Positions 1 through 64,000 of a stretch of 64,000 nucleotides of DNA are shown here, in pieces. The position numbers were made by a program, and so were the translations under genes. The notes beneath the pieces are model-generated. The model was not told the DNA's origin. It did not search any database and saw only the letters and a program-made list of their open reading frames with translations. This DNA comes from a virus (lineage: Duplodnaviria; Heunggongvirae; Uroviricota; Caudoviricetes), in the IMG/VR virus record IMGVR_UViG_3300033463_000001, positions 64,001-128,000 of that record; one strand, written 5' to 3'. Numbering within the stretch: position 1 is the stretch's first letter; each line of letters opens with the position of its first letter.

Positions 1-217
1 TGAACATATTGGTATATACACCCTCTTCATCAGCCGCAGCGTGCGCGTCCAAACTCTCAATAGAGATAAACGGAGGAAAGTCCGTTCCAGCCGTTTGACG
101 AATGGTCACGATAGCGTCAGGACTGAACGCTACCACGTTCTTTAGCAAACGGAGTAAATCTTTTGCAGAGATTTCTTTCATAATCTCCATGCTACTAAAT
201 GCTTGTTGTTGTGCCAT
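1..217 (-). CDS. hypothetical early protein (3' end runs off the window)
   Basis: ATG at 217 just downstream of promoter P1; open frame MAQQQAFSSMEIMKEISAKDLLRLLKNVVAFSPDAIV... to the window edge. Confidence 0.6.
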   Translation of the reverse strand, partial: MAQQQAFSSMEIMKEISAKDLLRLLKNVVAFSPDAIVTIRQTAGTDFPPFISIESLDAHAAADEEGVYTNMF

Positions 218-244
218 AGTTGTGATGATTTTCAAATTCGACCG

Positions 245-329
245 CAAAGGTATGTAAAATTTTTGACATACGCAAATTTTTGGCTAAAAATCGTTCGAAA
301 AACTTCAAATTGCAAAGTCCAGTTAGCAA
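245..329 (-). promoter_or_regulatory. early promoter cassette P1 (Bacteroidota sigma-A type plus upstream 20-bp operator)
   Basis: TACCTTTG at 245-252, TTTG at 273-276 (20-bp spacer), operator ttgcaaagt-cc-agttagcaa at 310-329. Confidence 0.85.
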
Positions 330-337
330 AAAAAGCA

Positions 338-508
338 CTACACGTCCGGTTTTTTATGTTTTACCTTACGTGTATATGCCTTCTTCGAAACCTCAACCTT
401 ATTGTGGTTAATTGGTTTCCCATGTGCAGCAATCTCTTCCTCACGGCTTTGTCTCCGTGCCGCCTTGATGATTGCCAATGTCTCCTTATTTGTCTTCGTC
501 ACTCGCAT
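338..508 (-). CDS. small basic protein, 56 aa, with an ArfA-like YxRKxKH tail
   Basis: Not in the ORF track. MRVTKTNKETLAIIKAARRQSREEEIAAHGKPINHNKVEVSKKAYTRKVKHKKPDV; its start overlaps the stop of the upstream gene. Confidence 0.65.
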   Translation of the reverse strand: MRVTKTNKETLAIIKAARRQSREEEIAAHGKPINHNKVEVSKKAYTRKVKHKKPDV

Positions 509-801
509 GGCTCTGGTTCGTTTTTTGTCTGGAATGCCAACGCACGCAAGGCAGCGAAGAACTCCGGCGAATTGAGAGGTGCGCTATTGCATAGACGTTC
601 TGCGCTACACATAGTCCGCAAATCTCCGATGAAGATATTACTCGTCTTCCATGCTTTCGCCAACTCAATAGCGTCCGACTTTGTGTCCGCATAGAAGAAC
701 ACGCGTGTCTTCGGTTTGAGGTTGGGAGTGATACGATATTCGCCCTCAACGTAGAAGAGGGTCTCGCCTGCGTCCGGCTTATTTACAAAGTAGTGTAGCA
801 T
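499..801 (-). CDS. hypothetical early protein
   Basis: ACTATG start context, fits the operon; contains a YADTKSDAIELAK segment like its neighbours. Confidence 0.7.
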   Translation of the reverse strand: MLHYFVNKPDAGETLFYVEGEYRITPNLKPKTRVFFYADTKSDAIELAKAWKTSNIFIGDLRTMCSAERLCNSAPLNSPEFFAALRALAFQTKNEPEPCE

Positions 802-835
802 AGTCTTTCAGTTACGTGTTATACAATTATGTTAA

Positions 836-1189
836 TTAGTCCTCATCTGCGTTCTCCGGCTTGATTTTGTCGAGGACGTGCTCCAATATGTCTGCGTAGT
901 CCGTGTACGGCTCACAAACGAGATAGACGTTACTCTTTGTGTCTCCCAAATCGTCCGAATAGACGGTCGCGTAGAGCGTGTCATTGACGAGGTTCAGTTT
1001 TAAGATTTCCACCAAGTAGTAGCCACTATTAAAAGCCGATGAGACAAATTGCGGTGCGTTATTACGCTCAAAGGTTATCTCTCCACCCAGTTCAGCAATG
1101 AGTGTCTCGCATGCCCTGCGAGTGTTACGTACTGCGGAATTGTAGGTTGCGATGAGGTTTTGACCTAACTTAAAAAGTGCCTTAATCAT
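836..1189 (-). CDS. hypothetical early protein
   Basis: 117-aa ORF tightly packed in the minus-strand operon. Confidence 0.7.
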   Translation of the reverse strand: MIKALFKLGQNLIATYNSAVRNTRRACETLIAELGGEITFERNNAPQFVSSAFNSGYYLVEILKLNLVNDTLYATVYSDDLGDTKSNVYLVCEPYTDYADILEHVLDKIKPENADED

Positions 1190-1234
1190 AGATAAAAATG
1201 TCGGTTGCCCTATACACCGAAAGGTCTTGCGTTA

Positions 1235-2020
1235 TTATTCCTCGTTGACATAGGAACGGAATGCGTCCCAAGAAAACTCCATGCTCGTTTCGCCACAAAG
1301 CGGCTCGCGGTGGCACATGTGGTTGATACCGAATGCGTCCTTGAAGAACGTGAACGTTGAACCGCTATGCCAACCAACGCAACCAAGTTCGTTGCCGTAG
1401 TGCTCCAAGCATAGTGCTGCGTATGGTGGTAAGCCGTTATCGCAGGCTCTCTTGCCTATTGCTATTCTCGCACGAAACTTATCTCCGTACTTATTACCGA
1501 GTATCTCGTTAGCCACCTTGACACATTCGTTCATCAAGTCTTCAATACTCGGCTCGGTAGCACCGCGAGCAATACGTGCCGCATTTGCCTTATTTTGCTC
1601 TGCTACCCATTTCTTAACGAAAGCCACAATAGCCGCACGTTGCTCATCAGTCAAGTCATGTTTCGCGTCTCTATGGAACGTTGCGTAGCCTTGTTTACAA
1701 TCGGTTGGGTCTTGCTCACATAGGGTCTGCTTTTTCCATGAGCGGTTTGTGATTTCAATGCTGAATGTAAATGCTCCCTTGCTCCATTCGTTAGTGCTGA
1801 CGCACCAATACATTTCCGAGACACCCCAATTCGTTGTGACACCATAGGAAGTCTCTTGCACCCTATACCCAAAGGCTGGGTTGAGAGATTGTAGGTTCAT
1901 GCGTCCGTTACGTCCGTCCAATCGTCCGGCAGTAGTGCCATAGAGTGATAGACCCGTGCGTGCGTCATACTTCTCCAAATTGATTGCACTCAATTCTTTT
2001 TTGAACTCTTCGTAAGTCAT
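1235..2020 (-). CDS. hypothetical early protein
   Basis: 261-aa ORF, first gene after promoter P2. Confidence 0.75.
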   Translation of the reverse strand: MTYEEFKKELSAINLEKYDARTGLSLYGTTAGRLDGRNGRMNLQSLNPAFGYRVQETSYGVTTNWGVSEMYWCVSTNEWSKGAFTFSIEITNRSWKKQTLCEQDPTDCKQGYATFHRDAKHDLTDEQRAAIVAFVKKWVAEQNKANAARIARGATEPSIEDLMNECVKVANEILGNKYGDKFRARIAIGKRACDNGLPPYAALCLEHYGNELGCVGWHSGSTFTFFKDAFGINHMCHREPLCGETSMEFSWDAFRSYVNEE

Positions 2021-2059
2021 AATCTATACGTGTTTTAGGGTTGAACTTCAAATCGAGTG

Positions 2060-2144
2060 CAAAGGTAAGTAAAAATTTTGATATATGCAAATTTTCGAGC
2101 AGAAAAATGCAAAAAATCTCATTTTTGCAATCTCTACTTTGCAA
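2060..2144 (-). promoter_or_regulatory. early promoter cassette P2
   Basis: TACCTTTG 2060-2067, TTTG 2088-2091, operator ttgcaatct-ct-actttgcaa 2125-2144. Confidence 0.85.
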
Positions 2145-2343
2145 TTTTCTTGTTTTTACTCTTCAACTCTTCCACAATCTCTCCCAGCAGACAACCGATG
2201 ATGAGAAAGAAGTTGAACCCAGCGACCAGCATGTTTGTCACTCCACTAATTATATCAGCGTTGGACAACTGATACAAACCGATGAAGATGAATATCAACG
2301 CGAGCAGTAGGTTTACCCAATAGTATTTGTACATGTACGGCAT
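2134..2343 (-). CDS. small two-TM membrane protein
   Basis: Two hydrophobic stretches and a basic C-terminus. Confidence 0.65.
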   Translation of the reverse strand: MPYMYKYYWVNLLLALIFIFIGLYQLSNADIISGVTNMLVAGFNFFLIIGCLLGEIVEELKSKNKKIAK

Positions 2344-2376
2344 AGTGATACGTATTAAAAGTGTTAGTGGTTAATA

Positions 2377-2706
2377 CTACATGAACAAACCCAAATACGG
2401 AGCGAAGTGCTCGCTGATGAGAGAGTTCAGTTTTGCTTCTTGCTTAATCTTCTCTGCGTAAGCCTTGCGGTCTTCCTCGCCCATGTCCATGTACTCCTGC
2501 AAGCGTCTGTTCCAATCTTCGAATTGGTTCAGTTTGTCTCGCATTTCCATTTTCTCCTGCTCGGCTTTCATAGCACGCGCGGAGAGTTCCTTGTTGCGCT
2601 GACGAAGACGTTCGATTTCCTCTTCCAATCGTTCCGTCTTCGCCTTGTACTGCGCAGCGAGTTTGTTACGCATGTTTGCCTCTATGGCTTTGCGTGTTTG
2701 TTTCAT
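2377..2706 (-). CDS. coiled-coil protein
   Basis: E/K/R-rich heptad pattern. Confidence 0.7.
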   Translation of the reverse strand: MKQTRKAIEANMRNKLAAQYKAKTERLEEEIERLRQRNKELSARAMKAEQEKMEMRDKLNQFEDWNRRLQEYMDMGEEDRKAYAEKIKQEAKLNSLISEHFAPYLGLFM

Positions 2707-2709
2707 AAC

Positions 2710-2910
2710 TTATGCGGTTACAATTTCATCGTCCGGCTGGTTGCTCCAATGGCAATCTCCGTTGTTATCAATGACGCGAATAGCGTCTTCCTCTGGGTTG
2801 CGCGCTGCGGCTTTTGCTTGTGCGTACTTGATAGCCGCAGCCTTGACCTTATAGACGTGGTTGATGAACTTACAATTCATTTCCACATAGAATTTTGTCG
2901 GTTTATCCAT
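2710..2910 (-). CDS. hypothetical early protein
   Basis: 66-aa ORF, ACTATG start, abuts its neighbours. Confidence 0.6.
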   Translation of the reverse strand: MDKPTKFYVEMNCKFINHVYKVKAAAIKYAQAKAAARNPEEDAIRVIDNNGDCHWSNQPDDEIVTA

Positions 2911-2923
2911 AGTGGCTGGAGTG

Positions 2924-3172
2924 TTAAAGGTTAATAATGTCGTTAATCAGACAAGTGTACGTGCTTTCGCTAATTTCATCAAACCCATAAGGCTCAAAAT
3001 CATTAACATATTCTTCTTTCCCATAAGGACAAGCGTGAACTCCGTCTTTGTCGGCATACTGCGCATAGTATCCGTCATAACTTTCTCCGTTCCAATTTCC
3101 GTCAATAGGAACATTACCACCGAAATCTACGCGACCTGCTTTTGCTTTCTCAATCAATTCTTGTTTACTCAT
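2924..3172 (-). CDS. small acidic protein (start revised to MSKQEL)
   Basis: The longer ORF-track start lies inside promoter P3; ATG at 3172 is downstream of it. Confidence 0.65.
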   Translation of the reverse strand: MSKQELIEKAKAGRVDFGGNVPIDGNWNGESYDGYYAQYADKDGVHACPYGKEEYVNDFEPYGFDEISESTYTCLINDIINL

Positions 3173-3235
3173 AAGAATAAGTGTTTTAAGGGTTATGCAT
3201 TGTTGCCGACAATGGTTCGTTGTTAAATTCGGCTG

Positions 3236-3320
3236 CAAAGGTAAGTAAAATTTTTGAATTATGCAAATATTTTGGTGAAAAAATGCAAAATTTCTTACTT
3301 TTGCAAAGTCAAGATAGCAA
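3236..3320 (-). promoter_or_regulatory. early promoter cassette P3
   Basis: TACCTTTG 3236-3243, TTTG 3264-3267, operator ttgcaaagt-ca-agatagcaa 3301-3320. Confidence 0.85.
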
Positions 3321-3356
3321 AATGGGGTGTTTTTGTATATGCACCCCATTCGCTTA

Positions 3357-3842
3357 TCACATGTGCAGACGCGTCTCCGAGATATAGAAAGTAGTGTGTT
3401 TCTCGTTATAGCGACCATTCAAATAGCACTCCCAATGGTTGAGCAAGCCGGTCTGCATATCGGTTGTCTTGCAGATAGTATAATCCTCATCATCTTCCTT
3501 AACGTCACACTCCCAAGTCTCTCCGCTTGCCAGCATTTCATTAACCTTGAACGTTAGGAACTCATAGGCTTTGTCCTTTGAGAGGAAGACACCAAGTGGT
3601 TGTGTGCTGGTCTCATCATCGACTGCGAAGTCCATGATTACCGCATAAGCCTTTGGGAATATATTCTTGTCGAACTCATCGTTAGCCGGAGTTTCGATAA
3701 GTGCCTGGTGTACCACCGCGCTGGACTGACCGGTCTCTTTCATAACCTGCTCGGCTATGTTGAGTGCTTCGACATGATTGGACGCATTAACCGGAAAGCG
3801 GTGTGTGAACTGATATGTTGTTTCTACCAAAAAAGTCTTCAT
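3357..3842 (-). CDS. acidic hypothetical protein with an N-terminal DpnD/PcfM-like segment
   Basis: Start revised to MKTFLVETTYQFTHRFPVNASNHVEALNIA. Confidence 0.65.
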   Translation of the reverse strand: MKTFLVETTYQFTHRFPVNASNHVEALNIAEQVMKETGQSSAVVHQALIETPANDEFDKNIFPKAYAVIMDFAVDDETSTQPLGVFLSKDKAYEFLTFKVNEMLASGETWECDVKEDDEDYTICKTTDMQTGLLNHWECYLNGRYNEKHTTFYISETRLHM

Positions 3843-3903
3843 AGGTCTTGAATATACTAAATTAAGTACAATAGGGTTCGTTGTTTGCGAGAGAGTGGGC
3901 GGT

Positions 3904-4179
3904 TTATACCAACCCACGTCTCATTAAGTCCATGCGCTTGGCGAGCCGTTCGCTTTGAAACCATTGTGGCTTACCCTCTTGGAGCGCACGATATTTGTCT
4001 GGGTACTGACGTGCCACCTCACGCTCGCACTTATGGGAGCAGCAGTAATCATCTTCACGTCTTTTCCGGAAGTGACGCTCGCATATCGGACAGATACATA
4101 CGGAGTCCACCGGACGCGCCACGTTATTGTTGATTACTCGGATTGCGAATGGAAGTTGTTCTTGCGACTTGTTAGCCAT
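3904..4179 (-). CDS. zinc-ribbon protein
   Basis: CPIC...CCSHKC motif. Confidence 0.65.
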   Translation of the reverse strand: MANKSQEQLPFAIRVINNNVARPVDSVCICPICERHFRKRREDDYCCSHKCEREVARQYPDKYRALQEGKPQWFQSERLAKRMDLMRRGLV

Positions 4180-4271
4180 AGTTGTGTACGATTGCCTTGT
4201 ATCATCGTGAGGTTGTTAGGGGTTGAGAAAAAAGGTGCACTTAATACGTGTCGTGCGCAACCTCCGGCGGC

Positions 4272-4613
4272 TTATGCCGTGTGCCGCCAATCGACATTGC
4301 GTGTGCCCTCGATGTCGAAGTCATTGACCCACTCGCAACCATTTTGATACCACTTACCGCTCTTGCGTGTGATACCTGCGCCCATAGCGTTCAGGCGGCT
4401 CTTGGTGGTGTTCGTTCCGCACGTCTCGCCCTCGCGTCTGCGTCCAGCGTCCGAAAACTCATAGGTCTTCGTCTTGCGGTCATAGGTGGCTATTAGGTGT
4501 CCGTGCAGGTACACACACGTTGTGTCTCCCTTGGTTGCCACTTGGGTGTTACCCTGCGAAAAGTTGCGTCCACTCTCGATAGCGTTCAGCATTGCAATTT
4601 CGATTTTCTTCAT
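4272..4613 (-). CDS. conserved phage hypothetical protein
   Basis: NT.V...VYLHG..IA...TTKSRLNA pattern, recalled from T4-like phage early genes. Confidence 0.7.
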   Translation of the reverse strand: MKKIEIAMLNAIESGRNFSQGNTQVATKGDTTCVYLHGHLIATYDRKTKTYEFSDAGRRREGETCGTNTTKSRLNAMGAGITRKSGKWYQNGCEWVNDFDIEGTRNVDWRHTA

Positions 4614-4687
4614 AGCGCGTTCATCAATTACCTATACATTGAGAGGTCTTAAAAGGGTTAATTGCCGTTGTTTCTCAAAAGCGAGTG

Positions 4688-4772
4688 CAAAGGTAAGTAA
4701 AATTTTTGACATACGCAAGTTTTTTGCCAAAATTCGTTCAAATTTCTTACTTTTGCAAAGTCGAGTTTACAA
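4688..4772 (-). promoter_or_regulatory. early promoter cassette P4
   Basis: TACCTTTG 4688-4695, CTTG 4716-4719, operator ttgcaaagt-cg-agtttacaa 4753-4772. Confidence 0.8.
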
Positions 4773-4790
4773 AATAGGGGTGTTTTGTAC

Positions 4791-5036
4791 CTAAATGCCG
4801 CATTCGTAGCGTGCGAGCGTCCGCATTCCGTCTTCCAGCGTAACGCATTTGGAGAGGTCTGGACTATACTCGCTATCGTCTGGGTCTCCGAGTGCCCCCA
4901 TAGCCGCACGGAAAATGTCCCTTATAGCAGTCTCCGATAGGTCATTTTGGTCATAGCGTTCCACCTCATCAAGGAAGTACTCAAACGACTGCTGCATGTC
5001 CACGCGTGTAATATGCACCAATTCCATTCTATCCAT
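4791..5036 (-). CDS. small acidic protein (start revised to MDRMELV)
   Basis: ATG with an A-rich upstream region; D/E rich. Confidence 0.55.
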   Translation of the reverse strand: MDRMELVHITRVDMQQSFEYFLDEVERYDQNDLSETAIRDIFRAAMGALGDPDDSEYSPDLSKCVTLEDGMRTLARYECGI

Positions 5037-5123
5037 GTTTATTTGCGTTTTAAGCGACTTTCGTTGTTTGGCTGATAAGTTGGCTTGCTGGGACTTAATC
5101 GTCCCACACAAGCCGTTTTGTGG

Positions 5124-5516
5124 TTAGCGGGCTGACATTTTAGATTTGGTCAGGTAGATACCGCATGGGGTGTCTTCCGTTATCTCGTCATAGTCCAGCA
5201 GTTTGGGTTCGCCCTCGTTGAGGAATGCAATGGTGTCATCCACCATTTCTTCCAGCGTGTTGAACTCATACTCATACTGCTTGACCTCTGCCTGCAACTC
5301 AATGATACGCGTCTTATAGTCTCCCTCGCGCTTGTCCGCCTGAACGTCCCTTATGAAGTCGGCGAGCGGCACGATACAGAATGTGAAGTCGGTGCGTACA
5401 TACGGAGCGTGTTCTATATCGTCCGTGAACGTGTGCAGAATGTGCATGTCCTTTGGTGCACCCTCTACTTGCTCAATGGAATAGAGGTCTCTCTCTAAAA
5501 AGTCTTGTTTGTTCAT
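5124..5516 (-). CDS. acidic hypothetical protein
   Basis: 130 aa, strongly D/E rich. Confidence 0.7.
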   Translation of the reverse strand: MNKQDFLERDLYSIEQVEGAPKDMHILHTFTDDIEHAPYVRTDFTFCIVPLADFIRDVQADKREGDYKTRIIELQAEVKQYEYEFNTLEEMVDDTIAFLNEGEPKLLDYDEITEDTPCGIYLTKSKMSAR

Positions 5517-5517
5517 A

Positions 5518-5775
5518 TCACTTCTTATCGTAAAAGTCGTTGGTGCTCGGTTTTACTACTACGGTAAACAAAATACCTGTTCCCAGCGCGAGGACAAGAG
5601 CGGTGTCCGCCTTGCGGTTCTTTCCGTGTTCCACGTACGCCACATATCTTTGCAGGGTCTCTTTGTTTCGGTTCATCAAGCGTTTCCAAACCTTTAGAAG
5701 TTGCTTTTCGTGAATGGGGTGGTTCTCCTGCTCGTAAGCGGCAATCAGTTGCTCAATCAATGCTTTCTTTGTCAT
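5518..5775 (-). CDS. small protein with a C-terminal hydrophobic segment
   Basis: ALVLALGTGILFTVVV; first gene after P5. Confidence 0.6.
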   Translation of the reverse strand: MTKKALIEQLIAAYEQENHPIHEKQLLKVWKRLMNRNKETLQRYVAYVEHGKNRKADTALVLALGTGILFTVVVKPSTNDFYDKK

Positions 5776-5921
5776 AGACGCAATGTTTTGAATGGTTAGT
5801 ACTCTGTCCGAGAAATGAGTTAGGGGTTTGAAACTTATTCCAGCGGGTGTTGTTATCCTTATCCTACTTTGCGGTGCTCAACTTTTCGCACACTTTCAAC
5901 GCTCATTCTCGAAATTGGGTG

Positions 5922-6006
5922 CAAAGGTAAGTAAAAAAATTGACATATGCAAATTTTTCAGCAAAAATCGTTCGAAAAACCTCAAATTGCAAAGTCCACT
6001 TGACAA
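5922..6006 (-). promoter_or_regulatory. early promoter cassette P5
   Basis: TACCTTTG 5922-5929, TTTG 5950-5953, operator ttgcaaagt-cc-acttgacaa 5987-6006. Confidence 0.85.
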
Positions 6007-6077
6007 AATGGGCACTTTTGTGGCAATAGGCGAGCGGTTTTTTGTCTCCGCTCACCTATCACAACCCCTTGCGGTGT

Positions 6078-6272
6078 TTAGTCTTCAACCTCAACTGCGT
6101 CAGGCGCACTATCTTCTTGCAGTCCGTCCAGCAGTTCCTTGATGTAGCACTCGCGCGCTGATTCCGCCTGCGCCAAATCAATTGCCTCTCTCTCGCTCTC
6201 CGCCTGCACGTTGATAGAGAGGTTCGTGTGGAAGTAAAGGGTGACGTTATACGTCTTCTTTTGCTTTGTCAT
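6078..6272 (-). CDS. small DpnD/PcfM-like acidic protein
   Basis: KTYNVTLYFHTNLSINVQAESEREAIDLA pattern. Confidence 0.6.
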   Translation of the reverse strand: MTKQKKTYNVTLYFHTNLSINVQAESEREAIDLAQAESARECYIKELLDGLQEDSAPDAVEVED

Positions 6273-6287
6273 AGTCCAAAAAAGATT

Positions 6288-6491
6288 TTAGTTATCGGTT
6301 TCAAATGTGCCGCAGGGACATTCAAGGTCTTCCTCAATATCTCCCACGTTGTCCTGAATGATGTAGTTCATGTAATCAGCACGAACCTTATCAACTGCCA
6401 ACTCTGCCGCCTTATCGGCTGCGCTCTCGTTGTCCTCAACAACAACGCGCGTTGTAATGACCAAAGTCACAAGTAATGCTTTCTTTGCCAT
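6288..6491 (-). CDS. small acidic hypothetical protein
   Basis: LVTLVITTRVVVEDN...A..A; acidic C-terminus. Confidence 0.65.
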   Translation of the reverse strand: MAKKALLVTLVITTRVVVEDNESAADKAAELAVDKVRADYMNYIIQDNVGDIEEDLECPCGTFETDN

Positions 6492-6503
6492 AGCCGTATA
6501 GAA

Positions 6504-6980
6504 TTAAAATTTAGTCCACCAAAATTCCGTACCCATGAGGGTTTCCGTATAGTCCTTGCACCACTCGTCAAAGCGACCTTGATTCTCCAGAATGTCAAGG
6601 AAGAGCATAGGAGACCAGTCCAGCCGCTTGTTCATAAAATCGTGGCTCGCGCTTACCCAATGCGTTTTCTCCTTTGCGTCATAGTGAATATAGAGGAAAC
6701 TATCAGCAGGGACTACAACGCGTTTCTCTGCGTCAAAGAATGGGAGCAGAATGGGTCGGCACAAATGGTTCGCGTCCTTTGGGTTCGGCTCAAACTCTGG
6801 ATAGTGTTTCTCAAACCACTCATAGACGAGGTGCTGGCTTTCTATCTTGCTGACGAAGTTCTCGTCATGCCGTTTGGCTGCCTGCGACACGTACGTGTGT
6901 GTGTTCAGGCGTTCCTTGATACTTTCTACTGCGCGCAATGCTCTCAAATGCTCGCTCGGAAGACATAAATGGATAGTCAT
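6504..6980 (-). CDS. hypothetical early protein
   Basis: 158 aa, first gene after P6. Confidence 0.7.
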   Translation of the reverse strand: MTIHLCLPSEHLRALRAVESIKERLNTHTYVSQAAKRHDENFVSKIESQHLVYEWFEKHYPEFEPNPKDANHLCRPILLPFFDAEKRVVVPADSFLYIHYDAKEKTHWVSASHDFMNKRLDWSPMLFLDILENQGRFDEWCKDYTETLMGTEFWWTKF

Positions 6981-7006
6981 AATCGTAGGGTGTTAAAATT
7001 CGGCTG

Positions 7007-7091
7007 CAAAGGTATGTATTTTTTCTGACATACGCAAATTTTTAGCCGAAAAAGTGTTAAAAAACTCAATTTTGCAAACTCTACTTTGCAA
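7007..7091 (-). promoter_or_regulatory. early promoter cassette P6
   Basis: TACCTTTG 7007-7014, TTTG 7035-7038, operator ttgcaaact-ct-actttgcaa 7072-7091. Confidence 0.85.
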
Positions 7092-7097
7092 ATGCCT

Positions 7098-7175
7098 CTA
7101 TCGTGCTGGGGTGCTGCACAATGCTCCAACTGCGAGGAATGTGCATACAATTGCCAATAAAATTTTGATAGCCAT
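7098..7175 (-). CDS. 25-aa hydrophobic peptide
   Basis: MAIKILLAIVCTFLAVGALCSTPAR, ACTATG start. Confidence 0.4.
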   Translation of the reverse strand: MAIKILLAIVCTFLAVGALCSTPAR

Positions 7176-7179
7176 AGTG

Positions 7180-7311
7180 TCAAAACATTTCGTTATAGTC
7201 AACTCGTTCGTCCTCTGGGTCGCGTCCGAACTGCCGGTGGTCAAAGCGACTTGATGTACCTCCCCACCACCATTCTTCGGTCTCTCTACCCTCATAGTGT
7301 GTTGTTACCAT
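7180..7311 (-). CDS. 43-aa acidic peptide
   Basis: Not in the ORF track. MVTTHYEGRETEEWWWGGTSSRFDHRQFGRDPEDERVDYNEMF, ACAACTATG start. Confidence 0.5.
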   Translation of the reverse strand: MVTTHYEGRETEEWWWGGTSSRFDHRQFGRDPEDERVDYNEMF

Positions 7312-7402
7312 AGTTGTACGTGTTTATACTAAATTAAGTACATTTGTGGTATGGGTGGGAACACGAACCCAACTTGTGAGTTCGCATTCCCTTTCTCAAC
7401 CC

Positions 7403-7960
7403 TTATTGAGCGACCTGCAACTTGCGTGCGCCCTGCTCAATGTATTGCAGACTTTCGAACTTGTAGTCGCGCACCACTACTTCGTCTTCTCCACTCAACC
7501 CTGCTGCGAGTTGCTTTGCCGATTGAGCCTTTGCAGGAATGTACGATAGTATATCGTCAAGGGTCTTTTGGTCGGTTACGACCTTTCCGTCCAACTCATA
7601 TAGGACATTCGCATGTGTGTTAGCACGCATGGTGGTGCGCAGGTACTTCTGCTCCGGGTCCTTGTCGGCACACAAAATAAGGTTATTGATTACCCATGTG
7701 CGCCCTGACGGCTTTTCCACCTGATATTCGGTGTCCATGCCTGCGCGCTCCAAGCGGTTGCGGACCGTGTTGCCAAAGTTGTAACATAGTGCCACATTGA
7801 CCAAGCGCGTGACCTTGCGGACGCGACCGATATAGGGGTTCGCGGTCTTGCGCATGTTGGGTTCGGTTGATGTAATGATAGTTACACCAAAGGTCGCAGG
7901 GGTTAAGGACTTAACGAAGTTGATTACTCGTTCTTGTTGTGCAGCACTCATAGTTGCCAT
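7403..7960 (-). CDS. conserved large-phage hypothetical protein
   Basis: TEPNMRKTANPYIGRVRK motif; first gene after P7. Confidence 0.75.
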   Translation of the reverse strand: MATMSAAQQERVINFVKSLTPATFGVTIITSTEPNMRKTANPYIGRVRKVTRLVNVALCYNFGNTVRNRLERAGMDTEYQVEKPSGRTWVINNLILCADKDPEQKYLRTTMRANTHANVLYELDGKVVTDQKTLDDILSYIPAKAQSAKQLAAGLSGEDEVVVRDYKFESLQYIEQGARKLQVAQ

Positions 7961-8050
7961 AGTCTTTGCGAGCGGTCAGGCACTCGCGCCATTAAGTAAA
8001 ACAAAGGTTGTTCAGTTCTCGCAGGGACACTCCCTAACTGAAATCGAGTG

Positions 8051-8135
8051 CAAAGGTAAGTAAAAAAATTGACATATGCAAATTTTTCAGCAAAAATCGT
8101 TCGAAAAAGTGAATTTTGCTAACTCTACTTTGCAA
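8051..8135 (-). promoter_or_regulatory. early promoter cassette P7
   Basis: TACCTTTG 8051-8058, TTTG 8079-8082, operator ttgctaact-ct-actttgcaa 8116-8135. Confidence 0.85.
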
Positions 8136-8155
8136 AATGGGGTCTTTTGTGCCGG

Positions 8156-8410
8156 TTAGTCCGTCCTATTGACTATCTCTAACTCCCAAGAGATTTTGTC
8201 CACATGGTCGCTTATTGCATGCATGATACGCACACATTCGGCTTGCACATCAGCACCCAGTCCGTCAGCGGCAAATACCGCTCCGTCTTCACACCAATTG
8301 ACAAACGGCTCGCCACCATTCCGGCACACCACGTTATTCTCAATCATGTTGATTAGTTGATTAGCAACGCACACACACGCAATTGCCTTGTAATCGGTCA
8401 TAGTTTCCAT
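8156..8410 (-). CDS. hypothetical early protein (start revised to METMTDY)
   Basis: Lies downstream of P8. Confidence 0.6.
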   Translation of the reverse strand: METMTDYKAIACVCVANQLINMIENNVVCRNGGEPFVNWCEDGAVFAADGLGADVQAECVRIMHAISDHVDKISWELEIVNRTD

Positions 8411-8441
8411 TTGAACCACGTTTTTAGTTTGAAATCGGCTG

Positions 8442-8617
8442 CAAAGATACAAAAAAAATTTGATATATGCAAGTTTTTGAGTAAAAAAATTTTATGTTGT
8501 AAAACATGTTTTTTCGTAAGTCGTTGTGTTTCAGCCGGTTACGTTGTTTGGCGCACAAGAAAAAAATGAAAAAATGCAGACGGGTATTGCATATATGAAA
8601 AAAATTGCTTACCTTTG
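8442..8617. promoter_or_regulatory. divergent promoter pair P8 (-) and P9 (+) with a central imperfect palindrome
   Basis: P8: TATCTTTG 8442-8449, CTTG 8470-8473. P9: ATTG 8586-8589, TACCTTTG 8610-8617. cgtaagtcgttgtgtttcagccggttacg at 8515-8543. Confidence 0.75.
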
Positions 8618-8678
8618 CAGGCGAAATCGGTAACGAGACCGATGATGACCCTATTATTCATTATAAACGCATACGCAC

Positions 8679-8810
8679 ATGAAAGCGAAAGACATGGCAA
8701 AAATTCTCATGGAGCACCCAGATGCAGAGGTGGCTACCTACGGCATTCGTGGCAACGTGGAAAGCCACAATTTAATTTTCAACGGAGTGAATTGGTGGAT
8801 AGGCGCATAG
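8679..8810 (+). CDS. 43-aa peptide
   Basis: Not in the ORF track. MKAKDMAKILMEHPDAEVATYGIRGNVESHNLIFNGVNWWIGA, directly after P9. Confidence 0.6.
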   Translation: MKAKDMAKILMEHPDAEVATYGIRGNVESHNLIFNGVNWWIGA

Positions 8811-8851
8811 CCGGAGCGACCCAGAGACAAAATAGGGCAATAGACCCTGTT

Positions 8852-8936
8852 TTGTCAACTGGACTTTGCAAAATGAACTTTTTCAGCACTTTTTTGCGTG
8901 AAAATTTGTATATTTGAAAAAAAATACTTACCTTTG
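8852..8936 (+). promoter_or_regulatory. early promoter cassette P10
   Basis: Operator ttgtcaact-gg-actttgcaa 8852-8871, TTTG 8905-8908, TACCTTTG 8929-8936. Confidence 0.85.
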
Positions 8937-9001
8937 CACAAAATTTGACACGAACCCCTTTTAGAGGTGCAGGCAACACCATAAACACCGCCCCAATACC
9001 T

Positions 9002-9448
9002 ATGGTACGCAATATCTTCAAAGTCGCTGGACACGCTTACGAGTACACCACCAACACCACACGCTCGCACTATTCCACCACCGAGCACGCAACGCTCTAC
9101 CGAGACGGAAACGAGGTCTCTCATGGTACGGACACGTGGCTCAATCGTCCATGGTACGCTTACCGATACCAAAACGCTATCTCTGCCGCAGTCCGCAATT
9201 TCTTCCAAGAGTTAGCAGACCAAGCAGTAGCAGAGTGGAAGACCACCAACGGCAAAAGAGCCATTCCAAGAGCCGTTCGCGAAGAGGTCGAAGAGCCGTT
9301 CCTCGTTGTGGCGCACAAGTTAATGACCAAGATTAACACCGCCAACGGAGTGAGCACACACAAACGCGAGACCCTCAAACAACGAAGGGCAAGGCTCGCA
9401 AGAGAGGAACGAGCAAAGGCGAAAGCCATGAAGGCGCAAGCCAAGTGA
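9002..9448 (+). CDS. phage hypothetical protein with a basic C-terminus (start revised to MVRNIF)
   Basis: ATLYRDGNEV...NRPW.AY.YQ pattern; follows P10. Confidence 0.7.
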   Translation: MVRNIFKVAGHAYEYTTNTTRSHYSTTEHATLYRDGNEVSHGTDTWLNRPWYAYRYQNAISAAVRNFFQELADQAVAEWKTTNGKRAIPRAVREEVEEPFLVVAHKLMTKINTANGVSTHKRETLKQRRARLAREERAKAKAMKAQAK

Positions 9449-9451
9449 ACC

Positions 9452-9600
9452 GGAACGTGGGGAGGGACAGACACCCCTCCCCATGTCCTCCACCGGAGAC
9501 CCCTCCCCATGTACCCCCTCCCTGCGTAACCCCTACCGGAGGAGGGCGGTTTTGGGGGCCGTCATTTGGGGCGGACTGTTGGCCATAAAAATTTTTTGGG
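9452..9600. repeat. C/G-run repeat element at the end of the early segment
   Basis: ACCCCTCCCCATGT at 9473-9486 and 9499-9512, inverted copy acgtggggaggg at 9455-9466, further C and G runs, then aaaaatttttt. Confidence 0.75.
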
Positions 9601-10132
9601 TCCTTTTTAAATGAGTTCCAGGAGGACCACTATTTTTTGGAATCGCGTAGTTCCATGGTTACAGATGTGCAGCAGATGAGCAATATGCCGAAGTAGTGTC
9701 AATATGGATATTACGTCGTTGTTGTTTTGGAAGTCCACTCGTCCTTTGACAACAGAATGGATTTTGGTACGAGATTCACAGTAGTTTTGTTATTAGGTGT
9801 TCAGGAGCCGGCATGGTATTTTGCTACGGGTGTGATTCGGGTTGTGATGATTAGACGGGAACAGTTCTATCCATAGTAGCCGTATTACTGTATGTTGGTG
9901 TATAGGCTTAATGGAATCGCGTAGTCCGTTTGGCGGTTGGTATGTTACGGATGTGGCCTGGTTTTTTTCTCTATGATTACTGAGGAAGTCCTGGTGTCAC
10001 ACAAGTGCATTTTGTCAATGGGTGTTAGTAGTGTAGGTGATAGTTTGTGGATGAAGTTAACTTCCGTCACAAATGTTGTTCAATTATTGGTGTGTGTTCA
10101 ATAGTTTTTGAACAAGGTTGTACGGTTGGTAG

Positions 10133-10139
10133 TATTTAT
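10133..10139 (+). promoter_or_regulatory. putative late promoter TATTTAT (first of about 19 copies)
   Basis: Same motif at + 10497, 13301, 17691, 20769, 27260, 29147, 30875, 34217, 35097, 36525, 42696, 44093, 48600, 49525, 54567 and - 26291, 30857, 61262, always on the sense strand upstream of a gene. Confidence 0.75.
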
Positions 10140-10166
10140 TGGTAGCAATTAAATTAAGAATAAGAT

Positions 10167-10415
10167 ATGGCACAGATGTTTTTAATCAAGTATACTGGAA
10201 CGACTATTCAGGCATGTTGCTTCCCGTATGTCTTCTCATCCGCAGAGAAAGCACAGCGGTTTATCGACGAAGCTTGCTACTACCCGGATGAGTTTGTGGT
10301 AATCGAAGCAGAGAACATGGATGAACTGGAAGAGGGTGCAGGTTGCACAAAGGATACAATCGAAAAGGTTGTAGGTGAGAAGGTGGAAAGGCTGCTGCAA
10401 AGTAAACTGCAATAA
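10167..10415 (+). CDS. hypothetical protein
   Basis: 82 aa, between TATTTAT and a terminator. Confidence 0.65.
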   Translation: MAQMFLIKYTGTTIQACCFPYVFSSAEKAQRFIDEACYYPDEFVVIEAENMDELEEGAGCTKDTIEKVVGEKVERLLQSKLQ

Positions 10416-10439
10416 TTCGCTGTGTATACACAGATTTCT

Positions 10440-10477
10440 GCCGAAGGTAATGGTGAAGTCGTTGCCTTCGGCTTTTT
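10440..10477 (+). terminator. intrinsic terminator
   Basis: gccgaaggtaatg...cgttgccttcggc followed by a T run. Confidence 0.75.
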
Positions 10478-10508
10478 GTTAGACTATATTAGCGTGTATT
10501 TATAGGTG

Positions 10509-12074
10509 ATGGATAATTTGAAGCAAAGTAACGGCCAACCAATGGAACAGGACTACATAGACAACAATTACACCCCGGACGGAATTAAGTTCTTCGGGGA
10601 GAAACACCTATGGACTGACCCGGATGCACTGCCGTTCGTATACCTAACCTTCAACGGTATCAATAAACTATTCATCGGTGACTACGGAACGAATCACCAC
10701 AAGATACACCAAGGCGACATCCGTAAGTACATGGAGGAACATGGTATGGAATATCAATGGATTGACCTGTAGCATCGCAAGAACAGGTGGTCGCATGATA
10801 TTGAGGTGGATGGCCGGGTGTGGCGCCTGATTCCTGATGCCAATAGGACACCAAGCAATGTTTTCTCATTCTGGAGTATTGGAAAGGAGATGGACGCTGG
10901 CCTGGTGAAACTGGTTGTTGACATGGTTGTTAAGGCGTTGCACATAGAAGACCAACCTATTTATATTTCGTCCGGGAGCGACGTGGTTCCATACGAAAAT
11001 GTCGGTGTTAACATAGCCGATAATGGAAATGTGTATGCGTCACACCTGCTTCCTCCTGAAAAGAAAAGAGAAGCAACTTCGGACTTTCGCAGTGCAAGAG
11101 ATAGCCGGCTTGGTAAAAAACTGACAATGTCCAACGGAAGCGAAATGACAATGGCACAATACAGAGCGCTGAAACAAACAAGTGAAAATACAATAAAAAA
11201 CATGGATAGAATACAAGGACTCCAGACAATAGTCAACGAAGCCATAACGTGCGTACTCAATGAGGCACCGGCTAAGAATGGTGACGGTTACTACATTGGC
11301 TTCGCATCACAGTTCTACACATTGTGGTACATCACCACAGTACACATCGTAGACAAGCGCGAGGAATACGACCTGACGAGGTTTAGTTATATCTGCAACC
11401 TGTCACATGACTTAGAACAGGCGAAGAGGAACGCAGAGCGTCGTGGCGTGGAAATCATCGCAGTTAACCCGGAACTAAGAGGTACACACTCTTGGGAAAG
11501 CCGCAGCAATGTCAAGGAGAAACTGGAGTTTAGTCCGGATAAGTATCAGTTTGGCAAGTGGGCTGGACAATACCTGTCATTCGGAGATGGCGACTACATG
11601 CTGTGGTACTACGACCAAATCATCAATAGCCCGTACTATGCGGAGAATAGGAAAGAGGTTGAGAAAATCCTACTGGATAACGGCTACCACATGGTGGACG
11701 GACGCGCAGTGAGCGATGAGGTTTATCAGTCAATGATTCAAAAACAGACTGATGCAGACAACGCGAAACAACTCATAGACTCCGGAGAGCCTATTGATGT
11801 CATTGCTCAGTCCAACCTCAAGGACGGATATCCGGAAGACTTTACATATTGTCGTGCAACATTAGGCAGCGAGCCAAGTGACAAATATATATGGTTACAC
11901 TTCAAAGAGTTCAAAGAGATGGTCTACCAGGGATTCCCGTACTACCTACCGGTTATCAATGGCAAGGCAAAGCGTATTAAGAATAAGGCATTGCGCATAG
12001 ACTCGTACACATACGTAGGAGATGCTGCAGACGGAATGCCGGCTATTGAAGTTCACTCATTTACTATGCTGTAA
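10509..12074 (+). CDS. multi-domain putative head-internal protein interrupted by one in-frame TAG (10770-10772)
   Basis: ORFs 10506-10772 and 10806-12074 are in the same frame with only this stop between them; internal IVNEAITCVLNE tag; FGKWAG motif. Confidence 0.55.
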
Positions 12075-13291
12075 TGTCACAATCAACACAGAATATAACA
12101 TGTAGTCCGAGACTTGTTGTTAAAAAGTTGAAGGATATATTCGGCATAAACGATGTCCGTGTACACTCTGACGGCGGTGATAAGTCGTGTCGTACGGTGC
12201 GCATACAATTCCCTGAAGGATTCAACCGAGAAGACGATGTTGTGAAATTCATGGCGTCGTGTGGCTATAATGCCGTTCGGTTAACAAAAGGGTACGCTGC
12301 TATATTTGAGTCAACTAACCAGGATAATATCCGGCAATCGCTAGGTATGCTATTCCATGTCACAACGAAACAGAATTCACTAGAGATTTTACGAAACGGA
12401 TTCGTTGTACATGACAGGCATGATGATTCTGGCTTCTCATATAACGGACGAACATATTTCTTCAAAGGTAAGGATATAACATACGACATTTGGAATGTTA
12501 TTCTTTCCATTATAGAAGATAAAAACTTCAACGACGGAACAAGTTTAACGGAAGACGACTATGTTGCAATCATCGTTGACACACAAAACATTCCGGATAA
12601 TGTACGTTTCTTTACTGATTCAATGACACCGGATGCTGTTTACACAACTGACTATATACCATCGAATGCGATAGTTACAACAATGGAAATTGAGGAACCA
12701 GAGATTGACGAACAAAAGAATATGACACAAATACAACGCATACAAAACACCGTAAATGAGTCTATTAGCAAAGTTCTATGTGAGGGTTCGTGGGGATACG
12801 AGCCAACACAATCAGACTCATTCGGCGACCAGGACTGGACACTCCTTGAGGATATGTCTGAGTTGGTCTACGACAGATGTATCTCAATGCTGAGGAAATA
12901 CGGAAAAAACGCCGTAACAAAAGGTGGTGAATATTGGGATATTATTGGTATTATAGAACATTTCTTTGAAGGCCTTCCTGATATTGACGAGACTTTTGGC
13001 GACGATAAAGGCCAGGAGCGTTACTACGTTTGGTGGAACCTAATCACAAAAAAGAAGAAGAATATCATCAAACTGTATAAAGACGCAGTAACGTATTGTG
13101 CTAATTCAAAAGAGTGGCAAGATGCTTGGGATAAACCTGATAAGATTAAAAAGTCTGCAGAAAGGCGACTAAAAACGGTTGCTAAGTATGAAAAACTGCT
13201 AAAGGATAAAATCAAACAGCTTGAAACTGACCCTGGTTATTCAACTCCGGAAGACCTCAAGATACTCAAGAAAGCCGCAAACGACTTCTAA
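12074..13291 (+). CDS. multi-domain protein with a central ADP-ribosyltransferase-fold-like domain
   Basis: LFHVTTKQNSLEILRNGF...RTYFF...YTTDYIPSNAI; internal VNESISKVLCE tag. Confidence 0.55.
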   Translation: MSQSTQNITCSPRLVVKKLKDIFGINDVRVHSDGGDKSCRTVRIQFPEGFNREDDVVKFMASCGYNAVRLTKGYAAIFESTNQDNIRQSLGMLFHVTTKQNSLEILRNGFVVHDRHDDSGFSYNGRTYFFKGKDITYDIWNVILSIIEDKNFNDGTSLTEDDYVAIIVDTQNIPDNVRFFTDSMTPDAVYTTDYIPSNAIVTTMEIEEPEIDEQKNMTQIQRIQNTVNESISKVLCEGSWGYEPTQSDSFGDQDWTLLEDMSELVYDRCISMLRKYGKNAVTKGGEYWDIIGIIEHFFEGLPDIDETFGDDKGQERYYVWWNLITKKKKNIIKLYKDAVTYCANSKEWQDAWDKPDKIKKSAERRLKTVAKYEKLLKDKIKQLETDPGYSTPEDLKILKKAANDF

Positions 13292-13324
13292 TAGAAGAGG
13301 TATTTATTGTAAAAGTGACTTTTC

Positions 13325-14413
13325 ATGGCAAAAGATAAATGGATAAATATGAATGTCGAACTCCGTAAGGGTGGCCGTAATGCCGTAAAAATTTCGGAGG
13401 CAGACTTCAAAAAAGAACTGGAACACGCATACAAAGCACTCCAGATGGAAGAAGGCGAAAGAACACTATATCCTTTCACGCCTGGCAATTTCGCATATCA
13501 TTGCTGCTACAACAACAAAAAACTTGAAAAGAACAAAGACCTTTCTACATTACACCATGACATATGGGGTGAGAAATATAAGTTTGATAGCGAAAACGTA
13601 GACTGTTCCGGTGGTATCAAGACATCTAACAAAGGTATTGCATATCTACAATGCTATGCTGGAGGCGACTGGGAGTGTCCGGTATGCTTCTTTGTGTACT
13701 ACGATGGAAGCAAACTCAGGGGATACGTTCCTTTGAAAGGAAACTCCATCAATAGGGACACAAAAATGGCATTCGGCAACGAATCATCAAGTCCGGAAGA
13801 GGATTCGACAGAATATAAATTCCTTCGCAAGGAGTTTGGCGTAAAGACCAATGACGAATTACCAATCACACCTGATGATGTTAAATATAACGTTGACGCT
13901 TGCCTGGAAGATTTCTTAACGAGACTTGATATATCAGGTTCTTATAAAGACCACGACTATAGTGATTTCGATAAGAAATACGAGGAATATAAAGCACAAA
14001 AGAAAGCCGAACGCGAAGAACGGAAGAAACAACAGGAGACTGAGGCTAACAGCCTGAATGAACCAGAAGTTGAGGAGGCACTGGCAGAATCAATCCATGC
14101 CGTACTTGGCGAAAATGATGACGATGATTTCGTACTTATAGGTTTTCCGAATGGCAATCCAATACCTGAGAAGTTTTTCACCTTGACAAAAGACGGTAAG
14201 ATTCTTGCTAACGACAAAGCGCACACCCAAGTTGGCGAATGGGGACACAGGACTGAAGATGAATACACACATCGTAAGACGAATGTTTATTACGGTGGAT
14301 TGTGGTATAGAGGAGAGTGCTCGGCTGAGAGTAAGCATGAGTTCGTTCAAAAACTACATGATTTGATTATGCGTAGAGGTTACGCAATGAGAGACGGTAT
14401 TGTACACGTATAA
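13325..14413 (+). CDS. hypothetical two-domain protein
   Basis: AGGDWECPV.F.VYYDG.KLRGY.P..GN motif; internal LAESIHAVLGE tag. Confidence 0.75.
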   Translation: MAKDKWINMNVELRKGGRNAVKISEADFKKELEHAYKALQMEEGERTLYPFTPGNFAYHCCYNNKKLEKNKDLSTLHHDIWGEKYKFDSENVDCSGGIKTSNKGIAYLQCYAGGDWECPVCFFVYYDGSKLRGYVPLKGNSINRDTKMAFGNESSSPEEDSTEYKFLRKEFGVKTNDELPITPDDVKYNVDACLEDFLTRLDISGSYKDHDYSDFDKKYEEYKAQKKAEREERKKQQETEANSLNEPEVEEALAESIHAVLGENDDDDFVLIGFPNGNPIPEKFFTLTKDGKILANDKAHTQVGEWGHRTEDEYTHRKTNVYYGGLWYRGECSAESKHEFVQKLHDLIMRRGYAMRDGIVHV

Positions 14414-14416
14414 TTG

Positions 14417-15217
14417 ATGATAACTATGGATATCAAGATAAACGAAAAAATATTGGATAGTGTACTTAATGAAAGCGTGCACGACGTCATTAAAGAAGAT
14501 GTTGAAGACCAGGCTGTAGAAACGAAGTGTGACGAATATGCACAAATTTTGCGTAACGAGTACGAACAAGCTCAGCGTGCAGTCCGGGCGTCTAGGCCAA
14601 CGTTCCACAATGGATTGAGAGACGCTATGCAACGTCATGGGTTCACGACAGTTGGTCACGGAGACAACTGGACTGGTTTCTACGGACCTAGTAGGCTATT
14701 CTACTTCTCAGCACACCAAGACTATAATGGTGGCTGGCAGTCTCCATGGATTCTGTCTCAGAAGGTAGGAATCTGTATTGAGAAATATGGTTGGTCAAGC
14801 ATCCTGCCGTATAACCGAAGGGCTAACGCAGAGCATGGAATATACGATGTTTCAGTAAACGAGTTTGAAGAGTTCTATACGAACGCATGCAACCGCGTAC
14901 ATGATGTTATTGAAATCAGCAAACACCAAACACCGATGGAGCGCGTTGATACGTTTAGTAAGTTTACCGTATACAAAGGAGGAGGTGGTAGCTACCAAAC
15001 TATTTGGGAGTACGATAATTTCGAGGATGCCAAGAAAAGAGCATACGATTTAGCACAGGAAGAGTGTACTAAAGGCAAAGAGCGGAGGGATGATATTAGT
15101 AGATATTACCATTCAAAACCGGTTGATATCACTAACAACCACCCGCACGACATTATCGCATTTGAGTTCTATCTATACGATGAGCACTCTTATTATGTAG
15201 CAGTATCTGGAGAATAA
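14417..15217 (+). CDS. putative head-internal protein
   Basis: N-terminal IKINEKILDSVLNESVHDVIKE tag. Confidence 0.7.
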   Translation: MITMDIKINEKILDSVLNESVHDVIKEDVEDQAVETKCDEYAQILRNEYEQAQRAVRASRPTFHNGLRDAMQRHGFTTVGHGDNWTGFYGPSRLFYFSAHQDYNGGWQSPWILSQKVGICIEKYGWSSILPYNRRANAEHGIYDVSVNEFEEFYTNACNRVHDVIEISKHQTPMERVDTFSKFTVYKGGGGSYQTIWEYDNFEDAKKRAYDLAQEECTKGKERRDDISRYYHSKPVDITNNHPHDIIAFEFYLYDEHSYYVAVSGE

Positions 15218-15230
15218 GAATAACAAGACA

Positions 15231-15710
15231 ATGAATAAAAAAGTACAAATAGGACAAAACGAATTAACCTACCTCGTTGCCGAGTCAATGATTAGGAACA
15301 TTACCGGAGAGGCAACTATTAACGAAGGCGGTTTCAAAAATGCAATCGGAGCACTTGCTGCTGCAGGAATAATGACAGCATGTGGCCATGGTTCATTCTA
15401 CGGAAATCAGCCAACAGACCCAACAGAACAAACACAAAAACCATACGCAGACCAACAATATGAAAAATTCGACTGGAGTCTGATTACAGATGAACCAAAC
15501 CAGGGTTTTATCTATGACATGTATACAGGCTGTGCTAATAGCGGTAGTAGGACAATTGCATGCATAATTCAAAAGGATAAATACTGCTGGCGCTACTATA
15601 TTCCAGAGGAAATGAATGCAGAAATTGGTGAAAAATACAGGAATCGAGAGCCTGTTGATATTCGTGATTTCGAAGCGTTCATTGGATGGAAACCATACGA
15701 CCAACATTGA
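15231..15710 (+). CDS. putative head-internal protein with a hydrophobic, lipobox-like segment
   Basis: KVQIGQNELTYLVAES...INEG then AIGALAAAGIMTAC. Confidence 0.7.
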   Translation: MNKKVQIGQNELTYLVAESMIRNITGEATINEGGFKNAIGALAAAGIMTACGHGSFYGNQPTDPTEQTQKPYADQQYEKFDWSLITDEPNQGFIYDMYTGCANSGSRTIACIIQKDKYCWRYYIPEEMNAEIGEKYRNREPVDIRDFEAFIGWKPYDQH

Positions 15711-15806
15711 AACTAACATACTGTGATTGGTTAAATTAACAACATAGGCTATAGACGCAAATCACATAGTCTATATCGTACTACTACTATGTCACAGTAT
15801 CACTCT

Positions 15807-15836
15807 GCGTCAAGAAGCAATTCTTGGCGCTTTTTT
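15807..15836 (+). terminator. intrinsic terminator
   Basis: gcgtcaagaa-gcaa-ttcttggcgc followed by a T run. Confidence 0.75.
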
Positions 15837-15889
15837 ATTGATTCTAACTGGTTTTTTGATACATTAAAGTGATTAATAAAAACAACACA

Positions 15890-16255
15890 ATGGAAGAAAT
15901 GTTAAACTGTCCGGCAGAACATTGCCCGGAAACCTTTGAGAACACAGGTGAGAAGAAACTGGATTTCAGTTCATATGCCTACGAAAGAGCAGCAGAAGCT
16001 TGCAATGTAACCAACCCATCCAATGGTATCACAGTCGCAGAAGTTAAAGAGGTTCAATGCCAATCTGATGACAAACAATCGGAGTCGTATTACATTGTAC
16101 ACTATTATGGCGGACGTAACGGACATGGTAGCTGGAATAGCTATCTGAAAGATATTAAAGCCATCTTTGAAGAGTTTAAGTATGCATGGCTGATTGAGCT
16201 GCAGAATGACTGCCTTGATGACGTATGGGATTTGAAAATCGGATTTAGACTGTAA
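15890..16255 (+). CDS. hypothetical protein
   Basis: ATG with an A-rich leader; translationally coupled to the next gene. Confidence 0.65.
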   Translation: MEEMLNCPAEHCPETFENTGEKKLDFSSYAYERAAEACNVTNPSNGITVAEVKEVQCQSDDKQSESYYIVHYYGGRNGHGSWNSYLKDIKAIFEEFKYAWLIELQNDCLDDVWDLKIGFRL

Positions 16256-16464
16256 TGAAAACCCTTTATTTGGTTAAAACGTCTCTTATGAACGGCACCG
16301 TGACTATTAAGACAATGAACACAGTGTTCGCTACGAAAGAGCTGGCAGAGAAAGCGTTAGATTACATCAAAAAACAACAGCCGTCACACGAATTCTTTAC
16401 GTCATATTCGAATATGGAAGAGGTTACGCTTTACGAAACAGAAGATGAACTTCAATTAAACTAA
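16255..16464 (+). CDS. hypothetical protein
   Basis: TAATG overlap; VFATKELAEK motif. Confidence 0.65.
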   Translation: MKTLYLVKTSLMNGTVTIKTMNTVFATKELAEKALDYIKKQQPSHEFFTSYSNMEEVTLYETEDELQLN

Positions 16465-16471
16465 AAACAGA

Positions 16472-17548
16472 ATGGAACAGATTATAGAAGTACACGATTT
16501 TTCGACAGAACTTACAAGTCCAGGCCGCATTATACGATGCCCTAATGAATTACCAGCATCTAAACAACAATGGTATGTATTCCTTGCAGGACCTATACAA
16601 GGAGCCCCTGAGTGGCAGAACTCAATCGACATGATTCCTGGCGTCACATTCCTTAGCCCGCGCCGTGTGTCGTACGATAATTTCAACTATAATGAACAAG
16701 TAAACTGGGAAACGGAAGCGATGCGCACTGCAGATGTAATTCTGTTTTGGATTCCGGAAGAGGCTGAACATATCGAAGGCCGTGGGTATGCACAGACTAC
16801 GCGTACGGAGTTTGGTGAGTACATCGCAATGGGTAAAAAGGTTATTATCGGAATCTACGATAAATTCCCAGGAAGACGATATTTTGCATCGAAATGTAAA
16901 CAGTATGGCATCACTGAACTGCATGACAGTTTGCAAGGCGTAATCGGAGAATTGAAAGCATATATCAACGAATGCAACAGACGCAAACTTGAAGAGAAGA
17001 TATTTGTTACGTCAGACACTCACTTCGGTAGTAAACGAACACTCGAATTGTCCAGGCGCCCGTTCCGTAACGTAGATGATATGGACTGGCGGCTCGTAGA
17101 GAACTGGAACCGTGTTGTCCATCCGGGTGATAAAGTATTCCATCTTGGAGACTTCGGCGATACAAAATGGGTGCGCTATCTCAACGGAGACATAACTCTC
17201 CTGTATGGAAACTATGAACGCAAAGATATTGCGGACGGTAAACTCACCAAAGAAGACTTGAGGGTATTCAGGAAGGTTTATGATAAAAAGTATCTGCCGG
17301 TTGCAATCGAAGATGATTTATACATCATGTCACACGAGCCTCTAAATGGTATCGGTGGTAGGACTGACTATATCGAGGATAAACCGATGGTTCTATATGG
17401 ACACATCCACGCGCGACAGAAAATCAAGCCTTTCGGAACAGATGTAGGCGTCGATGGAGCAAACTACACGCCAATGTCTCTAGCAGACGTTCGGTTCTTC
17501 CAAAACGCCCTGGATAAGGGCTACTACGACGAAGAGGTGTGGTGCTAA
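16472..17548 (+). CDS. nucleoside 2-deoxyribosyltransferase-like domain fused to a calcineurin-like metallophosphoesterase
   Basis: N: FLAGPIQGAPEWQ...SPRR...QVNWE...ADVILFW. C: SDTHFG, HLGDFG, GNYE, SHEP, GHIH. Confidence 0.8.
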   Translation: MEQIIEVHDFSTELTSPGRIIRCPNELPASKQQWYVFLAGPIQGAPEWQNSIDMIPGVTFLSPRRVSYDNFNYNEQVNWETEAMRTADVILFWIPEEAEHIEGRGYAQTTRTEFGEYIAMGKKVIIGIYDKFPGRRYFASKCKQYGITELHDSLQGVIGELKAYINECNRRKLEEKIFVTSDTHFGSKRTLELSRRPFRNVDDMDWRLVENWNRVVHPGDKVFHLGDFGDTKWVRYLNGDITLLYGNYERKDIADGKLTKEDLRVFRKVYDKKYLPVAIEDDLYIMSHEPLNGIGGRTDYIEDKPMVLYGHIHARQKIKPFGTDVGVDGANYTPMSLADVRFFQNALDKGYYDEEVWC

Positions 17549-17559
17549 ATAAAAGAAAG

Positions 17560-17590
17560 AAAGCGCGGCATGATTGCTGCGCTTTTTGTT
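17560..17590 (+). terminator. intrinsic terminator
   Basis: aagcgcggca-tgat-tgctgcgctt followed by a T run. Confidence 0.7.
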
Positions 17591-17744
17591 TTCATCTGTG
17601 TATTCATAAATACACAATCTCTCATTTTTCCCACTAATTCAGTGTTAATTTTATGAAATTATTTTCCTCTCGAAACTGGGTGTAAAACCATATTTATTGA
17701 AGAGGCCTACTAGTGAACTAGACAACTTAATTAAATACATAAAT

Positions 17745-18557
17745 ATGGGTAAGAAAAAACGCTTTCAAGGTCTGTCAGAAGAAGACAAGTTAATGATTGA
17801 AGAAAAGATGTCATACACACATGACGGACAGGAAAACACGAGGTATGTCGACGATTATAAACGAAGAGTAAAAGCCATGTGCTATCGCATCGACATTCAG
17901 TGCCAAACGGAAAAACAAGAGGTGTTTTACAACCACCTTTTAGATACAAGCAAGAAAGTAAATATATGCGACGCGCCTGCCGGAGTTGGTAAATCGTTCT
18001 TGGCGCTAGCTGCCGGCCTTTCACTTCTTAAAGAAGGCACAATATCAAACGTAATCATAGTTGTACCAACCATCGAGGCTAGCGAAACATGCAGAATTGG
18101 ACTTCTTCCTGGCACGATAGAAGAAAAACTAAAGCCATACACCATAGCCGCAATGGCAAACGTAGAAAAGATTTTGCGTATTGGTGGTAGCACGAATCCA
18201 AGGGAAGTAACACAATATCTGTTTAATAACGGTTTAATCCGATTTGAGTTGCTATCATATGCTCGCGGACGTACATTTGACGACTGTTTCTTAATCCTGG
18301 ATGAAGCAGAGAACCTTAGTCAAAAAGAATGCCTCCTTCTGTTAACTCGTATTGGTGACGGTTCATCAAAAGTTGCCTTACTTGGAGATAGAGAGCAATG
18401 CGACAGACGAGATGTTCGAGGAACAAACGCATGTGGACTAATATACGCAGCAGATAAACTTGCAAACTTGGATGAAGTGACTGTAGATGAATTCGAGACA
18501 TCGGATATTGTTCGGAACCCGATTATTACAAAGATTCTCAATGCATGGAACGCATAA
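17745..18557 (+). CDS. phoH: PhoH family ATPase
   Basis: PAGVGKS Walker A, GLLPGTIEEKL, RGRTF, ILDEAEN, LTRIG, DIVRNP. Confidence 0.92.
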   Translation: MGKKKRFQGLSEEDKLMIEEKMSYTHDGQENTRYVDDYKRRVKAMCYRIDIQCQTEKQEVFYNHLLDTSKKVNICDAPAGVGKSFLALAAGLSLLKEGTISNVIIVVPTIEASETCRIGLLPGTIEEKLKPYTIAAMANVEKILRIGGSTNPREVTQYLFNNGLIRFELLSYARGRTFDDCFLILDEAENLSQKECLLLLTRIGDGSSKVALLGDREQCDRRDVRGTNACGLIYAADKLANLDEVTVDEFETSDIVRNPIITKILNAWNA

Positions 18558-18559
18558 AG

Positions 18560-18587
18560 AAAACGGAGGTTAATAGCCTCCGTTTTT
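18560..18587. terminator. bidirectional terminator
   Basis: aaacggagg-ttaatag-cctccgttt between convergent genes. Confidence 0.75.
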
Positions 18588-20671
18588 CATACTTCTTCTG
18601 CATTGAGTGCATATTTAAGTGCTCTACGCAAATTTGGGTCTTCAACTGATAGAATAAGTTTAGATTGCATCCTGCTTAGCATGATGTAAAGCTCATTCAG
18701 CATTACTTTTTTGATATCGGTATTATGGTACAATTTGTTAGCCTCGTATCCATATGTTGACGGGTCGACGATTATGCGTTTCTCTTCCATGCTAAACTTA
18801 TAGCAATCCGGAATGAGTAGATAAAAACAATCAACCTCATTCCCTAACATGTTTGGCGTATAGGCTACGTAATTATTACGTCCATCCATATACATGAATG
18901 AATTAGAACGGCCTATCTTCTCAGGATTCGGGTTCCAGTTCATAAACACGCTGTACTTATTACCATTGGCATCGTACATGAATAGGTTCTCAAAATCATA
19001 ACCGCTTGCATCTTTCGATGTGCTACGCCATTCGTTTTTAGAACTCCATAACGCACCAATTTGGAAACCTTCCTTTTTAGGCCTACCTGCTGGTACCATT
19101 TTGTCTAACTCATCGTACTCAAGGCGCTTCCTTTCGGCAAATGTCAAATCACCGTATTCTTTTGTGATATACACCTCAACGGATGTTCCGGTACGCACTT
19201 TGAAACTTCCGTCATATCCTTCATAAACGAGTTTATGGAGGTCTTCGCAATAATACTCACCACCAAGGAAACGATTCTGCCTTTCGAGGTGGTAGTGTCT
19301 GTAATTGAAATTATTGTCCGCAGCGAACTTCTCAAGCTCGTTGATTGTAAAGAAGTCTTTCGTGCTTATTTTCTGGTCTTCATCACAGAAAAAATATGCT
19401 ACTCGGCCGACACTCTTAATAAGATTGAAAACATGACTGCTTTCAATTTCTTTCGTCTCGTATCGTCTATTGCCTCTTTCGTCTTTTACCTCACACCCGT
19501 TCTCATCGACCACAGCAGTACTAAGATATTTGTTGAGAGTTTGTGCTTCATCAAATATCATTACATCGTGGTTAACGTTTTGTAAAACAGTTGGTGTTTT
19601 AATATAGCGCTTCAACTCATCGAATTTAGCGCCACTCTCATCGTTCTTACTGACATGCCCGTATTTCTCAGTAATTAGCTCACGACACGCCTTGAGCATC
19701 TGTGCGCGGCGCTCCCTGTTCTTAACATAAAAACCAACGTTCACTCCCATAGTAATAAACTCATACAAGAGAGTGTGTGCAGCCATACTCTTGCCACTTC
19801 CAGGACCGCCGGATACTGCAACGATATACCTGTTCGGGAACGTATTCTTGAGCGATGCGTAGAAACACCTCAGGAGTTTAGAGTACGTCACGCTCTGCTC
19901 GTCGTTGAGTGAGTATTTGTCATGGAATGACATATCACCTGTTATTCCAAACTCGTCTTTTTTCTTCGAAAGGGCATCTTTAACCATAGCCAATGAATCC
20001 GGACTAATCGTAATATCCGTAGAAAGGAAATCGTCAGTGAATGTCGATACGTCTGTATACGTCAACACGCCGCTCAAGAAGCTAGCGAATTCCATCGAGT
20101 CTTCTCTATTTCCGGAGTAGGCCATTATATTCTCGTTCGGCTGAATGAGGCTTCGTATATCAGAGACGTCAGTGGCGTTATGCATATAGATAACGCTATA
20201 CAGCTTTACGTTACTCAGGCGCTTGCATAAACACTTAATAATAGCCTCGACCTGGCGTTTGTAATTTCGTATTTGCGGAAGGGGGTGAATGCGTGTATCA
20301 GTCTGACTCAATACAGCATTCAGCATTCCATTTACTTCAACTGCTTTCCACTTCGTCCATTGTTTATTTTCTCCCAGAATCACAACAGGATAGACAGCAT
20401 CTCCACCAATCAAAATCCAATCACACCTACCTCCGGCCAACTCGTATTCACACACCAAAATAACACTATCAGGTATTGAAGACATATTAATAATGTTCAT
20501 CAATGCTGGTAGTGATTTCTCCCATGAACGCAACTCGGATGGATTAATACTTTCCTTAGCCGCTTTGCATTCGTCAACTATAAAACTTGCAATGCTTCTA
20601 CCGGATTTCCTGATATCACCGATGGTCATAGCAAATTTGGCACGTGGTGTGCTTACAACAGTAGTCTCCAT
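18587..20671 (-). CDS. DUF2075 / Schlafen group-3-like nuclease-helicase
   Basis: N-terminal E.RSW..SL, EY..., R.D...ENKQW nuclease-like motif; GGPGSGKS, FDEAQ, QNRF, Y.MLSR helicase motifs. Confidence 0.75.
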   Translation of the reverse strand: METTVVSTPRAKFAMTIGDIRKSGRSIASFIVDECKAAKESINPSELRSWEKSLPALMNIINMSSIPDSVILVCEYELAGGRCDWILIGGDAVYPVVILGENKQWTKWKAVEVNGMLNAVLSQTDTRIHPLPQIRNYKRQVEAIIKCLCKRLSNVKLYSVIYMHNATDVSDIRSLIQPNENIMAYSGNREDSMEFASFLSGVLTYTDVSTFTDDFLSTDITISPDSLAMVKDALSKKKDEFGITGDMSFHDKYSLNDEQSVTYSKLLRCFYASLKNTFPNRYIVAVSGGPGSGKSMAAHTLLYEFITMGVNVGFYVKNRERRAQMLKACRELITEKYGHVSKNDESGAKFDELKRYIKTPTVLQNVNHDVMIFDEAQTLNKYLSTAVVDENGCEVKDERGNRRYETKEIESSHVFNLIKSVGRVAYFFCDEDQKISTKDFFTINELEKFAADNNFNYRHYHLERQNRFLGGEYYCEDLHKLVYEGYDGSFKVRTGTSVEVYITKEYGDLTFAERKRLEYDELDKMVPAGRPKKEGFQIGALWSSKNEWRSTSKDASGYDFENLFMYDANGNKYSVFMNWNPNPEKIGRSNSFMYMDGRNNYVAYTPNMLGNEVDCFYLLIPDCYKFSMEEKRIIVDPSTYGYEANKLYHNTDIKKVMLNELYIMLSRMQSKLILSVEDPNLRRALKYALNAEEV

Positions 20672-20705
20672 TAACCTTTTAGTGTTTACATCTAATTTCT
20701 CGTTA

Positions 20706-20717
20706 CTAATATAGTCC
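20706..20717 (-). promoter_or_regulatory. putative middle promoter GGACTATATTAG
   Basis: Identical 12-mer at 25118-25129 and 27210-27221 (-); related copies at 10482, 40661 and 43636 (+). Confidence 0.65.
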
Positions 20718-20859
20718 TTTTAACACGAATCTGCAACTATTTAAGGCTTCTTTTTCCATGCGTGCGAGTATTTATTAGTATAGAAGGATTATGCGCGCAC
20801 ATCAATGCGCAGCGTTGCCATGCCGTGCATGGCCGTATTAAAAGCAATTTAATAAGATA

Positions 20860-22176
20860 ATGAATACTACTGTTACATTAGAAGAAGCTAAACGTGGCAC
20901 TAACATGTTTATCTCGGCAAAGAACAACAAAACGCTATCAATCGTCGAGAGTACACTTTCACAAATTGGCAATGGCGCATATGCAAAGGATAACAAGACT
21001 TTGTATTTGCATGTTAGCCCGGCACAAGGTAAAACTCTGAAAGAATCACTGCTGTTTGCGTTGGAACAAAATGGTGTTAACACAGCAAACGTAAAGATTT
21101 CTAGAATGACAACGAACGAATCACCGTTGACTCGTTTCGCTCTCAAAGAGGGTGTTGTGGCTCCTTCTCGCGATAATGCTAATACGAAACGCATCCGTCT
21201 TACACGCGAAGGATTGAGTCGTCTTGTTACAAAGGCAGTGAATGAGGCATTGAGTAAGCGCGACCCGAAACTCGCGTCGCTTCCGTTTGACCAACAAGTT
21301 TCAATCTTGACCAATGAGGCAAGAAAGCACATGATACAGGAGGGTACTAGCAATTTCTTCCTTATCAACTCAGATACATACCACGCACTACCAGAGCCGG
21401 AAGACGAAAATGGTAATCGGAAAGAATGGGATGATGTGGATTATGACTTCGCTATTGAGGATGTTCGTGAAACATTCCTGAGTAACGGATGGGATACGTG
21501 CGACAAAGATAAACGTTATTCGTACGACTCTTATTCTATAGGTGTCGACAAAACATGCGAACCGGAGAGCTTTGAGACGCCAATCTACATCATCGTGCTG
21601 GTTTGTCCGGGATACTATGAGTCTGCAACTATCGACTACGAAATCGTATGCGACTTTATGAAGCTGTCAGACTTCAACAGCATCGAGGAGTTTGCTGCTG
21701 AGTGTGTTGAATGGTGTGGTTCTTCTGAAACTGATGAGGATAAACAAAAAGAAATCGCAGAGGTTGTAGCAAGTATAAATGCAGGCATTGCTAACTTCGA
21801 AGAGGTAGTAGAAAAATGCACGGTTCCGTATGGTGTTTATGCTCGTTTTAGTAACGGTGAAACAATGTATAAAAACCTGCGCGAAGAGGATGTTGAGCAT
21901 GGAGCTACCGATGAGAATGAAGATATATACAGTTACTCGTATTTTGCTAGCGAATTAGCAAAATTTGGATGGTCATTCCATGACTCATATGTTGACGACA
22001 ACGACGGTAGTGTTATCTTCGCAATCGACAAAGACAGACCCGAAGGAGTTGAGCTTGACGAATTGAAAGCTAAACTTCGCGAGATATACGGTAATAATAT
22101 AAAGTTTGGAACTCGTACAGCAGTACAGGCACCAGAACTAAAATCAACTGTTGTTAAACTGATTTATGCCGACTAA
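20860..22176 (+). CDS. multi-domain acidic putative head-internal protein
   Basis: TATTTAT upstream; RIRLTREGLSRLVTKAVNE tag; several [ILV]xE sites. Confidence 0.7.
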   Translation: MNTTVTLEEAKRGTNMFISAKNNKTLSIVESTLSQIGNGAYAKDNKTLYLHVSPAQGKTLKESLLFALEQNGVNTANVKISRMTTNESPLTRFALKEGVVAPSRDNANTKRIRLTREGLSRLVTKAVNEALSKRDPKLASLPFDQQVSILTNEARKHMIQEGTSNFFLINSDTYHALPEPEDENGNRKEWDDVDYDFAIEDVRETFLSNGWDTCDKDKRYSYDSYSIGVDKTCEPESFETPIYIIVLVCPGYYESATIDYEIVCDFMKLSDFNSIEEFAAECVEWCGSSETDEDKQKEIAEVVASINAGIANFEEVVEKCTVPYGVYARFSNGETMYKNLREEDVEHGATDENEDIYSYSYFASELAKFGWSFHDSYVDDNDGSVIFAIDKDRPEGVELDELKAKLREIYGNNIKFGTRTAVQAPELKSTVVKLIYAD

Positions 22177-23146
22177 CCAATACGACATAATAAAAAGAGT
22201 TGTCGACGAGGCGCTTGTGCATGTTTTACACGAAGACTGCGGAGGTGCCACGACGACTTTCTTTGTTGGTGGAGAGGGTGGATTTGCATACGATAAAAAC
22301 GCATTACCACAAACAAAAGACCCGGCATACGTCCATCGCAAAAAAGGTGGTATAGCATGTGACAGAATTGATTCCGGAAAGACAACTGTAGAGGAGTCCA
22401 CAATACCACTAAAAGACGTGGTGGATAAATACTATCAAGATGCAGATGAACAGGGAATTATTGCTGCACTTGATTTAGACCCAACGTCACCAACTGGTGC
22501 ACAATTTAAGCGTACTCCGGACGGAGAGATGGTACTTGACATAGAAGCATCTAAGAAAGGTAGATTTTTCGCTTGGATAATGAAAAACTACGAAATCTAC
22601 TGTGACGATATGATGTGGTGGGAGGACGACCTTAAAGATGCCTTGAGTAAATTCGTAAAAGCGTGCCAGGTGAACTATGACGGTATTGACAGGGATATTA
22701 ACAAATATTCAATTCCAGGTCTCATAGACACCATGTTCGCTATCGACCCTTCTGATTTACAAACTAAGAGCGAACGCTGTGAACAGTTTAAAACGCTATA
22801 CGAGGATGACGAATGGGTTATCTACAAACCACTAACTCATGATGCAGCGCGCTTCCTTGGACACGGTTCACGTTGGTGCACTTCAGCCGGTGATAACGGA
22901 ATCCATAAAGGTACGGAATCATTCAACGCATACGCAGAACAAGGCGGTATATACATCAACATGGATAAACGGACAGATGCGCTTTATCAATTTAATTTCA
23001 CATTTGGTGAATATCGCGACTCAGAAAATACAGAAATCATCCCTAACGAACGTGATTTCACAAAGATAGCGCAAAAAATAGGCATGCCAGAAGGTGCATT
23101 CCAATGGTACATGAATAACATTACAGAACTGCAGAGTTCGAAATGA
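22166..23146 (+). CDS. putative head-internal protein with a C-terminal G.RWCT (PcfJ-like) domain
   Basis: IIKRVVDEALVHVLHE tag; WVIYKPLT..AA..LG.GSRWCT...F..Y. Confidence 0.7.
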   Translation: MPTNQYDIIKRVVDEALVHVLHEDCGGATTTFFVGGEGGFAYDKNALPQTKDPAYVHRKKGGIACDRIDSGKTTVEESTIPLKDVVDKYYQDADEQGIIAALDLDPTSPTGAQFKRTPDGEMVLDIEASKKGRFFAWIMKNYEIYCDDMMWWEDDLKDALSKFVKACQVNYDGIDRDINKYSIPGLIDTMFAIDPSDLQTKSERCEQFKTLYEDDEWVIYKPLTHDAARFLGHGSRWCTSAGDNGIHKGTESFNAYAEQGGIYINMDKRTDALYQFNFTFGEYRDSENTEIIPNERDFTKIAQKIGMPEGAFQWYMNNITELQSSK

Positions 23147-23178
23147 AATAACTATTAAACAAATAAACAAACAAGAAT

Positions 23179-23661
23179 ATGGAACAGACGAAAATCGTAC
23201 GCCTTACTGAAGAGGAGTTTGTAGGCGTTATCAAAGAATCAGTAATGGAGATTCTTGCAGAGAATGGTGTTGCCTTGAACGAAGACTTCTTCGACAACCT
23301 AAAGAGCGGTGCAAGGGCTTTCTTCGGAAAAGGACCTGGTGATAATAACGCCACATCCAAAGCTGCTCGCACTCAGTCTGGAGGCCTGAACCTTAAAAAG
23401 CGTTTCGACGCAGCAAAAACTGGTTTTGAGATGCGTAAACAAGGTGACGAAATTGGGCAGGTTGTTCAATTCCTGAAAGATTTGGTTGCAAAGAAAGAGC
23501 TTGACCCATCGTTCACTATCGCCCAGTTGATTGGTGGCAAGTTGAATGGTAACAAGTTTGGTGTTCTTGACGCAATGAAAAACAACCGTTCTGCGCAAGC
23601 TTCGAGGGCAATCAACAAAATCTACCCGAAAGTAGAAAAACAAGCAGCTCCTCAAGCGTAA
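23179..23661 (+). CDS. putative head-internal protein
   Basis: KIVRLTEEEFVGVIKESVMEILAE...LNE tag. Confidence 0.75.
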   Translation: MEQTKIVRLTEEEFVGVIKESVMEILAENGVALNEDFFDNLKSGARAFFGKGPGDNNATSKAARTQSGGLNLKKRFDAAKTGFEMRKQGDEIGQVVQFLKDLVAKKELDPSFTIAQLIGGKLNGNKFGVLDAMKNNRSAQASRAINKIYPKVEKQAAPQA

Positions 23662-23682
23662 TCTTACGCTTACTAACGAATG

Positions 23683-23718
23683 AACCGGATGGCTGGATTT
23701 CCAACTCATCCGGTTTTT
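23683..23718. terminator. terminator between convergent genes
   Basis: aaccggatg...catccggtt followed by a T run. Confidence 0.65.
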
Positions 23719-24107
23719 CTTTTCTTATCTGGGAGGTATTTGATGTGTGGATACGTACTTTGGATACCCAACTTATATTTTTTATTGAGGACAGTTTTAG
23801 CTATCCAAAACAGCCCACAATGTTGGAATGAACCACCAATTGGCTCTATTGTTGAATAGACATAGTAGTGAATCATTTCATGCACAAGAACGCTACGGAA
23901 TGATTCTTCATCGAAATCCACATTGTAAGCGATAAATATGGTAGCGTCATAAAGTTTATGCGTTTCCTTATCGCGCTTACATTTAAACATGCCAACATCC
24001 TGGAACCCATCAATTAGACGGAATTTTGGCATCTCTAGTGTGTCTCTGAAATAAAGGTGATTATACTCTTTGAATTTATCCCTTAATAATCTGATTGTAA
24101 CGTCCAT
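23706..24107 (-). CDS. SprT-like zinc metalloprotease
   Basis: F..YN..YF...L; VLVHEMIH (HExxH) with a downstream H. Confidence 0.8.
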   Translation of the reverse strand: MDVTIRLLRDKFKEYNHLYFRDTLEMPKFRLIDGFQDVGMFKCKRDKETHKLYDATIFIAYNVDFDEESFRSVLVHEMIHYYVYSTIEPIGGSFQHCGLFWIAKTVLNKKYKLGIQSTYPHIKYLPDKKRKTG

Positions 24108-24137
24108 AACTACTATCCGATTTCAAGATTAAACACG

Positions 24138-24488
24138 TTAATCTTTATAGAATGCCGGGGCAGCTCCGAGGTACAACCTCTGCTTTAATGTCGTTGCATC
24201 AGTTTTATTCATTTTGAATTCAGAAGCAACCTCACCGATAATTGTACCACTCAACGACTCTTTAATTTTATGGTCATTGAATGGGATATAATAAACAAGA
24301 CCGCGATTAATGCGTTCTTCTTCTGGAAGGTGTGAATCTAGCGTAATTATTTCTTCACTACCACCACGTTTGCAGTATTTGCATGTCGTTGCAATATACT
24401 CGTCCAAATCCAGGCTAGGAGTTGACGCGGCGAACAATCGCCGTAATGCCTCCATCTCTGCCTCAAACCATTTCTTTCTACTTACCAT
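24138..24488 (-). CDS. hypothetical protein
   Basis: Part of the minus-strand operon. Confidence 0.65.
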   Translation of the reverse strand: MVSRKKWFEAEMEALRRLFAASTPSLDLDEYIATTCKYCKRGGSEEIITLDSHLPEEERINRGLVYYIPFNDHKIKESLSGTIIGEVASEFKMNKTDATTLKQRLYLGAAPAFYKD

Positions 24489-24700
24489 TCTATTTTAAAT
24501 GTTAATGGGTCTTCTGTTATCTTATATCCATTCCATCTCGCTTGCATCCGGAGGATTGCCATATTGAGAAAATTCGTATTTTTCTTATCAATTTCTACTT
24601 CCCTTCGGCCGGTAAACGCGAGCATTGCGATTTGGTCAGAAATAGGTAGCACTACGCCTTGGCCAGATGCAAGTGCAGATGCTGTTTGTGCACTTATCAT
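24482..24700 (-). CDS. hypothetical protein
   Basis: Overlapping start/stop with its neighbours. Confidence 0.6.
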   Translation of the reverse strand: MISAQTASALASGQGVVLPISDQIAMLAFTGRREVEIDKKNTNFLNMAILRMQARWNGYKITEDPLTFKIEW

Positions 24701-25098
24701 AACGTCTCTAAAAAATTTTGATATTCAATTTCTTTTTGTTTGTAGAAGCTACTACCGAACAATTTTTCCATGAAACGTCCGATATATCCAATCTCATGCT
24801 TGTGGCGCTCAATTTCCAGTTTCTGTTTTTCTATAAATTCACTGATAAGCTTATCTTTCTCGTGATTTGCTTCGTAAAAATCCATTTGTATATCTCCAAT
24901 GTTTGTGAACTCCTTTACGACACCACAATGCACCCAAGGGCTTTTAATATATACAAATTGTCCATGAATCTTGTCAATATAGATTGCTGTAGTGCACTTG
25001 TCAATTAAAGCGCGAGTATTCTCGTCGAAGTCTCCATACGTCACAAACGTGACATTTTTCTTAATCGCCATGTCGGCGTTTGTTAAAATCAAAACCAT
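24697..25098 (-). CDS. hypothetical protein
   Basis: First gene after GGACTATATTAG at 25118-25129. Confidence 0.65.
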   Translation of the reverse strand: MVLILTNADMAIKKNVTFVTYGDFDENTRALIDKCTTAIYIDKIHGQFVYIKSPWVHCGVVKEFTNIGDIQMDFYEANHEKDKLISEFIEKQKLEIERHKHEIGYIGRFMEKLFGSSFYKQKEIEYQNFLETL

Positions 25099-25177
25099 TT
25101 CTAAATGTTTGTCTTAGCTAATATAGTCCCTTTTATCCAAACACATAAAAAAAGAGCGGCACAACACCGCTCAATCT

Positions 25178-26266
25178 TCACTTTTTCATTTGCTCAACTC
25201 TCGCATGAGCAACCTTATTCACAATCTCATTGATTTCTTTCTGAGATAGATAATAGGTTTTCTGCTCTGTTACAGGCTCAAGAACGATTGCCTTTGCCGC
25301 ATTTTGGATGACATGGGACAACTCACCCCACTGGATGTACGGGAACTCTTTCACAATCTCAGTGTTAATCCATGTAACAGGTTCAACGCTACCATCCGGG
25401 TGACGTACAGTTGCAACGATGTACAGGATGTTGCTCATCAAGAACTGTTTATTAACAAGGTTCCTGTATGAGTTCAAATCGCTCATTTCTGCCTTGAACG
25501 ATGCCTCCTCCTCGGACACTTCAGCAACCGCCTTATCAACGGCCGGCTTGCCAAAGGAGCCAATCAAGAACTTCATCATTTCCTTATCAAGCTTTTCAAG
25601 CTCACCGTTTTCGTCAGCGAAATACCATTGGCTGCTCTGAAGGTTCTTACTATCTGATGCAAGATTCTGACGGGCAGCAATCTTATTTGCGTCATCTATA
25701 TTTGCATAGAATCCACCACCGAGGTAGTTCTGATATTTTGAACCATTGTTTGCATATCGAGGGTCAGTTACCCTACGCTCTCCGGTTCCACCATAGTTAT
25801 GACGCCAGTCGTCGTCTTTATACTCACTAGCATCTTTGCCGAACCCATGACGGCGCCTAATGTCGAGCTCCTGATTGGTTGCGTTTTCGAAATCTTTTGC
25901 AAGACTCTTGTCGTCGCGCCAGTTAATTTTGTAGCTACCAATTTTTACAATGTGACCATCACCGATATCAAACGGAGTGGTCGCCCTTGACCCTGCTAGC
26001 GCCTGTTGGTATTTCTCGCTATCACGAACCTTGCCAAGTGCCTGGCCGAATTTCGTTTGACCATTGGCGTATGTGCCAAGTTTCTCGTCGTTGTCCTTGT
26101 TGACATACTTCTGAGTCTTAGAGCCATACTTAAACGTGTGGGATGAGAGGCTGTTAGAGTCCTCGATGTACCCAAGGTGAACGAATTGGCCGGGGATAAT
26201 TTCGTTGGTGTTGAAATTCCATTGGCCAGTCAAAATCGTGCGTTCTTTTGCTTCTTCTAGTGTCAT
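25178..26266 (-). CDS. putative virion or head-internal protein
   Basis: TATTTAT upstream; C-terminal VTEQKTYYLSQKEINEIVNKV tag. Confidence 0.7.
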   Translation of the reverse strand: MTLEEAKERTILTGQWNFNTNEIIPGQFVHLGYIEDSNSLSSHTFKYGSKTQKYVNKDNDEKLGTYANGQTKFGQALGKVRDSEKYQQALAGSRATTPFDIGDGHIVKIGSYKINWRDDKSLAKDFENATNQELDIRRRHGFGKDASEYKDDDWRHNYGGTGERRVTDPRYANNGSKYQNYLGGGFYANIDDANKIAARQNLASDSKNLQSSQWYFADENGELEKLDKEMMKFLIGSFGKPAVDKAVAEVSEEEASFKAEMSDLNSYRNLVNKQFLMSNILYIVATVRHPDGSVEPVTWINTEIVKEFPYIQWGELSHVIQNAAKAIVLEPVTEQKTYYLSQKEINEIVNKVAHARVEQMKK

Positions 26267-26298
26267 ATATAAACAATTTTTTTACTATCAATAAATAC

Positions 26299-27189
26299 CT
26301 ATTTTACTTCGATTTTCTGAAGAGCTTCGAATAAACGGTCTGTTTTGTTGCCTACCCTGATAAGTTCATAGGAACCGTCGTCTTTCAAGTGGATAATACG
26401 TCTGCCAAGTACAGGTATTCCAAGTCCCTTCTCAATTGGAATTTGATAAGCAGCGAGTTGCAATTCATAATGTGAAAACGCCTCATCTACCATATCATCG
26501 AATGGAAATAACAATGTATTGTTGTTCACCCTATTATAGTCACTGTATAGAGTGTCATTCGTCTTGTAGTCCATAATAACAACACCATCTTTCCCGGACA
26601 CAGGGTCTTCATAATACATCATTAAATCGAACATGCCTGCGTACGGGTATATTCCATTTATTTTAGCAGAATACACCTTCGTTTCCACTAACATTGGATA
26701 TAAACCTGGTGTTTGCATTATATCATCCCAAAATTTAATTGCGGCCAACTCTTTACCTGAGTTCGGAACGAAAAAGCCTTTCTCAAGCTGTCGTTTAAAC
26801 ATCGGGAGGATTTTATCATCCTGACATGTGTAATGGTAATAACATGACTCGGCGAACTCATGCACATGTGTTCCGCTGTTCGTAGCAATAACGTTTTTCA
26901 GCGTCCACCACTTTGTTACAGTATCAACACTAACATGATTCTTCTTCGCAAAGTTCTTTTTAATCTTATCCCAGTCTGGCTGCGATTGGAACATATGAAT
27001 CATGCTTGTTACGGGTACCAACTCAACACCATTCAGCAAGTATTTATGAGAACCCTCTATGAAGATGACATCCCCATATGCTTCGACGATTGCGTCTCGG
27101 TATTTGTAAAAATTCTCCGACAGTTCTTTTGTTTTATTCAACTTTCGGATTTCAGCTTCTGTCATCAGCTCTAGATTTTCCTTTGCCAT
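26299..27189 (-). CDS. PD-(D/E)XK exonuclease (Cas4/RecB-like)
   Basis: GTHVHEFAE, E.KVY, AGMFDL, IMDYKT, YELQLAAY. Confidence 0.85.
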   Translation of the reverse strand: MAKENLELMTEAEIRKLNKTKELSENFYKYRDAIVEAYGDVIFIEGSHKYLLNGVELVPVTSMIHMFQSQPDWDKIKKNFAKKNHVSVDTVTKWWTLKNVIATNSGTHVHEFAESCYYHYTCQDDKILPMFKRQLEKGFFVPNSGKELAAIKFWDDIMQTPGLYPMLVETKVYSAKINGIYPYAGMFDLMMYYEDPVSGKDGVVIMDYKTNDTLYSDYNRVNNNTLLFPFDDMVDEAFSHYELQLAAYQIPIEKGLGIPVLGRRIIHLKDDGSYELIRVGNKTDRLFEALQKIEVK

Positions 27190-27289
27190 GGTTGTTACGT
27201 TTTACGTTGCTAATATAGTCCTTTTATTCGGAATCATATGGTTTTTACGTGTAAAAAGGTATTTATAGTTAGTAACAAAAGAACTAGAA

Positions 27290-27985
27290 ATGGCAAATAC
27301 AGCAAAATTCACACAGGAATTGTTAGATGAAATGGTAGCCCGCTCTCTGGAGAAATATCGTATCAAAGAAGGATATGGTGAACAAGATAAAAAATGGGGT
27401 GATTTAAAGAACCAGGTTGTTGGCCGTATCAAAGATGCATTCCATGGCGTAGAGCAGGAACCACAAGGCACATCACGCAACGTAGGTCAAACGCTTGGTA
27501 ACTACGTAAAAGACAATTTCGGTAAAGACCAAGGATTCGGTTTGAAGAAGAAATTGCGCCAAGGTAAACGTGCATTGCAAGTTGGTGCCGGTGCCCTCGG
27601 AGCTGCAACAATTCCGGCGGCAGCTGCTGCTGGTAAAGTAACACGTGCAATCCAACAAACTCCGAATAAAGCGCGCGAAATTCTTCACAATATTATCGGC
27701 GAGGACGAAGAGAAATTGACAAACTGGACTGTTCCTACAGAGTACACACACTTTGCAATACGTAAACGCGATAACAAAATCGTAAACGGATGGGATTATA
27801 GTGATGTAGAACCTGAACAATTGCGCCAATTCCCGCGTGATTATTTCACAGTAGACCTTGAAGATATGGGCGTCGACCCGAAACTATTTAAAATTGCAAC
27901 GAAGAGAGGCTGTCTCAGCAAACTCGGCATCGACCCGTTTGACCCTGAGAACTGGAGCAACCTTTCTGCCGAAGATGTATTATAA
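27290..27985 (+). CDS. putative head-internal protein
   Basis: TATTTAT upstream; KFTQELLDEMVARSLEKYRIKE tag; Ala/Gly hydrophobic segment. Confidence 0.7.
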   Translation: MANTAKFTQELLDEMVARSLEKYRIKEGYGEQDKKWGDLKNQVVGRIKDAFHGVEQEPQGTSRNVGQTLGNYVKDNFGKDQGFGLKKKLRQGKRALQVGAGALGAATIPAAAAAGKVTRAIQQTPNKAREILHNIIGEDEEKLTNWTVPTEYTHFAIRKRDNKIVNGWDYSDVEPEQLRQFPRDYFTVDLEDMGVDPKLFKIATKRGCLSKLGIDPFDPENWSNLSAEDVL

Positions 27986-27997
27986 GTTTAAACACAG

Positions 27998-28594
27998 ATG
28001 AGTAAATATCTTGTTATCCTAGACAATGGACACGGGAAGAACACTCCAGGCAAGTGTTCGCCCAAAGATTCTGATGGTAACCAAATCTTTGAGTGGTACT
28101 ATTGCAGACTTATCGCAAATGCGGTTAAAAAAAGACTTGAGGCTAAAAACATCGCGACCTATCTCACTGTTCCGGAAGATGTAGATGTTGCACTGTCAAC
28201 ACGCGCAAGCCGGGCTAACAAACAGATTGCGCTTGCAAAGAACAAAGGCATGAAATCAGTTATGGTTTCAATACACCTGAACGCTGCAGGCACTGGAGAT
28301 TGGAAGAAGGCTACAGGCTGGGAGGTTTGGTCTACTACGTCTAAAAACAACAGTGACAAACTTGCTGATTGTTTCTGTAACGCGTTCAAAGATATTTTCC
28401 CGAAACAAAAACTGCGCGGCGCAAAAGAGAAGAACTTCACTGTTATCTTCAAAACAAACTGCCCATGCGTATTGACGGAGAACTTCTTCATGGACAGTCA
28501 AGACGACTACAAATTACTACAATCAACCGAAGGTTTCAATCAAATTGTTGAATTACATGTACGTGCATTGCTAGATTATATGGCAAAAAACTGA
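27998..28594 (+). CDS. N-acetylmuramoyl-L-alanine amidase (Amidase_3), putative endolysin
   Basis: ILDNGHG, E, SIHLNA, LTENFFMD. Confidence 0.9.
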   Translation: MSKYLVILDNGHGKNTPGKCSPKDSDGNQIFEWYYCRLIANAVKKRLEAKNIATYLTVPEDVDVALSTRASRANKQIALAKNKGMKSVMVSIHLNAAGTGDWKKATGWEVWSTTSKNNSDKLADCFCNAFKDIFPKQKLRGAKEKNFTVIFKTNCPCVLTENFFMDSQDDYKLLQSTEGFNQIVELHVRALLDYMAKN

Positions 28595-28597
28595 TTA

Positions 28598-29146
28598 ATG
28601 GCACAAGTTTGTTTTATTGTAGCAATGCTGACAATTGTGTTTTATTATGCATTTTTGTCAAGCAATTTTCAACTGCCGGCGTCGTTTTGCGCCGGTGGTT
28701 CTTTAATGAGGCGTAAGTTCGGTAGGTTTACATTCATACCAAACATTGTTCTTGCTATCATTACAGCGTGTATGGTACCACCTGCGTTACTTATAATCTC
28801 GCACGTCACAACTTGTTTGCTTCTACAGTTTTTGCTATATTGCATCGCTGCAGTCACGTTTATATCATTCATGTTCGTAGCGTGTACGATAGGAGTAAAT
28901 AAAGTTAGCTCAATACATGAGATTCTTGGAACAGCCGGTGAATCATTCCTATGGCTATGGGCAATTCTTGTATCGTTTTATTTCGGAACGGTGTTGATAT
29001 CTCTTGCGACGATTGGTATCATCTTTTCATTACACAGTATCCATAAGGAACAGTCTAGAAAGATGATGCGCTATCTATTCTGGAGGGAAGTAGCGGCTTA
29101 TGCCGTCTATTTTGTGACAAACGCTTGCATTTTGGCTATTTTGTAG
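28598..29146 (+). CDS. multi-pass membrane protein (holin candidate by position)
   Basis: About five hydrophobic segments, immediately after the amidase. Confidence 0.6.
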   Translation: MAQVCFIVAMLTIVFYYAFLSSNFQLPASFCAGGSLMRRKFGRFTFIPNIVLAIITACMVPPALLIISHVTTCLLLQFLLYCIAAVTFISFMFVACTIGVNKVSSIHEILGTAGESFLWLWAILVSFYFGTVLISLATIGIIFSLHSIHKEQSRKMMRYLFWREVAAYAVYFVTNACILAIL

Positions 29147-29173
29147 TATTTATTGGTAGTAATTAGCACAAAA

Positions 29174-29791
29174 ATGATTTTAACAGAAAACGACTGGAAG
29201 ACGATATCCGAGCGAGTGGTGAATCGAATCAACGAATCAATGAGTCGCGACGACATCATGCGTGCCGTTGAGCGTCTTAGCAGGTCACAAGGTAAATATG
29301 GACGCCTGCTGCAATTCTTGAACAGCGGCTCAGAGGATGCAGAACTTGTACTGCAAGACCTTGAAGACCAATGTTTCCCTGATGTTGTGTCGATGGTTAT
29401 GTATATTGAAGAGAGTAAAAAGGCAACAAAAGGCCAACAGCTCACAGAAGCGAGTACCATTGATGTGAACCAAGGCATATGGGATGAGTATGATATCCCA
29501 TGGAACGAAGTTGATGATGAACCGGAGAGGTACAATGGTATTTGGTATATCTCTGTAGAGTTCTTCGATTATACAGCATTCCTTGGTGAAATTGATATCG
29601 ATAGACAGTTCGGTACTCTTAAAGACTGTTTGGATTTTGCACAAACAATCGATAGAGAAATGATATTTGATATTTGCAATGAAGAAATCTCAGACGAAGG
29701 ATTTACGTCAATTTCATTGAACATCAACTGTCAGGAAGAGCGCGCTACATATGAAGTAGCAAATACAAAGCTTTTCGTACCGAATAAGTAA
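29174..29791 (+). CDS. putative head-internal acidic protein
   Basis: TATTTAT upstream; MILTENDWKTISERVVNRINE tag; LSRSQGKYGRLL domain. Confidence 0.7.
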   Translation: MILTENDWKTISERVVNRINESMSRDDIMRAVERLSRSQGKYGRLLQFLNSGSEDAELVLQDLEDQCFPDVVSMVMYIEESKKATKGQQLTEASTIDVNQGIWDEYDIPWNEVDDEPERYNGIWYISVEFFDYTAFLGEIDIDRQFGTLKDCLDFAQTIDREMIFDICNEEISDEGFTSISLNINCQEERATYEVANTKLFVPNK

Positions 29792-29814
29792 TGACAAAAA
29801 AAAAGAGGGGTTAA

Positions 29815-30123
29815 TTAAACCTCTCTTTTTTCTTTCTCACTTTCTTGCGCTTTCTCAATCGACATCTTCAATTGTTCTTCCGAAACGACGCCTATCAGTT
29901 TCAATAGGACTTCATCATCGTTATCGTCCGGAAGCATAACAAGCGTAGGTATGTTCTTGATTTCGTACTTACTGACTAATTCATCAGTTTTTTCGTCGTC
30001 GATATCAAACTCTGTAAAGGATACTTTTTTGAAACCATCCCAGGAAGCTCGCAACGACTCAATACGTTTTGCCAATTCCGAACACGGCTGGCACCATATT
30101 GCCGAAAATTTCAGGATTCTCAT
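29815..30123 (-). CDS. thioredoxin
   Basis: FSAIWCQPC, IPTLV. Confidence 0.9.
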   Translation of the reverse strand: MRILKFSAIWCQPCSELAKRIESLRASWDGFKKVSFTEFDIDDEKTDELVSKYEIKNIPTLVMLPDDNDDEVLLKLIGVVSEEQLKMSIEKAQESEKEKREV

Positions 30124-30833
30124 TGAACAAGCGAGTTTTTCTGCAAATCCGCAACCCAGTTATTCAAGAAAGCATTAAAATCTCCGGAGCGCATCTTCTC
30201 TGCTTTGAACGCATCAAACAGGTTACGCATTTCCTGGCCTTGCTTTGTGAATATCTCCTCACCATCCTTACTCTTTACAGAAATAAAGTTCTCATCGTCG
30301 TCTATGAATACACTTCCGTTCTCTAAGTCGTATTGGCCACTGATTGACTCTGCACCGATACTCTCTTTGAGGATATGCTCATACTCGCTACCAACGACGC
30401 GTTTGAACGTACTTTCGCTGACAATCACCTCACGCGGAGTATGTTTCTTCTGAACGTTTTCGTTTTTCGTCATGTCGCAAAGGTAGATACAAACATTCAA
30501 CTCATGAATGAATCCTTCAACAACACTTCGTACACCGATATACTTAGCATCAGAGATGTGACCATAGTATTGATATACGTCTTGCAAAAGTTCTGCTAAG
30601 AACTCGTTGAGCTTTATTGCCTTCGGAAGCTCTTCCTTAATATCACCCGGTTGGATTTTTCCGTATAGAGTCTGCAGCTCTTCTGCAAGAGAGTCCTCGA
30701 AACCGTATAGTTTATCTGTTACGTCATCACAGAGTTTATGCAAACTCATGTTAGAAGCATCCCAATGGAGCTCTTTAATCCTAATTTTGTAACCTGCAAG
30801 CTTATTCAAAAGCTTAGATGCGTTTTCTTCCAT
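30120..30833 (-). CDS. Dps/ferritin-like protein with a C-terminal extension
   Basis: LHW...LHKLCDD...EDSLAE ferroxidase-like pattern; start revised to MEENASK. Confidence 0.75.
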   Translation of the reverse strand: MEENASKLLNKLAGYKIRIKELHWDASNMSLHKLCDDVTDKLYGFEDSLAEELQTLYGKIQPGDIKEELPKAIKLNEFLAELLQDVYQYYGHISDAKYIGVRSVVEGFIHELNVCIYLCDMTKNENVQKKHTPREVIVSESTFKRVVGSEYEHILKESIGAESISGQYDLENGSVFIDDDENFISVKSKDGEEIFTKQGQEMRNLFDAFKAEKMRSGDFNAFLNNWVADLQKNSLVQ

Positions 30834-30898
30834 TTTTTGAAATTGTTTATCTTTAAATAAATAGTCTTTCGGTGTATTTATAGGTGACAACATTTGCT

Positions 30899-31234
30899 AT
30901 GAGAGAAGTAGTTATCACACAACATCAATATAACGCTTTGCTTAACGAGGCTGTATCTATGCTTCCGGAGCGTGTTAAACAGATAGTAGCCGCCTTAGAC
31001 TCGAATTTCATGGTCAATAGAGACAAGAATTCGCAGGATTATGGGGCTGTGTATCGTATTGATTCTAGTGGACGCGCTATCGCTAAAGTTGATGATGTTG
31101 AAGTATTTTACAAACTACAGGGACTTTGTCAAACTATTGCAGATAAGGCAACCAGAGATAGCCTTCTTAAAAAAGTCATAAAGGACTGGTATGCCGGCTC
31201 AATTAAAGGCTCTCTGATGTCTGTTGCTCTTTAA
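30899..31234 (+). CDS. putative head-associated protein
   Basis: TATTTAT upstream; MREVVITQHQYNALLNE tag. Confidence 0.65.
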   Translation: MREVVITQHQYNALLNEAVSMLPERVKQIVAALDSNFMVNRDKNSQDYGAVYRIDSSGRAIAKVDDVEVFYKLQGLCQTIADKATRDSLLKKVIKDWYAGSIKGSLMSVAL

Positions 31235-33629
31235 TAGCCTTGCGGCGCTTTGAAGCTACACGGACTTTGATTGTGTCATTGTCAATGTATGCTTCAAATT
31301 TTTTTGCACTACCGTTAAGGAGGATTTCATCAACAAGCTTCTCTTCAACCTCAGTTTCTATTTTGCGAATAATCGGCCTTGCTCCCATTTTGCGTTCTTT
31401 CTTATCAAGCGCCGCGAGTTTTTCGATAACACCATCTCCAATTGCAAGCGTATAGCCTTTCTTCGAGATTCGCTCAATGAATTTGCTTACCTCAAGGTTA
31501 GTAATCCTCTTGATATCATCATCACTAAGACTGTTGAAGTACATAATTGAATCCAGGCGGTTTATAAACTCCGGTTTGAAGTACTTCTTCACACTACTTT
31601 CGATAATCTCCTTATTGCGTTTCTCAACTGTATCTACGTCATTTTCATAGCCGATACCATACATTCCGTTGTTTACTGACGCGGTACCAATGTTTGACGT
31701 TAGGATAATGAAACAATTCCTGAAGTCGACTGTACTACCAATACCATCTGTCAACCGGCCATCATCAAACACTTGAAGGAATACATCGAAAATATCTTTA
31801 TGTGCTTTCTCAACTTCATCAAGTAGAATAACGCAGTTTTTCTTCTGACTTACCTTAGACGTCAACTGTCCGCCGTTGTCATATCCAACATATCCAGGAG
31901 GCGCACCAATTAGTTTTGATACAGAATGCTTTTCGCTGTACTCTGACATATCGAAGCGAACCAACGCATTCTCATCTCCATACAGTTCCCTTGCAAGTTC
32001 TTTAGCAACAAGTGTCTTTCCCACACCGGATTGGCCTATAAACAAAAGATTACCTCGCGTCCTATTCTCACTACCGAGCCCAAGTTTTGCTTTCTTTACG
32101 ACGCTTGCTATTTTATCTACAACTTCGTCTTGGCCTATAATCCTTTTCTTGAGCCTATCTCCGATGTTGTACAGATGCTCTTTGTCGTTAAGATTCAGAT
32201 TCTTTACCTCAATACCAGTCGCATGTGACACAGCCGTCTTGATGTTCTCGTCCGTAATCTGTGTAGGCTCCTCGCCTTCGCCGTGTAATCTTTCAGCATC
32301 AGCAATAGAACGTTCAATCTCATCCTCAAGAACTTTTGCTTTCTGGTATGCTGCAGTTCCTAAACGTGCTGCCTTTTTAACATCTTCGTGTATTTTGTCG
32401 CGCTTTTGGTACAACACTGCGAGTTGTTCGTCAACTTTATTGTTATACGCTGCGGCTGCAAATGTCAAGTCAAGTATATTAACAGCATCACCAGGCATGA
32501 CATAATTTGATTTATACCGCTTACACAAGTCATAAATGATATCCAGTTTTGCAGTGTTGAATTTGATTTTTGAATGACGACTCATCGACTTGGCGTGAAG
32601 CTTTAAAACAGCCTTTGTTGTTTTTTCGTCTGCGTTTTCTACGTTGATAACATCAAATAACCCGGAGAAGTTCGGTATTCTTGTGAGATATGATAGTCCT
32701 GTTGGTGTAGTTGTTGCAATTACAGGTATAGCGTCTTCGCTAAGACTCGTAAACAACCTCAAGCTTCCTGGTTCATCCAAATCAGAGAAATCATCTAGGT
32801 CATTAATAATCGTTACGATGTTTTTGTCCTTCACAGTTGCTATGAACTCCTCCATTCTGGTGTCGGGACTTGAGTGCATAACACCGTGTGTGATAACAGA
32901 CGTGTTGTCCATTAGAGTGTATTTGTACCCAACCAATTTTTGAGGAACATCACTTTTATCCAAACGATTTAATACAGCATTGATAATACTGCGTTTTCCA
33001 CAACCATTCTCTCCAACCAACAATACATGTGGTTTATATTCCTTACAGAGGATTGTGATGATTTGTTTTTCAATCTCACGATTATGGATAAGCATCGATG
33101 GTTTAAAAGACACCTCTTTTGAATGTGTGAACATTACTTGAGCACTCTTAACCTCAGGTTCCGGTTGTGCTTCATCCTTATTTCCAGCAGCCTCCTCGGC
33201 ACGAATCTCCTGAAGCAGTCGAGCGCTTTTTGCGGACGAGCGTAGAACACCTGAAATTAACATGTTTGGATACTCACGCATGATTCCAGCAATAATATCC
33301 GTAGATGTTAATTTGTGTTCTGGTTTTACAAACTGTGCCTCGCAGAATAACAATAGTCGCGAAGCCTCAGCATCGGCAATAGAATCACCAATGGAAATTT
33401 TCTCATTAACGCTTGTAACGTATGTGTTATACAAGCGCTGATACTCGCGGTCATTGTCTGAAAGCAAATATTTTATTGCGGTATTGCCGTGCGACATTGG
33501 TACGGACATAATGGCACCAACAAGGCGCTTAATTGTAATAGCTCCGTACTTTGCTTCGCAAACATCCAATACGGTTTGTAATTCTACGTCAGAGTTGTCT
33601 TTTATTCTCTTATATTCCTCTTGTGTCAT
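31203..33629 (-). CDS. ClpA/B/C-family AAA+ ATPase with a degenerate NBD1
   Basis: NBD2: GQSGVGKT, RFDMSEY, LIGAPPGYVGY, LLDEVEKAH, FINRLD, GARP. NBD1: GENGCGKR with no intact Walker B. Confidence 0.9.
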   Translation of the reverse strand: MTQEEYKRIKDNSDVELQTVLDVCEAKYGAITIKRLVGAIMSVPMSHGNTAIKYLLSDNDREYQRLYNTYVTSVNEKISIGDSIADAEASRLLLFCEAQFVKPEHKLTSTDIIAGIMREYPNMLISGVLRSSAKSARLLQEIRAEEAAGNKDEAQPEPEVKSAQVMFTHSKEVSFKPSMLIHNREIEKQIITILCKEYKPHVLLVGENGCGKRSIINAVLNRLDKSDVPQKLVGYKYTLMDNTSVITHGVMHSSPDTRMEEFIATVKDKNIVTIINDLDDFSDLDEPGSLRLFTSLSEDAIPVIATTTPTGLSYLTRIPNFSGLFDVINVENADEKTTKAVLKLHAKSMSRHSKIKFNTAKLDIIYDLCKRYKSNYVMPGDAVNILDLTFAAAAYNNKVDEQLAVLYQKRDKIHEDVKKAARLGTAAYQKAKVLEDEIERSIADAERLHGEGEEPTQITDENIKTAVSHATGIEVKNLNLNDKEHLYNIGDRLKKRIIGQDEVVDKIASVVKKAKLGLGSENRTRGNLLFIGQSGVGKTLVAKELARELYGDENALVRFDMSEYSEKHSVSKLIGAPPGYVGYDNGGQLTSKVSQKKNCVILLDEVEKAHKDIFDVFLQVFDDGRLTDGIGSTVDFRNCFIILTSNIGTASVNNGMYGIGYENDVDTVEKRNKEIIESSVKKYFKPEFINRLDSIMYFNSLSDDDIKRITNLEVSKFIERISKKGYTLAIGDGVIEKLAALDKKERKMGARPIIRKIETEVEEKLVDEILLNGSAKKFEAYIDNDTIKVRVASKRRKAIKEQQTSESL

Positions 33630-33686
33630 ATCGTTGAAAAAACATCAAGCGTAATATACATTAATAGCAAACATAAATCAACAATA

Positions 33687-34202
33687 ATGTATACATTCAA
33701 ACACAACGAAGATGGAATCGAGGAATGCTACTATGATAGCTCCAATGTTTTCTACTCAAAACTCATTGACACACCTAATGAGTTAAAGACACTAACTGTA
33801 GTTTTCAAAAACGGTGGCACGTACGTGTATAATAATGTAGACGTGCGTGAATATGTAAGGTTTAGGGATAGCGAAAGCACAGGAAAGGCATTCCAGGCTA
33901 TTATCGCCACGAAATCACCAGATGGTGCACCAAAATATCCTTACCATCGCATAGAAGATTCATCAATTGCCGAGTTGCTTATGCGCAAACAAGATTTAGA
34001 GTTTGCCGCTGCGCAAAACAAAGAAGAAACACAAGATATAAACGAGACGGTGGAAGATAATTGCCTAGCAATAGGAGATGATAGAATAGAGCTGACCATC
34101 TCCGGACACCATACTAAAATCACATTCCAAAAGCCAGACATGGCACCAGTAATGGAGCTCCTGCATGCGTTAAAAATTTCTTACCGTACCGCGTATGTAT
34201 AA
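33687..34202 (+). CDS. KTSC domain protein
   Basis: SSNV...LTVVFKNGGTYVY.NV...Y..F..SES.GK.F. Confidence 0.8.
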   Translation: MYTFKHNEDGIEECYYDSSNVFYSKLIDTPNELKTLTVVFKNGGTYVYNNVDVREYVRFRDSESTGKAFQAIIATKSPDGAPKYPYHRIEDSSIAELLMRKQDLEFAAAQNKEETQDINETVEDNCLAIGDDRIELTISGHHTKITFQKPDMAPVMELLHALKISYRTAYV

Positions 34203-34243
34203 CCCATCTGTGTTAGTATTTATGGGTATACACACTTTACATA

Positions 34244-35077
34244 ATGTACGATAAAGAATTTATGCATATTGATGAAGATACTACGTGTATCACTAAGGGA
34301 GGTAAACTAAACGAAAACATAATCGACGATAGTGTTGACGTGGACGATATCAATATGTCGTCCTTCAAAATTAAAGACGGCCTAAACGGACTTATTTGGG
34401 GTAGTACTGGTATACGCCCCAAAGTTCGTATTCGTCTTTTACAAATCGCACAAGATTTCTGGGACGAAGTTGAAATCAAGTGGGTTGACCCGATAGACGT
34501 TATCGTTACCGGTTCAATAGCAAACTACAACTGGTCTAGATTCTCAGACATAGACCTTCATCTAATAGTTGATTTCTCACAAATAGGCGAACGTGCAGAC
34601 CTTGTTAAGGAACTCATGGATGCTAAGAAGAATATATGGAATAGCAAACATGACGAGCTTAAAATTAATGGTTTTAACGTAGAGTTATACGTACAGGACA
34701 TTAACGAAACGGTTGACGCGACAGGTATTTATTCTTTGTACCGCAACAAATGGCTGCGCAAGCCATCACGCTCCGTATTCCTGTCAAAGAAAGTTGACGA
34801 TGATGACGTCAGGAGAATGGCTGCTCATTTTATCAATGATATCGATGACCTTTCTGAGGATTTGAATGATGCGGTAAGCGCACTGGATATAGAGGATGTT
34901 TCTAAACGCATCTATCTTCTTTATGATAAGATTCGTCAAATGCGCAAAAGCTACTTACAAAAAGAAGGTGAGTTTTCTCTCGGCGATAAAGTCTATAAGG
35001 TTCTAAGGCGCGCAGGCTACCTTGAAAAACTGATTGATTTGAAGTCTAAAAGCTACGACAAAGTAATGTCAATATGA
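34244..35077 (+). CDS. Pol-beta superfamily nucleotidyltransferase
   Basis: TGSIANYNWSRFSDIDLH, VELYVQD, YKVLRRAGYL. Confidence 0.85.
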   Translation: MYDKEFMHIDEDTTCITKGGKLNENIIDDSVDVDDINMSSFKIKDGLNGLIWGSTGIRPKVRIRLLQIAQDFWDEVEIKWVDPIDVIVTGSIANYNWSRFSDIDLHLIVDFSQIGERADLVKELMDAKKNIWNSKHDELKINGFNVELYVQDINETVDATGIYSLYRNKWLRKPSRSVFLSKKVDDDDVRRMAAHFINDIDDLSEDLNDAVSALDIEDVSKRIYLLYDKIRQMRKSYLQKEGEFSLGDKVYKVLRRAGYLEKLIDLKSKSYDKVMSI

Positions 35078-35176
35078 CTTTTTCGTTAAAATAGAGTATT
35101 TATTGATAGTACAGACTGTCTTTTCGTGTCATGTACACAATAGAAACATTGATTAAGCAAATAAACATTTCTAGAA

Positions 35177-36448
35177 ATGCAAATAGATGAACAAATTAAA
35201 CAGATGCAACATCTGATGTATTACAAGGGCGCAGAAGCTCCTGTAAAACGCCAAACCTCTCTCGAATACATGCGTGAAGGTGTTGACGGTAAAACCTACG
35301 GCATTTCGCACGAGGGTAATTCTTACTACATCAAGGTAAGCGAGAAGGCCGGCAAGAACCTTGTTGCTGAAGATTTCGATTACGTTGGCGGTTTTGTAAA
35401 TAAGGGTCGTGTAAAGTACGCTAGCTACACAGACGCAATGAAGAACCTTGACATGAAACTTCAAGAGATTCGTACTTCTCTTGGTAAAAAGGCTACTATC
35501 ATTGAGTCAACCAACCCTGAATACAAAGAAGTACTCATCACCGAGGCTACTGGCGAGATGAGTGATTTCATCAAACGTCAGCGTCAAATCATGGCTAACA
35601 TGCGTGTTATCGAGGAAGGCGCAAACCTTCAAACGAAACCCGTTGGCCTTGAGATTGGTAAAGTAGGTGATTCAGAACCGTTTGGCGAGCAACACGCTGA
35701 GGCTAACCAATTCGCCGAGAAGAGTGGTTTCGAAGAGAAGCCGAAAGAGGCAAATGCAGACGGTGAGCCTGCTGGCGCCAAAACTCCCGGTGTTGGCAAC
35801 GGTCCTGAGGCTGCAAACGACGGTCTGAAAGAAGTCCCCGGTGCAAAAGAAGGTGCGAAAGCAGCTGAGAAGCCGGTAATGAAAGAGGAAAAGGATTTCG
35901 ACGAGGAAGAGACAACTCCTGCAAAGGAAGCTGACGAGACTCCTTGTGAGAAATGCGGTAAGACTCCTTGCGAGTGCGGTAAGGAAGATGGCGCTGATGA
36001 TAAACTGCAGCAAATCCTTGACCGTCTCGATGCTCTTGAGAAGAAAATTGAGGAAATCCCGTTCCAAGAGGAAGAGCCTGCAACTCCGGTAGACCCGGAA
36101 GGCGAACCTGAGGCTGGTCTTGACCTTACTCCTGCAGAGGACGAAGTTCCTGTAGACCCGGAATGTCAACTTCCTATTGACGCAACTACTGAACCTCAAA
36201 TCGAAGAGGAAGGTCTTGGTATTGAGTGGGAGGATGAGAATCCTAACGGAGACCCCGACGAACAAGAGCAAATCGACGCTCTCTGGAAGAAATATCCGTG
36301 GCTCAAAGATACAGATGCAGAACTGGCAGCAATCGAGCACGGCTCAGACGCAGCTGCAGCACAGGCAGCAGCAGAGGCTGACATCAATGCAGCCACAGCA
36401 GCTGAGGAAGAGGCACGCAGGGCTGAAGAAGAGGCAGCTGGTGAATAA
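35177..36448 (+). CDS. acidic putative prohead core or internal protein
   Basis: TATTTAT upstream; DGKTYGISHEGNSYYIK; many [ILV]xE sites; E/P-rich tail. Confidence 0.7.
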   Translation: MQIDEQIKQMQHLMYYKGAEAPVKRQTSLEYMREGVDGKTYGISHEGNSYYIKVSEKAGKNLVAEDFDYVGGFVNKGRVKYASYTDAMKNLDMKLQEIRTSLGKKATIIESTNPEYKEVLITEATGEMSDFIKRQRQIMANMRVIEEGANLQTKPVGLEIGKVGDSEPFGEQHAEANQFAEKSGFEEKPKEANADGEPAGAKTPGVGNGPEAANDGLKEVPGAKEGAKAAEKPVMKEEKDFDEEETTPAKEADETPCEKCGKTPCECGKEDGADDKLQQILDRLDALEKKIEEIPFQEEEPATPVDPEGEPEAGLDLTPAEDEVPVDPECQLPIDATTEPQIEEEGLGIEWEDENPNGDPDEQEQIDALWKKYPWLKDTDAELAAIEHGSDAAAAQAAAEADINAATAAEEEARRAEEEAAGE

Positions 36449-36477
36449 TCGGTCTTTAACACCTCTATTCTAATTCG

Positions 36478-36504
36478 CAAAGCACAGTTTCACGCTGTGC
36501 TTTG
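36478..36504 (+). terminator. intrinsic terminator
   Basis: caaagcacag-tttcacg-ctgtgctttg. Confidence 0.65.
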
Positions 36505-36553
36505 TTGTTTATTCTATAAACGAGTATTTATAGTTAGTAAATAGTATACTGCG

Positions 36554-37189
36554 ATGACACAGAAATCATATGTAATCACAGCCGGTGAGATACGGGAACA
36601 AATGCAAGAAAGCCTAAATAGGATGATTGCAGAAAGAAATGTCATTAAAGTTCCTGGTGTTCAGCAACCTCCTGTGAATATACCACAAGAGCCAGCAGCT
36701 CCTGCTCCGGCCGAATCTTTACCGCAACCTGATGCTAATGCTGCAATAGACGATGCTGTGAATCAGCCTCAGTTTGATGCAGGTGTTGAGGCAGACCCGG
36801 ATACCGACCACAAAAAATATCTCCAACAGTTAACTGGTAAGCTTTCAACCGAGTTGCAAAAGTTTGTTAACGAAAATCCGAATGAAGCAAAGGAGATATG
36901 CAAATATATCCTTGGTATGATTGTCAAACAAGCAAGCAAGCCGCTCGATGACGCCGATAAGAAAGAAATTATTAAGAAAATCAACTCAGTAGAAGCAGGT
37001 GATGAGAGCGGCGAACAAGCTGAGCCTGGCGCACAGCAGCAGGAAATAAACCTCCCTCCTGTAGGTGAATCGGTTATTAAAGAGACTTTGCTTGATACGA
37101 ATCAACCGGAGCCCAAATCTGAAAGGCAAGACCAAAAGCAGAGAACAGCACCAACTGCTAAGAATAGACCATACAAACCAAAATTTTAA
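36554..37189 (+). CDS. putative head-associated protein
   Basis: YVITAGEIREQMQESLNRMIAE tag; FDAGVEAD...LQQLTGKLS domain. Confidence 0.7.
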   Translation: MTQKSYVITAGEIREQMQESLNRMIAERNVIKVPGVQQPPVNIPQEPAAPAPAESLPQPDANAAIDDAVNQPQFDAGVEADPDTDHKKYLQQLTGKLSTELQKFVNENPNEAKEICKYILGMIVKQASKPLDDADKKEIIKKINSVEAGDESGEQAEPGAQQQEINLPPVGESVIKETLLDTNQPEPKSERQDQKQRTAPTAKNRPYKPKF

Positions 37190-37190
37190 C

Positions 37191-37595
37191 ATGGCACAGA
37201 TAATCTTTATAAACGAAGACGATAGTACAAAAGTATCAGGCAATGTTACCTCAAATAATGGTAACCAAGCGTCTTTATGGAGTAATCTCAAAAAGACTAT
37301 GCAAAACCCGGCCGTTGATAGTGTAAAGGTAGATGGTGATTCTTTGGTGAAGCCGGCCGAAGCGCAAAAAGACGGAGCAGTACACATTCAAGCATCAAAT
37401 GGTGCTGATGCAGAACAAGCTATTCGGAAAAACGTACTCGGTAATCCGGATATCAAACGTGCCGTTGAAAACGGTACTGATGTTATCGTTGATAAAACAA
37501 ACGAGTCGAAAGATACGAAGAAACGTGTGGTTAATGAAAACAACTCATTTACCATTTCTAAAGACTTATTTACAAGGTACACATTGTGGAAATAA
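37191..37595 (+). CDS. hypothetical protein (start revised to MAQIIFINE)
   Basis: ATG immediately after the upstream stop. Confidence 0.65.
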   Translation: MAQIIFINEDDSTKVSGNVTSNNGNQASLWSNLKKTMQNPAVDSVKVDGDSLVKPAEAQKDGAVHIQASNGADAEQAIRKNVLGNPDIKRAVENGTDVIVDKTNESKDTKKRVVNENNSFTISKDLFTRYTLWK

Positions 37596-38752
37596 TCATA
37601 ACTGAAGAACAAGCAAAAAGACTTGCCGGGCAATTAATTGGCAAGTGTGATGTGTTAGACAAAGTGAACGACAACGTTTTGTCTAATAGCCCATTTTTGC
37701 CAAGTGATTCAATTATTGACTTCAAGAAGAACGTCATCCGCAATCGGTACTATCAGATTTTGTCTGCTTTGTCGAAATACGAAGACTTACAAAGTATTAA
37801 GTCACTAGACACAGCAAAGACTGCACTTTCGCAACTGACAAACAATGCGAAGAAAATCGAAGAGCCTTTACAAGAGCAACTCGAAACTGTGTGCAAAACA
37901 GTAATGTCCGAAATTTTCAATCAAGGTGAAGAAAATGTAAACTTTACACCAACGCTCGTCGGAAAAGTTCAACCGGCTAATGGTTTTAGGGTTGAACCAC
38001 AAGACGGAGAGGAAATTGAATATCAAGACATGAGCGAGGTTGGTGAAATCGGCCGTGAGATTGAAAAGCGTCGTATCATCAATGCAATCATCGAAGGCGG
38101 TGCGCATGAGATATTTGCAAATTGCGACTCGTGGATTAGTATGGTACATCGCCTCAACAACGAACTCCCAATCCTTTATACGAAAATACTATTACTGAGA
38201 GACCTTGTTCTATTCTTGGACGATTCAAAAATAGATTCTAAGAACGTAGAATCGACTGGCATTGCTGAAGTTATTTTTAACGGCGAAGGAAACAAGCCTG
38301 ATATCGACGTACAGGCAATACTATTTCCATATTTACTTGAACAGTCTATCAAAGGTTTCTTGGAATTATTTGCAAGCAACGGACTGCCTGATGATAAGAA
38401 CCAGGCAATGTACGTGCTTGCACAAACTGAATGTCTCAACAGCGAACGTTGGTATCAGCGATTCGGTGTTCCTATGTGGCAACTGTTATTTGACGGTTTG
38501 ACGCTTGATACTAATAACGTGCCGCATTATATAATGAACTTGTCTATGCAACCATCTAGTGAATTAGAAGGAACGCTTCAAGAAATATTCGCTCACACAA
38601 AGGCCGGTAGGGTGGCTGCGAAAGAATTATTCGATAAAGCCGTGCATGATTCTGATTATAGTGCATTCGAGGATTCTATCATCAAACGGAATCACGATTA
38701 CGAATGTGCTGAGGAATTAAGCATCGAGGATATAGACAGGTTGTCTATTTAA
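37586..38752 (+). CDS. conserved jumbo-phage protein upstream of the terminase
   Basis: KRRIINAIIEGG motif; IIITEEQAKRL N-terminus. Confidence 0.75.
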   Translation: MEIIITEEQAKRLAGQLIGKCDVLDKVNDNVLSNSPFLPSDSIIDFKKNVIRNRYYQILSALSKYEDLQSIKSLDTAKTALSQLTNNAKKIEEPLQEQLETVCKTVMSEIFNQGEENVNFTPTLVGKVQPANGFRVEPQDGEEIEYQDMSEVGEIGREIEKRRIINAIIEGGAHEIFANCDSWISMVHRLNNELPILYTKILLLRDLVLFLDDSKIDSKNVESTGIAEVIFNGEGNKPDIDVQAILFPYLLEQSIKGFLELFASNGLPDDKNQAMYVLAQTECLNSERWYQRFGVPMWQLLFDGLTLDTNNVPHYIMNLSMQPSSELEGTLQEIFAHTKAGRVAAKELFDKAVHDSDYSAFEDSIIKRNHDYECAEELSIEDIDRLSI

Positions 38753-38761
38753 TCAACCAAT

Positions 38762-40633
38762 ATGATTGAAGATTTAAAACAAATAGGATTTGAATACGCT
38801 AAGTGCTATAACGACAAAAGCAGGATTTACCTTATCGAGCATTACTTCACAACGAACAATGCCGGTGTGGTAACTCCTTTCTTGTTATTCCCAAGGCAGA
38901 AAGCATTCCTACATAGCCTAGCAGAATATAACAAAACAATAGCAATCAAGCCTCGTCAGGCCGGTATTACAACTACTACTGCAGCATGGACGGCAAGTCA
39001 GATTATCATGGCAGGAATGAACGCCCCGGAGACAGTATTGTGTATTGCAAACAAGCTTGAGATGGCGCAAGATATGCTCAAGAAAATAGAAGCATTCCTA
39101 GAACAGGCTCCAAGGTGGTTGTGGGGAAATAATGAATACTACTCCACAGACCCAACTTCAGAAAAAAACAAGCAGCCAATCTTTATTCGTCAAAACAGCA
39201 AAGAGTTGCTTTTGTTTAATGGATGTCGTGTCGTTGCAAAATCTTCAAAAGAAAATGCTGCGCGTGGTGTGTCTGCAGTATCTATCCTAATTCTGGATGA
39301 GGCAGCATTTATTGAAAACGGTAAAGATGTTTATGCTTCTGCAGTTGCTGCTACGGCATCTGTGAAAAACGCACGTATCGTCATGGTGTCAACTCCAAAC
39401 GGTAAAGACGCTTTGTACTATGACACATATGAGAAAGGTCTCGATAAAGTTAACGGTTATAATGTTGTTGAATTCCGGTGGTACCAAGACCCACGTTTCA
39501 ACAAATACCTTACATGGCATAAAACCAACGAGGAGACTGGCGAAGTTGAAGTTATTGCAGAGCCTACAATCGGCAACGATGGTACAATACCATATGATGA
39601 AGAGAAGTGGCACGACCTCGTACAGGATGGTTGGAAGCCAAGTTCTCCGTGGTACGTTTCTATGTGCGAATCGTTCAATAACAACTCGATTAAAATTGCA
39701 CAAGAGCTTGATGTATCATTCCTTGGTTCTAGCGCAACAGTATTGCCGTCTGACACAATAGAGATGCAACGCAACACAAACATGCGTGACCCGATTACTG
39801 AGATGTCCGACCCGCTCGTTCCTGAGATGTGGTTCTGGAAGCCTCCAATAGAAGGTCATAAATACATTGTATGCTGCGACCCGTCTCGTGGCGACTCATC
39901 AAGCGCCGATAACACAGCAATCGAAATTATCGACATGAATGGTGTCGATGAAAACGGTATGCCGATTATCGAGCAGGTGGCCGAATACGTAGGTAAGCGT
40001 CCTGGTGATGAAATAGGTGAGATGCTGTATACATATGGCAAACTCTACAACGATGCGTTGATAATTGTCGAGGCAATCGGTGGTGTTGGAGACCCGGCGC
40101 TTATTATGCTTCAACGTATGGGATACACCAACCTGTATTTCGACGATGAGAACCTTAAAACATATGTTTCTCAGACTGACACGTATAGGTACAAAGCTGT
40201 TGGTGGCGACCCGAATAAAGTTCCTGGTTGGCGCTCAAACTCGTATCGTATGCAGATGCTTACGAATTTTGCTACAATGGTTAAAACAAACCAGTACAAG
40301 ATACGTTCTATCCGCACGATACACGAATTAGAGACGTGGGTATTTAAGAATGGGCGCCCAGACCATATGAACGGCCAACACGACGATACAATTACAAGTA
40401 CAGCAATGGGTTTATTCGTGTTGATATACTCAATCAACAAGTCTAACTCGTCAATCGAAAAGGATAAGGCCATATTGAGCGCCTATGTAACAACTAGTCA
40501 TGCTACAAGCACGCAAGCGAACTACAGGACATATGTATCGAGCATAAGTGCTCGCCCGAATAATACCATCTACACGACAACATCCAGTAAGAAAAACGGT
40601 GGAAATGTGTACGCTTGGTTATTTGCTAGGTAG
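38762..40633 (+). CDS. terL: terminase large subunit (T4 gp17-like)
   Basis: LFPRQ, KPRQAGITT, ILDEAAFIE, VSTPNG, nuclease DPSRGD...HDD. Confidence 0.95.
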   Translation: MIEDLKQIGFEYAKCYNDKSRIYLIEHYFTTNNAGVVTPFLLFPRQKAFLHSLAEYNKTIAIKPRQAGITTTTAAWTASQIIMAGMNAPETVLCIANKLEMAQDMLKKIEAFLEQAPRWLWGNNEYYSTDPTSEKNKQPIFIRQNSKELLLFNGCRVVAKSSKENAARGVSAVSILILDEAAFIENGKDVYASAVAATASVKNARIVMVSTPNGKDALYYDTYEKGLDKVNGYNVVEFRWYQDPRFNKYLTWHKTNEETGEVEVIAEPTIGNDGTIPYDEEKWHDLVQDGWKPSSPWYVSMCESFNNNSIKIAQELDVSFLGSSATVLPSDTIEMQRNTNMRDPITEMSDPLVPEMWFWKPPIEGHKYIVCCDPSRGDSSSADNTAIEIIDMNGVDENGMPIIEQVAEYVGKRPGDEIGEMLYTYGKLYNDALIIVEAIGGVGDPALIMLQRMGYTNLYFDDENLKTYVSQTDTYRYKAVGGDPNKVPGWRSNSYRMQMLTNFATMVKTNQYKIRSIRTIHELETWVFKNGRPDHMNGQHDDTITSTAMGLFVLIYSINKSNSSIEKDKAILSAYVTTSHATSTQANYRTYVSSISARPNNTIYTTTSSKKNGGNVYAWLFAR

Positions 40634-40690
40634 TTTTTGTTGTTTCTAAAAATGAAACTGCTATATTAACAATTAGATAATTTTATCATT

Positions 40691-42691
40691 GTGGCAAATA
40701 AGACTTTGACAATATATCAACGGATGGACAGAGTCCTTAACGCTGATTCTCCCGCAGACAGAAGTGAACCACGTCGCGTCAACACGTACAACATTACACC
40801 GAGTGTGTCAGACGATATCCTTTATCGCACAGACAACAAAGAAGAGTACGACCTTAAAAAGTTGACGATGCAGCAGGATGCATTCCTTGCTCGCCAGTGG
40901 AAAACTTCAAGTCACAACATCTCTGCTAAGCAACAGCTTAACGGACTTACGTTGCTGAACCTGATGTATCGCGACGCTGACCTCATGGATACATTCCCTG
41001 AGATTGGTGCTGCATTGACGTTATATTCAGACGAAGCAACCACACTCGACCAGCAAGGTAAGATGTTTAATATCACATCTTCTTCGCCACGAGTTAAAGC
41101 AATCCTTGAGGACTTGTTTGTTAAACGGCTCAACTTGAACGTATGGGCGCCGCGTATTATCCGTAACATGTGTAAATACGGTAACACGTATATGCTCATG
41201 AAGATGCAAAGTAATCGAGGCGTTGAAGCATGGCGTGAGATGCCGGTATATGAGATGCAACGTAATGAAGATGGCGTATCTCCGTACTGGTACAGCAACG
41301 ATAATGCCAAGAATGATAAAAGTACTAAGGTTCCGTCGACGACATTCGTTTGGATGGGTAACACGGACGGCCAAACTCCGGCTAGTGAGTTTAAGGATTG
41401 GCAAATAGCGCACTTCCGTATTCTCACAGATTCTGTTTTCTTACCGTACGGGCAATCCATATTAAACTGCGCGCGTAGGCATTTTAGGATGCTCTACATG
41501 ATGGAGGACTCCATGCTCATCTACCGCCTCGACCGGTCTATTGAGCGCCGAGTATTCAAAGTATATGTTGGTGGCATCGATGATAAAGACGTTCCGGCTT
41601 ACGTTGACCAAGTTATTAACCAAACAAAGCGTGGTTCTATTATTGACCCACAGACCGGACAAATCGACATTCGCAAAAACTGGGCTTCTGTTGTAGATGA
41701 TTACTACATCCCGGTTCGCGACATGAACGCACCTAACCCGATTGAGACATTGCAAGGAGCACAGAACCTTACTGCCATAGACGACATAAAGTTCATGCAA
41801 AACAAAGTGTTCACGGCACTGCGTGTACCGAGGGCATTCTTGAGCTTTGACGAGTCTACCGGAGAAGGTAAAAACCTTGCTATGATGGACGTTCGCTTCG
41901 CGCGTGCTGTCAATAGGATTCAGTTGGCATTCATCGAGGAGTTGACACGTGTTGCAATTATCCACCTCATACTTCTTGGTCTCAAGGATGAGCTCACCAA
42001 TTTCTCTATATCAATGAACAACCCGTCATCTCAGGCTGACACTCTTGCATGCGAATTGATGCAAAAGAAACTCAGCTTGGTAAGGGATGCGGTTCAAGAT
42101 AACGGAAACGGCATACAAACGCTGTCACTGCAACGCGCGTTGAAGATGTTCCTTAACTTCTCCGAGGAAGATATTAAAGAAAACTTTAATGAGATACGTC
42201 TTGAGAAAGCACTTGCCGAGGAATTGAATAAGACGCCTGAGATTATTAAACGCACACATATCTTCGACCCGGTTGATAGGCTGTATGGCGAACCAGGTGC
42301 TGAATATTCAAGCGCTGGTGGTGAAGATGGAGATGGCGGTCCTGGTGGAGCACCTGGCGGAGGAGGCGGTGGCTTCGGAGGCGGAGGTGACTTCGGTGGC
42401 GGGCTAGACGCAATCTCTGGTGATGAAGGTGCCGGTGAAGTAACAGGCGAAGAGGGCGAAGCACCAATGGGTGAAGTAACTCCTGCCGGAATGGCTCCTG
42501 AAGCACCAGCACCTGGAAATCCAGGAGAGACTACAGCTCCTGAACCTCCGGTAAATCCGAATGAGGGTAAAAAACCAAAGGGAAATGGTAAACTACTCAC
42601 AGAGGATAAAGTTCTCTTAGATACCAAGAATCTCATGCAGAACGCTTTTACCGAAATGATTAGTGAAATCGACAAACAAATAGAAAGCTAA
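40691..42691 (+). CDS. portal protein (T4 gp20-like)
   Basis: PYGQSIL, MEDSMLIYRL.R..ERRVF..VG, DYYIP.R, IETL.GAQNL, ALRVP; Gly/Pro acidic tail. Confidence 0.93.
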   Translation: MANKTLTIYQRMDRVLNADSPADRSEPRRVNTYNITPSVSDDILYRTDNKEEYDLKKLTMQQDAFLARQWKTSSHNISAKQQLNGLTLLNLMYRDADLMDTFPEIGAALTLYSDEATTLDQQGKMFNITSSSPRVKAILEDLFVKRLNLNVWAPRIIRNMCKYGNTYMLMKMQSNRGVEAWREMPVYEMQRNEDGVSPYWYSNDNAKNDKSTKVPSTTFVWMGNTDGQTPASEFKDWQIAHFRILTDSVFLPYGQSILNCARRHFRMLYMMEDSMLIYRLDRSIERRVFKVYVGGIDDKDVPAYVDQVINQTKRGSIIDPQTGQIDIRKNWASVVDDYYIPVRDMNAPNPIETLQGAQNLTAIDDIKFMQNKVFTALRVPRAFLSFDESTGEGKNLAMMDVRFARAVNRIQLAFIEELTRVAIIHLILLGLKDELTNFSISMNNPSSQADTLACELMQKKLSLVRDAVQDNGNGIQTLSLQRALKMFLNFSEEDIKENFNEIRLEKALAEELNKTPEIIKRTHIFDPVDRLYGEPGAEYSSAGGEDGDGGPGGAPGGGGGGFGGGGDFGGGLDAISGDEGAGEVTGEEGEAPMGEVTPAGMAPEAPAPGNPGETTAPEPPVNPNEGKKPKGNGKLLTEDKVLLDTKNLMQNAFTEMISEIDKQIES

Positions 42692-42720
42692 TACGTATTT
42701 ATTGGTATATAACGAATGCG

Positions 42721-43605
42721 ATGAAGAAGAAACAATTACAAGAGATGTGGTCTGCTAGCCTATTGAATAGCGCTAGCTGCATCACGATAGACGATTATGC
42801 CAACGCTGAGAAATTCATGGCCGAGGCGATTAACCATCTGAATAGCATGCGTACCGAATACGAGTACTATTCACACCCGATTACAAACTTCGGAGTCCTC
42901 AATCGTCTCGTATCCGAGAATCTTGATGAACTGCAGAATAACTTCCCTGAGTTTATTAACGAGTGGACTGCGACGATTAAATCAGATAAAAACCTGCGCG
43001 CGCAATACTTGATGTACGAGGGGTTGAATGATTTCGACAAATCTTTCGATGCGCCTAAATACATCACGGAGTCTGTTCGCATTGCTTCTGAGGATATCGA
43101 CGCGGCAACGTTACTTGAAAGTAATATGAAAGCTTTTGAGCTTCTAAAAAAACACGAGCTTATCATTCCGGACACTCTCACCGAAGCTGACGAGAAATAC
43201 TATGGCGCTTGCCAATACATGCTCGAACACAAGAAAGATAATCTCACACTGTCAGAGCACTCCAAAGCGACACAAATCGCTTCTGAGTATATCAAGGAGG
43301 CAAGTGAGCACAAAGCACAAAGCGCGCTTTCGTCTCTAGCTGAAAACGTAAACCAGTTAACGAAAGATGAATATGCCATTGTTGAGGCCGCCATGGGTGA
43401 TGAGGAGAAACAACAGGAAGTTTTCAACAATCTCAAGGACGAATGCTTAAAGAAGGTAAACGGCGAGATTGAGAAAGCACAAGACGATGACGAAGATGGT
43501 AAAGCGCGTTTAGCAAACATCAAAGAGGCTTTGAGTAAAAAGCAATTTAACGCTAAAACTTTCAAAGAGGACATCGTCAAGCTGGTATCATTCGCAGAAA
43601 TTTAA
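42721..43605 (+). CDS. conserved head-module protein
   Basis: Helical, follows the portal, TATTTAT upstream. Confidence 0.7.
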   Translation: MKKKQLQEMWSASLLNSASCITIDDYANAEKFMAEAINHLNSMRTEYEYYSHPITNFGVLNRLVSENLDELQNNFPEFINEWTATIKSDKNLRAQYLMYEGLNDFDKSFDAPKYITESVRIASEDIDAATLLESNMKAFELLKKHELIIPDTLTEADEKYYGACQYMLEHKKDNLTLSEHSKATQIASEYIKEASEHKAQSALSSLAENVNQLTKDEYAIVEAAMGDEEKQQEVFNNLKDECLKKVNGEIEKAQDDDEDGKARLANIKEALSKKQFNAKTFKEDIVKLVSFAEI

Positions 43606-43667
43606 TATTTTAGCGACCGTTTTTAACAAGAATGCACTATATTAATAGTGCATTTATTTTTTTATAC

Positions 43668-44105
43668 ATGGCAACAAAAGGAGAAATTCACTACAACCAA
43701 GAGTTTAAGGCATATACAACTCATGGACATAAATATGCCTACGGAACAACAGACAGGTATGCTGGCGATAGCGTTTACATCTATTACAAGCCGGCCATGC
43801 AAATCTCACAGAAAATCAACGTGACGGATGTAGAGAGGAAAATCACATCAAAACTTCGTGCACTAATGAATAAGGCGGTGTTGGAGTATCCGGAGTTTAA
43901 CAAGTCTTATATCTTAGACTTCCAATTCTCTAATAAAGTTTTCACACCTGGTATTAAAAGTAAACTTTCTTTAGAGGTGTTTCTATCTACAGTAAACAAA
44001 TTCAAAAGCCCAGACGTGCATAAAAATGCACTATCTGCCATTTCAAACCTACTAATTGGCCACATAGACGAGGAAATTAAGGACTTTGCAGCTATTTATG
44101 GATAG
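43668..44105 (+). CDS. hypothetical protein (start revised to MATKGE)
   Basis: YGTTD...SVYI motif; ACTATATTA upstream. Confidence 0.65.
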   Translation: MATKGEIHYNQEFKAYTTHGHKYAYGTTDRYAGDSVYIYYKPAMQISQKINVTDVERKITSKLRALMNKAVLEYPEFNKSYILDFQFSNKVFTPGIKSKLSLEVFLSTVNKFKSPDVHKNALSAISNLLIGHIDEEIKDFAAIYG

Positions 44106-44126
44106 TAAATATTTGCGCAAGAAACT

Positions 44127-45800
44127 ATGAATTTACAACAACGTCGCGTCTTAACAAAAAATGCGATTGAGAATAAAATCACCCACGGTAAAAAACTACA
44201 ACTTGCCAAGGCAAAATTGTCAGCACCAAAAGTACATGTGCTATCTCTAAAAGCAGCACATGATGTTGCTATTGCACCTGAATTCGTAAACCCGATTCTT
44301 ACGACGCCAGAAGCAGTTGCAAATCAACCAGCTAATATACTAGAAACCATGGAACATCAAGTTATCACTTTTGATAGAACGAACAATAAGCGTGTTTTGT
44401 GTTGTATTGTATGCCACAATGAAAACGCAAACTGCGAATACCTACTTGATTCGCTAGAGGGTGCAATGGATACTAAGGTAATAGACTGTGCAAGTGCAGT
44501 TAAAAATAACCGTTTCATCCTATGCGACAATCTGATGTTTGGAGGTGCGTACAACAAGGCTATAGAACTAATGATTGAAGGTGGATACGACTGGTTGTTA
44601 TTCTTTGCCGGTGACGTCCAGATTGATAAACGTAATATGTCTGCGCTTATCAATGAGGTTAATATGGTGAAACAGTCTACAAACATCGGCGTATGGGTAC
44701 CATGTACGACACAAGATAGTCATGATTGTGGTGAAAACCGATATACAGGTAGCAACATGATGTATGTAACCAAACATATCGATGGTTATGCAACGCTTGT
44801 TCGTGCTGACGTTGTTAAAAATTCACAGCCGGCAATTAAAGAGATTGTTCTTGGTTGGGGTATTGATTGGTACGAACGGTATGAAGCCCAAAAACTCGGT
44901 CTGATGACTGTTGCTGATGATAGTGTATGTGTTAAACATCCCTGGGGAACAAGCTACAACGCATCTGCTGCAGACTTGGAAGCTATTGCGGTAAAGCGCA
45001 AATATTATCCTACATTTGAGCGGGCGTCAAAAACTGGATGGACACACGTGTGTGTATATGATGGTATCACTACGAATATCTACATCTGTACACACAAAGA
45101 TTTTGTACCGTCGGTTTCTAACCCTGCATATCACGTTATTAAACGCTCTGATGTCACTATAACAGACTCACATGGACTATCAGTAGTTCAGACAAACGAA
45201 GATAATTCTGATTTCTCATTCCAGCGTTCGTATGGTGAAACATACTTCTTACTACATAATGATGTACCAAAATGCGATAACGTAGGATACTGCCATTATC
45301 GGCGATACTTTACAGAAATGGATGATATCTATAAAATAAACGCCGAATTGATATCGCACAAAGCTATTGTATTCAACCACGCTGTCTTGTCGCCGAATAT
45401 TGCAAGGCACTACGCAATGTGCCATAACGGCAATGATATCATTGAGGTGTTCAACTATGCGAAAGAGTATTATCCAGACCGCGTTAATGAAATAGACGAT
45501 TTCTTGGTACACAACCAGGTATTCTATCCCTGCAATTCATTTATTACGAAATACGACATTTACATGGAATTAAAGAAATTCTTGCTTTACGTATTCGGCC
45601 GCTATAACGCGGTTCATAAAATACGTACACAAGATGACGTCGTGAATTATGTGCAAAACAACCTTGATAAATTCCACAATAGGGATGTACAATATCAAGC
45701 ACGTCTCCATGGATTCCTAGGCGAACGACTTACCTCATTCTTCTTCAAACATGTCGTTGGGGATGTTATTGAATCAAATATGGTTTTAACAAATTCGTAA
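44127..45800 (+). CDS. two-domain glycosyltransferase (GT2-like plus DUF4422-like)
   Basis: FGGAYN, GWGID in the N part; YICTHK, VGYCHYRRYF, RLHGFLGERL in the C part. Confidence 0.75.
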   Translation: MNLQQRRVLTKNAIENKITHGKKLQLAKAKLSAPKVHVLSLKAAHDVAIAPEFVNPILTTPEAVANQPANILETMEHQVITFDRTNNKRVLCCIVCHNENANCEYLLDSLEGAMDTKVIDCASAVKNNRFILCDNLMFGGAYNKAIELMIEGGYDWLLFFAGDVQIDKRNMSALINEVNMVKQSTNIGVWVPCTTQDSHDCGENRYTGSNMMYVTKHIDGYATLVRADVVKNSQPAIKEIVLGWGIDWYERYEAQKLGLMTVADDSVCVKHPWGTSYNASAADLEAIAVKRKYYPTFERASKTGWTHVCVYDGITTNIYICTHKDFVPSVSNPAYHVIKRSDVTITDSHGLSVVQTNEDNSDFSFQRSYGETYFLLHNDVPKCDNVGYCHYRRYFTEMDDIYKINAELISHKAIVFNHAVLSPNIARHYAMCHNGNDIIEVFNYAKEYYPDRVNEIDDFLVHNQVFYPCNSFITKYDIYMELKKFLLYVFGRYNAVHKIRTQDDVVNYVQNNLDKFHNRDVQYQARLHGFLGERLTSFFFKHVVGDVIESNMVLTNS

Positions 45801-45801
45801 T

Positions 45802-46920
45802 ATGAAACAATACGACTATGTAATAGTTGGAGCCGGAATCTACGGCTCCACATTTGCTCACTTTGCAACAAAGGCTGGTAAAAAATGCCTTGTGATAGAC
45901 AAACGTCATCACGTTGGAGGTAATATATACTGTGAAAACATTGAGGGTATTAACGTGCACAAGTATGGCGCGCACATATTCCATACTAATAATAAAGAAG
46001 TGTGGGATTTTGTCAACTCGCTTGTTCCGTTCAATCGATATACGAATAGTCCAGTCGCAAATTACCATGGCGAATTGTATAATTTACCATTCAACATGAA
46101 CACATTCACAAAAATGTGGCCTGATGTTCATACGCCGGCAGAAGCTATTGCTCGCATTGAAGAACAAAAACAGGATGCAGTTAAAGCTCTTAACGGTCGG
46201 GAGCCTGGTAATCTAGAAGAACAAGCTCTTTGTCTTGTTGGAAAAGACATTTTCAAAAAACTCATCAAGGAATACACTGAAAAACAGTGGGGGCGTGATT
46301 GCAAAGACCTACCGGCTTTCATTATTAAGCGTGTTCCAATTCGAATGACATTTGATAACAATTACTTCAACGATGCATATCAAGGAATTCCTATTGGAGG
46401 ATTTAATGTTCTTATCGACAAACTCCTTGAAGGTTCAGATGTGCGTCTCGGTTATGATTTCTTCGAGCATAAAGATGAATTAAAAGAACTTGCGGAAACA
46501 ATTGTATACACCGGTCAGCTTGATGAGTATTTCGATTTCAAACTAGGTCACCTAGATTGGAGGGCGGTCTCATTCAAAACACGTGTAGAGGATACACCGA
46601 ACTATCAGGGTGTTGCTGTAATGAATTTCACATCTCACGAGCAACCGTACACGCGCGTCATCGAGCATAAGCACTTTGAAAGTTTCGGAAAAGACGTATA
46701 CGACAATCCAAAGACAGTTGTCAGCGAGGAATATAGTACAGAGTTCCATATTGGCATGGAACCGTATTACCCCGTAAATGACGATAGGAATAACGCGCTT
46801 GCTGAACAGTACAGAGAGTTAGCATCGAAAGAGAAAAACGTGATATTTGGTGGCCGGCTGGCTGAGTATAAGTATTACGACATGAATGTCATCATAGAAA
46901 ACATAATGAAACAACAATGA
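45802..46920 (+). CDS. glf: UDP-galactopyranose mutase
   Basis: IVGAGIYG, HKYGAHIFH, YTEKQWG, PYTRVIEHKHF, EPYYP, GRLAEYKYYDM. Confidence 0.96.
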   Translation: MKQYDYVIVGAGIYGSTFAHFATKAGKKCLVIDKRHHVGGNIYCENIEGINVHKYGAHIFHTNNKEVWDFVNSLVPFNRYTNSPVANYHGELYNLPFNMNTFTKMWPDVHTPAEAIARIEEQKQDAVKALNGREPGNLEEQALCLVGKDIFKKLIKEYTEKQWGRDCKDLPAFIIKRVPIRMTFDNNYFNDAYQGIPIGGFNVLIDKLLEGSDVRLGYDFFEHKDELKELAETIVYTGQLDEYFDFKLGHLDWRAVSFKTRVEDTPNYQGVAVMNFTSHEQPYTRVIEHKHFESFGKDVYDNPKTVVSEEYSTEFHIGMEPYYPVNDDRNNALAEQYRELASKEKNVIFGGRLAEYKYYDMNVIIENIMKQQ

Positions 46921-47918
46921 ATATCTTAATCACAGGTGTTGCCGGACTGATTGGCAGTCGCTTCGCCGATTATTTGCTAAAAACAACAGACAATACGGTA
47001 GTTGGTATCGACTGTCTTGAAGAGTGGGGAAACTGTAAAGAAAACATCCCTGATGGTGTAATATTTTTCAAACGCGACTTATCAAGGGATAGTGTGCGTG
47101 ATATCTTTGAACAATATCACTTCGATTTGGTTTACCACTTCGCTGCATATGCTGCAGAGGGACTTTCTCCATTTATGCGAATGTTCAACTACAGCAACAA
47201 TATTGGTGCAACTGTAAACATTATCAACGAATGCATCCGTTTCTCTGTAAAGCGCCTCGTATATACGTCTTCGATGTCTGTATACGGTCACGGCGTTAAA
47301 CCTGGTACGCGTTTCACTGAGGAAGACCCGTTGGCGCCAATCGACCCGTATGGAACAAGTAAGTTCGCTTGTGAGAATGATATAAAGATAGCCGGAGAAC
47401 AACACGGACTTGACTGGTGTATTATTCGCCCTCATAACGTATTCGGCGCAAATCAAAACGTCAATGATAGATATCGCAACGTGCTTGGAATATGGATGCA
47501 TCAAATTTACCACGGCGAGCCAATTCTCGTTTACGGAGACGGTAATCAAACACGAGCTTTCACAGAAGTAACTAACATCTTACCGTGTTTGTTAACTGCC
47601 GGAGTAGCAGACCAATGTTCGAAGCAGATTATCAACCTTGGTGGTATCAAGGAGTTTACAATCAATGAAGCAGCGAAGATTCTGTGTGACATCACCGGAT
47701 ATGACAACATTATTCACCTAGAGCAAAGGCACGAGGTAAAATACGCAGTACCGACATTCCAGAAATCCATTGACCTATTAGACTACAAAGAGGATATATC
47801 ATTCAAGGATGGTCTTGCAAATATGTGGGAGTGGGCTAAGAATGGTAGGATTCACGACTGGTTTGTCTGGAACAATTTCGAGTTAGACAAAGGAATCTAT
47901 AGTTACTGGAAGAAGTGA
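46917..47918 (+). CDS. NAD-dependent sugar epimerase/dehydratase
   Basis: ILITGVAGLIGS, TSS..VYG, YGTSK, GDGNQTRAFT. Confidence 0.9.
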   Translation: MNILITGVAGLIGSRFADYLLKTTDNTVVGIDCLEEWGNCKENIPDGVIFFKRDLSRDSVRDIFEQYHFDLVYHFAAYAAEGLSPFMRMFNYSNNIGATVNIINECIRFSVKRLVYTSSMSVYGHGVKPGTRFTEEDPLAPIDPYGTSKFACENDIKIAGEQHGLDWCIIRPHNVFGANQNVNDRYRNVLGIWMHQIYHGEPILVYGDGNQTRAFTEVTNILPCLLTAGVADQCSKQIINLGGIKEFTINEAAKILCDITGYDNIIHLEQRHEVKYAVPTFQKSIDLLDYKEDISFKDGLANMWEWAKNGRIHDWFVWNNFELDKGIYSYWKK

Positions 47919-47919
47919 T

Positions 47920-48534
47920 ATGGAAGAGGTTAAAACCTCAGAACAATATGGATGCACGATTGTAGAACACATAGACGGAAAGCGCAAACCACTATGTGTT
48001 CTTGGCGTTCTACTTACACCGAGAGGTATTGAGATTCGTGATGAGATGATATCAGTTCTTTCTCCGTATTATCACGTATACGAGGTACAGCAGCAGGAAC
48101 CAGGAGTGTTGTTTGAATACCCGGCGCTTCGGTTCATGCAAGAGCTATGTCTATATCAACATCAGCCATGTCTCTATCTACACACTAAAGGTGCTGCATC
48201 AAACGGCTCCATGCAATCTAGGGTGCGTAAAATGTGGTATCACGAGTTTCTCCATTGTATAGATTGGTACATGCAGCAAACAGACACGACATATCCTGTT
48301 GTTGCGTGTCCATTCACTGGAACTGGAAGACAGACGTGGTTCAACGGTTTTTATGCGAATGAATATGCAATGGCTAGTGTAAATATAGAACCAAATGCTG
48401 ACCGATATCATTTTGAATCGTTATTCAGAGATTATCATCACGTTCGCATTGAAGCACGCATCGACAACGATGTTAGTGAAAGAAAAATACCTGACATGTT
48501 TCACAAGGTGAGAACCATCTCACAATCTGTTTAA
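47920..48534 (+). CDS. putative glycan-modifying protein
   Basis: FEYPAL...LYLHTKG...WFNGF...RY.FE motif; last gene of the sugar cluster. Confidence 0.55.
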   Translation: MEEVKTSEQYGCTIVEHIDGKRKPLCVLGVLLTPRGIEIRDEMISVLSPYYHVYEVQQQEPGVLFEYPALRFMQELCLYQHQPCLYLHTKGAASNGSMQSRVRKMWYHEFLHCIDWYMQQTDTTYPVVACPFTGTGRQTWFNGFYANEYAMASVNIEPNADRYHFESLFRDYHHVRIEARIDNDVSERKIPDMFHKVRTISQSV

Positions 48535-48552
48535 TTCTTAATATATGGAGAT

Positions 48553-48592
48553 AAGCGGGCTATTCGATGAATAGTTCGCTTGTTTTCTTTTT
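48553..48592 (+). terminator. intrinsic terminator
   Basis: aagcgggctattc-gat-gaatagttcgctt followed by a T-rich tail. Confidence 0.7.
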
Positions 48593-48633
48593 GGTGATGT
48601 ATTTATAGATAGGCAATAATCTGCATATACATT

Positions 48634-48774
48634 ATGGATACGCTAAAAGATATATACAAAATCGAGGAACCGGATTTGAGATGGATGCACGGCGGGATTT
48701 TTTATGGCCTTAACGGAGCAACTCCGGAATATGATTCTGGTTCGACAGAAGAGGAAACAGTAGAAAGTATTTAA
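48634..48774 (+). CDS. 46-aa acidic peptide
   Basis: Not in the ORF track; lies between TATTTAT (48600) and the protease, stopping 2 nt before the protease ATG. Confidence 0.45.
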   Translation: MDTLKDIYKIEEPDLRWMHGGIFYGLNGATPEYDSGSTEEETVESI

Positions 48775-48776
48775 CA

Positions 48777-49478
48777 ATGGCTCAGAAGAAACTACAGGAA
48801 ATAAAGAAAGGTGAAACCGGAACCGGTCTCTTAATTGAGAACGACGGTTATATCTCTGTTGACTTTGGTAACAACAAAGCCATTTGCGAAGGTATTACAA
48901 AAGATGGTGGCTGGAATGTTCCAAATCCATTCATCCTGGATACTGTCTTCCAAAAGTATGACATCAAGAATGCTAATGGCCGTATATATCCGAAAGAAGT
49001 CCTGCAGCGCGAGGTTGATAAATATCAACAAAAAATTCGTGAGCGCAGGGCCACAGCAGAAGCAGACCACCCAAGCGAGACAACCATTAGCCTACGTGGA
49101 ATTTGCTTAAACGTTGAGGAATTACACTGGGAAGGACAAACGCTTTGTGGAAAAATCAGACTTCTAACGAGTGAGGGATTTAGACGATACGGTGTTATCA
49201 GTAATCAAGGCGACCAGGTAGCAAACCTCATTCTTTCTGGAATCAAAATTGGCGTATCATCGCGTGGCGTTGGTTCGGTCGAACAGAAGTACGGCCAAAC
49301 AATCGTTGGTAATGATTATGAATTGATTTGTTTCGATGCCGTAACAGAACCGAGCACGCCGAATGCGTGGATTATGACTGAACCGGAAACAGAAAAGCAA
49401 GCATATGTGGAAAGTAAGCAATCCAAAGACTCTATTTTGGCAGAAAAAATCAACAAAATGGAGCTAATCCTACTTTAA
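48777..49478 (+). CDS. prohead protease (T4 gp21-like)
   Basis: NANGRIYP, EADHP, GVSSRGVGS, FDAVTEPSTPNA. Confidence 0.93.
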   Translation: MAQKKLQEIKKGETGTGLLIENDGYISVDFGNNKAICEGITKDGGWNVPNPFILDTVFQKYDIKNANGRIYPKEVLQREVDKYQQKIRERRATAEADHPSETTISLRGICLNVEELHWEGQTLCGKIRLLTSEGFRRYGVISNQGDQVANLILSGIKIGVSSRGVGSVEQKYGQTIVGNDYELICFDAVTEPSTPNAWIMTEPETEKQAYVESKQSKDSILAEKINKMELILL

Positions 49479-49582
49479 TTCATAAAAATTATGCAGGAAA
49501 ATTGCTTTTTTCATTGTGTTAGCATATTTATAGGTAGATAACGGTATGCCTAAGTATACCTAATTACTGAATAAGAAAGATT

Positions 49583-50911
49583 GTGACGAACATGAATTTG
49601 AGACCGGAAGTTGTCAAAAAGTCTTTGGACGCAGTAGACAACATGAAAAAGGAAATAAACGAAAACACATCTGCTGTGCTGAAGAAGCTGCTCTCTGAGG
49701 CTGTTAAGGCAGACGTTGCTGCGGTTGACAATGAGGATACACCCTCAGATGTCAATACCGACGGCAGCAAGGTGGAAGGTACTACTGACTCCGGCAAGAC
49801 AAATGATGAGCAATCGAAAGAAGAGGCTACGCAGACACCTGACGAGAATCAGGATGGCGACACCAACACAGAAGATTGGTCTGAATTTGATTCCTTTAAG
49901 GGGGAAGATGGGAAGTACGACCTTACAAATGCAAGTGACGAAGACGTCGTTAGAGTGTTTAAAAAAATGGACAATACCGATAAGCTACGCATCGTGCAGG
50001 ACGGCGATAAGGTAGAAATCCATGACGGAGATACTGGAGCAGATTATATCATCGACTTGGGAGAAGAAGTAAGCAACAACCCAATTCAAAAAGAAAACAC
50101 CAATAAAAGTATGAGTAATACCAAATTACAAACTATTTATGAAGTTGCTTTGGGTTATACTGATTCATACCAAAGCAAAGATGCAATGACAACTCCTCCG
50201 AACACGGAAGTTGCACCGAACCAGCATCGCGATTTGAACGCTGGCATTCCTACCGGAAGCGAAAAGCCTTGGGCTAAACCTAACAAAACTGCAAAGCCGT
50301 TCGATAACAAGCAAAATGTAACCGAAGAGGCAAGCGGCAGTGTAATTGAGGATGAGGCTCAGGTAGAAGAAGTTGCAGCACACGCATCAGTTAAGTCAAC
50401 TACGGTTGTTAAGAGCGACCCGACGAACCCGCAAGGACGTCCTCACCGTGGTACCAAACCTGCAGGTGCTGTACAGACAGAAGGTAAGAAATTCGCTGTT
50501 ACAGAGGCTCAGCTCGCGAAGATTCAGAAAATCTTTGAGGAGAACGAAAGCCTGAAGAAATCGCTTGTGAAGTTCCGCAATGAACTCAATGAGGCTGTTG
50601 TTACTAACGTGGCCACCACACTTGCGCTCAAGACCATCCTTGAGAACACGACTACAGAGAATGAAAAGAAAGACATTGTCAATCGTTTCAAGACTGAAGC
50701 TAAGTCCATCGATGGCGCAAAGGCACTGTATGAGAGCATTAGCCGTGAGTTGAAAAAGACTCCTGCTGACAATCTCGCCGAGAGCATCAACCAAAAGATT
50801 GTGGCCGGCAGTTCTGCACAACAGATTAACGAAGCCAAGGAGCAAGCACTGCAAGCAGAAAATGAAAGCATTGCTCGCATCCAGGACATGATGCACAGGG
50901 TTTGTAAGTAA
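49583..50911 (+). CDS. prohead scaffold/core protein (gp22 position)
   Basis: Between protease and MCP, acidic, coiled C-terminus, many [ILV]xE sites. Confidence 0.8.
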   Translation: MTNMNLRPEVVKKSLDAVDNMKKEINENTSAVLKKLLSEAVKADVAAVDNEDTPSDVNTDGSKVEGTTDSGKTNDEQSKEEATQTPDENQDGDTNTEDWSEFDSFKGEDGKYDLTNASDEDVVRVFKKMDNTDKLRIVQDGDKVEIHDGDTGADYIIDLGEEVSNNPIQKENTNKSMSNTKLQTIYEVALGYTDSYQSKDAMTTPPNTEVAPNQHRDLNAGIPTGSEKPWAKPNKTAKPFDNKQNVTEEASGSVIEDEAQVEEVAAHASVKSTTVVKSDPTNPQGRPHRGTKPAGAVQTEGKKFAVTEAQLAKIQKIFEENESLKKSLVKFRNELNEAVVTNVATTLALKTILENTTTENEKKDIVNRFKTEAKSIDGAKALYESISRELKKTPADNLAESINQKIVAGSSAQQINEAKEQALQAENESIARIQDMMHRVCK

Positions 50912-50949
50912 TAACCCACCTAGTAAAAGAAAAAGTAAATCTAGAGAAA

Positions 50950-52737
50950 ATGAATACATTTCTTCAATCCGGCCTGTTCGGCAACATGGAGCTCGACCAG
51001 GCAAAGAAAATGCGTGAAGCCATCACCGAACGTTGGGACAAGTTTGGCTTCTGCGAAGGTTTGAGCGGTGTCATCAAAGAGAACATCTGCCAAATCTATG
51101 AGAACGAGGCTAAGCACCTCATCAAGGAGGCTACTAACTCCGCTAGCTCTGGCTCATTCGAGACTGTAGTATTCCCGATGATTCGCCGTGTCTTCAGCAA
51201 GCTGTTGGCAAACGACATCGTGTCTGTACAGGCCATGAACCTGCCTATCGGTAAGGTATTCTTCATCCTTCCTGTTACATCGAAACGTGAGGAAGTTCAA
51301 GAGGGCGTATTCGAGCACGCTGGTCTTATGGGCTACAACCGTAAGGACAAAAACCAGAACGGTGCTGACACTCCCCGCTACTACCTCCCGGATGACGTTG
51401 TAAACCAGGGTGCTAAGCTCGTACAATTCTATGAGACGACTCTGTACGACCTCTACTACAATGACTTCCTTTATGACGAGTCTAAGGGTCGCGTAACCAT
51501 CGCCCTCGGTTCTGTTACTCCGGTTACTCTGGAGAAGAAACAATTCAAGCCGATTGCGAACACAGCTGACATCAAGACAGCTAACGACGGTACTGTTCAC
51601 AGCCTGATGCTGGAGGTTAGTGGCTTCAATAGCTACAACGCTGGTAAGCTGACTGGTCCTGACGGTAACGAGATGGACACTGAGGAGTTCCTCGCTTCTA
51701 TGAAGGTTTGGACACCGTCTGCAATCACAGCTGTTAGCGGTAGTGCAGCTTTCGAGGTTGGCGAAGAGATTCCGATGCACGTAATGACCCAGAAGTACGG
51801 TAAGGGTATTGTTGAATACAATGCACCGGTTGACGTAAACGGTAAAATGTTTATCGAAATCGACCTTACAAAGCCTGGTAAGGGTGAGGAAGGTTACGTA
51901 GGTGTTGACAAGGCTCAGTTGGCTAGCGTTCTCGCAGCTCTGAAGATTTCTTGGAAGCGATATGACAGCCTTGAGCTTGAGACCGAAATCGGTGAGGTTT
52001 CATTCAAACTTGACTCTATGGAGGTATCTGTTGTTCCGCGTAAGCTGCGTGCAACTTGGTCTCCGGAGCTTAGCCAGGACGTTGCTGCTTTCCACAACAT
52101 CGACGCTGAGGCTGAGTTGACCCAAATGCTTTCTGAGCAGGTAGCAGGTGAAATTGACCGTGAAATTCTTCGTGACCTCCGTAAGGTTGCTCCTTGGCAA
52201 GGTCGTTGGGATAGGAACGGTTGGAGGCGCCTTGAGGCATTCTCTACCAACTATACCCAGAAAGACTGGAATCAAGAGCTGATGACCGTTATCAACGAGA
52301 TTTCTGCAATGATTCACAAAGCTACCCTGCGTGGCGGTGCGAACTACATTGTAGTATCTACAGAGGTTAGCGCTCTTCTGAACAACCTTGAGTACTTCCA
52401 TGTAACTGACGCTAGCGCTGAGCAAGACCAGTACAACATGGGTATCGAGCGTATCGGTTCACTCCAGGGACGTTATCAGGTATATGTTGACCCGTATGCA
52501 CCTCACTGGTCTATCATCGTAGGTCACAAGGGTAAATCATTGCTCGACACAGGTTATATCTACGCTCCGTACGTACCTATGGCTCTGACCCCGACAATGT
52601 ATAATCCAGAGAACTTCGCTCCGGTTAAGGGCATTATGACAAGGTATGCGAAGAAGTGCGTAAACAACCGTTACTTCGGACACGTACGTGTAGACGGTCT
52701 CCGTATCTACGGTCACGGAACTCAATCGTTCCGTTAA
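50950..52737 (+). CDS. major capsid protein (T4 gp23-like)
   Basis: PMIRRVF, IVSVQAM..P.G, RKLRATWS.EL.QD..A.H.IDAEAEL, EIDREI, YAPYVP, GIMTRYA; LIKE/A candidate maturation site. Confidence 0.96.
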   Translation: MNTFLQSGLFGNMELDQAKKMREAITERWDKFGFCEGLSGVIKENICQIYENEAKHLIKEATNSASSGSFETVVFPMIRRVFSKLLANDIVSVQAMNLPIGKVFFILPVTSKREEVQEGVFEHAGLMGYNRKDKNQNGADTPRYYLPDDVVNQGAKLVQFYETTLYDLYYNDFLYDESKGRVTIALGSVTPVTLEKKQFKPIANTADIKTANDGTVHSLMLEVSGFNSYNAGKLTGPDGNEMDTEEFLASMKVWTPSAITAVSGSAAFEVGEEIPMHVMTQKYGKGIVEYNAPVDVNGKMFIEIDLTKPGKGEEGYVGVDKAQLASVLAALKISWKRYDSLELETEIGEVSFKLDSMEVSVVPRKLRATWSPELSQDVAAFHNIDAEAELTQMLSEQVAGEIDREILRDLRKVAPWQGRWDRNGWRRLEAFSTNYTQKDWNQELMTVINEISAMIHKATLRGGANYIVVSTEVSALLNNLEYFHVTDASAEQDQYNMGIERIGSLQGRYQVYVDPYAPHWSIIVGHKGKSLLDTGYIYAPYVPMALTPTMYNPENFAPVKGIMTRYAKKCVNNRYFGHVRVDGLRIYGHGTQSFR

Positions 52738-52763
52738 TCCGAAAGGATTAATCTCATAAAATT

Positions 52764-52794
52764 GGCAACTCGCAACTAGCGGGTTGCTTTTTTT
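52764..52794 (+). terminator. intrinsic terminator after MCP
   Basis: gcaactcgc-aacta-gcgggttgc followed by a T run. Confidence 0.8.
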
Positions 52795-52815
52795 ATTGTA
52801 AAATCGTCCAAAGGA

Positions 52816-52847
52816 TTTGCATATTTGAAAAAAATTACTTATCTTTG
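52816..52847 (+). promoter_or_regulatory. host sigma-A type promoter for the endonuclease gene
   Basis: TTTG-N20-TATCTTTG, with a spacer resembling those of the early promoters. Confidence 0.75.
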
Positions 52848-52866
52848 TGTCATAATTTGATTTATT

Positions 52867-54531
52867 ATGCGGAAAGAACTATCCATAGACGAAAAACAAG
52901 GAATTGTGAACGCGTACAACGCGGGTACAGGACTCGAAGCAATCGCTACAGAGTTCCACGTTGGTAAACTCAAAGTTAAAGCCGTGTTAGATGAGCTTGG
53001 TGTCAAACAGCAGGCTAAGCATCTACGTGTACCAAAACAGTACGTTGTCAAGGACGCATCCATTAAGAAATATCCGGATGTACCAGGCAAACACTATGTC
53101 TGCACATGCAAGCTTGATGGGTTCAAAACGAACGACTACATGAATAAAGGAGGATTCCTGACGTCTCACCTGGAAAAGGAGTGTGGAATCGAGGTACCAA
53201 CTTTGTGGAAACGCAACGAGTATTACAAACTAACCGGAAACTACTGGCACGAGCAGTATTACGATATCGAATTGGTTGATGACAATTCAACCATCAAGTG
53301 TCCATATTGCGACTGGACGAGTGAGGACGTGGATAATAAATCAGGAATGTTTGAAACACACATCAAAAAGGTGCACGGAATAACTAAAATGGAGTTTCTT
53401 CACGAGCATCCGGAGTGGCGTGACTATTTCCGCTTGGTAAATAAGACGAAGGATAGAGAAATGGAAACGGACGAAAGCAAGTTCGTAACGTGTGCTATAT
53501 GTGGAAAGAAACTTGCGCGCATCGACTGGAAACACCTTCAAAATCATGGAATTACGGTAGATGAATACAAGGCGTTATATGGCGAGAAAACTATTTCAAA
53601 TAGCCTACGCATGCGTTTACATGAATCTGGTGTTGAAAGCAACTTGTTAGTTCAACACAATTTCTCGTCTGTTGATGAGAACGAACTCTTGGAGTATGTA
53701 AAACGGTTTTGCCCAGACGCGAGAAAGGATAGAACTCTATTAAATGGTCAGGAATTAGATATTTTCATTCCATCTAAACATATTGCAATTGAGTTTAATG
53801 GATGCATGTGGCATACTGAACAATTTGGTGGTAAATCAACAGTATACCATTTGGCCAAAACTGAAATTTGTGAGTATTCCGGCGTGCGACTTATTCATGT
53901 TTTCGAAGACGAATGGCACCTGCATCAAGAAATGGTCAAACGGAGAATCGCGCATATTCTTGGATTCAGCATGCAACCATCAATATACGCTAGGAAGTGC
54001 ACTGTGCGAGAAATATCTATTGAAGAGGCAAAAACTTTCTTAGATGCTTATGATATGAGTGGTTTCTCGTATGCAAACGTTCATTTTGGCATGTTTAGTG
54101 ACAACAACCTTTTAGCAGTTATGTCACTAAGAATCACTGGTGAAAACGAATGGCAGCTAAGCAGATTCGCAACTAACGACAATTATAGGCTCGTTGGTGC
54201 GTGTGGTAAACTATTAAGTTATTTCAAAGAGCGATACAACCCAAATCGAATCATATCATACGCCGATAGAAGATGGACTACGGCCGCACATAACATGTAT
54301 ACAGCAACAGGGTTTACATTCTCTGGATACACAAAGCCTCTGTATAGGTATTACAATCAAAAACAGGACAGATATAAACGCTGGCACGAGCGAACTGTGC
54401 GTAACATATTATTAAAGCATGGATGGAAAACATCTGGGTTAAGTAAACTAGAAATGGCTCGTAATCTAGGTTACGACCGTATCTGGGATTGTGGCCTTAT
54501 CCGTTACGTATGGAGTAAAAGCAGTGATTAA
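52867..54531 (+). CDS. Hef-like free-standing homing endonuclease with C2H2 zinc fingers
   Basis: CPYC..HIKKVH and CAIC..HLQNH; ELDIFIP...IAIEFNG..WH...LIHVFEDEW; YARKC, SYADRRW, RIWDCG. Confidence 0.8.
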   Translation: MRKELSIDEKQGIVNAYNAGTGLEAIATEFHVGKLKVKAVLDELGVKQQAKHLRVPKQYVVKDASIKKYPDVPGKHYVCTCKLDGFKTNDYMNKGGFLTSHLEKECGIEVPTLWKRNEYYKLTGNYWHEQYYDIELVDDNSTIKCPYCDWTSEDVDNKSGMFETHIKKVHGITKMEFLHEHPEWRDYFRLVNKTKDREMETDESKFVTCAICGKKLARIDWKHLQNHGITVDEYKALYGEKTISNSLRMRLHESGVESNLLVQHNFSSVDENELLEYVKRFCPDARKDRTLLNGQELDIFIPSKHIAIEFNGCMWHTEQFGGKSTVYHLAKTEICEYSGVRLIHVFEDEWHLHQEMVKRRIAHILGFSMQPSIYARKCTVREISIEEAKTFLDAYDMSGFSYANVHFGMFSDNNLLAVMSLRITGENEWQLSRFATNDNYRLVGACGKLLSYFKERYNPNRIISYADRRWTTAAHNMYTATGFTFSGYTKPLYRYYNQKQDRYKRWHERTVRNILLKHGWKTSGLSKLEMARNLGYDRIWDCGLIRYVWSKSSD

Positions 54532-54593
54532 CGCGTCTGATAGTGTTGTTATTCCGTTTCTTTAGGTATTTATTATAGAGGATATTTACGAAA

Positions 54594-56021
54594 ATGGTAT
54601 ATAAGACATATCTGGACAAATTCAATACTATAATGAGTGACTCGGAGGTCAGTGTAGGCTTGTCTCCGGTTGAGTTTATGTACTATGGTGGCGGTATATC
54701 CCGCGCATTGGTGCATTTTAGCCTATCTAAGCTCACGAATTTGGTTAATGGTAAAGTTGTACCAGATACATCAAAACTAACGCACAGACTCAAAATATAC
54801 ACCTCAGGGGCGATTGAATATAACGGGAAGTGGAATACAGAGTATATCAATAACGTCTCAGACGCAGGAACAATGTTGAGAGCCGGTAATTGCTCAATGA
54901 TATTGTTTAAACTTCCGGAGCCGTTCGAGAGTGGTAATGGTTACGACTACAAAAAGCCCATCGCAGGCATATCCGCATTAGCAACGAACGGAGCAAACTG
55001 GTATAATGCTTCAACTGGTAAAAAGTGGATTAGCGGTAACGGCGTGTACACCACAGACTATCTGAGCAGAGAGTTAGATAAGTTCATCGACGGAGAAAAG
55101 AGTATCATCATCGCCACACAGGACTTCACGGTTGGTAATGAGATACTAGACGTTGATATCACAGATTATGTAAACGCATTGTTAGCCGGTGAGGAGGAGA
55201 ATAACGGAATAGGAATTGCATTTACGCCAACACTTGAGTGGATGGAGCTAGATGATACTACGCGCTACATATCTTTCTTCACTCACGAGACACACACGTT
55301 TTTTGAACCGTACCTGGAGTCACGCTATGATGATGTTATCAACGACGACCGCAACGATTTCTACCAGGGGAAGACAAACAGACTTTATCTCTATTGCAAC
55401 ATCGGTGGTGAGTTGAGTAATCTTGACGAGATGCCCACGTGTTCCATTGACGGTGTAGGTGAGTTTGAAACGAAGCAAACAACGAAAGGGGTTTATTTCA
55501 TTGAGGTTGACGGTAAAACATCAAAGGAACTGGCCGCAGGTGTTATGTTTTACGACACGTGGTCTAATCTGAAATTCAATGGTGCTGATTTGGATGATGT
55601 GGAAATGGACTTTGTTGTAAAGCCGTATAAAAATTTCTTCAATTTAGGTAATGAGATTACGCACCGCGAGAAATACGTCCCGGAGCTATACGGTATCAAA
55701 GACAGTGAGATAATCAAACGTGGCGACGTGCGCAAACTGAACTTTGTTGCACGTGTTCCATTTACACGGAATCAGTTCGCGCTTATTGATAATATGGAGC
55801 TGCGCCTGTACGTTAAAGATGGCCTGCAAGAGTTTGATGTCATTCCATACGACCGTATTAACAAGGCCTTTGCTGAGAATTACTATACCATCGACACAAA
55901 CGAATTGGTGCCGGAGAAATACTACATCGATGTCAAAGTTACAACGGACGGATGCACAATCATCCATCACGACTTGGTTCACTTTAGCATCGAAAACAAT
56001 ATAACAAATAAATCCATATAA
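54594..56021 (+). CDS. putative structural protein
   Basis: TATTTAT upstream, beta-rich, FFTHETHTFFEPYLE motif. Confidence 0.7.
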   Translation: MVYKTYLDKFNTIMSDSEVSVGLSPVEFMYYGGGISRALVHFSLSKLTNLVNGKVVPDTSKLTHRLKIYTSGAIEYNGKWNTEYINNVSDAGTMLRAGNCSMILFKLPEPFESGNGYDYKKPIAGISALATNGANWYNASTGKKWISGNGVYTTDYLSRELDKFIDGEKSIIIATQDFTVGNEILDVDITDYVNALLAGEEENNGIGIAFTPTLEWMELDDTTRYISFFTHETHTFFEPYLESRYDDVINDDRNDFYQGKTNRLYLYCNIGGELSNLDEMPTCSIDGVGEFETKQTTKGVYFIEVDGKTSKELAAGVMFYDTWSNLKFNGADLDDVEMDFVVKPYKNFFNLGNEITHREKYVPELYGIKDSEIIKRGDVRKLNFVARVPFTRNQFALIDNMELRLYVKDGLQEFDVIPYDRINKAFAENYYTIDTNELVPEKYYIDVKVTTDGCTIIHHDLVHFSIENNITNKSI

Positions 56022-56024
56022 GAC

Positions 56025-56780
56025 ATGTCTAAAACAACAAAACAAGAAGAAAAAAAGTACGAGCTCACGCACTCGCAGTTGAAAAATATTGTGAGAGAGG
56101 GTATCAAACGTTACAAACTCGCTGAGGCAAACGACCAATTCGAGCAAGAGTGTCGTGCTGAGGCTGACGAGCTCATTCAATCTTTCGAGCCGGAAGCAAC
56201 GAAAATTGAGGTAGGCGATGAGTGGTTCTCTGTTCAATTGAGCAATAAGGACGAAGCACATCCGTTTAAGGTATGGATGGATATCAGCATCCGTGACAAT
56301 GACGTATATGTAGACTGGAACCAATACATCTTCCACCTTAACAACAGCGATGACGTTGTGCGCAAGATGTTCCAGGAAGACACAAGTATGTTCGAAGCCT
56401 GCGATTCAGAGGCTGTCTGGGCACTTGAGAACGGTGGATACATCTACCAAGATGACAACGCCAACTGGCACCGTACAGAGAAAAAAGACACTCCTGCTGC
56501 AGAAGGCAGTGAAACAACACCTGAGGTTAAAACCGAAGAGGTAGCAGCTGCTCCTTCAGAACCTAGCAATCCTGGCATTATGACCGGTGGCGGTGCGCCG
56601 AAGAATGAAGACCCGGCAGAGAAAGAGTTTATCCGCACAAAATGCCGCGAGTTTGCAAAACAAAACATCTGGCCACACTTCATTGCATACAACATGGAAA
56701 CAGGAGAGGCTATTCCGTGTAGCAACTATGCAACAGCAGCAACATACAAAGCAAAAGGTATGAAAATTGCCGCACTGTAA
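56025..56780 (+). CDS. putative head-internal protein
   Basis: KYELTHSQLKNIVREGIKRYKLAE tag. Confidence 0.7.
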   Translation: MSKTTKQEEKKYELTHSQLKNIVREGIKRYKLAEANDQFEQECRAEADELIQSFEPEATKIEVGDEWFSVQLSNKDEAHPFKVWMDISIRDNDVYVDWNQYIFHLNNSDDVVRKMFQEDTSMFEACDSEAVWALENGGYIYQDDNANWHRTEKKDTPAAEGSETTPEVKTEEVAAAPSEPSNPGIMTGGGAPKNEDPAEKEFIRTKCREFAKQNIWPHFIAYNMETGEAIPCSNYATAATYKAKGMKIAAL

Positions 56781-56801
56781 GATTTGGTTACATGCAAACA
56801 A

Positions 56802-56838
56802 GAAAAATCCCCGTCTAGTTGTTAGGCGGGGCTTTTTT
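56802..56838. terminator. bidirectional terminator
   Basis: aaaaa-tccccgtcta...taggcggggc-tttttt between convergent genes. Confidence 0.75.
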
Positions 56839-56840
56839 AT

Positions 56841-57809
56841 TTAGCTAATCCAAATATCGTTTGTTACTAGTGTGTTCAGGTCGAATGCTTGAAGGTCTTC
56901 CTGTTCCTTTTTACCAACCACACTGACAGGCTCCTGTGCCCATGAGTGCTCGTGACTAAAATATGCCTTGCGGAAGCTATCCAAGAATCGAACCAGTTTA
57001 TCACCGTAAGGAAGTTGGTGTAGCGATTTGAACAATTCGTTAATCTCGTCTTTCGACATGAACTCCGGGAATTGCGACGTACCGTTCTGTGTGTAGATGT
57101 TTGCTTTTTCATTCGAGAACAGTACAATTTTTTCAGCGCGCGTGCCAGCTAAACTATTGATACTCGTTACGTTATACGCATCTTCCTCAGACGAAGGAAG
57201 CGGCTTAGAAAGACTTACCACCATTCCGTCTGCAGCGTACTTCAAGAAATCAATAGCCGGAGTAGCTCTGTTCAATGTGACGTTACCAGGCACATTACCA
57301 TTCTGGTCTTTAATACGAATACCGCAACGAAGCATAACCTCATCATCGTGCACAAGAACGTCTTCACCTTTTCGGCCGACAATGGCTTGAGCGTCTTTTC
57401 CTGGGAACGCGCCGTTTGTCAGTTCTCGATGCTTCGTTAATACGCCATCTTTGAGCGGTTCCGAAGACCCATGAGATTTGAGCGCTGATGTAGCACTGCC
57501 TGTATTTGGAATGCCAGTAGCATCTGCATAGTCATCTTTGTAGAAGTTTTGTGGTTGAGAAATGATTGGGCCTACATACCACCTATTTGAGTCGGTATCA
57601 GAAATTTTAGAGTTGATAACAATCACAGCCTCACCTACTTTCGGTATGGATTGAAATACCTTTGGTAGAAGAGGAAAACAATCTAATGCTTTGCTTGTAT
57701 TGGTATGCCTTGTGTCAGAGTGTAGACGTACTTTAATGCGGCCTGCATCCTCATCGTCATCAATGGATACAACATACCCGATTCGTATTACATAATCGTT
57801 TGCCATCAT
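56841..57809 (-). CDS. baseplate spike/hub protein (gp5/gpV OB-fold)
   Basis: VVSIDD...GRIKVR...PLLPK...PKVGEAV; C-terminal HEH. Confidence 0.75.
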   Translation of the reverse strand: MMANDYVIRIGYVVSIDDDEDAGRIKVRLHSDTRHTNTSKALDCFPLLPKVFQSIPKVGEAVIVINSKISDTDSNRWYVGPIISQPQNFYKDDYADATGIPNTGSATSALKSHGSSEPLKDGVLTKHRELTNGAFPGKDAQAIVGRKGEDVLVHDDEVMLRCGIRIKDQNGNVPGNVTLNRATPAIDFLKYAADGMVVSLSKPLPSSEEDAYNVTSINSLAGTRAEKIVLFSNEKANIYTQNGTSQFPEFMSKDEINELFKSLHQLPYGDKLVRFLDSFRKAYFSHEHSWAQEPVSVVGKKEQEDLQAFDLNTLVTNDIWIS

Positions 57810-57991
57810 GCCTTATAAACGTGTCGTTTTTTCAACTCTAATGTAATCATATTGTATGCAGTATCAATATCTTCCATCTCGGAATAGAGTTTTAACATCT
57901 CATCTTTGATAGCTGCGTGCCTCTCTTCGAGATTCTTCATCTCCTGCATCAAGGAGGCGTTATTCATTGACTTATAATCCACCTTTTCCAT
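57806..57991 (-). CDS. small coiled-coil protein
   Basis: Translationally coupled to its neighbours. Confidence 0.65.
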   Translation of the reverse strand: MEKVDYKSMNNASLMQEMKNLEERHAAIKDEMLKLYSEMEDIDTAYNMITLELKKRHVYKA

Positions 57992-58383
57992 TATTGTATC
58001 TGCGCTACTCCATTTGGTATATTAATATTGGTACCGGTAACAACTACAGGTCCTCCAGCGTTGGCGCCACTTGCCGTAATAGCCATTGAACCAGGCCCGA
58101 AAGCAACCTGTACATTTGAATCAAACCGCAATGCCCGATAGAGCTCGTTCACAATACCGGCAACAAGTATGTTTGTCCTATTGTCAGACCCATCAGGGTT
58201 AGCACGAGTCTCTATACCCTTCTCTCCAAGGAACTTGATGATATTAGCCGTAGACACCATCACTGACAGTCCAGGCCGCTTAATAAGCGAACATACCATG
58301 AATAATCCTGGTATTAAGTTCGCAGGCGGTCTGAGCTGCGACATGGCGTTCTTCAAACTATTTAATATGGTTTCTAGCGACAT
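57991..58383 (-). CDS. putative baseplate-associated protein (start revised to MSLETIL)
   Basis: RPGLS motif, GANAGGPV C-terminus. Confidence 0.65.
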   Translation of the reverse strand: MSLETILNSLKNAMSQLRPPANLIPGLFMVCSLIKRPGLSVMVSTANIIKFLGEKGIETRANPDGSDNRTNILVAGIVNELYRALRFDSNVQVAFGPGSMAITASGANAGGPVVVTGTNINIPNGVAQIQ

Positions 58384-58384
58384 A

Positions 58385-60850
58385 TTAACAATTATTATTT
58401 GACGGTTGTGTTTCCTCAGATGACTCAGGAAGAGCATCAATATCAGCGTAATCAACTTTGTCGATTTGACCGTTCTTACTCATACCAATTCTGAATCCAC
58501 ACTGTTCAATAATCTCTTTAATCAACTCAGTAAATACAGCAAGATACTCAGCAATGATTCCAAGCGAGAACATTGCGAATATAGTACCAAGCTTAGCCAT
58601 AATCAACTGGAACAACTCCTCTAAGAACAACACGATAATCTCTTTAGCCATACTGAACAGAAGCATAAAGATACTCTTGAGCATAGCCTTGTAGTTTACG
58701 CTAATTCTTAGATTTGATAGGTCGTTGTAGTTAACCTTTCCGTCGACACTTATAAAATTGCTTCCTCCGGTGAAGTATTGGTTAACCTGCCAAAGCATAG
58801 CAACTTTCGGCGTCATAATGGAGTTCATGACGATTTGCAGGAGTAGTTCAATACAGAATTGCTCGAAGAATCCACTCTGCAGACCATACGTAGTCTCTGC
58901 ATCTGAATACTTAATGGCAACAGACGGCGCAGTCTCAAGCAGGTTGGTAATCTGCTCTTGTTGAACAATCTTGTTAGACGACGAAGCAACGTTCTGCATC
59001 GCCTCTTGTAGAAGCGCGCGGTCGTCATCAGCGAGGAAACCTCCCGATAAGAACTCTGAACCACCACGACGTTTATTCTCAGCCTCTTCTGTTAAGTGTT
59101 TAATCTCATCATTGGAGAATGAGAAGTAGCAATCGTCAGAAGTAGTGTCCGGAGTGTCAATAATCTTACGAACGACCTGGCGTATCTCCGCTTCCATCTC
59201 AGCCTGCTCTGCAGTCAATTTCAAATCGACATTCAGGTTGAAAAGTGACTCCATAATTTTGGCAATCACCACATTTGCGTCAAATAGACGCATACCCATG
59301 ATATAGTCGAAATTAAACTGATATACAGTCATGCCGGCGTAGCATTCGAACATATACGCTACAAGCATCTCGTCAGGGATATTTGATACCTCTCGTGCGC
59401 CTTGATAGCGTGCTAGTTTATACTCAGCTGTTTTAGCGTTGTATTTCAACACTAGCCTATCCTCAGGAGCCGTTGATTCTGGACTTCCATATACCTCTTT
59501 TGTACGATATAACTCATAAACGTAATTGTCGTGGTCTGAGCTATTTTCTAGGAACTTTTGAACCCTTCCATTCACAACACGCGGGTATACGGTGAATCGA
59601 CCACCTTTGAGCATCTTAGTAGGCTCTCCGGCTGCGTTGAAAAGAATGCGCTTTACGTGTGTTAGTTTCTCATGGTATGCCTTATCAAGCGTAACCTCGG
59701 AACCATCCATGCACTGAATCTTGCCTTTCTTTGGAATCAAGATTGGATAGTGGAACTGCGGCTTCGGGAGAATCTTAAAGACATACTCACCATTGTCAAA
59801 CGAAAGTGACAGAATTGGCTTATCCTTCTCGTAATGCCTCTCGGCGTTTTTTAGCGCTATTAGGTTATTCGAGAAAGCATCTTTTATGTTGAAGTACCAG
59901 TTGAATGCCGGTTTGTATTGAGCACTACCGTTACTACTAGCAGGGATTACTTTGAATGCAGTTAATTGCCCTGATTTGTTACGCTCTGTGCCACAGATTA
60001 CAGAGAGTGCGCATGTGTCATTATAACGGACTCCTGTTCCATCGCTGACGCCTAATACCTTGCTGCCTACACCACTAGATACCTTTATATATTCAAGAAG
60101 GTGTGCGTCACGTTGTGTTGTAATATCTTCAATCCTGTCGGCAACAATACAATCTTTCAAATATCCACGGTTCTTAACGAACCACAAATATGCGTTGAAG
60201 TCCGTTGCGCGGGCAAGTTCATACGGTGACGTTGTTTCTTTATCGACACCGAAATACATCTTACTATAGTCAACGAAGTTTAGAAGCTGGTTCCATTCTT
60301 CAAATGGACTATGATTCAGTAAGTTGCTATAATCGATTGATGAAACAGGTATACGCAGGCCGGCTCCGTGGCGAGGTTCTGACTCGAACGAAAATTCACC
60401 CCACTGTAACTCTACTTTAGTTTTCTTTTCTTTGTCGTCTGTATCCTTTTCGTCGTCTCCCTCGAAGAACTTACCATTAACCTTCATTGTAGGTGTACCA
60501 AGCTTGAACGTTTCAATATAGAATAGTTCGCGCAAGTCATCCGGTATGAATGGATTAGTGCTACACGAGATACAAGACATCAAGTTAGATAGCAATACGC
60601 CTTTTACACCTATTTCAAGCGCTGGCATTGCATAGGTTAGGTATTTTGCCAGCCACTCTTTTAAGTCATCAAGTAGACCAAGAGCGTCAACGAGAGCCAA
60701 TAGGTATCCAAGGGGTGTTACCAACTCCAATTGTAGGTTATTGATATCATCCCAAAAAGGAAGAAGCTCAATTGCTTTTTTTATACCTTCAATTGAGCCA
60801 CTAACTTGCCTCCTTAACGCTTCTATTTCACTAAAACCGGCTACTGCCAT
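58385..60850 (-). CDS. large putative structural protein
   Basis: 821 aa, in an operon with the baseplate spike. Confidence 0.7.
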   Translation of the reverse strand: MAVAGFSEIEALRRQVSGSIEGIKKAIELLPFWDDINNLQLELVTPLGYLLALVDALGLLDDLKEWLAKYLTYAMPALEIGVKGVLLSNLMSCISCSTNPFIPDDLRELFYIETFKLGTPTMKVNGKFFEGDDEKDTDDKEKKTKVELQWGEFSFESEPRHGAGLRIPVSSIDYSNLLNHSPFEEWNQLLNFVDYSKMYFGVDKETTSPYELARATDFNAYLWFVKNRGYLKDCIVADRIEDITTQRDAHLLEYIKVSSGVGSKVLGVSDGTGVRYNDTCALSVICGTERNKSGQLTAFKVIPASSNGSAQYKPAFNWYFNIKDAFSNNLIALKNAERHYEKDKPILSLSFDNGEYVFKILPKPQFHYPILIPKKGKIQCMDGSEVTLDKAYHEKLTHVKRILFNAAGEPTKMLKGGRFTVYPRVVNGRVQKFLENSSDHDNYVYELYRTKEVYGSPESTAPEDRLVLKYNAKTAEYKLARYQGAREVSNIPDEMLVAYMFECYAGMTVYQFNFDYIMGMRLFDANVVIAKIMESLFNLNVDLKLTAEQAEMEAEIRQVVRKIIDTPDTTSDDCYFSFSNDEIKHLTEEAENKRRGGSEFLSGGFLADDDRALLQEAMQNVASSSNKIVQQEQITNLLETAPSVAIKYSDAETTYGLQSGFFEQFCIELLLQIVMNSIMTPKVAMLWQVNQYFTGGSNFISVDGKVNYNDLSNLRISVNYKAMLKSIFMLLFSMAKEIIVLFLEELFQLIMAKLGTIFAMFSLGIIAEYLAVFTELIKEIIEQCGFRIGMSKNGQIDKVDYADIDALPESSEETQPSNNNC

Positions 60851-60851
60851 T

Positions 60852-61247
60852 TTACGTTATACTGTATACTTCCTTTTTACTACCGTCGTTTCCTCCGTTG
60901 TCGATAGCATCTCTAATCGCCGTGAAATCGATGCTGCTTGCATTTTGTGAATGCTCACCATTGATAGCCTTTGATACATCACCATTGAACTCAATCACAT
61001 CCTGTAGAACTTTGCAAATATCCAATTTACGACCGATTGCTTTATCTTTAATAACTAGCAAATCGTTCATTGCCTTGTAATATTTGGCTTTCTCATCCAT
61101 CGTGATATCCTTCAAAATAGTAGACGTCGCAAGCTTCGAAATCTCGTCGTTTGCATTCTTAATTTGCGCATTCGCAAGGTCGTAAGACTCCTGCAGAATG
61201 GCCGTCAGTTTTTCTGAAGAATTCAGAACAATCGTTGTCTTTGCCAT
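60852..61247 (-). CDS. conserved helical protein
   Basis: TATTTAT at 61262-61268 upstream; KDKAIGRKLDICK motif. Confidence 0.65.
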   Translation of the reverse strand: MAKTTIVLNSSEKLTAILQESYDLANAQIKNANDEISKLATSTILKDITMDEKAKYYKAMNDLLVIKDKAIGRKLDICKVLQDVIEFNGDVSKAINGEHSQNASSIDFTAIRDAIDNGGNDGSKKEVYSIT

Positions 61248-61268
61248 GATACTCTTTTTCTATAAATA

Positions 61269-61994
61269 TCAGGTTAAAATGTTTTCCCGCAACTGTTCAT
61301 ATAGGGCGTTGTAGCGCTTCATCCCCTTGTGAATTTTGGGTGTAGTCAGGAGCGTGTACTCGCGTATATAATATAGGAATGTCTGGCGGTTGAACTTATT
61401 ACTCTCCTCACCGGAAAGTAATGTTTCCCAGTTCTCCAGGAAACTCAGCAACGCATTACCTGTAACATACTCAACTTCAGTGAGACCAAGCTCTTCACGG
61501 TGGTCGACAATGTTCTTGACACCATTATAAAGTTCAGTCATCAACCTATCAAGTTGCCTTTTGTGCGTTGCACCATCTGTCTCATCGGATGCCATGTCTG
61601 TAAACTCATTCTCACCGAACTCGTTCTCTCCCATGCCATCGTACCAGACATACCTCATTTGGCTTTTATTATACGCGTTAATCCTACCGAGAAGGTAGTT
61701 TTTACACATATTTCCAAAATACGAATATGCTTTATTACCCAATTCAGGCTTAAACTTGTCGGCTTTGGATATAATAAAGGTCATCGCATCATTGAAAGTA
61801 AACTCAAAGTCCTCACCTGGAATATACAACTCATACGTCCTAATTACAGAAGATACCAACTTGACAAAGGCAGGGTAGAGGATTTTGTTAAAAATATCCT
61901 CCCTTTCCTTGCCGGTTGTATTTAAGTATTTCACGAATGCCTCTTCTTCGGCTGTGTGAAAATACCCATTTTCTTTGCTTTTCTTCTTAGGCAT
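61269..61994 (-). CDS. phage sigma factor (T4 gp55-like late sigma)
   Basis: YF...EE.A..YL...; KFKPELGNKAYSYFG..CKNYL region-2-like motif; start revised to MPKKK. Confidence 0.75.
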   Translation of the reverse strand: MPKKKSKENGYFHTAEEEAFVKYLNTTGKEREDIFNKILYPAFVKLVSSVIRTYELYIPGEDFEFTFNDAMTFIISKADKFKPELGNKAYSYFGNMCKNYLLGRINAYNKSQMRYVWYDGMGENEFGENEFTDMASDETDGATHKRQLDRLMTELYNGVKNIVDHREELGLTEVEYVTGNALLSFLENWETLLSGEESNKFNRQTFLYYIREYTLLTTPKIHKGMKRYNALYEQLRENILT

Positions 61995-62004
61995 TACGTA
62001 TGAG

Positions 62005-62805
62005 TTATTCTGTATATTGATATCCGGCGTCTGCCTTTTCCTTATAGGCGGTTTTAGCAATTTTGTACCAGTAGTTTACTTCACCCTCTTTCATGGTGTG
62101 TGAGTAGATATCGAATAACGAGCCTTCTCGATTGATGAAATGGATATAACCATTCTTCGGAAGCACCATGAGTTTTTGGTTGTTCTGCATGGCACGACGC
62201 ATATACTCAAGCCAGAATGTCAACTTGATGGACTCTTTCAGTTTACCAACAGCCTTGAAATCTTCTGTTTTGAATACAGCACCGGTCAGTGTGTAGTTAA
62301 AGAAATGTTCCAAAGACTCCATAGACACAACACCCAACTCCTCTGTAAATCCTTCAGCGAGCGGTGCCTCGTTAGCAAAAGCGATGAACTTAGCTTCTTT
62401 ACCTTTACGCTCTGCGATATCTTCCATCGGGATAAACAGCGATACATCCGGACGGGCATTAGCAAACTCCAAAGCCGACCTAAATGCAATATTTCGCATC
62501 CAACCGTCACGGCGTTCGTTTCCTAACTTATAGACATCATCAAACTCCATGATGGAGAAAAATTCGGTATCGACAGCATCCACAGCCTTGTTAACCAATG
62601 CTGCAAACTCTGAGTTCTCGTTGGTAACTACTTTATCGGCAACCTTACAAAACTCCTCATTTTCAAGTGCTGGTGTAGTTGCGATGATGAGTTTCACAAA
62701 CGGAAGTTCAACGCTAGCTAGCGCACTCTTAATCATCGCATCAATCTCCTCATCATACATGTGTACAGGAAGTATGACGGTAATTTTCTTTTCTTTCTTA
62801 TCCAT
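62005..62805 (-). CDS. GT2-like glycosyltransferase
   Basis: ITVILPVH, N.A...V.TEFFSIMEFDD, NREGSLF. Confidence 0.75.
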   Translation of the reverse strand: MDKKEKKITVILPVHMYDEEIDAMIKSALASVELPFVKLIIATTPALENEEFCKVADKVVTNENSEFAALVNKAVDAVDTEFFSIMEFDDVYKLGNERRDGWMRNIAFRSALEFANARPDVSLFIPMEDIAERKGKEAKFIAFANEAPLAEGFTEELGVVSMESLEHFFNYTLTGAVFKTEDFKAVGKLKESIKLTFWLEYMRRAMQNNQKLMVLPKNGYIHFINREGSLFDIYSHTMKEGEVNYWYKIAKTAYKEKADAGYQYTE

Positions 62806-62806
62806 A

Positions 62807-63016
62807 TTAAAACCAAGGTTCTTCTTCTCTCAAATATTCCGGCTTAACCAGCTCGCGCTCAATAAGGTTTTTAAGCGGCTTCTGGTATGCCTCAAGCAAT
62901 ATACCACCGTTCATTGACACAAAGCCACGGAAGTATTCAATATACGTACCTTCATGGTATGTTACACCATCAACGACGCAATCCTTTGTAAATCTAAATA
63001 AACGTTGCTTATCCAT
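62807..63016 (-). CDS. small hypothetical protein (start revised to MDKQRL)
   Basis: Overlaps the stop of the upstream gene. Confidence 0.6.
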   Translation of the reverse strand: MDKQRLFRFTKDCVVDGVTYHEGTYIEYFRGFVSMNGGILLEAYQKPLKNLIERELVKPEYLREEEPWF

Positions 63017-64000
63017 TTTTCTCCATTTGGTTAATAGCGTTCGATAAATCTGTCCTTCTATCATCAACATACTTCGTGCAAACAGCAACAGCCTCAGCAT
63101 CAAAGTCACGTCCACCTGCAGATGCCGGAAGATATGGTTGAACTGTTTCTTTCATATTGTCGAATAGTTCCTCCGGCAATGAATCGTGCGTCCAGCCGCG
63201 AACAACATTCATAACAACGTCACACAGTTCGCTGTACGTACGGAACCAGATTATACCATCACCCTTATCTTTCTGTACCCAAACAGGCGCATCTTCAGTT
63301 ACCTTTCCAATAACAACGCTGCCACAGGCCATGGCCTCCAGTGCGGTATAGCCAAACCTTGTGTACTCGTCACACCAAATGGTAATTGCAGCCTCTTTCA
63401 GCGCATTTGCGAAATCCTCTTGTAGAATACCACCAATGTTCCTGAATGTAACCCATTTAAACTCCGGATATGCCCAGTAGAACGTCTTAATGATTTTCTT
63501 TGCGTCATCCTCCGGTGCCACGATATTGATGAGTATCTTCTTTGGTTGGTCGATAGGCACAAAACACTCCTTTATGGTAGGAACAAGCGTTTTGATTTTC
63601 GCATATCCAAACCATTTCTTGAGCAGGTCTGCGTTTTGTTGCGTATTCGTAAGTACATCCATAAGACGATAGTCGCCTATTTGTTTTCCAAGCGGCATCA
63701 ATTGACACATAAAGAAAGGATTCTGAGAAATAATGACGCGCTTGCACGGCATTTCCTGCGTACCTTCCATTACGTTGACGAAAATCTCCGGGATGAACAA
63801 GATGTCAGCTGCGCCTACCTTGAGGTCTTGCTTTGTTGTTGAATAATGTTTGAGCTTCGCATATTTCTCGCCAAGCCAATCTTTAACACCAACAAACGAC
63901 TCCTCTTTCTCGTCGTGCATCATCAACACATTCTTACCAGCGTTTTCCAGCGCGAGTGCTATTGTATAGATATACTCAAGCATTCCACTAGGAACACCCT
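63009..64000 (-). CDS. GT4-like glycosyltransferase (5' end beyond the window)
   Basis: FIPEIF, FGYTALEAMACGSVVIG; the frame stays open to the window edge. Confidence 0.75.
   Translation of the reverse strand, partial: GVPSGMLEYIYTIALALENAGKNVLMMHDEKEESFVGVKDWLGEKYAKLKHYSTTKQDLKVGAADILFIPEIFVNVMEGTQEMPCKRVIISQNPFFMCQLMPLGKQIGDYRLMDVLTNTQQNADLLKKWFGYAKIKTLVPTIKECFVPIDQPKKILINIVAPEDDAKKIIKTFYWAYPEFKWVTFRNIGGILQEDFANALKEAAITIWCDEYTRFGYTALEAMACGSVVIGKVTEDAPVWVQKDKGDGIIWFRTYSELCDVVMNVVRGWTHDSLPEELFDNMKETVQPYLPASAGGRDFDAEAVAVCTKYVDDRRTDLSNAINQMEKNG

What the first reader, a model, noticed from the sequence alone, without database searches (positions are those of the whole stretch)
1..9556. Restriction-site desert over the early segment, with a sharp boundary
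Seen by eye: no GGCC, AGCT, CTAG or CTNAG in 1-9556, although AGCC, GGCT, CCGG, GCGC, TCGA and ACGT are common and any 4-mer is expected a few tens of times in 9.5 kb. The sites return right after the C/G-run element: GGCC at 9557, 9581, 9955, 10533, 10812 and 10899, CTGAG at 9980, AGCT at 10271 and many times in the MCP gene. Known: phage T5 injects a site-poor first segment before the rest of its genome. Inference: this segment meets host restriction enzymes unprotected and expresses anti-restriction or takeover proteins from strong host promoters, while the rest enters later or is shielded. That suggests staged entry in a T4-like jumbo phage.
Basis: partly seen in the sequence, partly recalled or inferred. 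Interest (0 to 1): 0.85.

Follow-up and report, generated by a model that had tools for sequence, protein, structure and literature searches.

The report
Tiered restriction-site desert, gut jumbo phage
A 24-26 kb block of early genes in a giant rumen virus, and the matching block in nine relatives, has been cleared of about 25 DNA words that bacterial restriction enzymes cut, in nested steps that start at one conserved sequence; this block is probably the repeated genome end that enters the cell first and must survive until the host is disarmed.

Summary
Confirmed, and larger than reported. Window 1-9556 has no GGCC, AGCT, CTAG or CTNAG (14-26 each expected). It is the right part of a 24-26 kb desert in a 327-kb rumen jumbo phage with Bacteroidota-type promoters. 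About 25 restriction-type words are avoided. Codon shuffles do not explain this (27 sites against 303), and differences between strains avoid creating sites.

The desert is nested. All words vanish at the C/G element (window ~9545); seven return after 12 kb, the others after 23-28 kb. Contig depth over the desert is 1.7-1.9 times the flank, which points to a long terminal repeat ending near the element. Nine related genomes or loci have their own desert starting at a similar element, with other words and few shared genes.

Best reading (0.6): the element is the genome end that enters first and entry runs leftward, so the DNA right of the boundary enters last, not next. A T5-like stop at the element is the main rival (0.2). 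Entry order is inferred, not shown, and no anti-restriction gene was recognised inside the desert. The principle is known from T5 and T7-like phages, and this scan noted similar deserts in other phages.

The parts
1..9545 (.). Inner tier of the restriction-site desert, as far as it lies in the window. The inner tier continues to about window -2,700 (genome 61.3 kb) and the outer tier to about -14,700 to -18,200 (genome 49.3-45.8 kb). Probably inside a long terminal repeat.
   Evidence: depth
9458..9630 (.). Conserved boundary element: C-rich tract on the desert side, then GGG(C/G)..ACAGTT-type core, an AAAATTTTT tract and a GG.CCAC motif. Candidate terminase cut region and genome end.
   Evidence: densest G4/C4-run window of the genome; same layout at the sharp desert edge of relatives; kept in other strains
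234..345 (-). Bacteroidota-type promoter (TTTG..TAnnTTTG) with 24-bp operator-like palindrome, copy 1 of 7 minus-strand copies in the window
2049..2160 (-). promoter plus operator, copy 2
3225..3336 (-). promoter plus operator, copy 3
4677..4788 (-). promoter plus operator, copy 4
5911..6022 (-). promoter plus operator, copy 5
6996..7107 (-). promoter plus operator, copy 6
8040..8151 (-). promoter plus operator, copy 7
8429..8490 (-). leftward promoter nearest the element, without its own operator copy
8587..8625 (+). rightward promoter-like copy at the divergence point
   Evidence: (inverted repeats I7-I12)
8838..8946 (+). rightward promoter plus operator, in front of the 148-aa gene
338..8410 (-). 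Array of 18 short leftward ORFs (55-261 aa), several acidic, almost all without a family name; 4272-4613 is Kyano_Gp96 / phrog_554
7403..7960 (-). 185-aa protein found within 1-7 kb of the element in five relatives; confident model (pLDDT 97) with a weak Sm/Hfq/WYL-like barrel match (Z 6.5, rmsd 2.8, 70 aligned); function not shown
9002..9448 (+). 148-aa basic protein, last gene before the element; no relative found outside this phage species at near length
38762..40633 (+). Terminase large subunit, T4 gp17-like (context: head module on the non-desert side)
40691..42691 (+). Portal protein (context)
50950..52737 (+). Major capsid protein (context)

Best explanation
The desert is the first-entering part of a long terminal repeat. 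The packaged chromosome has a fixed end at the C/G element and carries at least 19.6 kb, probably 24-28 kb, left of it twice. On infection that end enters first and the DNA follows leftward, slowly or in steps. Host RNA polymerase transcribes the early genes from about 20 host-type promoters. Until their products disarm the cell, host restriction enzymes can cut what is inside, so selection has removed their sites. Selection is broadest next to the end and drops in steps: one set of words matters for 12 kb, another for 23-28 kb, and GATC and GGNCC for the whole genome. The rest enters in the order tRNA and middle genes, then head and other late genes, and keeps its sites. SHOWN: the desert, its tiers, current selection on it, the promoter and operator array with the same extent, 1.7-1.9-fold depth, recurrence with the element in relatives. 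INFERRED: fixed ends, which end enters first, slow or stepped entry, restriction enzymes as the agent, and the disarming proteins.
For: Many avoided words match type II specificities (own knowledge of REBASE: AluI, HaeIII, BfaI, DdeI, HinfI, HpyCH4III, Hpy99I, NlaIV, ScrFI, BsaJI, TspRI, SfaNI, HpyAV, EcoRV, BccI, FokI, HphI); words. Not codon bias. Against a second strain, substitutions that make or break a core site number 27 against 78 by chance (inner), 35 against 70 (outer), 105 against 97 and 49 against 43 (flanks); for inner-only words 14 against 25 (inner) and 37 against 35 (outer). Depth: desert contigs 47.6-53.5 against 30.7 (run X1) and 78.5-93.8 against 44.9 (X2, same sample); 5.8-7.2 against 3.9-5.0 (X3); 4.2-7.5 against 3.3 (X4). 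If the ratio is at most 2, the step lies in window 8.1-12.5 kb. Depth is flat from genome 54 to 72 kb. Depleted words per 6 kb going away from the element: 28, 23, 13, 8, 0, and 0 on the other side; all 19 words depleted at 18-24 kb are also depleted at 0-6 kb, not the reverse; held-out test 125 against 260 sites, 295 expected. Desert plus element in G001-G006, G009, L195, L199. Leftward from the element the order is early genes, tRNA cluster..., head genes last, which is T5's order read from its entering end. Four contigs end in or within 100 nt of the element on the desert side (weak). A T4-type terminase with a 22.5-kb terminal repeat has a precedent in phage CBB (PMC5259590).
Against: No raw reads: ends and the exact depth step were not mapped, and contig depth is one figure per contig in metagenomes; X1 and X2 are one sample and may be the source of this DNA. 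The decline away from the element is clear in G000, G001, G009 and G006, flat in G003, and absent in G002, G004 and G005. Promoters next to the element point toward it in G001 and G009, so RNA polymerase cannot pull the DNA in throughout the family. ArdA (286 kb) and the clear SAM lyase (144 kb) lie outside the desert; nothing inside is a recognised anti-restriction protein. T4 itself packages by headful with permuted ends. The host and its methylome are unknown. The three motif sets were chosen after seeing the data.
Confidence: 0.6

Rival explanations
1. T5 geometry, closest to the first reader. The repeat enters from its left end (near genome 46-49 kb) and halts at the C/G element, which acts as an injection stop and is also the far terminus. 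Everything right of window 9556 stays in the head until the host is disarmed.
For: The layout resembles T5's first-step segment: mostly leftward genes, divergent promoters, a few rightward genes, then a non-coding stretch with repeats at the edge. In T5 the stop signal lies at the inner end of the repeat. A stop explains a sharp edge. G002, G004 and G005 show no decline away from the element.
Against: A segment that waits whole in the cytoplasm should be purged evenly and end sharply at the left terminus. Instead the left edge depends on the word (11-13 kb, 23-25 kb, 26-28 kb) while depth is flat to at least 54 kb. Head genes would enter right after the stop and the tRNA cluster last, the reverse of T5. 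No DnaA box at the element, no A1, A2 or dmp homologue.
Confidence: 0.2
2. Exposure without ordered entry. The whole genome enters fast, but most of it is shielded (bound protein, membrane, a compartment or an unrecognised base modification), and only the early block is left open to host RNA polymerase and therefore to host nucleases.
For: The 18 operator-bearing promoters span exactly the desert (48.3-72.9 kb). No tested result shows entry order.
Against: It does not predict an edge fixed on a depth step and a terminus-like element. No C5, N4/N6, D12 or Dam methyltransferase, QueC, PurZ-type or thymidylate-synthase-type gene was found in G000; other routes are not excluded.
Confidence: 0.12
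3. Foreign island or compositional effect: the block came from a phage that avoids these words genome-wide, or reflects its own codon and base usage.
For: GC 45-46% against 42% elsewhere; early genes turn over quickly between relatives.
Against: Markov and codon-shuffle controls fail to explain it; present-day strain differences avoid making sites; nine relatives have a desert at the same element with other words and mostly other genes.
Confidence: 0.03
4. The words are targets of the phage's own early nucleases, which destroy host DNA while only the desert is inside the cell.
For: Proposed for T5 A1 (10.1101/866236); fits any first-entry geometry.
Against: About 25 unrelated words, differing between relatives, would need many nucleases; none was recognised among 56 early proteins.
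Confidence: 0.05

Closest known systems
First-step-transfer DNA in the ~10-kb terminal repeat of T5 and BF23 (Tequintavirus; PMC10644984, 10.1101/866236)
   Same: Terminally repeated early block under host promoters; only sites inside it matter for restriction; gene order early block, tRNAs, late genes when read from the element.
   Different: 24-50 kb rather than 10 kb; nested tiers; T4-type terminase and head proteins; Bacteroidota-type promoters; no A1, A2 or dmp homologue; no DnaA boxes; a pause was not tested.
Early-injected region of T7 and Murciavirus (Autographiviridae; PMC12455610)
   Same: Restriction selection concentrated on the first-entering DNA; in G000 nearly all promoters point away from the proposed entering end.
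   Different: Far larger, many more words, mostly type II-like; no Ocr recognised; promoters point toward the element in G001 and G009, so transcription-driven entry is not general.
Long terminal repeats of jumbo myoviruses CBB (22.5 kb, T4 gp17-like terminase; PMC5259590) and XacN1 (66 kb; PMC5852040)
   Same: Repeat recognised by doubled read depth; in CBB it holds short ORFs.
   Different: CBB's repeat shows no comparable desert, so a long repeat alone does not produce one.
Leading region of conjugative plasmids (depleted in restriction targets, as summarised in PMC12455610)
   Same: Target avoidance confined to the first-transferred DNA.
   Different: Single-stranded conjugative transfer, not phage ejection.

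Membership tests
T5-type first-step-transfer system | Early block lies in a long direct terminal repeat | tested here: inconclusive
   Contig depth 1.7-1.9-fold over genome 54-72 kb, step within window 8.1-12.5 kb; supportive, but ends not mapped
T5-type first-step-transfer system | Restriction-type sites depleted in the block and kept elsewhere | tested here: met
T5-type first-step-transfer system | Host-type pre-early promoters confined to the block | tested here: met
   18 operator-bearing promoters, all in 48.3-72.9 kb; sequence match only
T5-type first-step-transfer system | A1, A2 and dmp genes | tested here: not met
   tblastn of six T5 first-step proteins against nine genomes: no hit at E<=0.01; remote homologues not excluded
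T5-type first-step-transfer system | Injection stop signal with DnaA boxes | tested here: not met
   No consensus DnaA box between genome 38.7 and 89.2 kb; the same pattern finds four in T5's repeat
T5-type first-step-transfer system | Injection halts until early proteins are made | not testable with these tools
   needs a cultured phage and host
T7-type transcription-coupled entry | Early promoters point away from the entering end | tested here: inconclusive
   True for G000, G004, G005; opposite next to the element in G001 and G009; entering end itself inferred
T7-type transcription-coupled entry | Anti-restriction gene (Ocr or SAM lyase) among the first genes | tested here: inconclusive
   None recognised in the G000 desert; weak SAM-lyase-like gene just past its far edge; SAM lyase 15 kb from the element in G001, weak one 8 kb in G002
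T4-like jumbo phage | gp17-type terminase, gp20-type portal, gp23-type capsid protein | tested here: met
   (terminase 22-26% identical to those of cultured phages)
T4-like jumbo phage | Headful packaging with circularly permuted ends, as in T4 | tested here: inconclusive
   A local depth step and a fixed desert argue against permutation; ends not mapped

The most novel reading that the evidence does not exclude
A widespread family of gut jumbo phages delivers its genome from a fixed end in several steps (about 12 kb, then about 12-14 kb more in this phage; up to about 50 kb in a relative), and each step is released only after early proteins have neutralised one class of host nucleases. The tiers would then show which uncharacterised genes block which restriction enzymes, including ordinary type IIP enzymes, for which few inhibitors are known.
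Probability: 0.2. Interest if true: 0.88.

Novelty: new variant of a known kind. Interest (0 to 1): 0.64.

Why it matters
The sequence alone appears to give the genome end, the likely entry order and the list of host restriction specificities for an uncultured, common family of 300-380 kb gut phages. It extends leading-region avoidance from T5 and T7-like phages to phages with a T4-type terminase, where headful packaging was expected to make it irrelevant (PMC12455610). How T5-like phages protect later DNA from type II enzymes is still open (PMC10644984). Here about 47 unnamed early genes, sorted by tier, are candidates for such inhibitors and can be tested one by one in laboratory strains.

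Tried and rejected
Searches of viral contigs with the single 185-aa protein, the single terminase and the promoter-operator pattern found nothing; a terminase alignment was needed. The first read-laying run failed; the second gave contigs only, so no read starts or ends (table 6 empty). CviJI-type RGCY avoidance is rejected: AGCC and GGCT are common. A phage methyltransferase set matching the words is rejected for G000: none found; the 'methyltransferase' PHROG hit is the SAM-lyase-like gene. The 332-aa acidic protein gave no usable Atlas match. The 185-aa model had no Foldseek match in PDB, only unnamed viral proteins in BFVD, and middling Sm-like matches; this neither names nor excludes a function. 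G008 (92-kb fragment) gave no clear desert or element. CBB's terminal repeat shows no desert. A left end varying between 54 and 62 kb as the cause of the inner tier is rejected because depth is flat there. Bipartite type I-like motifs were not resolved; the list was swamped by the short words. No cis element was seen at the inner edge near 61.3 kb. Literature searches found no report of this feature in gut jumbo phages; the library is incomplete. One paper look-up used a wrong id and gave nothing.
Full report
1. The observation. The counts are exact. A trinucleotide Markov model of the segment expects 13.8, 26.3, 18.2 and 22.2. The window is 64,001-128,000 of a 327,393-nt record whose ends overlap by about 240 nt. 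The best holders of this DNA are bovine gut metagenomes. It encodes a T4 gp17-like terminase, a portal and a major capsid protein at window 38.8-52.7 kb.

2. True extent. The desert continues upstream. A two-change-point fit gives genome 49.3-73.5 kb, and no other part of the genome comes close. About 25 words are avoided: AGCT, CTAG, GGCC, ACNGT, GANTC, CGWCG, CTNAG, GGNNCC, CCNGG, CCNNGG, CASTG, TCWGA, GATATC, and the asymmetric GCATC, GAAGG, CTTGAG, GAAGC, ACGCC, CCCG, CCATC, GGATG, GGTGA, ACAG, ATCC. Many are type II restriction specificities (own knowledge of REBASE; not checked against a host). GATC is absent from the whole genome and GGNCC is at 18% of expectation everywhere. CCGG, GCGC, ACGT, CATG, GTAC and GCNGC are not depleted; TCGA is mildly low in the codon shuffle.

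3. It is selection, and it still acts. Shuffling synonymous codons gives 303 and 380 sites for 18 words in inner and outer desert genes against 27 and 39 observed; genes outside give 612 against 665. A second strain (59-kb contig, 95-98% identical) has the same desert and tiers. Substitutions between the strains that make or break a core site number 27 against 78 expected (inner) and 35 against 70 (outer), but 105 against 97 and 49 against 43 in the flanks. The null under-counts control words, so the test is conservative.

4. The desert is nested and anchored at one end. Measured from the element (genome 73,545; window 9545), seven words return at 11.2-12.8 kb and the others at 22.9-27.8 kb. 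CCATC is 1 against 33 and GGTGA 4 against 42 in the inner and outer halves. Without choosing motifs, the number of strongly depleted words per 6 kb is 0, 0, 0 outside and 28, 23, 13, 8, 0 going in. All 19 words depleted at 18-24 kb are also depleted at 0-6 kb; the reverse fails. Inner-only words picked on 0-6 kb give 125 sites at 6-12 kb and 260 at 12-18 kb, 295 expected. The right edge is sharp within 250 bp.

5. Anatomy. About 47 short ORFs lie in the desert, nearly all leftward, many acidic. They follow about 20 copies of a promoter with the Bacteroidota consensus TTTG..TAnnTTTG (consensus from own knowledge). Eighteen copies carry a 24-bp palindrome at a fixed distance, and all 18 genome-wide copies lie between 48.3 and 72.9 kb, so this promoter class has the extent of the desert. 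Pfam, PHROG and PADLOC name almost nothing there. ArdA is at 286 kb and a clear SAM lyase at 144 kb; a weak SAM-lyase-like gene lies in the first operon beyond the far edge. No methyltransferase or common base-modification gene was found in this genome.

6. Depth suggests a terminal repeat. Contigs inside the desert have depth 47.6-53.5 in run X1 and 78.5-93.8 in X2; the contigs that start at window 8079 and run right have 30.7 and 44.9. Two other samples show the same direction at low depth. An 8,494-nt contig that I place at genome 53.9-62.4 kb by its promoter copies has 50.4 and 78.5, so depth is flat across the inner edge. With the step at the element the ratio is 1.72 and 1.87; if the ratio cannot exceed 2, the step lies within window 8.1-12.5 kb. 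Doubled depth is how the repeats of CBB and XacN1 were recognised (PMC5259590, PMC5852040). The left end of the repeat is not located. X1 and X2 are one sample and may be the source of this DNA. Four contigs end in or just inside the element (L140, L143, L202, L206), while eight others from these sets cross it; G/C runs also break assemblies, so this is weak.

7. It is a family trait. A terminase alignment gave relatives at 46-56% identity. G001 (380 kb, desert 146-195 kb), G002 (18-37 kb), G003 (314-334/340 kb), G004 (0.4-34 kb), G005 (87-114 kb), G006 (154-199 kb), G009 (54.5-77 kb), L195 and L199 each have a desert. In each it begins at a G/C-run element; in G000, G001, G003, G004, G005 and G009 this is the densest such window of the record, and the layout is shared. 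The head module is always on the non-desert side. The words differ between phages and few genes are shared; a 185-aa protein recurs within 1-7 kb of the element. G001 has a many-step staircase (about 10-13, 23-25, 31-32, 41-42, 47-50 kb) and G009 two steps. The decline away from the element is not universal: G003 is flat, and G002, G004 and G005 are not strongest next to it. Promoters next to the element point toward it in G001 and G009.

8. Mechanism. Established: in T5 and BF23 only sites in the first-entering repeat allow restriction (PMC10644984), and the same was shown for Murciavirus (PMC12455610). Inferred here: the block is what meets host nucleases unprotected. Two geometries fit a fixed edge. 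In A the element is the end that enters first. In B it is an injection stop, as in T5, whose segment has a similar gene layout. A explains why every word's desert starts at the element and ends at its own distance, with flat depth, and it gives T5's order: early block, tRNA cluster (genome 37-42 kb), late genes last. B explains the sharp edge, but predicts even purging, a sharp left end and head genes entering second; no DnaA boxes or A1, A2, dmp homologues were found. I put A at 0.6, B at 0.2, shielding without ordered entry at 0.12, own nucleases at 0.05 and a foreign island at 0.03. Whether entry is continuous or stepped is open; the two near-equal steps are unexplained.

9. Novelty. The principle is known. 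I found no paper on it in gut jumbo phages or on nested tiers. Earlier unchecked notes of this scan describe similar deserts in freshwater and marine jumbo phages and a small gut phage; they are not independent support. What this case adds is depth evidence for a terminal repeat, a conserved boundary element, the tiers and the strain-level test. Verdict: real, a new variant of a known kind, interest 0.64.

Noticed in passing
genome 48.3-72.9 kb (window copies at 308, 2123, 3299, 4751, 5985, 7070, 8114, 8850): A 24-bp palindrome sits exactly 64 nt from the start of the promoter match in all ten copies measured; 18 copies, none outside the desert; three similar copies in the G004 desert. Candidate site for a phage regulator that shuts off or drives this promoter class.
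   Followed up: partly
L001:744-1133 (genome 44,744-45,133): Weak SAM-lyase-like gene (PF23780 under cut-off, DUF3574) in the first operon beyond the far edge of the desert; clear SAM lyases at genome 144 kb, in the middle of the G001 promoter array and twice in G008.
   Followed up: partly
genome 286,080-286,742: ArdA anti-restriction gene far outside the desert; also in G003.
   Followed up: no
L001:4342-4415 (genome 48,342-48,415): A lone tRNA-Arg(CCT) near the far edge of the desert; single tRNA calls also lie inside the deserts of G001, G002, G006 and G009 (8-16 kb from the element).
   Followed up: no
whole genome; G001, G003, G005, G009: GATC is completely absent from these records, whereas G004, G006 and G008 keep some; G001 has also lost GGCC, CGWCG, CTTGAG and GAGGAG genome-wide.
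   Followed up: no
genome 150-155, 254-259 kb: Milder local dips in site density and GC, holding several copies of a paralogous 130-aa gene family that also has one member in the desert (51,348-51,740).
   Followed up: no
L001:10416-10922 (genome 54,416-54,922): Glucosaminidase-family protein with an N-terminal hydrophobic stretch among the early genes; also in the early block of L195.
   Followed up: no
window 7403-7960: Family of at least 391 clusters with no Pfam name, folding confidently into an Sm/Hfq/WYL-like barrel with insertions; also in huge phage LR756508.
   Followed up: partly
window 18587-20671 and 31203-33629: A Schlafen group 3 helicase-like gene and a Clp-type AAA+ ATPase gene on the minus strand among rightward genes.
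   Followed up: no
window 10509-12074: Split into two ORFs here but one 510-aa gene in other strains: a frameshift or stop in this strain or assembly.
   Followed up: no
G005:145446-146405: An adenylosuccinate-synthetase-family gene in one relative; whether it is PurA or PurZ was not examined.
   Followed up: no
genome 38.7-89.2 kb: No consensus DnaA box in this 50-kb stretch, against 45 in the genome; may be chance.
   Followed up: no

Follow-up and report, generated by a model that had tools for sequence, protein, structure and literature searches.

A two-fold-symmetric element upstream of early-block promoters in a cattle-gut phage is shared with Bacteroidales chromosomes

Core promoters and dyads of the early gene block

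The window analysed here, a stretch of 64,000 nt, spans positions 64001-128000 in a virus record of 327,393 bp, which represents a cattle-gut phage. Nearly all of the approximately 20 ORFs in its leftward block of small early genes lacked a family match, and no recognisable DNA-binding domain was found in these ORFs. Small ORFan cassettes are stacked along the early region. In rumen metatranscriptomes, parts of the early genes were covered by assembled RNA-library contigs, which by their nature cannot show 5′ ends.

Exactly ten TTG-N20-TA(C/T)CTTTG promoters were found at 245-8936, the same number that the initial annotation had counted with the pattern NTTG-N20-TA(C/T)CTTTG, whereas by our own arithmetic about 0.06 would be expected by chance per 64-kb window. 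TAnnTTTG is the -7 consensus of Bacteroidota primary-sigma (sigma-ABfr type) promoters (PMC7366714). All ten window promoters had TA(C/T)CTTTG as the -7 element, and in all ten the -33 element (TTTG or TTG, 19-21 nt from the -7 box in this promoter type) lay at 20 nt, so their assignment to the Bacteroidota primary-sigma type holds. In one copy elsewhere in the phage genome the distance from TTG to the -7 box was 21 nt. Eight of the ten carried an upstream 20-mer, hereafter the dyad, at the positions originally annotated (310, 2125, 3301, 4753, 5987, 7072, 8116 and 8852). The features of the window are the following.

2..8410, minus strand: small early genes in a leftward block, with about 20 ORFs that encode 43-261 aa
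252, 2067, 3243, 4695, 5929, 7014, 8058 and 8449, minus strand: -7 box starts of the promoter pattern
8610 and 8929, plus strand: -7 box starts of the promoter pattern
245..329, minus strand: module P1, with -7 box 245-252, TTG 273-275, A/T-tract spacer 276-309 and dyad 310-329
310-329, minus strand: dyad of P1, reading TTGCTAACTggACTTTGCAA on the promoter strand
2060..2144, minus strand: module P2, with -7 box 2060-2067, TTG 2088-2090 and dyad 2125-2144
3236..3320, minus strand: module P3, with -7 box 3236-3243, TTG 3264-3266 and dyad 3301-3320
4688..4772, minus strand: module P4, with -7 box 4688-4695, TTG 4716-4718 and dyad 4753-4772
5922..6006, minus strand: module P5, with -7 box 5922-5929, TTG 5950-5952 and dyad 5987-6006
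7007..7091, minus strand: module P6, with -7 box 7007-7014, TTG 7035-7037 and dyad 7072-7091
8051..8135, minus strand: module P7, with -7 box 8051-8058, TTG 8079-8081 and dyad 8116-8135
8442..8472, minus strand: promoter P8 without a dyad, matching the promoter pattern, with -7 box 8442-8449 and TTG 8470-8472
8587..8617, plus strand: promoter P9 without a dyad, divergent from P8, with TTG 8587-8589 and -7 box 8610-8617
8852..8936, plus strand: module P10, the sole dyad module on this strand in the window, with dyad 8852-8871, TTG 8906-8908 and -7 box 8929-8936

The surroundings of the dyads varied. In P2 the dyad overlapped the stop of the ORF at 2134-2343 and an upstream terminator hairpin was absent. 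In P3 a hairpin (GGGGTG...CACCCC) adjoined the upstream side of the dyad, and in P10 a hairpin at 8834-8848 lay directly upstream of it. Judged from its sequence, P10 would drive the rightward genes from 9002.

Distribution and sequence of the dyad in the phage genome

The phage genome was searched with TTGCAAAGT-NN-ACTTTGCAA, permitting up to 3 mismatches and using the reversed sequence as a control. Eighteen copies were found in 327 kb, all within the 25-kb early block at 48320-72871. Outside these positions the phage genome contained none, the reversed control gave 0 matches and about 0.1 were expected by chance. The early regulon of the initial annotation is thus correct in its eight window promoters and too small in its size of eight, as the genome-wide count is 18. 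From their presumed starts, these 18 host-type promoters, each with a dyad, would drive the early gene block of the phage.

The consensus derived from host sites is the 22-bp TTTGYAAAST-NN-ASTTTRCAAA. It was matched exactly by 6 phage sites, by 13 with at most one mismatch and by all 18 with at most two. The best dyad of the window, in P6, had 1 mismatch to the strict consensus and was identical over 28 nt to the dyad of a host locus (L124). Among 95 distinct host sites, position 4 was C or T at 59:36 and position 8 was C or G at 45:50. The earlier description of one perfect and one degenerate half-site in each copy was mostly an artefact of the chosen consensus, since TTGCAAAGT had been taken as the sole perfect half. 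The outer TTG/CAA, A6/T15 and T9/A12 were invariant, these positions being fixed in the host search pattern and unconstrained in the phage sites.

The symmetric positions did not covary. Complementarity of symmetric pairs in the host sites was 0.45, 0.47, 0.69 and 0.46, where 0.52, 0.51, 0.63 and 0.50 were expected, and in the phage sites positions 8/13 were complementary at 0.33 against an expected 0.53. A hairpin or cruciform, in RNA or in DNA, was rejected because the arms lacked compensatory changes. This lack of covariation points to a protein site and not a hairpin. The dyad is two-fold symmetric with halves that vary independently, as in the operator of a dimeric protein, and it behaves as a site that a protein presumably binds. 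We found no description of the motif in the literature.

A second class of phage promoters bears another upstream element, TCGTCYAAAGGATTTG, which was absent from three host MAGs and from two other dyad-bearing viral records. The two promoter classes of the phage therefore differ exactly in whether their upstream element is shared with hosts.

Spacing and helical phase

The distance from the end of the dyad to the -33 TTG was 34 nt in 17 of the 18 phage copies. This equals 33 nt to TTTG and agrees with the 33-bp gap originally given for all eight window promoters. The remaining copy, with 23 nt, combines this module with the other promoter class and is not an independent helical-turn variant. 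Pairwise identity among the phage modules was 63% in the spacers and 29% in the outer flanks. Since the gap remained constant despite this divergence, its length has been kept while its sequence drifted, although a single cassette duplicated recently within this phage might account in part for the constant spacing. The spacer consensus, AATGAAG-T6-GACA-T7-GCC-A6-T, has tract centres about 10 bp apart, so that the gap is indeed filled with phased A/T tracts. The dyad precedes the presumed start by about 80 bp and keeps to one face of the helix; the previous estimate of the distance was 75-80 bp.

A cross-genome set of 52 promoter clusters, obtained after de-replication, had gaps of 23-28 (16 clusters), 30 (1), 34-37 (23), 44-46 (10) and 49-50 (2). 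The Rayleigh statistic for these 52 clusters was R = 0.67 at a period of 10.5 bp (p ~6e-11). As is expected of an upstream operator, the dyad keeps to distances from the core promoter that are whole helical turns apart.

The dyad in Bacteroidales genomes and in other viruses

A degenerate dyad-plus-promoter pattern was used for the cross-genome search. The candidate host genomes were mostly MAGs. The dyad was found with a sigma-A promoter at more than 120 loci in Bacteroidales genomes, namely Paludibacteraceae, six Prevotella isolates and rumen MAGs. These Bacteroidales include both rumen and oral bacteria. At high stringency (at most 1 mismatch) it was present in 16 of the 201 Bacteroidales genomes sampled, and host genomes had 1-8 dyads each at up to 2 mismatches. 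In two Paludibacteraceae MAGs its neighbours were core genes (pantoate ligase, TrmD, the RNase P protein, YidD and a MiaB-like gene). Host dyads preceded 16S rRNA (L092), FopS sRNAs, TetR genes, PepSY lipoproteins and AhpC-type genes. At least one host rRNA operon carried it (L092, by Rfam match) and probably a second (L034, by a 16S primer match only).

Not all host dyads were upstream of the promoter. In genomes G009 and G010, 8 of 16 started 3-10 nt after the -7 box, over the transcription start, and in 31 family genomes a dyad just after the -7 box gave 7 exact matches, compared to 0 control matches. Genes with the dyad over their start in candidate hosts included an EF-G paralog, a sugar transporter and a starch-binding protein. 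Because host dyads also occupy this repressor position, the factor is probably a dual regulator.

Nine other viral contigs also carried the combination of dyad and promoter, at 12 loci in all, and the gaps there were 34-35 or 44-46. In the fetched loci, protein similarity to the phage was undetectable at 11 of these 12, and the remaining one resembled the phage. The operator is not phage-specific: it is common to host chromosomes, prophages and several phages that are dissimilar in the fetched loci.

Proposed function

The initial annotation had placed the source of the factor either in the host or in the virion. A host-made factor is strongly favoured, as the dyad occurs with the same phased geometry in many Bacteroidales chromosomes and also in viral contigs dissimilar to the phage at the fetched loci. 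Nothing points to delivery by the virion. Since the dyad precedes chromosomal genes of Bacteroidales, the early program of the phage has most likely been coupled to a regulator of the host. TetR, MarR and AAA_14-DUF4143 proteins, which were candidates from gene neighbourhoods, were rejected as dyad binders because they were not consistently linked to the dyad. Searches of the phage itself gave no TetR_N, HTH_3 or DUF4143 domain.

We consider it fairly probable, on the sequence comparisons above, that the dyad is the operator of a dimeric host regulator which has been copied into the early promoters and acts on RNA polymerase. The host encoding it is probably a rumen member of the Bacteroidales, from Paludibacteraceae or a neighbouring family. 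The operator, a dyad of 20-22 bp, would have been built into the promoters of the early block (18 of 18 dyads lie there), centred near -80 relative to the presumed start and five helical turns from the -33 element. The phased A/T tracts between them would provide curvature of the DNA and a UP-like contact surface, and the bound protein would touch RNA polymerase on one helix face, thus setting the output of the whole early regulon.

By analogy to class I activators, or to Fis at rRNA promoters, the sign of the effect is most likely activation or host-state gating. However, the core promoters of the phage are of consensus grade, which is unusual for activator dependence, and repression or escape control may also be considered. 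A tentative extension, which we hold to be doubtful, is that the whole early program of the phage is made conditional on a global host regulator reporting the nutritional or growth state of the cell. At the same stringency there were 18 sites in 25 kb of the phage and 8 in a whole candidate host genome. With more than twice the sites of the host, replicating phage DNA could in addition titrate the regulator and redirect its regulon in the host. If true, this would be a sensing-plus-sponge strategy of a lytic jumbo phage, acting via an undescribed Bacteroidales regulator.

Alternative explanations

The dyad could instead be bound by a factor of phages or mobile elements (an early, middle or virion protein, such as an early shut-off repressor), the copies in host genomes being related mobile-element circuits. 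Phage repressors commonly shut off early transcription, and p4 of phi29 binds near -80. Several host matches were in mobile contexts, near hicAB, RhuM, ERF, ParB-HTH or AAA_14/DUF4143 ATPase genes or in a 38-kb provirus, and since most early ORFs lack a family match, they may include a novel DNA-binding fold. We nevertheless regard this explanation as unlikely. Many host dyads lie among core genes and before 16S rRNA, the EF-G paralog, an MFS transporter and FopS sRNAs, 11 of the 12 other dyad-bearing viral loci have no detectable proteins in common with the phage, and none of the three domains named above was found in the phage.

It is also quite unlikely that no separate factor exists and that the dyad and A/T tracts strengthen the promoter as a structural or polymerase-intrinsic element, whether by curved DNA, by an extended UP element that the alpha C-terminal domains would contact, or by additional TTTG contacts for sigma region 4. 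Each half does contain TTTG(C), the word of the -33 element, with invariant outer TTG/CAA; the left TTTG precedes the -33 TTTG by 54-55 bp, or about 5 turns, and the A/T tracts are phased. A general contact should mark many strong promoters, yet the dyad is rare in host genomes and about 15 equally good core promoters of the phage lack it. Upstream contact with polymerase also makes no sense for dyads over transcription starts.

In about half of the phage copies, 2-3 nt separate the dyad from the end of a GC-rich hairpin upstream, so that the TTTT of the dyad is the T run of the terminator, and many host copies also follow GC-rich stems. Rather than a promoter element, the dyad might therefore be a protein roadblock or insulator placed directly behind the upstream terminator, which keeps read-through out of the next cassette. 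The fixed, helically phased promoter distance makes this very unlikely, as do several copies without an upstream hairpin, including the one at 2125, whose module is crossed by an RNA-library contig. Moreover, dyads starting just after the -7 box cannot be terminator accessories. A functionless passenger of a promoter cassette, spread by duplication and recombination in the early region, would fit the repetition of the whole module of about 110 bp, spacer included, and the small ORFan cassettes, but is barely credible and brought close to refuted by the cross-genome data, in which the dyad alone (23-28 nt, up to 100% identity) and not the rest of the module is common to host genomes, and recurs with phased spacing in viral contigs without detectable similarity to the phage.

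Implications

To our knowledge, transcription control is poorly mapped in Bacteroidales, the dominant bacteria of gut and rumen, and we know of almost nothing on the timing of genes in their large lytic phages. A sharply specified and apparently undescribed operator and its geometry rules are now defined, and cultured dyad-bearing Prevotella, for example P. amnii, P. histicola and P. jejuni, offer material for capturing the binding protein on a 26-bp oligonucleotide. Should it prove to be a host regulator of growth state or carbon state, the early program of the phage would depend on host physiology. This would be relevant to phage-host dynamics in the rumen and to the design of regulated Bacteroidales promoters.

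Comparison with known systems

The BT4338/Cur box of Bacteroides thetaiotaomicron, wwwTATGTTnTAnAACATAwww (PMC6989115), is comparable in that it is palindromic and belongs to a global dual regulator of Bacteroidales. The dyad was rejected as a Cur box, being different in sequence and without a match to TATGTTnTAnAACATA. In 11 host promoters a Cur-like box occupied the stretch that separates the dyad from the -33 element, and the only good one of the phage was at 8493-8508 of the window, in the P8/P9 region.

Arbiol et al. (2010) are said to have described PeSLs (promoter-early stem-loop) in T4-type phages as mobile regulatory cassettes. Their repeated modules, an early promoter and a stem-loop beside small ORFan genes where the early region is plastic, resemble those of our phage, which has 18 repeated modules, about half with an abutting hairpin, and ORFan genes. 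PeSLs are not known to carry an operator that is shared with the host and keeps a constant distance.

Protein p4 of phi29 activates weak promoters and represses strong ones, at A3 and A2c. It binds an inverted repeat centred near -80 or -70, bends DNA and contacts polymerase, and the dyad likewise lies near -80. Unlike the dyad, which is host-shared and present at 18 early promoters, p4 is phage-encoded and serves the early-to-late switch at few promoters.

At rrnB P1, a very strong promoter, Fis sites precede an A/T-rich spacer with the UP element that polymerase contacts. The arrangement of the dyad is similar, and it also occurs at the host rRNA operon L092 and probably at L034. The dyad is well defined in phage and host and not degenerate, and Bacteroidota, as far as we know, lack Fis. 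Growth-rate control via the dyad, as with Fis, is a conjecture by analogy.

In class I promoters of E. coli, CRP sites are centred at -61.5, -71.5, -82.5 and -92.5. These differ from the dyad in sequence, phylum and sigma factor; the core promoters of the phage are already consensus, and activation or a contact with the alpha subunit would be putative here. Both systems have a two-fold-symmetric site of about 22 bp upstream of the -35 element or its equivalent, at distances one helical turn apart. The class I regulator represses if its site overlaps the start, and host dyads were likewise found over starts.

Dyad promoters in the phage early region

The Bacteroidota primary-sigma promoter form TTG-N20-TA(C/T)CTTTG had exactly ten matches in window positions 245-8936 (P1-P10; eight on the minus strand, two on the plus strand). 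Eight of them carried the two-fold-symmetric 20-mer TTGCAAAGT-NN-ACTTTGCAA, here called the dyad, with one to three mismatches, and the gap from its end to the -33 TTG was 34 nt in all eight. The coordinates, the spacing and the numbers of promoters and dyads in the initial annotation were all found to be correct in this pattern search. Across the whole record (327,393 bp, the window being its positions 64,001-128,000; 42% G+C; from bovine and goat gut metagenomes, according to the DNA runs) there were 18 copies with up to three mismatches, all within genome positions (counted on the whole record) 48,320-72,871. No copy was found elsewhere in the record, the reversed control pattern gave none, and by our arithmetic about 0.1 copies were expected by chance. 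The gap was 34 nt in 17 of the 18 copies and 23 nt in the copy at genome position 54,328.

When the 16 fully regular copies were aligned, pairwise identity fell from 85% in the core promoter and 80% in the dyad to 63% in the spacer, 44% downstream and 29% in the upstream flank. The spacer consensus contained T6, T7 and A6 tracts with centres about 10 bp apart, so the phased A/T tracts described initially are real. A GC-rich hairpin ended 2-3 nt ahead of the dyad in about half of the phage copies, making each unit a compact terminator-dyad-spacer-promoter module, and these modules separate short operons of small genes. The 26-bp form of the dyad was ATTTTGCAAAGTAGAGTTTGCAAAAT, and the perfect dyad TTGCAAAGTNNACTTTGCAA had no matches in IMG/VR. 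A generic sigma-70 promoter and terminator scan returned nothing informative. Just upstream (in the promoter sense) of the leftmost dyad (48,320), a sequence resembling a tRNA 3′ end, GGTTCGAGTCCCGATGGGGGCA, was located at genome positions ~48340-48365, indicating that the early block abuts a phage tRNA array.

Distribution of the dyad in viruses and Bacteroidales

The degenerate pattern TTTGYNAWSTNNASWTNRCAA-N20-50-TTG-N19-21-TAYCTTTG, for which well under one match is expected by chance in 596 Gb, was found at 12 loci on nine other IMG/VR viral contigs. Six matches had gaps of 34-35 nt and eight had gaps of 44-46 nt, no gap falling between these ranges, and only one of the 12 loci (L005) resembled the phage at the DNA or protein level. 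In bacterial genomes the pattern matched more than 120 loci, which is a lower bound. Among the bacterial matches listed, nearly all were from Bacteroidales, including Paludibacteraceae and unclassified rumen, horse and human-gut MAGs, and the isolates were Prevotella amnii, P. aurantiaca, P. ihumii, P. histicola, P. falsenii and P. jejuni. Phage modules and host loci resembled each other just in the dyad and the T/A stretches flanking it, where identity reached 100% over 23-28 nt. The dyad is thus not private to the phage.

Host genomes carried between one and eight dyads, and any dyad with at most one mismatch was found in 16 of 201 sampled Bacteroidales genomes, compared with 5 for the reversed control. 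So few sites, in so few genomes, point to a lineage-restricted regulon and not to a general promoter part. Two Paludibacteraceae MAGs, G009 and G010, had eight sites each (up to two mismatches), neighboured by ordinary core genes. At equal stringency, the phage had 18 sites in 25 kb whereas a host MAG of 1.6-2.2 Mb had 8.

Helical phasing of the dyad

The 141 bacterial and viral matches listed were reduced to 52 clusters, no two of which had spacer or leader sequence in common.

Gap between dyad and -33 TTG in the 52 clusters of matches listed
23-28 nt: 16 clusters
30 nt: 1 cluster
34-37 nt: 23 clusters
44-46 nt: 10 clusters
49-50 nt: 2 clusters
29, 31-33, 38-43 and 47-48 nt: none

A Rayleigh test on these clusters peaked at a period of 10.5 bp (R = 0.67, p ~6e-11). 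The initial annotation would have given up its model had the spacing not been conserved in related phages; the spacing is conserved, and the differences among these 52 clusters are whole helical turns.

Host genes and a second context of the dyad

The genes downstream of host dyads varied among the matches listed.

Features downstream of host dyads, among the matches listed (97 distinct proteins)
TetR-family genes: 16 of the 97
PepSY-like lipoproteins: 8
HicA: 6
AAA_14/DUF4143 ATPases: 5
AhpC/redoxin: 4
FopS small RNAs: 4 loci
16S rRNA: L092 (by Rfam) and L034 (by primer match)

None of the matches listed was followed by a tRNA. A link to rRNA in P. ihumii was rejected, as the three dyads of that genome are all distant from its 16S genes.

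At 8 of the 16 sites in G009 and G010 the dyad began 3-10 nt past a -7 box, over the transcription start. Among the genes with this arrangement are those for an EF-G paralog, a sugar transporter of the MFS type and a starch-binding lipoprotein, together with a MarR-Dps operon. This arrangement had seven exact matches in 31 genomes of the same family and none with the control. Phased upstream sites together with sites over starts are the signature of a putative dual regulator.

Several local arrangements were recorded. Ahead of AAA_14-DUF4143 ATPase genes the dyad was doubled, with starts ~33 bp apart in L026, L057 and L104 and with the entire dyad-promoter unit repeated in L134. Prevotella isolates had a single dyad between the ATPase gene and a conserved gene of 354-373 aa and unknown function (MILHIFNPEHD...). 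Upstream of a TetR paralog in L019, L024, L047 and L048, the left half of the dyad was overlapped by TGGCAC-N5-TTGT, a sequence similar to a sigma-54 -24/-12 promoter.

Candidate binding proteins

Gene neighbourhood suggested three candidates, none of which held up. In 20 loci the dyad was followed by a TetR gene, whose Prevotella orthologs were just 25-30% identical or missing. The TetR promoters also carry a private second inverted repeat, GGAAACT-N14-AGTTTCC, found in the spacer ahead of TetR genes in 22 of the matches listed; this repeat is a likelier TetR operator than the dyad. The MarR-family candidate had a perfect dyad over its operon start in G009, and its orthologs in G010 and P. 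amnii had none. The AAA_14-DUF4143 ATPase was associated with the dyad at 17 loci, five of which had tandem dyads; no dyad lay close to the DUF4143 genes of G009 and G010, and the gene is absent from the phages.

A literature search found no paper describing the dyad motif, the motif words bringing up nothing but lists of primers, and neither TAnnTTTG promoters in phages nor DUF4143 led to relevant papers. The PM2 motif, a second type of promoter motif in B. thetaiotaomicron, was ruled out as a different element, being a -10/-30 core-promoter motif (PMC7366714).

A second promoter class and a Cur-like box

About 15 equally good core promoters lacking the dyad were scattered elsewhere in the phage genome, one of them at window positions 52840-52847 (plus strand).

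Examples of second-class promoter sites (genome positions)
25126
45436
148573
237873
263205
276021
290264/290368
302547

Their core was the same as in the dyad class, and their upstream element, (A)ATCGTCCAAAGGA, directly abuts the -33 TTTG. This element was not found in three candidate host MAGs or in two other dyad-bearing viral records, and is therefore probably read by a phage factor. The upstream element is thus phage-private in one promoter class and is the dyad in the other. The promoter at genome positions 54281-54347 is a hybrid of both: just 23 nt separate its dyad from the -33 TTG, and after the dyad comes CGCCAAAAGATTTG, which belongs to the other class. This hints at recombination between promoter cassettes.

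Two sigma-70-family proteins were detected by Sigma70_r2 matches.

Sigma-70-family matches (genome positions)
282403-282603: open frame of 235 aa
290597-290779: open frame of 320 aa

The presence of these two proteins suggests that later phage transcription classes may run on phage sigmas. A phage sigma-factor gene was preceded by two second-class promoter copies.

In the divergent P8/P9 region, which lacks dyads, the sequence TATGTTGTAAAACATG (window 8493-8508) differed by one mismatch from the BT4338/Cur consensus TATGTTnTAnAACATA (PMC6989115). It lies 20 nt upstream of the P8 -33 TTG and is the only such site in the phage genome at that stringency. Similar boxes occurred within the spacer of 11 upstream-type host promoters among the matches listed. 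The phage box is possibly a second host-regulator input.

Early genes and their expression

Window positions 1-12000 had no megablast match in the phage collection, and early proteins of 261 and 185 aa retrieved no relatives from viral contigs. The small genes between modules had almost no family matches. The only early ORF with a clear one was a homolog of Gp96, a protein of unknown function that cyanophages also have.

Window 4272-4613, minus strand: Kyanoviridae Gp96 homolog (PF23790, 2e-17; phrog_554)

Four rumen RNA libraries from three studies contained contigs that matched early genes in part, at 90-99% identity; these contigs carry no 5′-end information, stretches of the early genes that none of them covers carry no weight, and the libraries may contain DNA. 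Among those listed, one contig alone spans a module, at the copy without the terminator. At window positions 8439-8478, many RNA-library contigs of other organisms aligned over the ~35-nt promoter core alone and then diverged, indicating that the core promoter is generic among rumen Bacteroidales.

Proposed mechanism and comparison with known systems

We suggest, as the probable reading of these sequence patterns, that a host dimeric regulator would bind the dyad at about -80 and, across a curved and UP-like spacer, act on RNA polymerase. On this reading the phage took the control element from the host and placed a copy in each of its early promoters. Four other explanations are less likely. 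A factor encoded by the phage or a mobile element is unlikely, no TetR_N or HTH_3 domain having been found in the phage. About 20 early ORFs searched against Pfam and PHROGs gave no DNA-binding domain, just the Gp96 homolog and weak coiled-coil matches. We regard a polymerase-intrinsic or structural element as slightly less probable still, a terminator-side roadblock as improbable and a functionless passenger as very improbable.

In 95 distinct host sites and 18 phage sites, variable symmetric positions were complementary no more often than base frequencies predict, and this lack of compensatory change makes a hairpin or cruciform unlikely. The same sites accept C or T at position 4 and C or G at position 8 equally well, so that the contrast of one perfect and one degenerate half-site reported initially mostly dissolves.

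With a host regulator as the preferred reading, helical phasing and presence at rRNA promoters suggest activation as the sign of control. Given the consensus core promoters and the precedent of phi29 p4, repression or gating by host state is also conceivable.

Helically phased regulator sites upstream of promoters are a known kind of element, and so are early-promoter cassettes repeated within phages. What appears to be new is the dyad operator itself, its use by Bacteroidales prophages and by several phages whose fetched loci show no detectable similarity, and a lytic jumbo phage whose whole early regulon would stand under a host-shared site and which has more of these sites than the chromosome of a candidate host.

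Follow-up and report, generated by a model that had tools for sequence, protein, structure and literature searches.

Background

In T4 and the T-even phages, the internal proteins IPI, IPII, IPIII and Alt carry an N-terminal leader, the capsid-targeting sequence (CTS), which is removed by the prohead protease gp21 (PMC9958956; PMC5694885; PMC12373910); for the CTS, PMC9958956 refers to Mullaney & Black 1996. Ip1-3 inhibit GmrSD enzymes, acting on entry (PMC9958956; PMC5694885; PMC12373910). The T4 cleavage sites include L-T-E65, before A-E-I-G-G, in gp23, L-R-E10 in gp24, and I-T-E6 and L-T-E619 in Alt (for Alt, PMC5694885). In phiKZ, 201phi2-1 and SPN3US, a protease related to gp21 cleaves the long propeptides of head and ejection proteins at (S/A/G)-x-E (PMC5694885, PMC10052503). 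For polyvalent proteins (Iyer, Burroughs, Anand, de Souza & Aravind 2017, PMC5512222), processing by an MPTase domain within the protein has been proposed, and InPase and LPD domains are predicted to be packaged in the virion and injected.

The window analysed here is a stretch of 64,000 nucleotides from a giant T4-like rumen phage (327 kb). About 18 unrelated proteins of this phage, two of them anti-restriction proteins, have in common a helical tag of about 26 residues.

Identification of tagged proteins

The original prediction had quoted 12 segments as copies of a tag found on at least a dozen unrelated proteins. All 12 were located in the sequence at the named genes, and a gapless 26-column HMM built from them detected further members in the proteome: ORFs not used as seeds matched at 11.8, 10.5 and 9.0 bits, while the top match averages 4.8 bits in 30 shuffled proteomes. 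On iteration, the model converged at 23 of the 476 ORFs. In a leave-one-out analysis, 15 of these 23 candidates scored above all non-member ORFs and 18 reached rank 2 or better; when carriers were compared with each other by blastp, with the tag masked, no pair was found at E < 0.05. The figure of at least a dozen unrelated carriers is therefore right; by leave-one-out, 4-5 of the 12 quoted segments are weak or unsupported.

A second HMM was built from the tags of relatives, with zero window sequences. It found 7 ORFs of the 327-kb phage at 6 bits or more (mean of 40 shuffles, 0.1): those at 23179, 56025, 15231 and 20860 in the window, and three outside it. The tags of this phage are degenerate, and only three places in it match a strict canonical model at E <= 0.05. 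The tagged and candidate proteins of the window are the following.

23191..23268 (+): N-terminal tag of a 160-aa orphan protein (23179-23661), the best match of the phage to the canonical tag of the clade; scored at 21.3 bits by the relatives-only HMM and matching the strict canonical alignment A4 with E 4e-6; helix at residues 11-28 in the AF2 model (low confidence), ending at the terminal E
56052..56129 (+): N-terminal tag of a 251-aa protein (56025-56780), directly 3' of a conserved 475-aa head-region gene; relatives-only HMM 16.3 bits; leave-one-out 7.6 bits, rank 0
15237..15314 (+): N-terminal tag of a 159-aa protein (15231-15710); relatives-only HMM 9.7 bits; leave-one-out 4.4 bits, rank 2
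14426..14503 (+): N-terminal tag of a 263-aa protein (14426-15217), in which [ILV]-x-E occurs three times, at columns 7, 16 and 24 of the tag; leave-one-out 6.9 bits, rank 0
22166..22240 (+): N-terminal tag of a 326-aa protein (22166-23146), helix part only, without the leading strand; 18.1 bits with the iterated model, leave-one-out 5.7 bits, rank 1
27296..27373 (+): N-terminal tag of a 231-aa protein (27290-27985), found by the iterated model; leave-one-out 5.3 bits, rank 1; TATTTAT site 30 nt upstream
30902..30979 (+): N-terminal tag of a protein of about 111 aa (30899-31234); leave-one-out 9.1 bits, rank 0; promoter-like site at 30875
21187..21264 (+): internal copy, residues 110-134 of a 438-aa protein (20860-22176), which belongs to a short tag variant common among relatives and ends in V-N-E; the relatives-only HMM gives 7.0 bits, but under the window-only model it does not pass leave-one-out
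25184..25261 (-): tag at the C-terminus (residues 336-361) of the 362-residue protein at 25178-26266; leave-one-out 6.1 bits, rank 0; a TATTTAT site precedes the gene by 31 nt
10332..10412 (+): C-terminal tag-like helix of an 82-aa protein (10167-10415), without terminal [ILV]-x-E; leave-one-out 6.3 bits, rank 0
36563..36640 (+): weak, degenerate N-terminal candidate in a 211-aa protein (36554-37189), one of the quoted segments, ending in I-A-E; leave-one-out 1.2 bits; TATTTAT site 29 nt upstream
29168..29245 (+): weak, degenerate N-terminal candidate in the protein at 29174-29791, with triplets L-T-E, I-S-E and I-N-E in the ORF translation; leave-one-out 0.6 bits; TATTTAT site at 29147
30357..30434 (-): doubtful internal tag-like segment in a Dps-like protein (30120-30893), whose DUF5856 match lies under the Pfam cut-off; leave-one-out 2.7 bits, rank 6; among relatives, DUF5856 proteins with two clear tags exist (P0060)

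The tag had been described as N-terminal, internal or C-terminal. All three positions occur, and placement is overwhelmingly N-terminal: of the 19 supported tags, 13 have their first residue among residues 1-11, where 1.8 are expected (P = 9e-11). To internal or C-terminal copies the removal of a leader does not apply.

Structure, conservation and distribution of the tag

In relatives, the near-invariant tag reads K-K-x-I-R-L-T-E-S-D-L-H-x-I-V-K-E-S-V-x-x-I-L-x-E. It opens with a short extended segment (h-x-h), continues with an N-cap (T-E-S-D or similar) and closes with an amphipathic helix of 16-20 residues, with hydrophobic residues spaced i, i+3/i+4, running to an [ILV]-x-E end. Up to three Glu-ended triplets are present in the canonical form (L-T-E, V-K-E, L-x-E). 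[ILV]-x-E is a common tripeptide, which begins at 1.8% of proteome positions, so that its mere presence proves little. In the logo of 230 distinct tags, E9 (98%), E18 (79%) and E26 (98%) all fall within such triplets, and conservation ends exactly after the last one: no column beyond E26 exceeds 20%. At the conserved columns codon usage is free, with six Leu codons and both Ser families, which indicates selection on the protein. The tag thus exists as a module, is placed N-terminally and is under protein-level selection.

Tags were found in 8,764 protein clusters (E <= 1e-3), from uncultured Bacteroidota jumbo phages; no family in Pfam, PHROG or NCBIfam contains the tag. It most likely labels thousands of proteins of related phages that have so far escaped cataloguing. 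The number of tags per complete relative is 4-19. Of the tag-bearing records, three reach 80% completeness or more, and all three have a gp23-type major capsid protein (MCP). Zero tags occur in T4, RM378 and Flavobacterium phage immuto, and none of the cultured phages in GenBank has a canonical one.

The shortness of the motif and the degeneracy of several window members might suggest that there is no functional protein module at all, but a chance or compositional likeness among helices, or a conserved RNA or translation-initiation element at gene 5' ends. This reading is extremely improbable: it is already contradicted by the shuffled controls (at 10 bits or more, 83 matches in relatives against 0 in shuffles), by the relatives-only HMM, by the number of clusters, by the free codons at conserved residues and by the existence of internal and C-terminal copies.

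Promoter-like motif

Two entries describe the promoter-like motif in the window.

49525..49543 (+): promoter-like motif G-TATTTAT-[AT]-G-[GT]-TAG, preceding the scaffold/MCP genes
10133, 10497, 20769, 26297(-), 27260, 29147, 30875, 35097, 36525, 42696, 48600: further window sites of the TATTTAT motif

In the whole genome, 39 strict and 63 relaxed sites are found, usually 25-30 nt ahead of a start codon. Judging from the genes downstream of it, the motif is presumed to be a late promoter; it is common to tagged genes, the protease gene and the scaffold/MCP genes. Same-strand units led by [ACG]-TATTTAT-[AT]-[GAT] hold 17 of the 22 tagged genes and 105 of the 454 untagged ones (odds ratio 11, P = 3e-7). 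Five candidate carriers, all on the minus strand, lack the motif.

Cargo

One tagged protein of the phage (L007) is ArdA (PF07275 at 1e-31): in its AF2 model (pLDDT 93), residues 37-262 superpose on ArdA 2W82 with Z 11.3, and the tag, a helix at residues 13-33, lies outside the ArdA fold. The high pLDDT of this helix (84-93) suggests that it may lie against the cargo and not project freely. In plasmid and bacterial ArdA (162-185 aa) the first residues are already the P-x-V-Y-V-G-T-Y motif; the nine closest homologues of the phage protein have the tag and a linker of 6-12 residues. A tagged SAM lyase (PF23780 at 7e-14) is also present. Both genes lie in TATTTAT-led arrays, outside the host-type early promoter block. 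An anti-restriction protein made late would be useful only if packaged. In relatives, tagged domains include InPase, LPD11, NUDIX, WG-repeat and YodL.

Many carriers are small, helical orphan proteins. This, together with the hydrophobic spacing of the helix, would fit a self-associating element, by which carriers oligomerise or form coiled coils for their own function, with no targeting involved. Such a role is quite unlikely, since ArdA gained the tag though its plasmid homologues work without it, identity across unrelated cargo (98% at E9 and E26) is far above what a generic coiled coil needs, and the tag is strictly N-terminal in position and co-regulated with head genes.

Head module and scaffold

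The main head genes of the window are of T4 type.

40691..42691 (+): portal protein, gp20 family; PF07230 at 3e-73
48777..49478 (+): prohead protease, gp21 family; phrog_207 at 1e-41, PDB 5JBL (T4 gp21) at 6e-17; His/Ser/Asp triad intact in alignment to 5JBL
50950..52737 (+): MCP, gp23 family; PF07068 at 4e-73

Within the N-terminal propeptide of the MCP, there are two candidates for cleavage, I-K-E44 (51079-51081) and I-K-E60 (51127-51129), the latter directly before A-T; they lie in the register expected from mature T4 gp23* and both are kept in 74 relatives. These predicted maturation sites share their form with the end of the tag. By computation, the tag is also co-regulated with head genes and confined to phages with T4-type heads. 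The head genes of relatives run in the order portal, p294, 1-3 small tagged ORFs, protease, scaffold, MCP, the portal-protease slot being the place of T4 genes 67 and 68. In the window phage this slot holds p294, p157, sugar-nucleotide genes and p204, and the tagged genes are dispersed.

A near-invariant peptide on unrelated cargo argues for one common partner, without naming it. The tag might be an uncleaved docking or address peptide for a partner or destination other than the prohead, such as a chaperone of the phage, a machine of the host to which all these effectors have to bind, or the tail or neck; the occurrence of C-terminal and internal copies and the weak similarity to the scaffold are in line with this. 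The clustering of relatives' tagged ORFs between portal and protease genes, the promoter motif common to tagged and head genes, a module boundary set exactly at [ILV]-x-E, the kind cut by the T4 protease, and cargo of types expected to be injected (ArdA, SAM lyase, InPase, LPD11; PMC5512222) all speak against it, and we regard it as unlikely, though not negligible.

Up to three Glu-ended triplets per tag and an active-type protease encoded by the phage would also be compatible with a timed degradation or processing signal, acted on by the prohead protease or a host AAA+ protease, which limits lifetime in the producing cell with no packaging. T4-family prohead proteases, however, work inside the assembled prohead (PMC9958956), and late-made anti-restriction cargo and gene position in the head module would be left unexplained; this is very unlikely.

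Co-assembly of the carriers with the scaffold had also been proposed, and a segment of the scaffold had been quoted as a tag. Two scaffold segments were considered.

50486..50563 (+): the quoted segment F-A-V-T-E-A-Q-L, rejected as a tag (leave-one-out -2.1 bits, rank 164)
49661..49735 (+): helix resembling the tag within the N-terminal domain of the scaffold (49592-50911), from an alignment of 26 scaffolds

The second ends at a near-invariant E (E48, kept in at least 90% of the 26), followed by an acidic variable run. In a profile-profile comparison by hhalign, its likeness to the tag is weak (P 0.0014, probability 17%). Co-assembly thus retains a weak indication from this helix, and none from the segment originally quoted.

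Proposed function

The tag is probably a portable prohead-addressing peptide, an extended, non-homologous analogue of the T4 CTS. Tagged proteins would share their type of promoter (TATTTAT, presumed late) with the head genes; the tag would draw them into the core of the assembling prohead, possibly by mimicking the helix of the scaffold N-terminal domain. The gp21-type protease may then trim the cargo after the Glu of the [ILV]-x-E triplets, and the freed cargo, here including ArdA and SAM lyase, would remain in the head and enter the next host with the DNA. Head localisation, binding partner, cleavage and injection are what we infer for this pathway. The capsid-targeting and cleavage reading originally put forward is partly supported. 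All computational tests of it were favourable, on the T4-type head, the protease triad, the form of the MCP sites, the boundary at E, the promoter, the gene slot and the cargo. The tag is not homologous to the T4 CTS.

Comparison with known systems

Encapsulin cargo-loading peptides and the encapsulation peptides of bacterial microcompartments are short, portable amphipathic helices that bind the shell interior or a scaffold. The tag likewise is a short amphipathic helix, portable between cargo proteins. Those peptides serve non-viral compartments, usually stand at the C-terminus (in encapsulins), stay on the cargo with no protease to remove them, and have a sequence unrelated to the tag.

phiKZ, 201phi2-1 and SPN3US are comparable as giant phages in whose heads many ejection proteins are processed after Glu, with multi-site propeptides and with paralogues that retain identical N-termini. 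Their propeptides, unlike the tag, have at least 100 residues and are specific to each paralogue family; phage lineage and P3 preference also differ.

Polyvalent proteins share InPase, LPD11, NUDIX and YodL with the tagged proteins of relatives, whose multi-tag members (P0003, P0018) also string modules together. Here, in contrast, copies of the tag act as separators, and processing would presumably fall to the prohead protease; no polyvalent proteins were seen in the window.

The tag gives no match in the T4 genome and has no sequence similarity to the T4 leader. It is 26 residues long, against about 10-20, occurs on about 18-23 carriers per genome, against 3-4, has up to three candidate cut sites, and is also found internally, between modules and at the C-terminus. 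The 1-3 small tagged ORFs between portal and protease genes of relatives recall gp67 and gp68 of the T4 prohead core, with no homology detected. As in T4, an N-terminal peptide with an (I/L)-x-E end is carried by otherwise unrelated proteins, along with gp20/gp21/gp22/gp23-type head genes, anti-restriction cargo, and variable, fast-evolving tagged genes.

Detection of the tag in the phage genome

The contig to which the window belongs is 327,393 bp long, has a G+C content of 42% and a completeness, estimated by CheckV, of 93%. Twelve protein segments had originally been proposed as a portable head-packaging and cleavage signal: all twelve were found in the sequence and, when anchored on a T/S/N residue, they align without gaps. 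Counting from the anchor, the pattern features hydrophobic residues at +4, +7, +8, +12, +15 and +16, a Glu at +10 and a second Glu at +18, or at +14 in a short variant. An HMM built from these 12 seeds, the check suggested at the time, matches ORFs outside the seed set at 11.8, 10.5 and 9.0 bits, while the best match in 30 shuffled proteomes averages 4.8 bits; upon iteration, the model converges on 23 of the 476 ORFs. The control with most force is an HMM trained only on the tags of relatives, where window sequence is absent from the model: 7 ORFs of the phage score 6 bits or more, against an average of 0.1 over 40 shuffles.

In leave-one-out tests, 15 of the 23 members have outright support, and 18 reach rank 2 or better. 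Among the segments first quoted, four or five had to be downgraded: those of the Dps-like protein and at 36554 and 29174 are weak, and the one in the scaffold (50486-50563), which scores below noise once left out, was rejected as a tag. Several new carriers were gained. The supported tags tend to be N-terminal, 13 out of 19 starting within residues 1-11 (1.8 expected, P 9e-11). The carriers are unrelated, as had been claimed: when tags are masked, blastp finds no pair similar at E < 0.05, and paralogy is thereby ruled out. Profile searches, shuffles, leave-one-out and masking together confirm the existence of the tag on unrelated proteins.

The terminal [LI]-x-E occupies tag columns 23-25 in 12 of the 19 tags of this phage, and a strict canonical model matches its genome at three places only; these tags are a degenerate version of the canonical tag of the relatives. 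For one carrier, 23179-23661 (160 aa), homologue search returned nothing beyond the protein itself, and the single-sequence AF2 model is poor (pLDDT 42). An Atlas search with the tag alone is unselective, a lone helix fitting many folds.

Two adjacent 400-aa proteins, 10806-12074 (around residue 128) and 12074-13291 (around residue 212), have internal segments similar to the second half of the tag alone (I-V-N-E-[AS]-I-x-x-V-L-x-E), with borderline scores of 4.3 and 3.4 bits, respectively. Seventeen similar half-tags, one per 163-aa repeat, are found in P0107, a database protein of 4,271 aa made of S/T-rich repeats.

The tag in relatives and in databases

Searching IMG/VR with the major capsid protein (MCP) of the phage yielded 315 related stretches (50-66% identity), of which 80 loci were kept. 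On these, the HMM trained on the window gives 83 matches of 10 bits or more, against none in shuffled sequences; 63 of the 83 begin at residue 5 or earlier, in ORFs whose median length is 132 aa. The 230 distinct copies used for the logo share a near-invariant consensus, K-K-x-I-R-L-T-E-S-D-L-H-x-I-[IV]-K-E-S-V-x-x-[IV]-L-x-E, in which E9 and E26 are conserved in 98% of the tags and E18 in 79%. All the conserved Glu residues form part of [ILV]-x-E triplets, with L-T-E seen in 99% of the copies, [IV]-K-E in 79%, and the terminal [LI]-x-E in 97%. Conservation of the tag ends at E26, all columns beyond it being at 20% or less. Codons vary freely at the conserved columns, which indicates selection on the peptide; this codon diversity, along with the internal location of some copies, rules out an explanation at the RNA level, such as a translation ramp. 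Complete relatives (295-410 kb) contain from 4 to 19 tags each, and a gp23-type MCP is encoded in all three tag-bearing records that were found independently and have a completeness of 80% or more.

When 1.84 billion cluster representatives were searched with the profile, at least 8,764 tag-bearing proteins were identified, as clusters at 50% identity, at E <= 1e-3 (778 at E <= 1e-10), nearly all devoid of annotation. No model from Pfam, PHROG or NCBIfam overlaps the tag, even at lenient E limits of 0.1 to 1. The tag profile A1 has no match in the T4 genome at E <= 1, and the profile search found no tags in T4, RM378 or Flavobacterium phage immuto, one weak match in Microcystis phage Mel-JY01 and four weak ones in LR756508. 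When tagged proteins were compared by tblastn with 50,697 GenBank phage records, either nothing was found or matches had E values of about 4-5 only. A literature search on the motif strings returned nothing relevant, and the papers on Jug phages and bS21 phages feature no such tag.

The head module and its candidate cleavage sites

The genes of the head region are reported below; the module is T4-type.

Genes of the head region (window coordinates)
38762-40633, large terminase
40691-42691, portal, gp20-type (PF07230, 3e-73)
44127-45800, DUF4422 protein (PF14393)
48777-49478, prohead protease, gp21-type (phrog_207, 1e-41)
49592-50911, scaffold-position gene (position and conservation)
50950-52737, MCP, gp23-type (PF07068, 4e-73)

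The protease aligns with T4 gp21 (PDB 5JBL, 6e-17), with the His, Ser, Asp triad kept. Gene 49592-50911 has no protein-family match, and its identification as scaffold is based on gene position and conservation. In the relatives, terminase and portal are followed by p294, one to three small tagged ORFs, and then protease, scaffold and MCP; in T4, the slot of the small tagged ORFs is held by the small core proteins gp67 and gp68.

When the MCP is placed in register with mature T4 gp23*, the maturation site falls near residue 45. Two candidate sites, I-K-E44 and I-K-E60, the latter followed by A-T, are both conserved in 74 relatives. The sites of T4 itself, as read from its genome, are L-T-E65 in gp23 (before A-E-I-G-G) and L-R-E10 in gp24 (before S); Alt of T4 is cleaved at I-T-E6 and L-T-E619 (PMC5694885). 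The tag triplets are of the same kind as the T4 cleavage sites. The MCP propeptide ends with 12 residues that fit the pattern h-h-x-x-x-h-x-x-h-h-x-E, as the second half of the tag does.

The N-terminal domain of the scaffold includes a tag-like helix and ends with a near-invariant Glu, followed by an acidic run; profile-profile comparison of this helix with the tag gives a weak match (P 0.0014, probability 17%). A co-variation of tag length with scaffold helix length between sub-clades was considered and dropped, as scaffold N-domains align gaplessly. The density of [ILV]-x-E is raised modestly, and not decisively, both in the scaffold (3.2%, rank 33 among 345 proteins) and in p294 (4.1%, rank 9), which may be a core protein degraded by the protease.

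Gene 42721-43605, encoding p294, keeps its position after the portal in most relatives inspected. Between portal and protease, where the relatives keep small tagged ORFs, the phage features an insertion of sugar-nucleotide and glycosyltransferase-like genes (44127-47918); in addition to the DUF4422 protein, these may include a UDP-galactopyranose-mutase-like (45802-46920) and an epimerase-like (46917-47918) protein, both guessed from their N-termini. Directly 3' of the MCP gene lies a 554-aa HNH/homing-endonuclease gene (52867-54531; phrog_3339, 3e-85), found in one or two copies at the MCP-adjacent site in several relatives. The homing endonuclease segD holds the corresponding place in T4, between genes 23 and 24.

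A promoter-like motif ahead of tagged genes

Many genes (head genes, large structural genes and tagged genes) have the motif G-TATTTAT-[AT]-G-[GT]-TAG 25-30 nt 5' of their start codon. In the window, sites are at 10133, 10497, 20769, 26297 (minus strand), 27260, 29147, 30875, 35097, 36525, 42696, 48600 and 49525; the whole genome contains 39 strict sites. Among the genes it precedes are p294, the protease and the scaffold/MCP unit, and 10 tagged genes have it directly ahead of them. When the motif is relaxed, units led by it include 17 of the 22 tagged genes, compared with 105 of the 454 remaining ORFs (odds ratio 11, P 3e-7). Host-type promoters are concentrated in the early block, on the minus strand. 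Because of the kinds of genes it leads, the motif is a putative late promoter, similar in kind to the single-element late promoter of T4.

Proteins carrying the tag

Most carriers are orphans. Three tagged proteins with a recognizable domain are reported below.

Tagged proteins with a domain match (coordinates on the whole phage contig, G000:C1)
143719-144435, tag and SAM lyase (PF23780, 7e-14), outside the window
167257-167649 (window coordinate 103257-103649), tagged 130-aa protein with DUF6926 (PF21977, 4e-13)
285963-286751, tag and ArdA (PF07275, 1e-31; 111 bits, cut-off 27), outside the window

By association with the tag, the DUF6926 protein is a candidate injected effector. In the AF2 model of the tagged ArdA (pLDDT 93), the tag forms a separate N-terminal helix (residues 13-33), while residues 37-262 superpose on 2W82 (Z 11.3, rmsd 2.6, 157 residues); Pfam score and predicted fold agree in identifying 285963-286751 as an ArdA. 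Bacterial and plasmid ArdA proteins (162-185 aa) begin right at the conserved P-x-V-Y-V-G-T-Y; in the nine closest homologues, from large contigs, a tag and a linker of 6-12 residues stand ahead of it. The addition of the tag before the native ArdA start shows that the tag is portable. If it were cut after its last Glu, the N-terminus left on the protein would be no longer than in native ArdA.

The ArdA and SAM lyase genes both belong to arrays led by TATTTAT, and early-type promoters are absent from their vicinity. An anti-restriction protein produced alongside head proteins would be useful to the phage only if carried in the virion, as are the anti-restriction proteins Ip1-3 of T4 and Dar of P1 (PMC12373910, PMC9958956). 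On this indirect argument, ArdA and SAM lyase are candidates for packaging and injection. Tags of the relatives are found ahead of or beside InPase, LPD11, NUDIX, WG-repeat and YodL domains; InPase and LPD domains are marks of phage 'polyvalent proteins', for which packaging and injection are predicted (PMC5512222).

In the relatives, many proteins contain two or three tags at a spacing of about 108 residues, and the internal copies often retain a Met or Ile-Asn-Lys-Lys lead-in. Of the 149 best-scoring database proteins (P0095-P0244, from relatives), 131 contain two tags, the internal one usually following E-S-K-N-[MI]-N-K-K. Such proteins look like in-frame fusions of two tagged genes, including part of a former leader region. 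Only 5 of 149 multi-tag proteins contain any Pfam domain. Short matches to PF25734, a RelB-like putative antitoxin family, are found in two multi-tag proteins of alignment A6 and in L038:2908-4575, where the match is just upstream of an internal tag.

Proposed role of the tag and comparison with T4

We consider it fairly probable that the tag is a prohead address, similar to the capsid-targeting sequence (CTS) of T4 internal proteins: it would direct its carriers to the prohead and be trimmed by the gp21-type protease, and its copies within fused proteins would also serve as joints between modules. Head localisation, receptor, cleavage and injection are all steps that we infer. A wider reading is put forward tentatively, as possible but rather doubtful. 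The tag would act as address label for a vast and uncatalogued 'injectome' belonging to Bacteroidota jumbo phages. Effector modules in the thousands, unrelated to each other and in many cases anti-defence, would be loaded into T4-type heads by a helix imitating the N-terminal assembly helix of the scaffold, and tag copies would be protease-cut joints that allow fused or polyvalent effectors to be taken apart in the capsid.

If the tag is such an address, a 26-residue motif would name, by sequence alone, the proteins co-delivered with DNA by uncultured jumbo phages of gut, rumen and freshwater, which form a large clade. Such proteins are the class likeliest to disarm the defences of the host as infection begins, within its first seconds; a concrete, testable example is given by the tagged ArdA and SAM lyase. 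The injectome reading would make the tag a sequence handle for mining injected anti-defence proteins in gut and rumen metagenomes. In E. coli, foreign proteins are loaded into heads by means of the T4 CTS, and the tag could be a ready tool for doing the same with heads of Bacteroidota phages.

Like the T4 CTS, the tag is an N-terminal peptide common to otherwise unrelated proteins; it ends, at the motif level, with the gp21-type (I/L)-x-E, and it is found with a gp21-family protease, a scaffold/core protein and a gp23-family MCP, all encoded by the phage. In contrast, it has no sequence homology to the T4 or T-even leader, and is therefore to be seen as a possible functional analogue, not as a family member by descent. 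The scale, too, would be much larger: T4 delivers three or four proteins in this way, while about 20 tagged proteins are found in this one genome.
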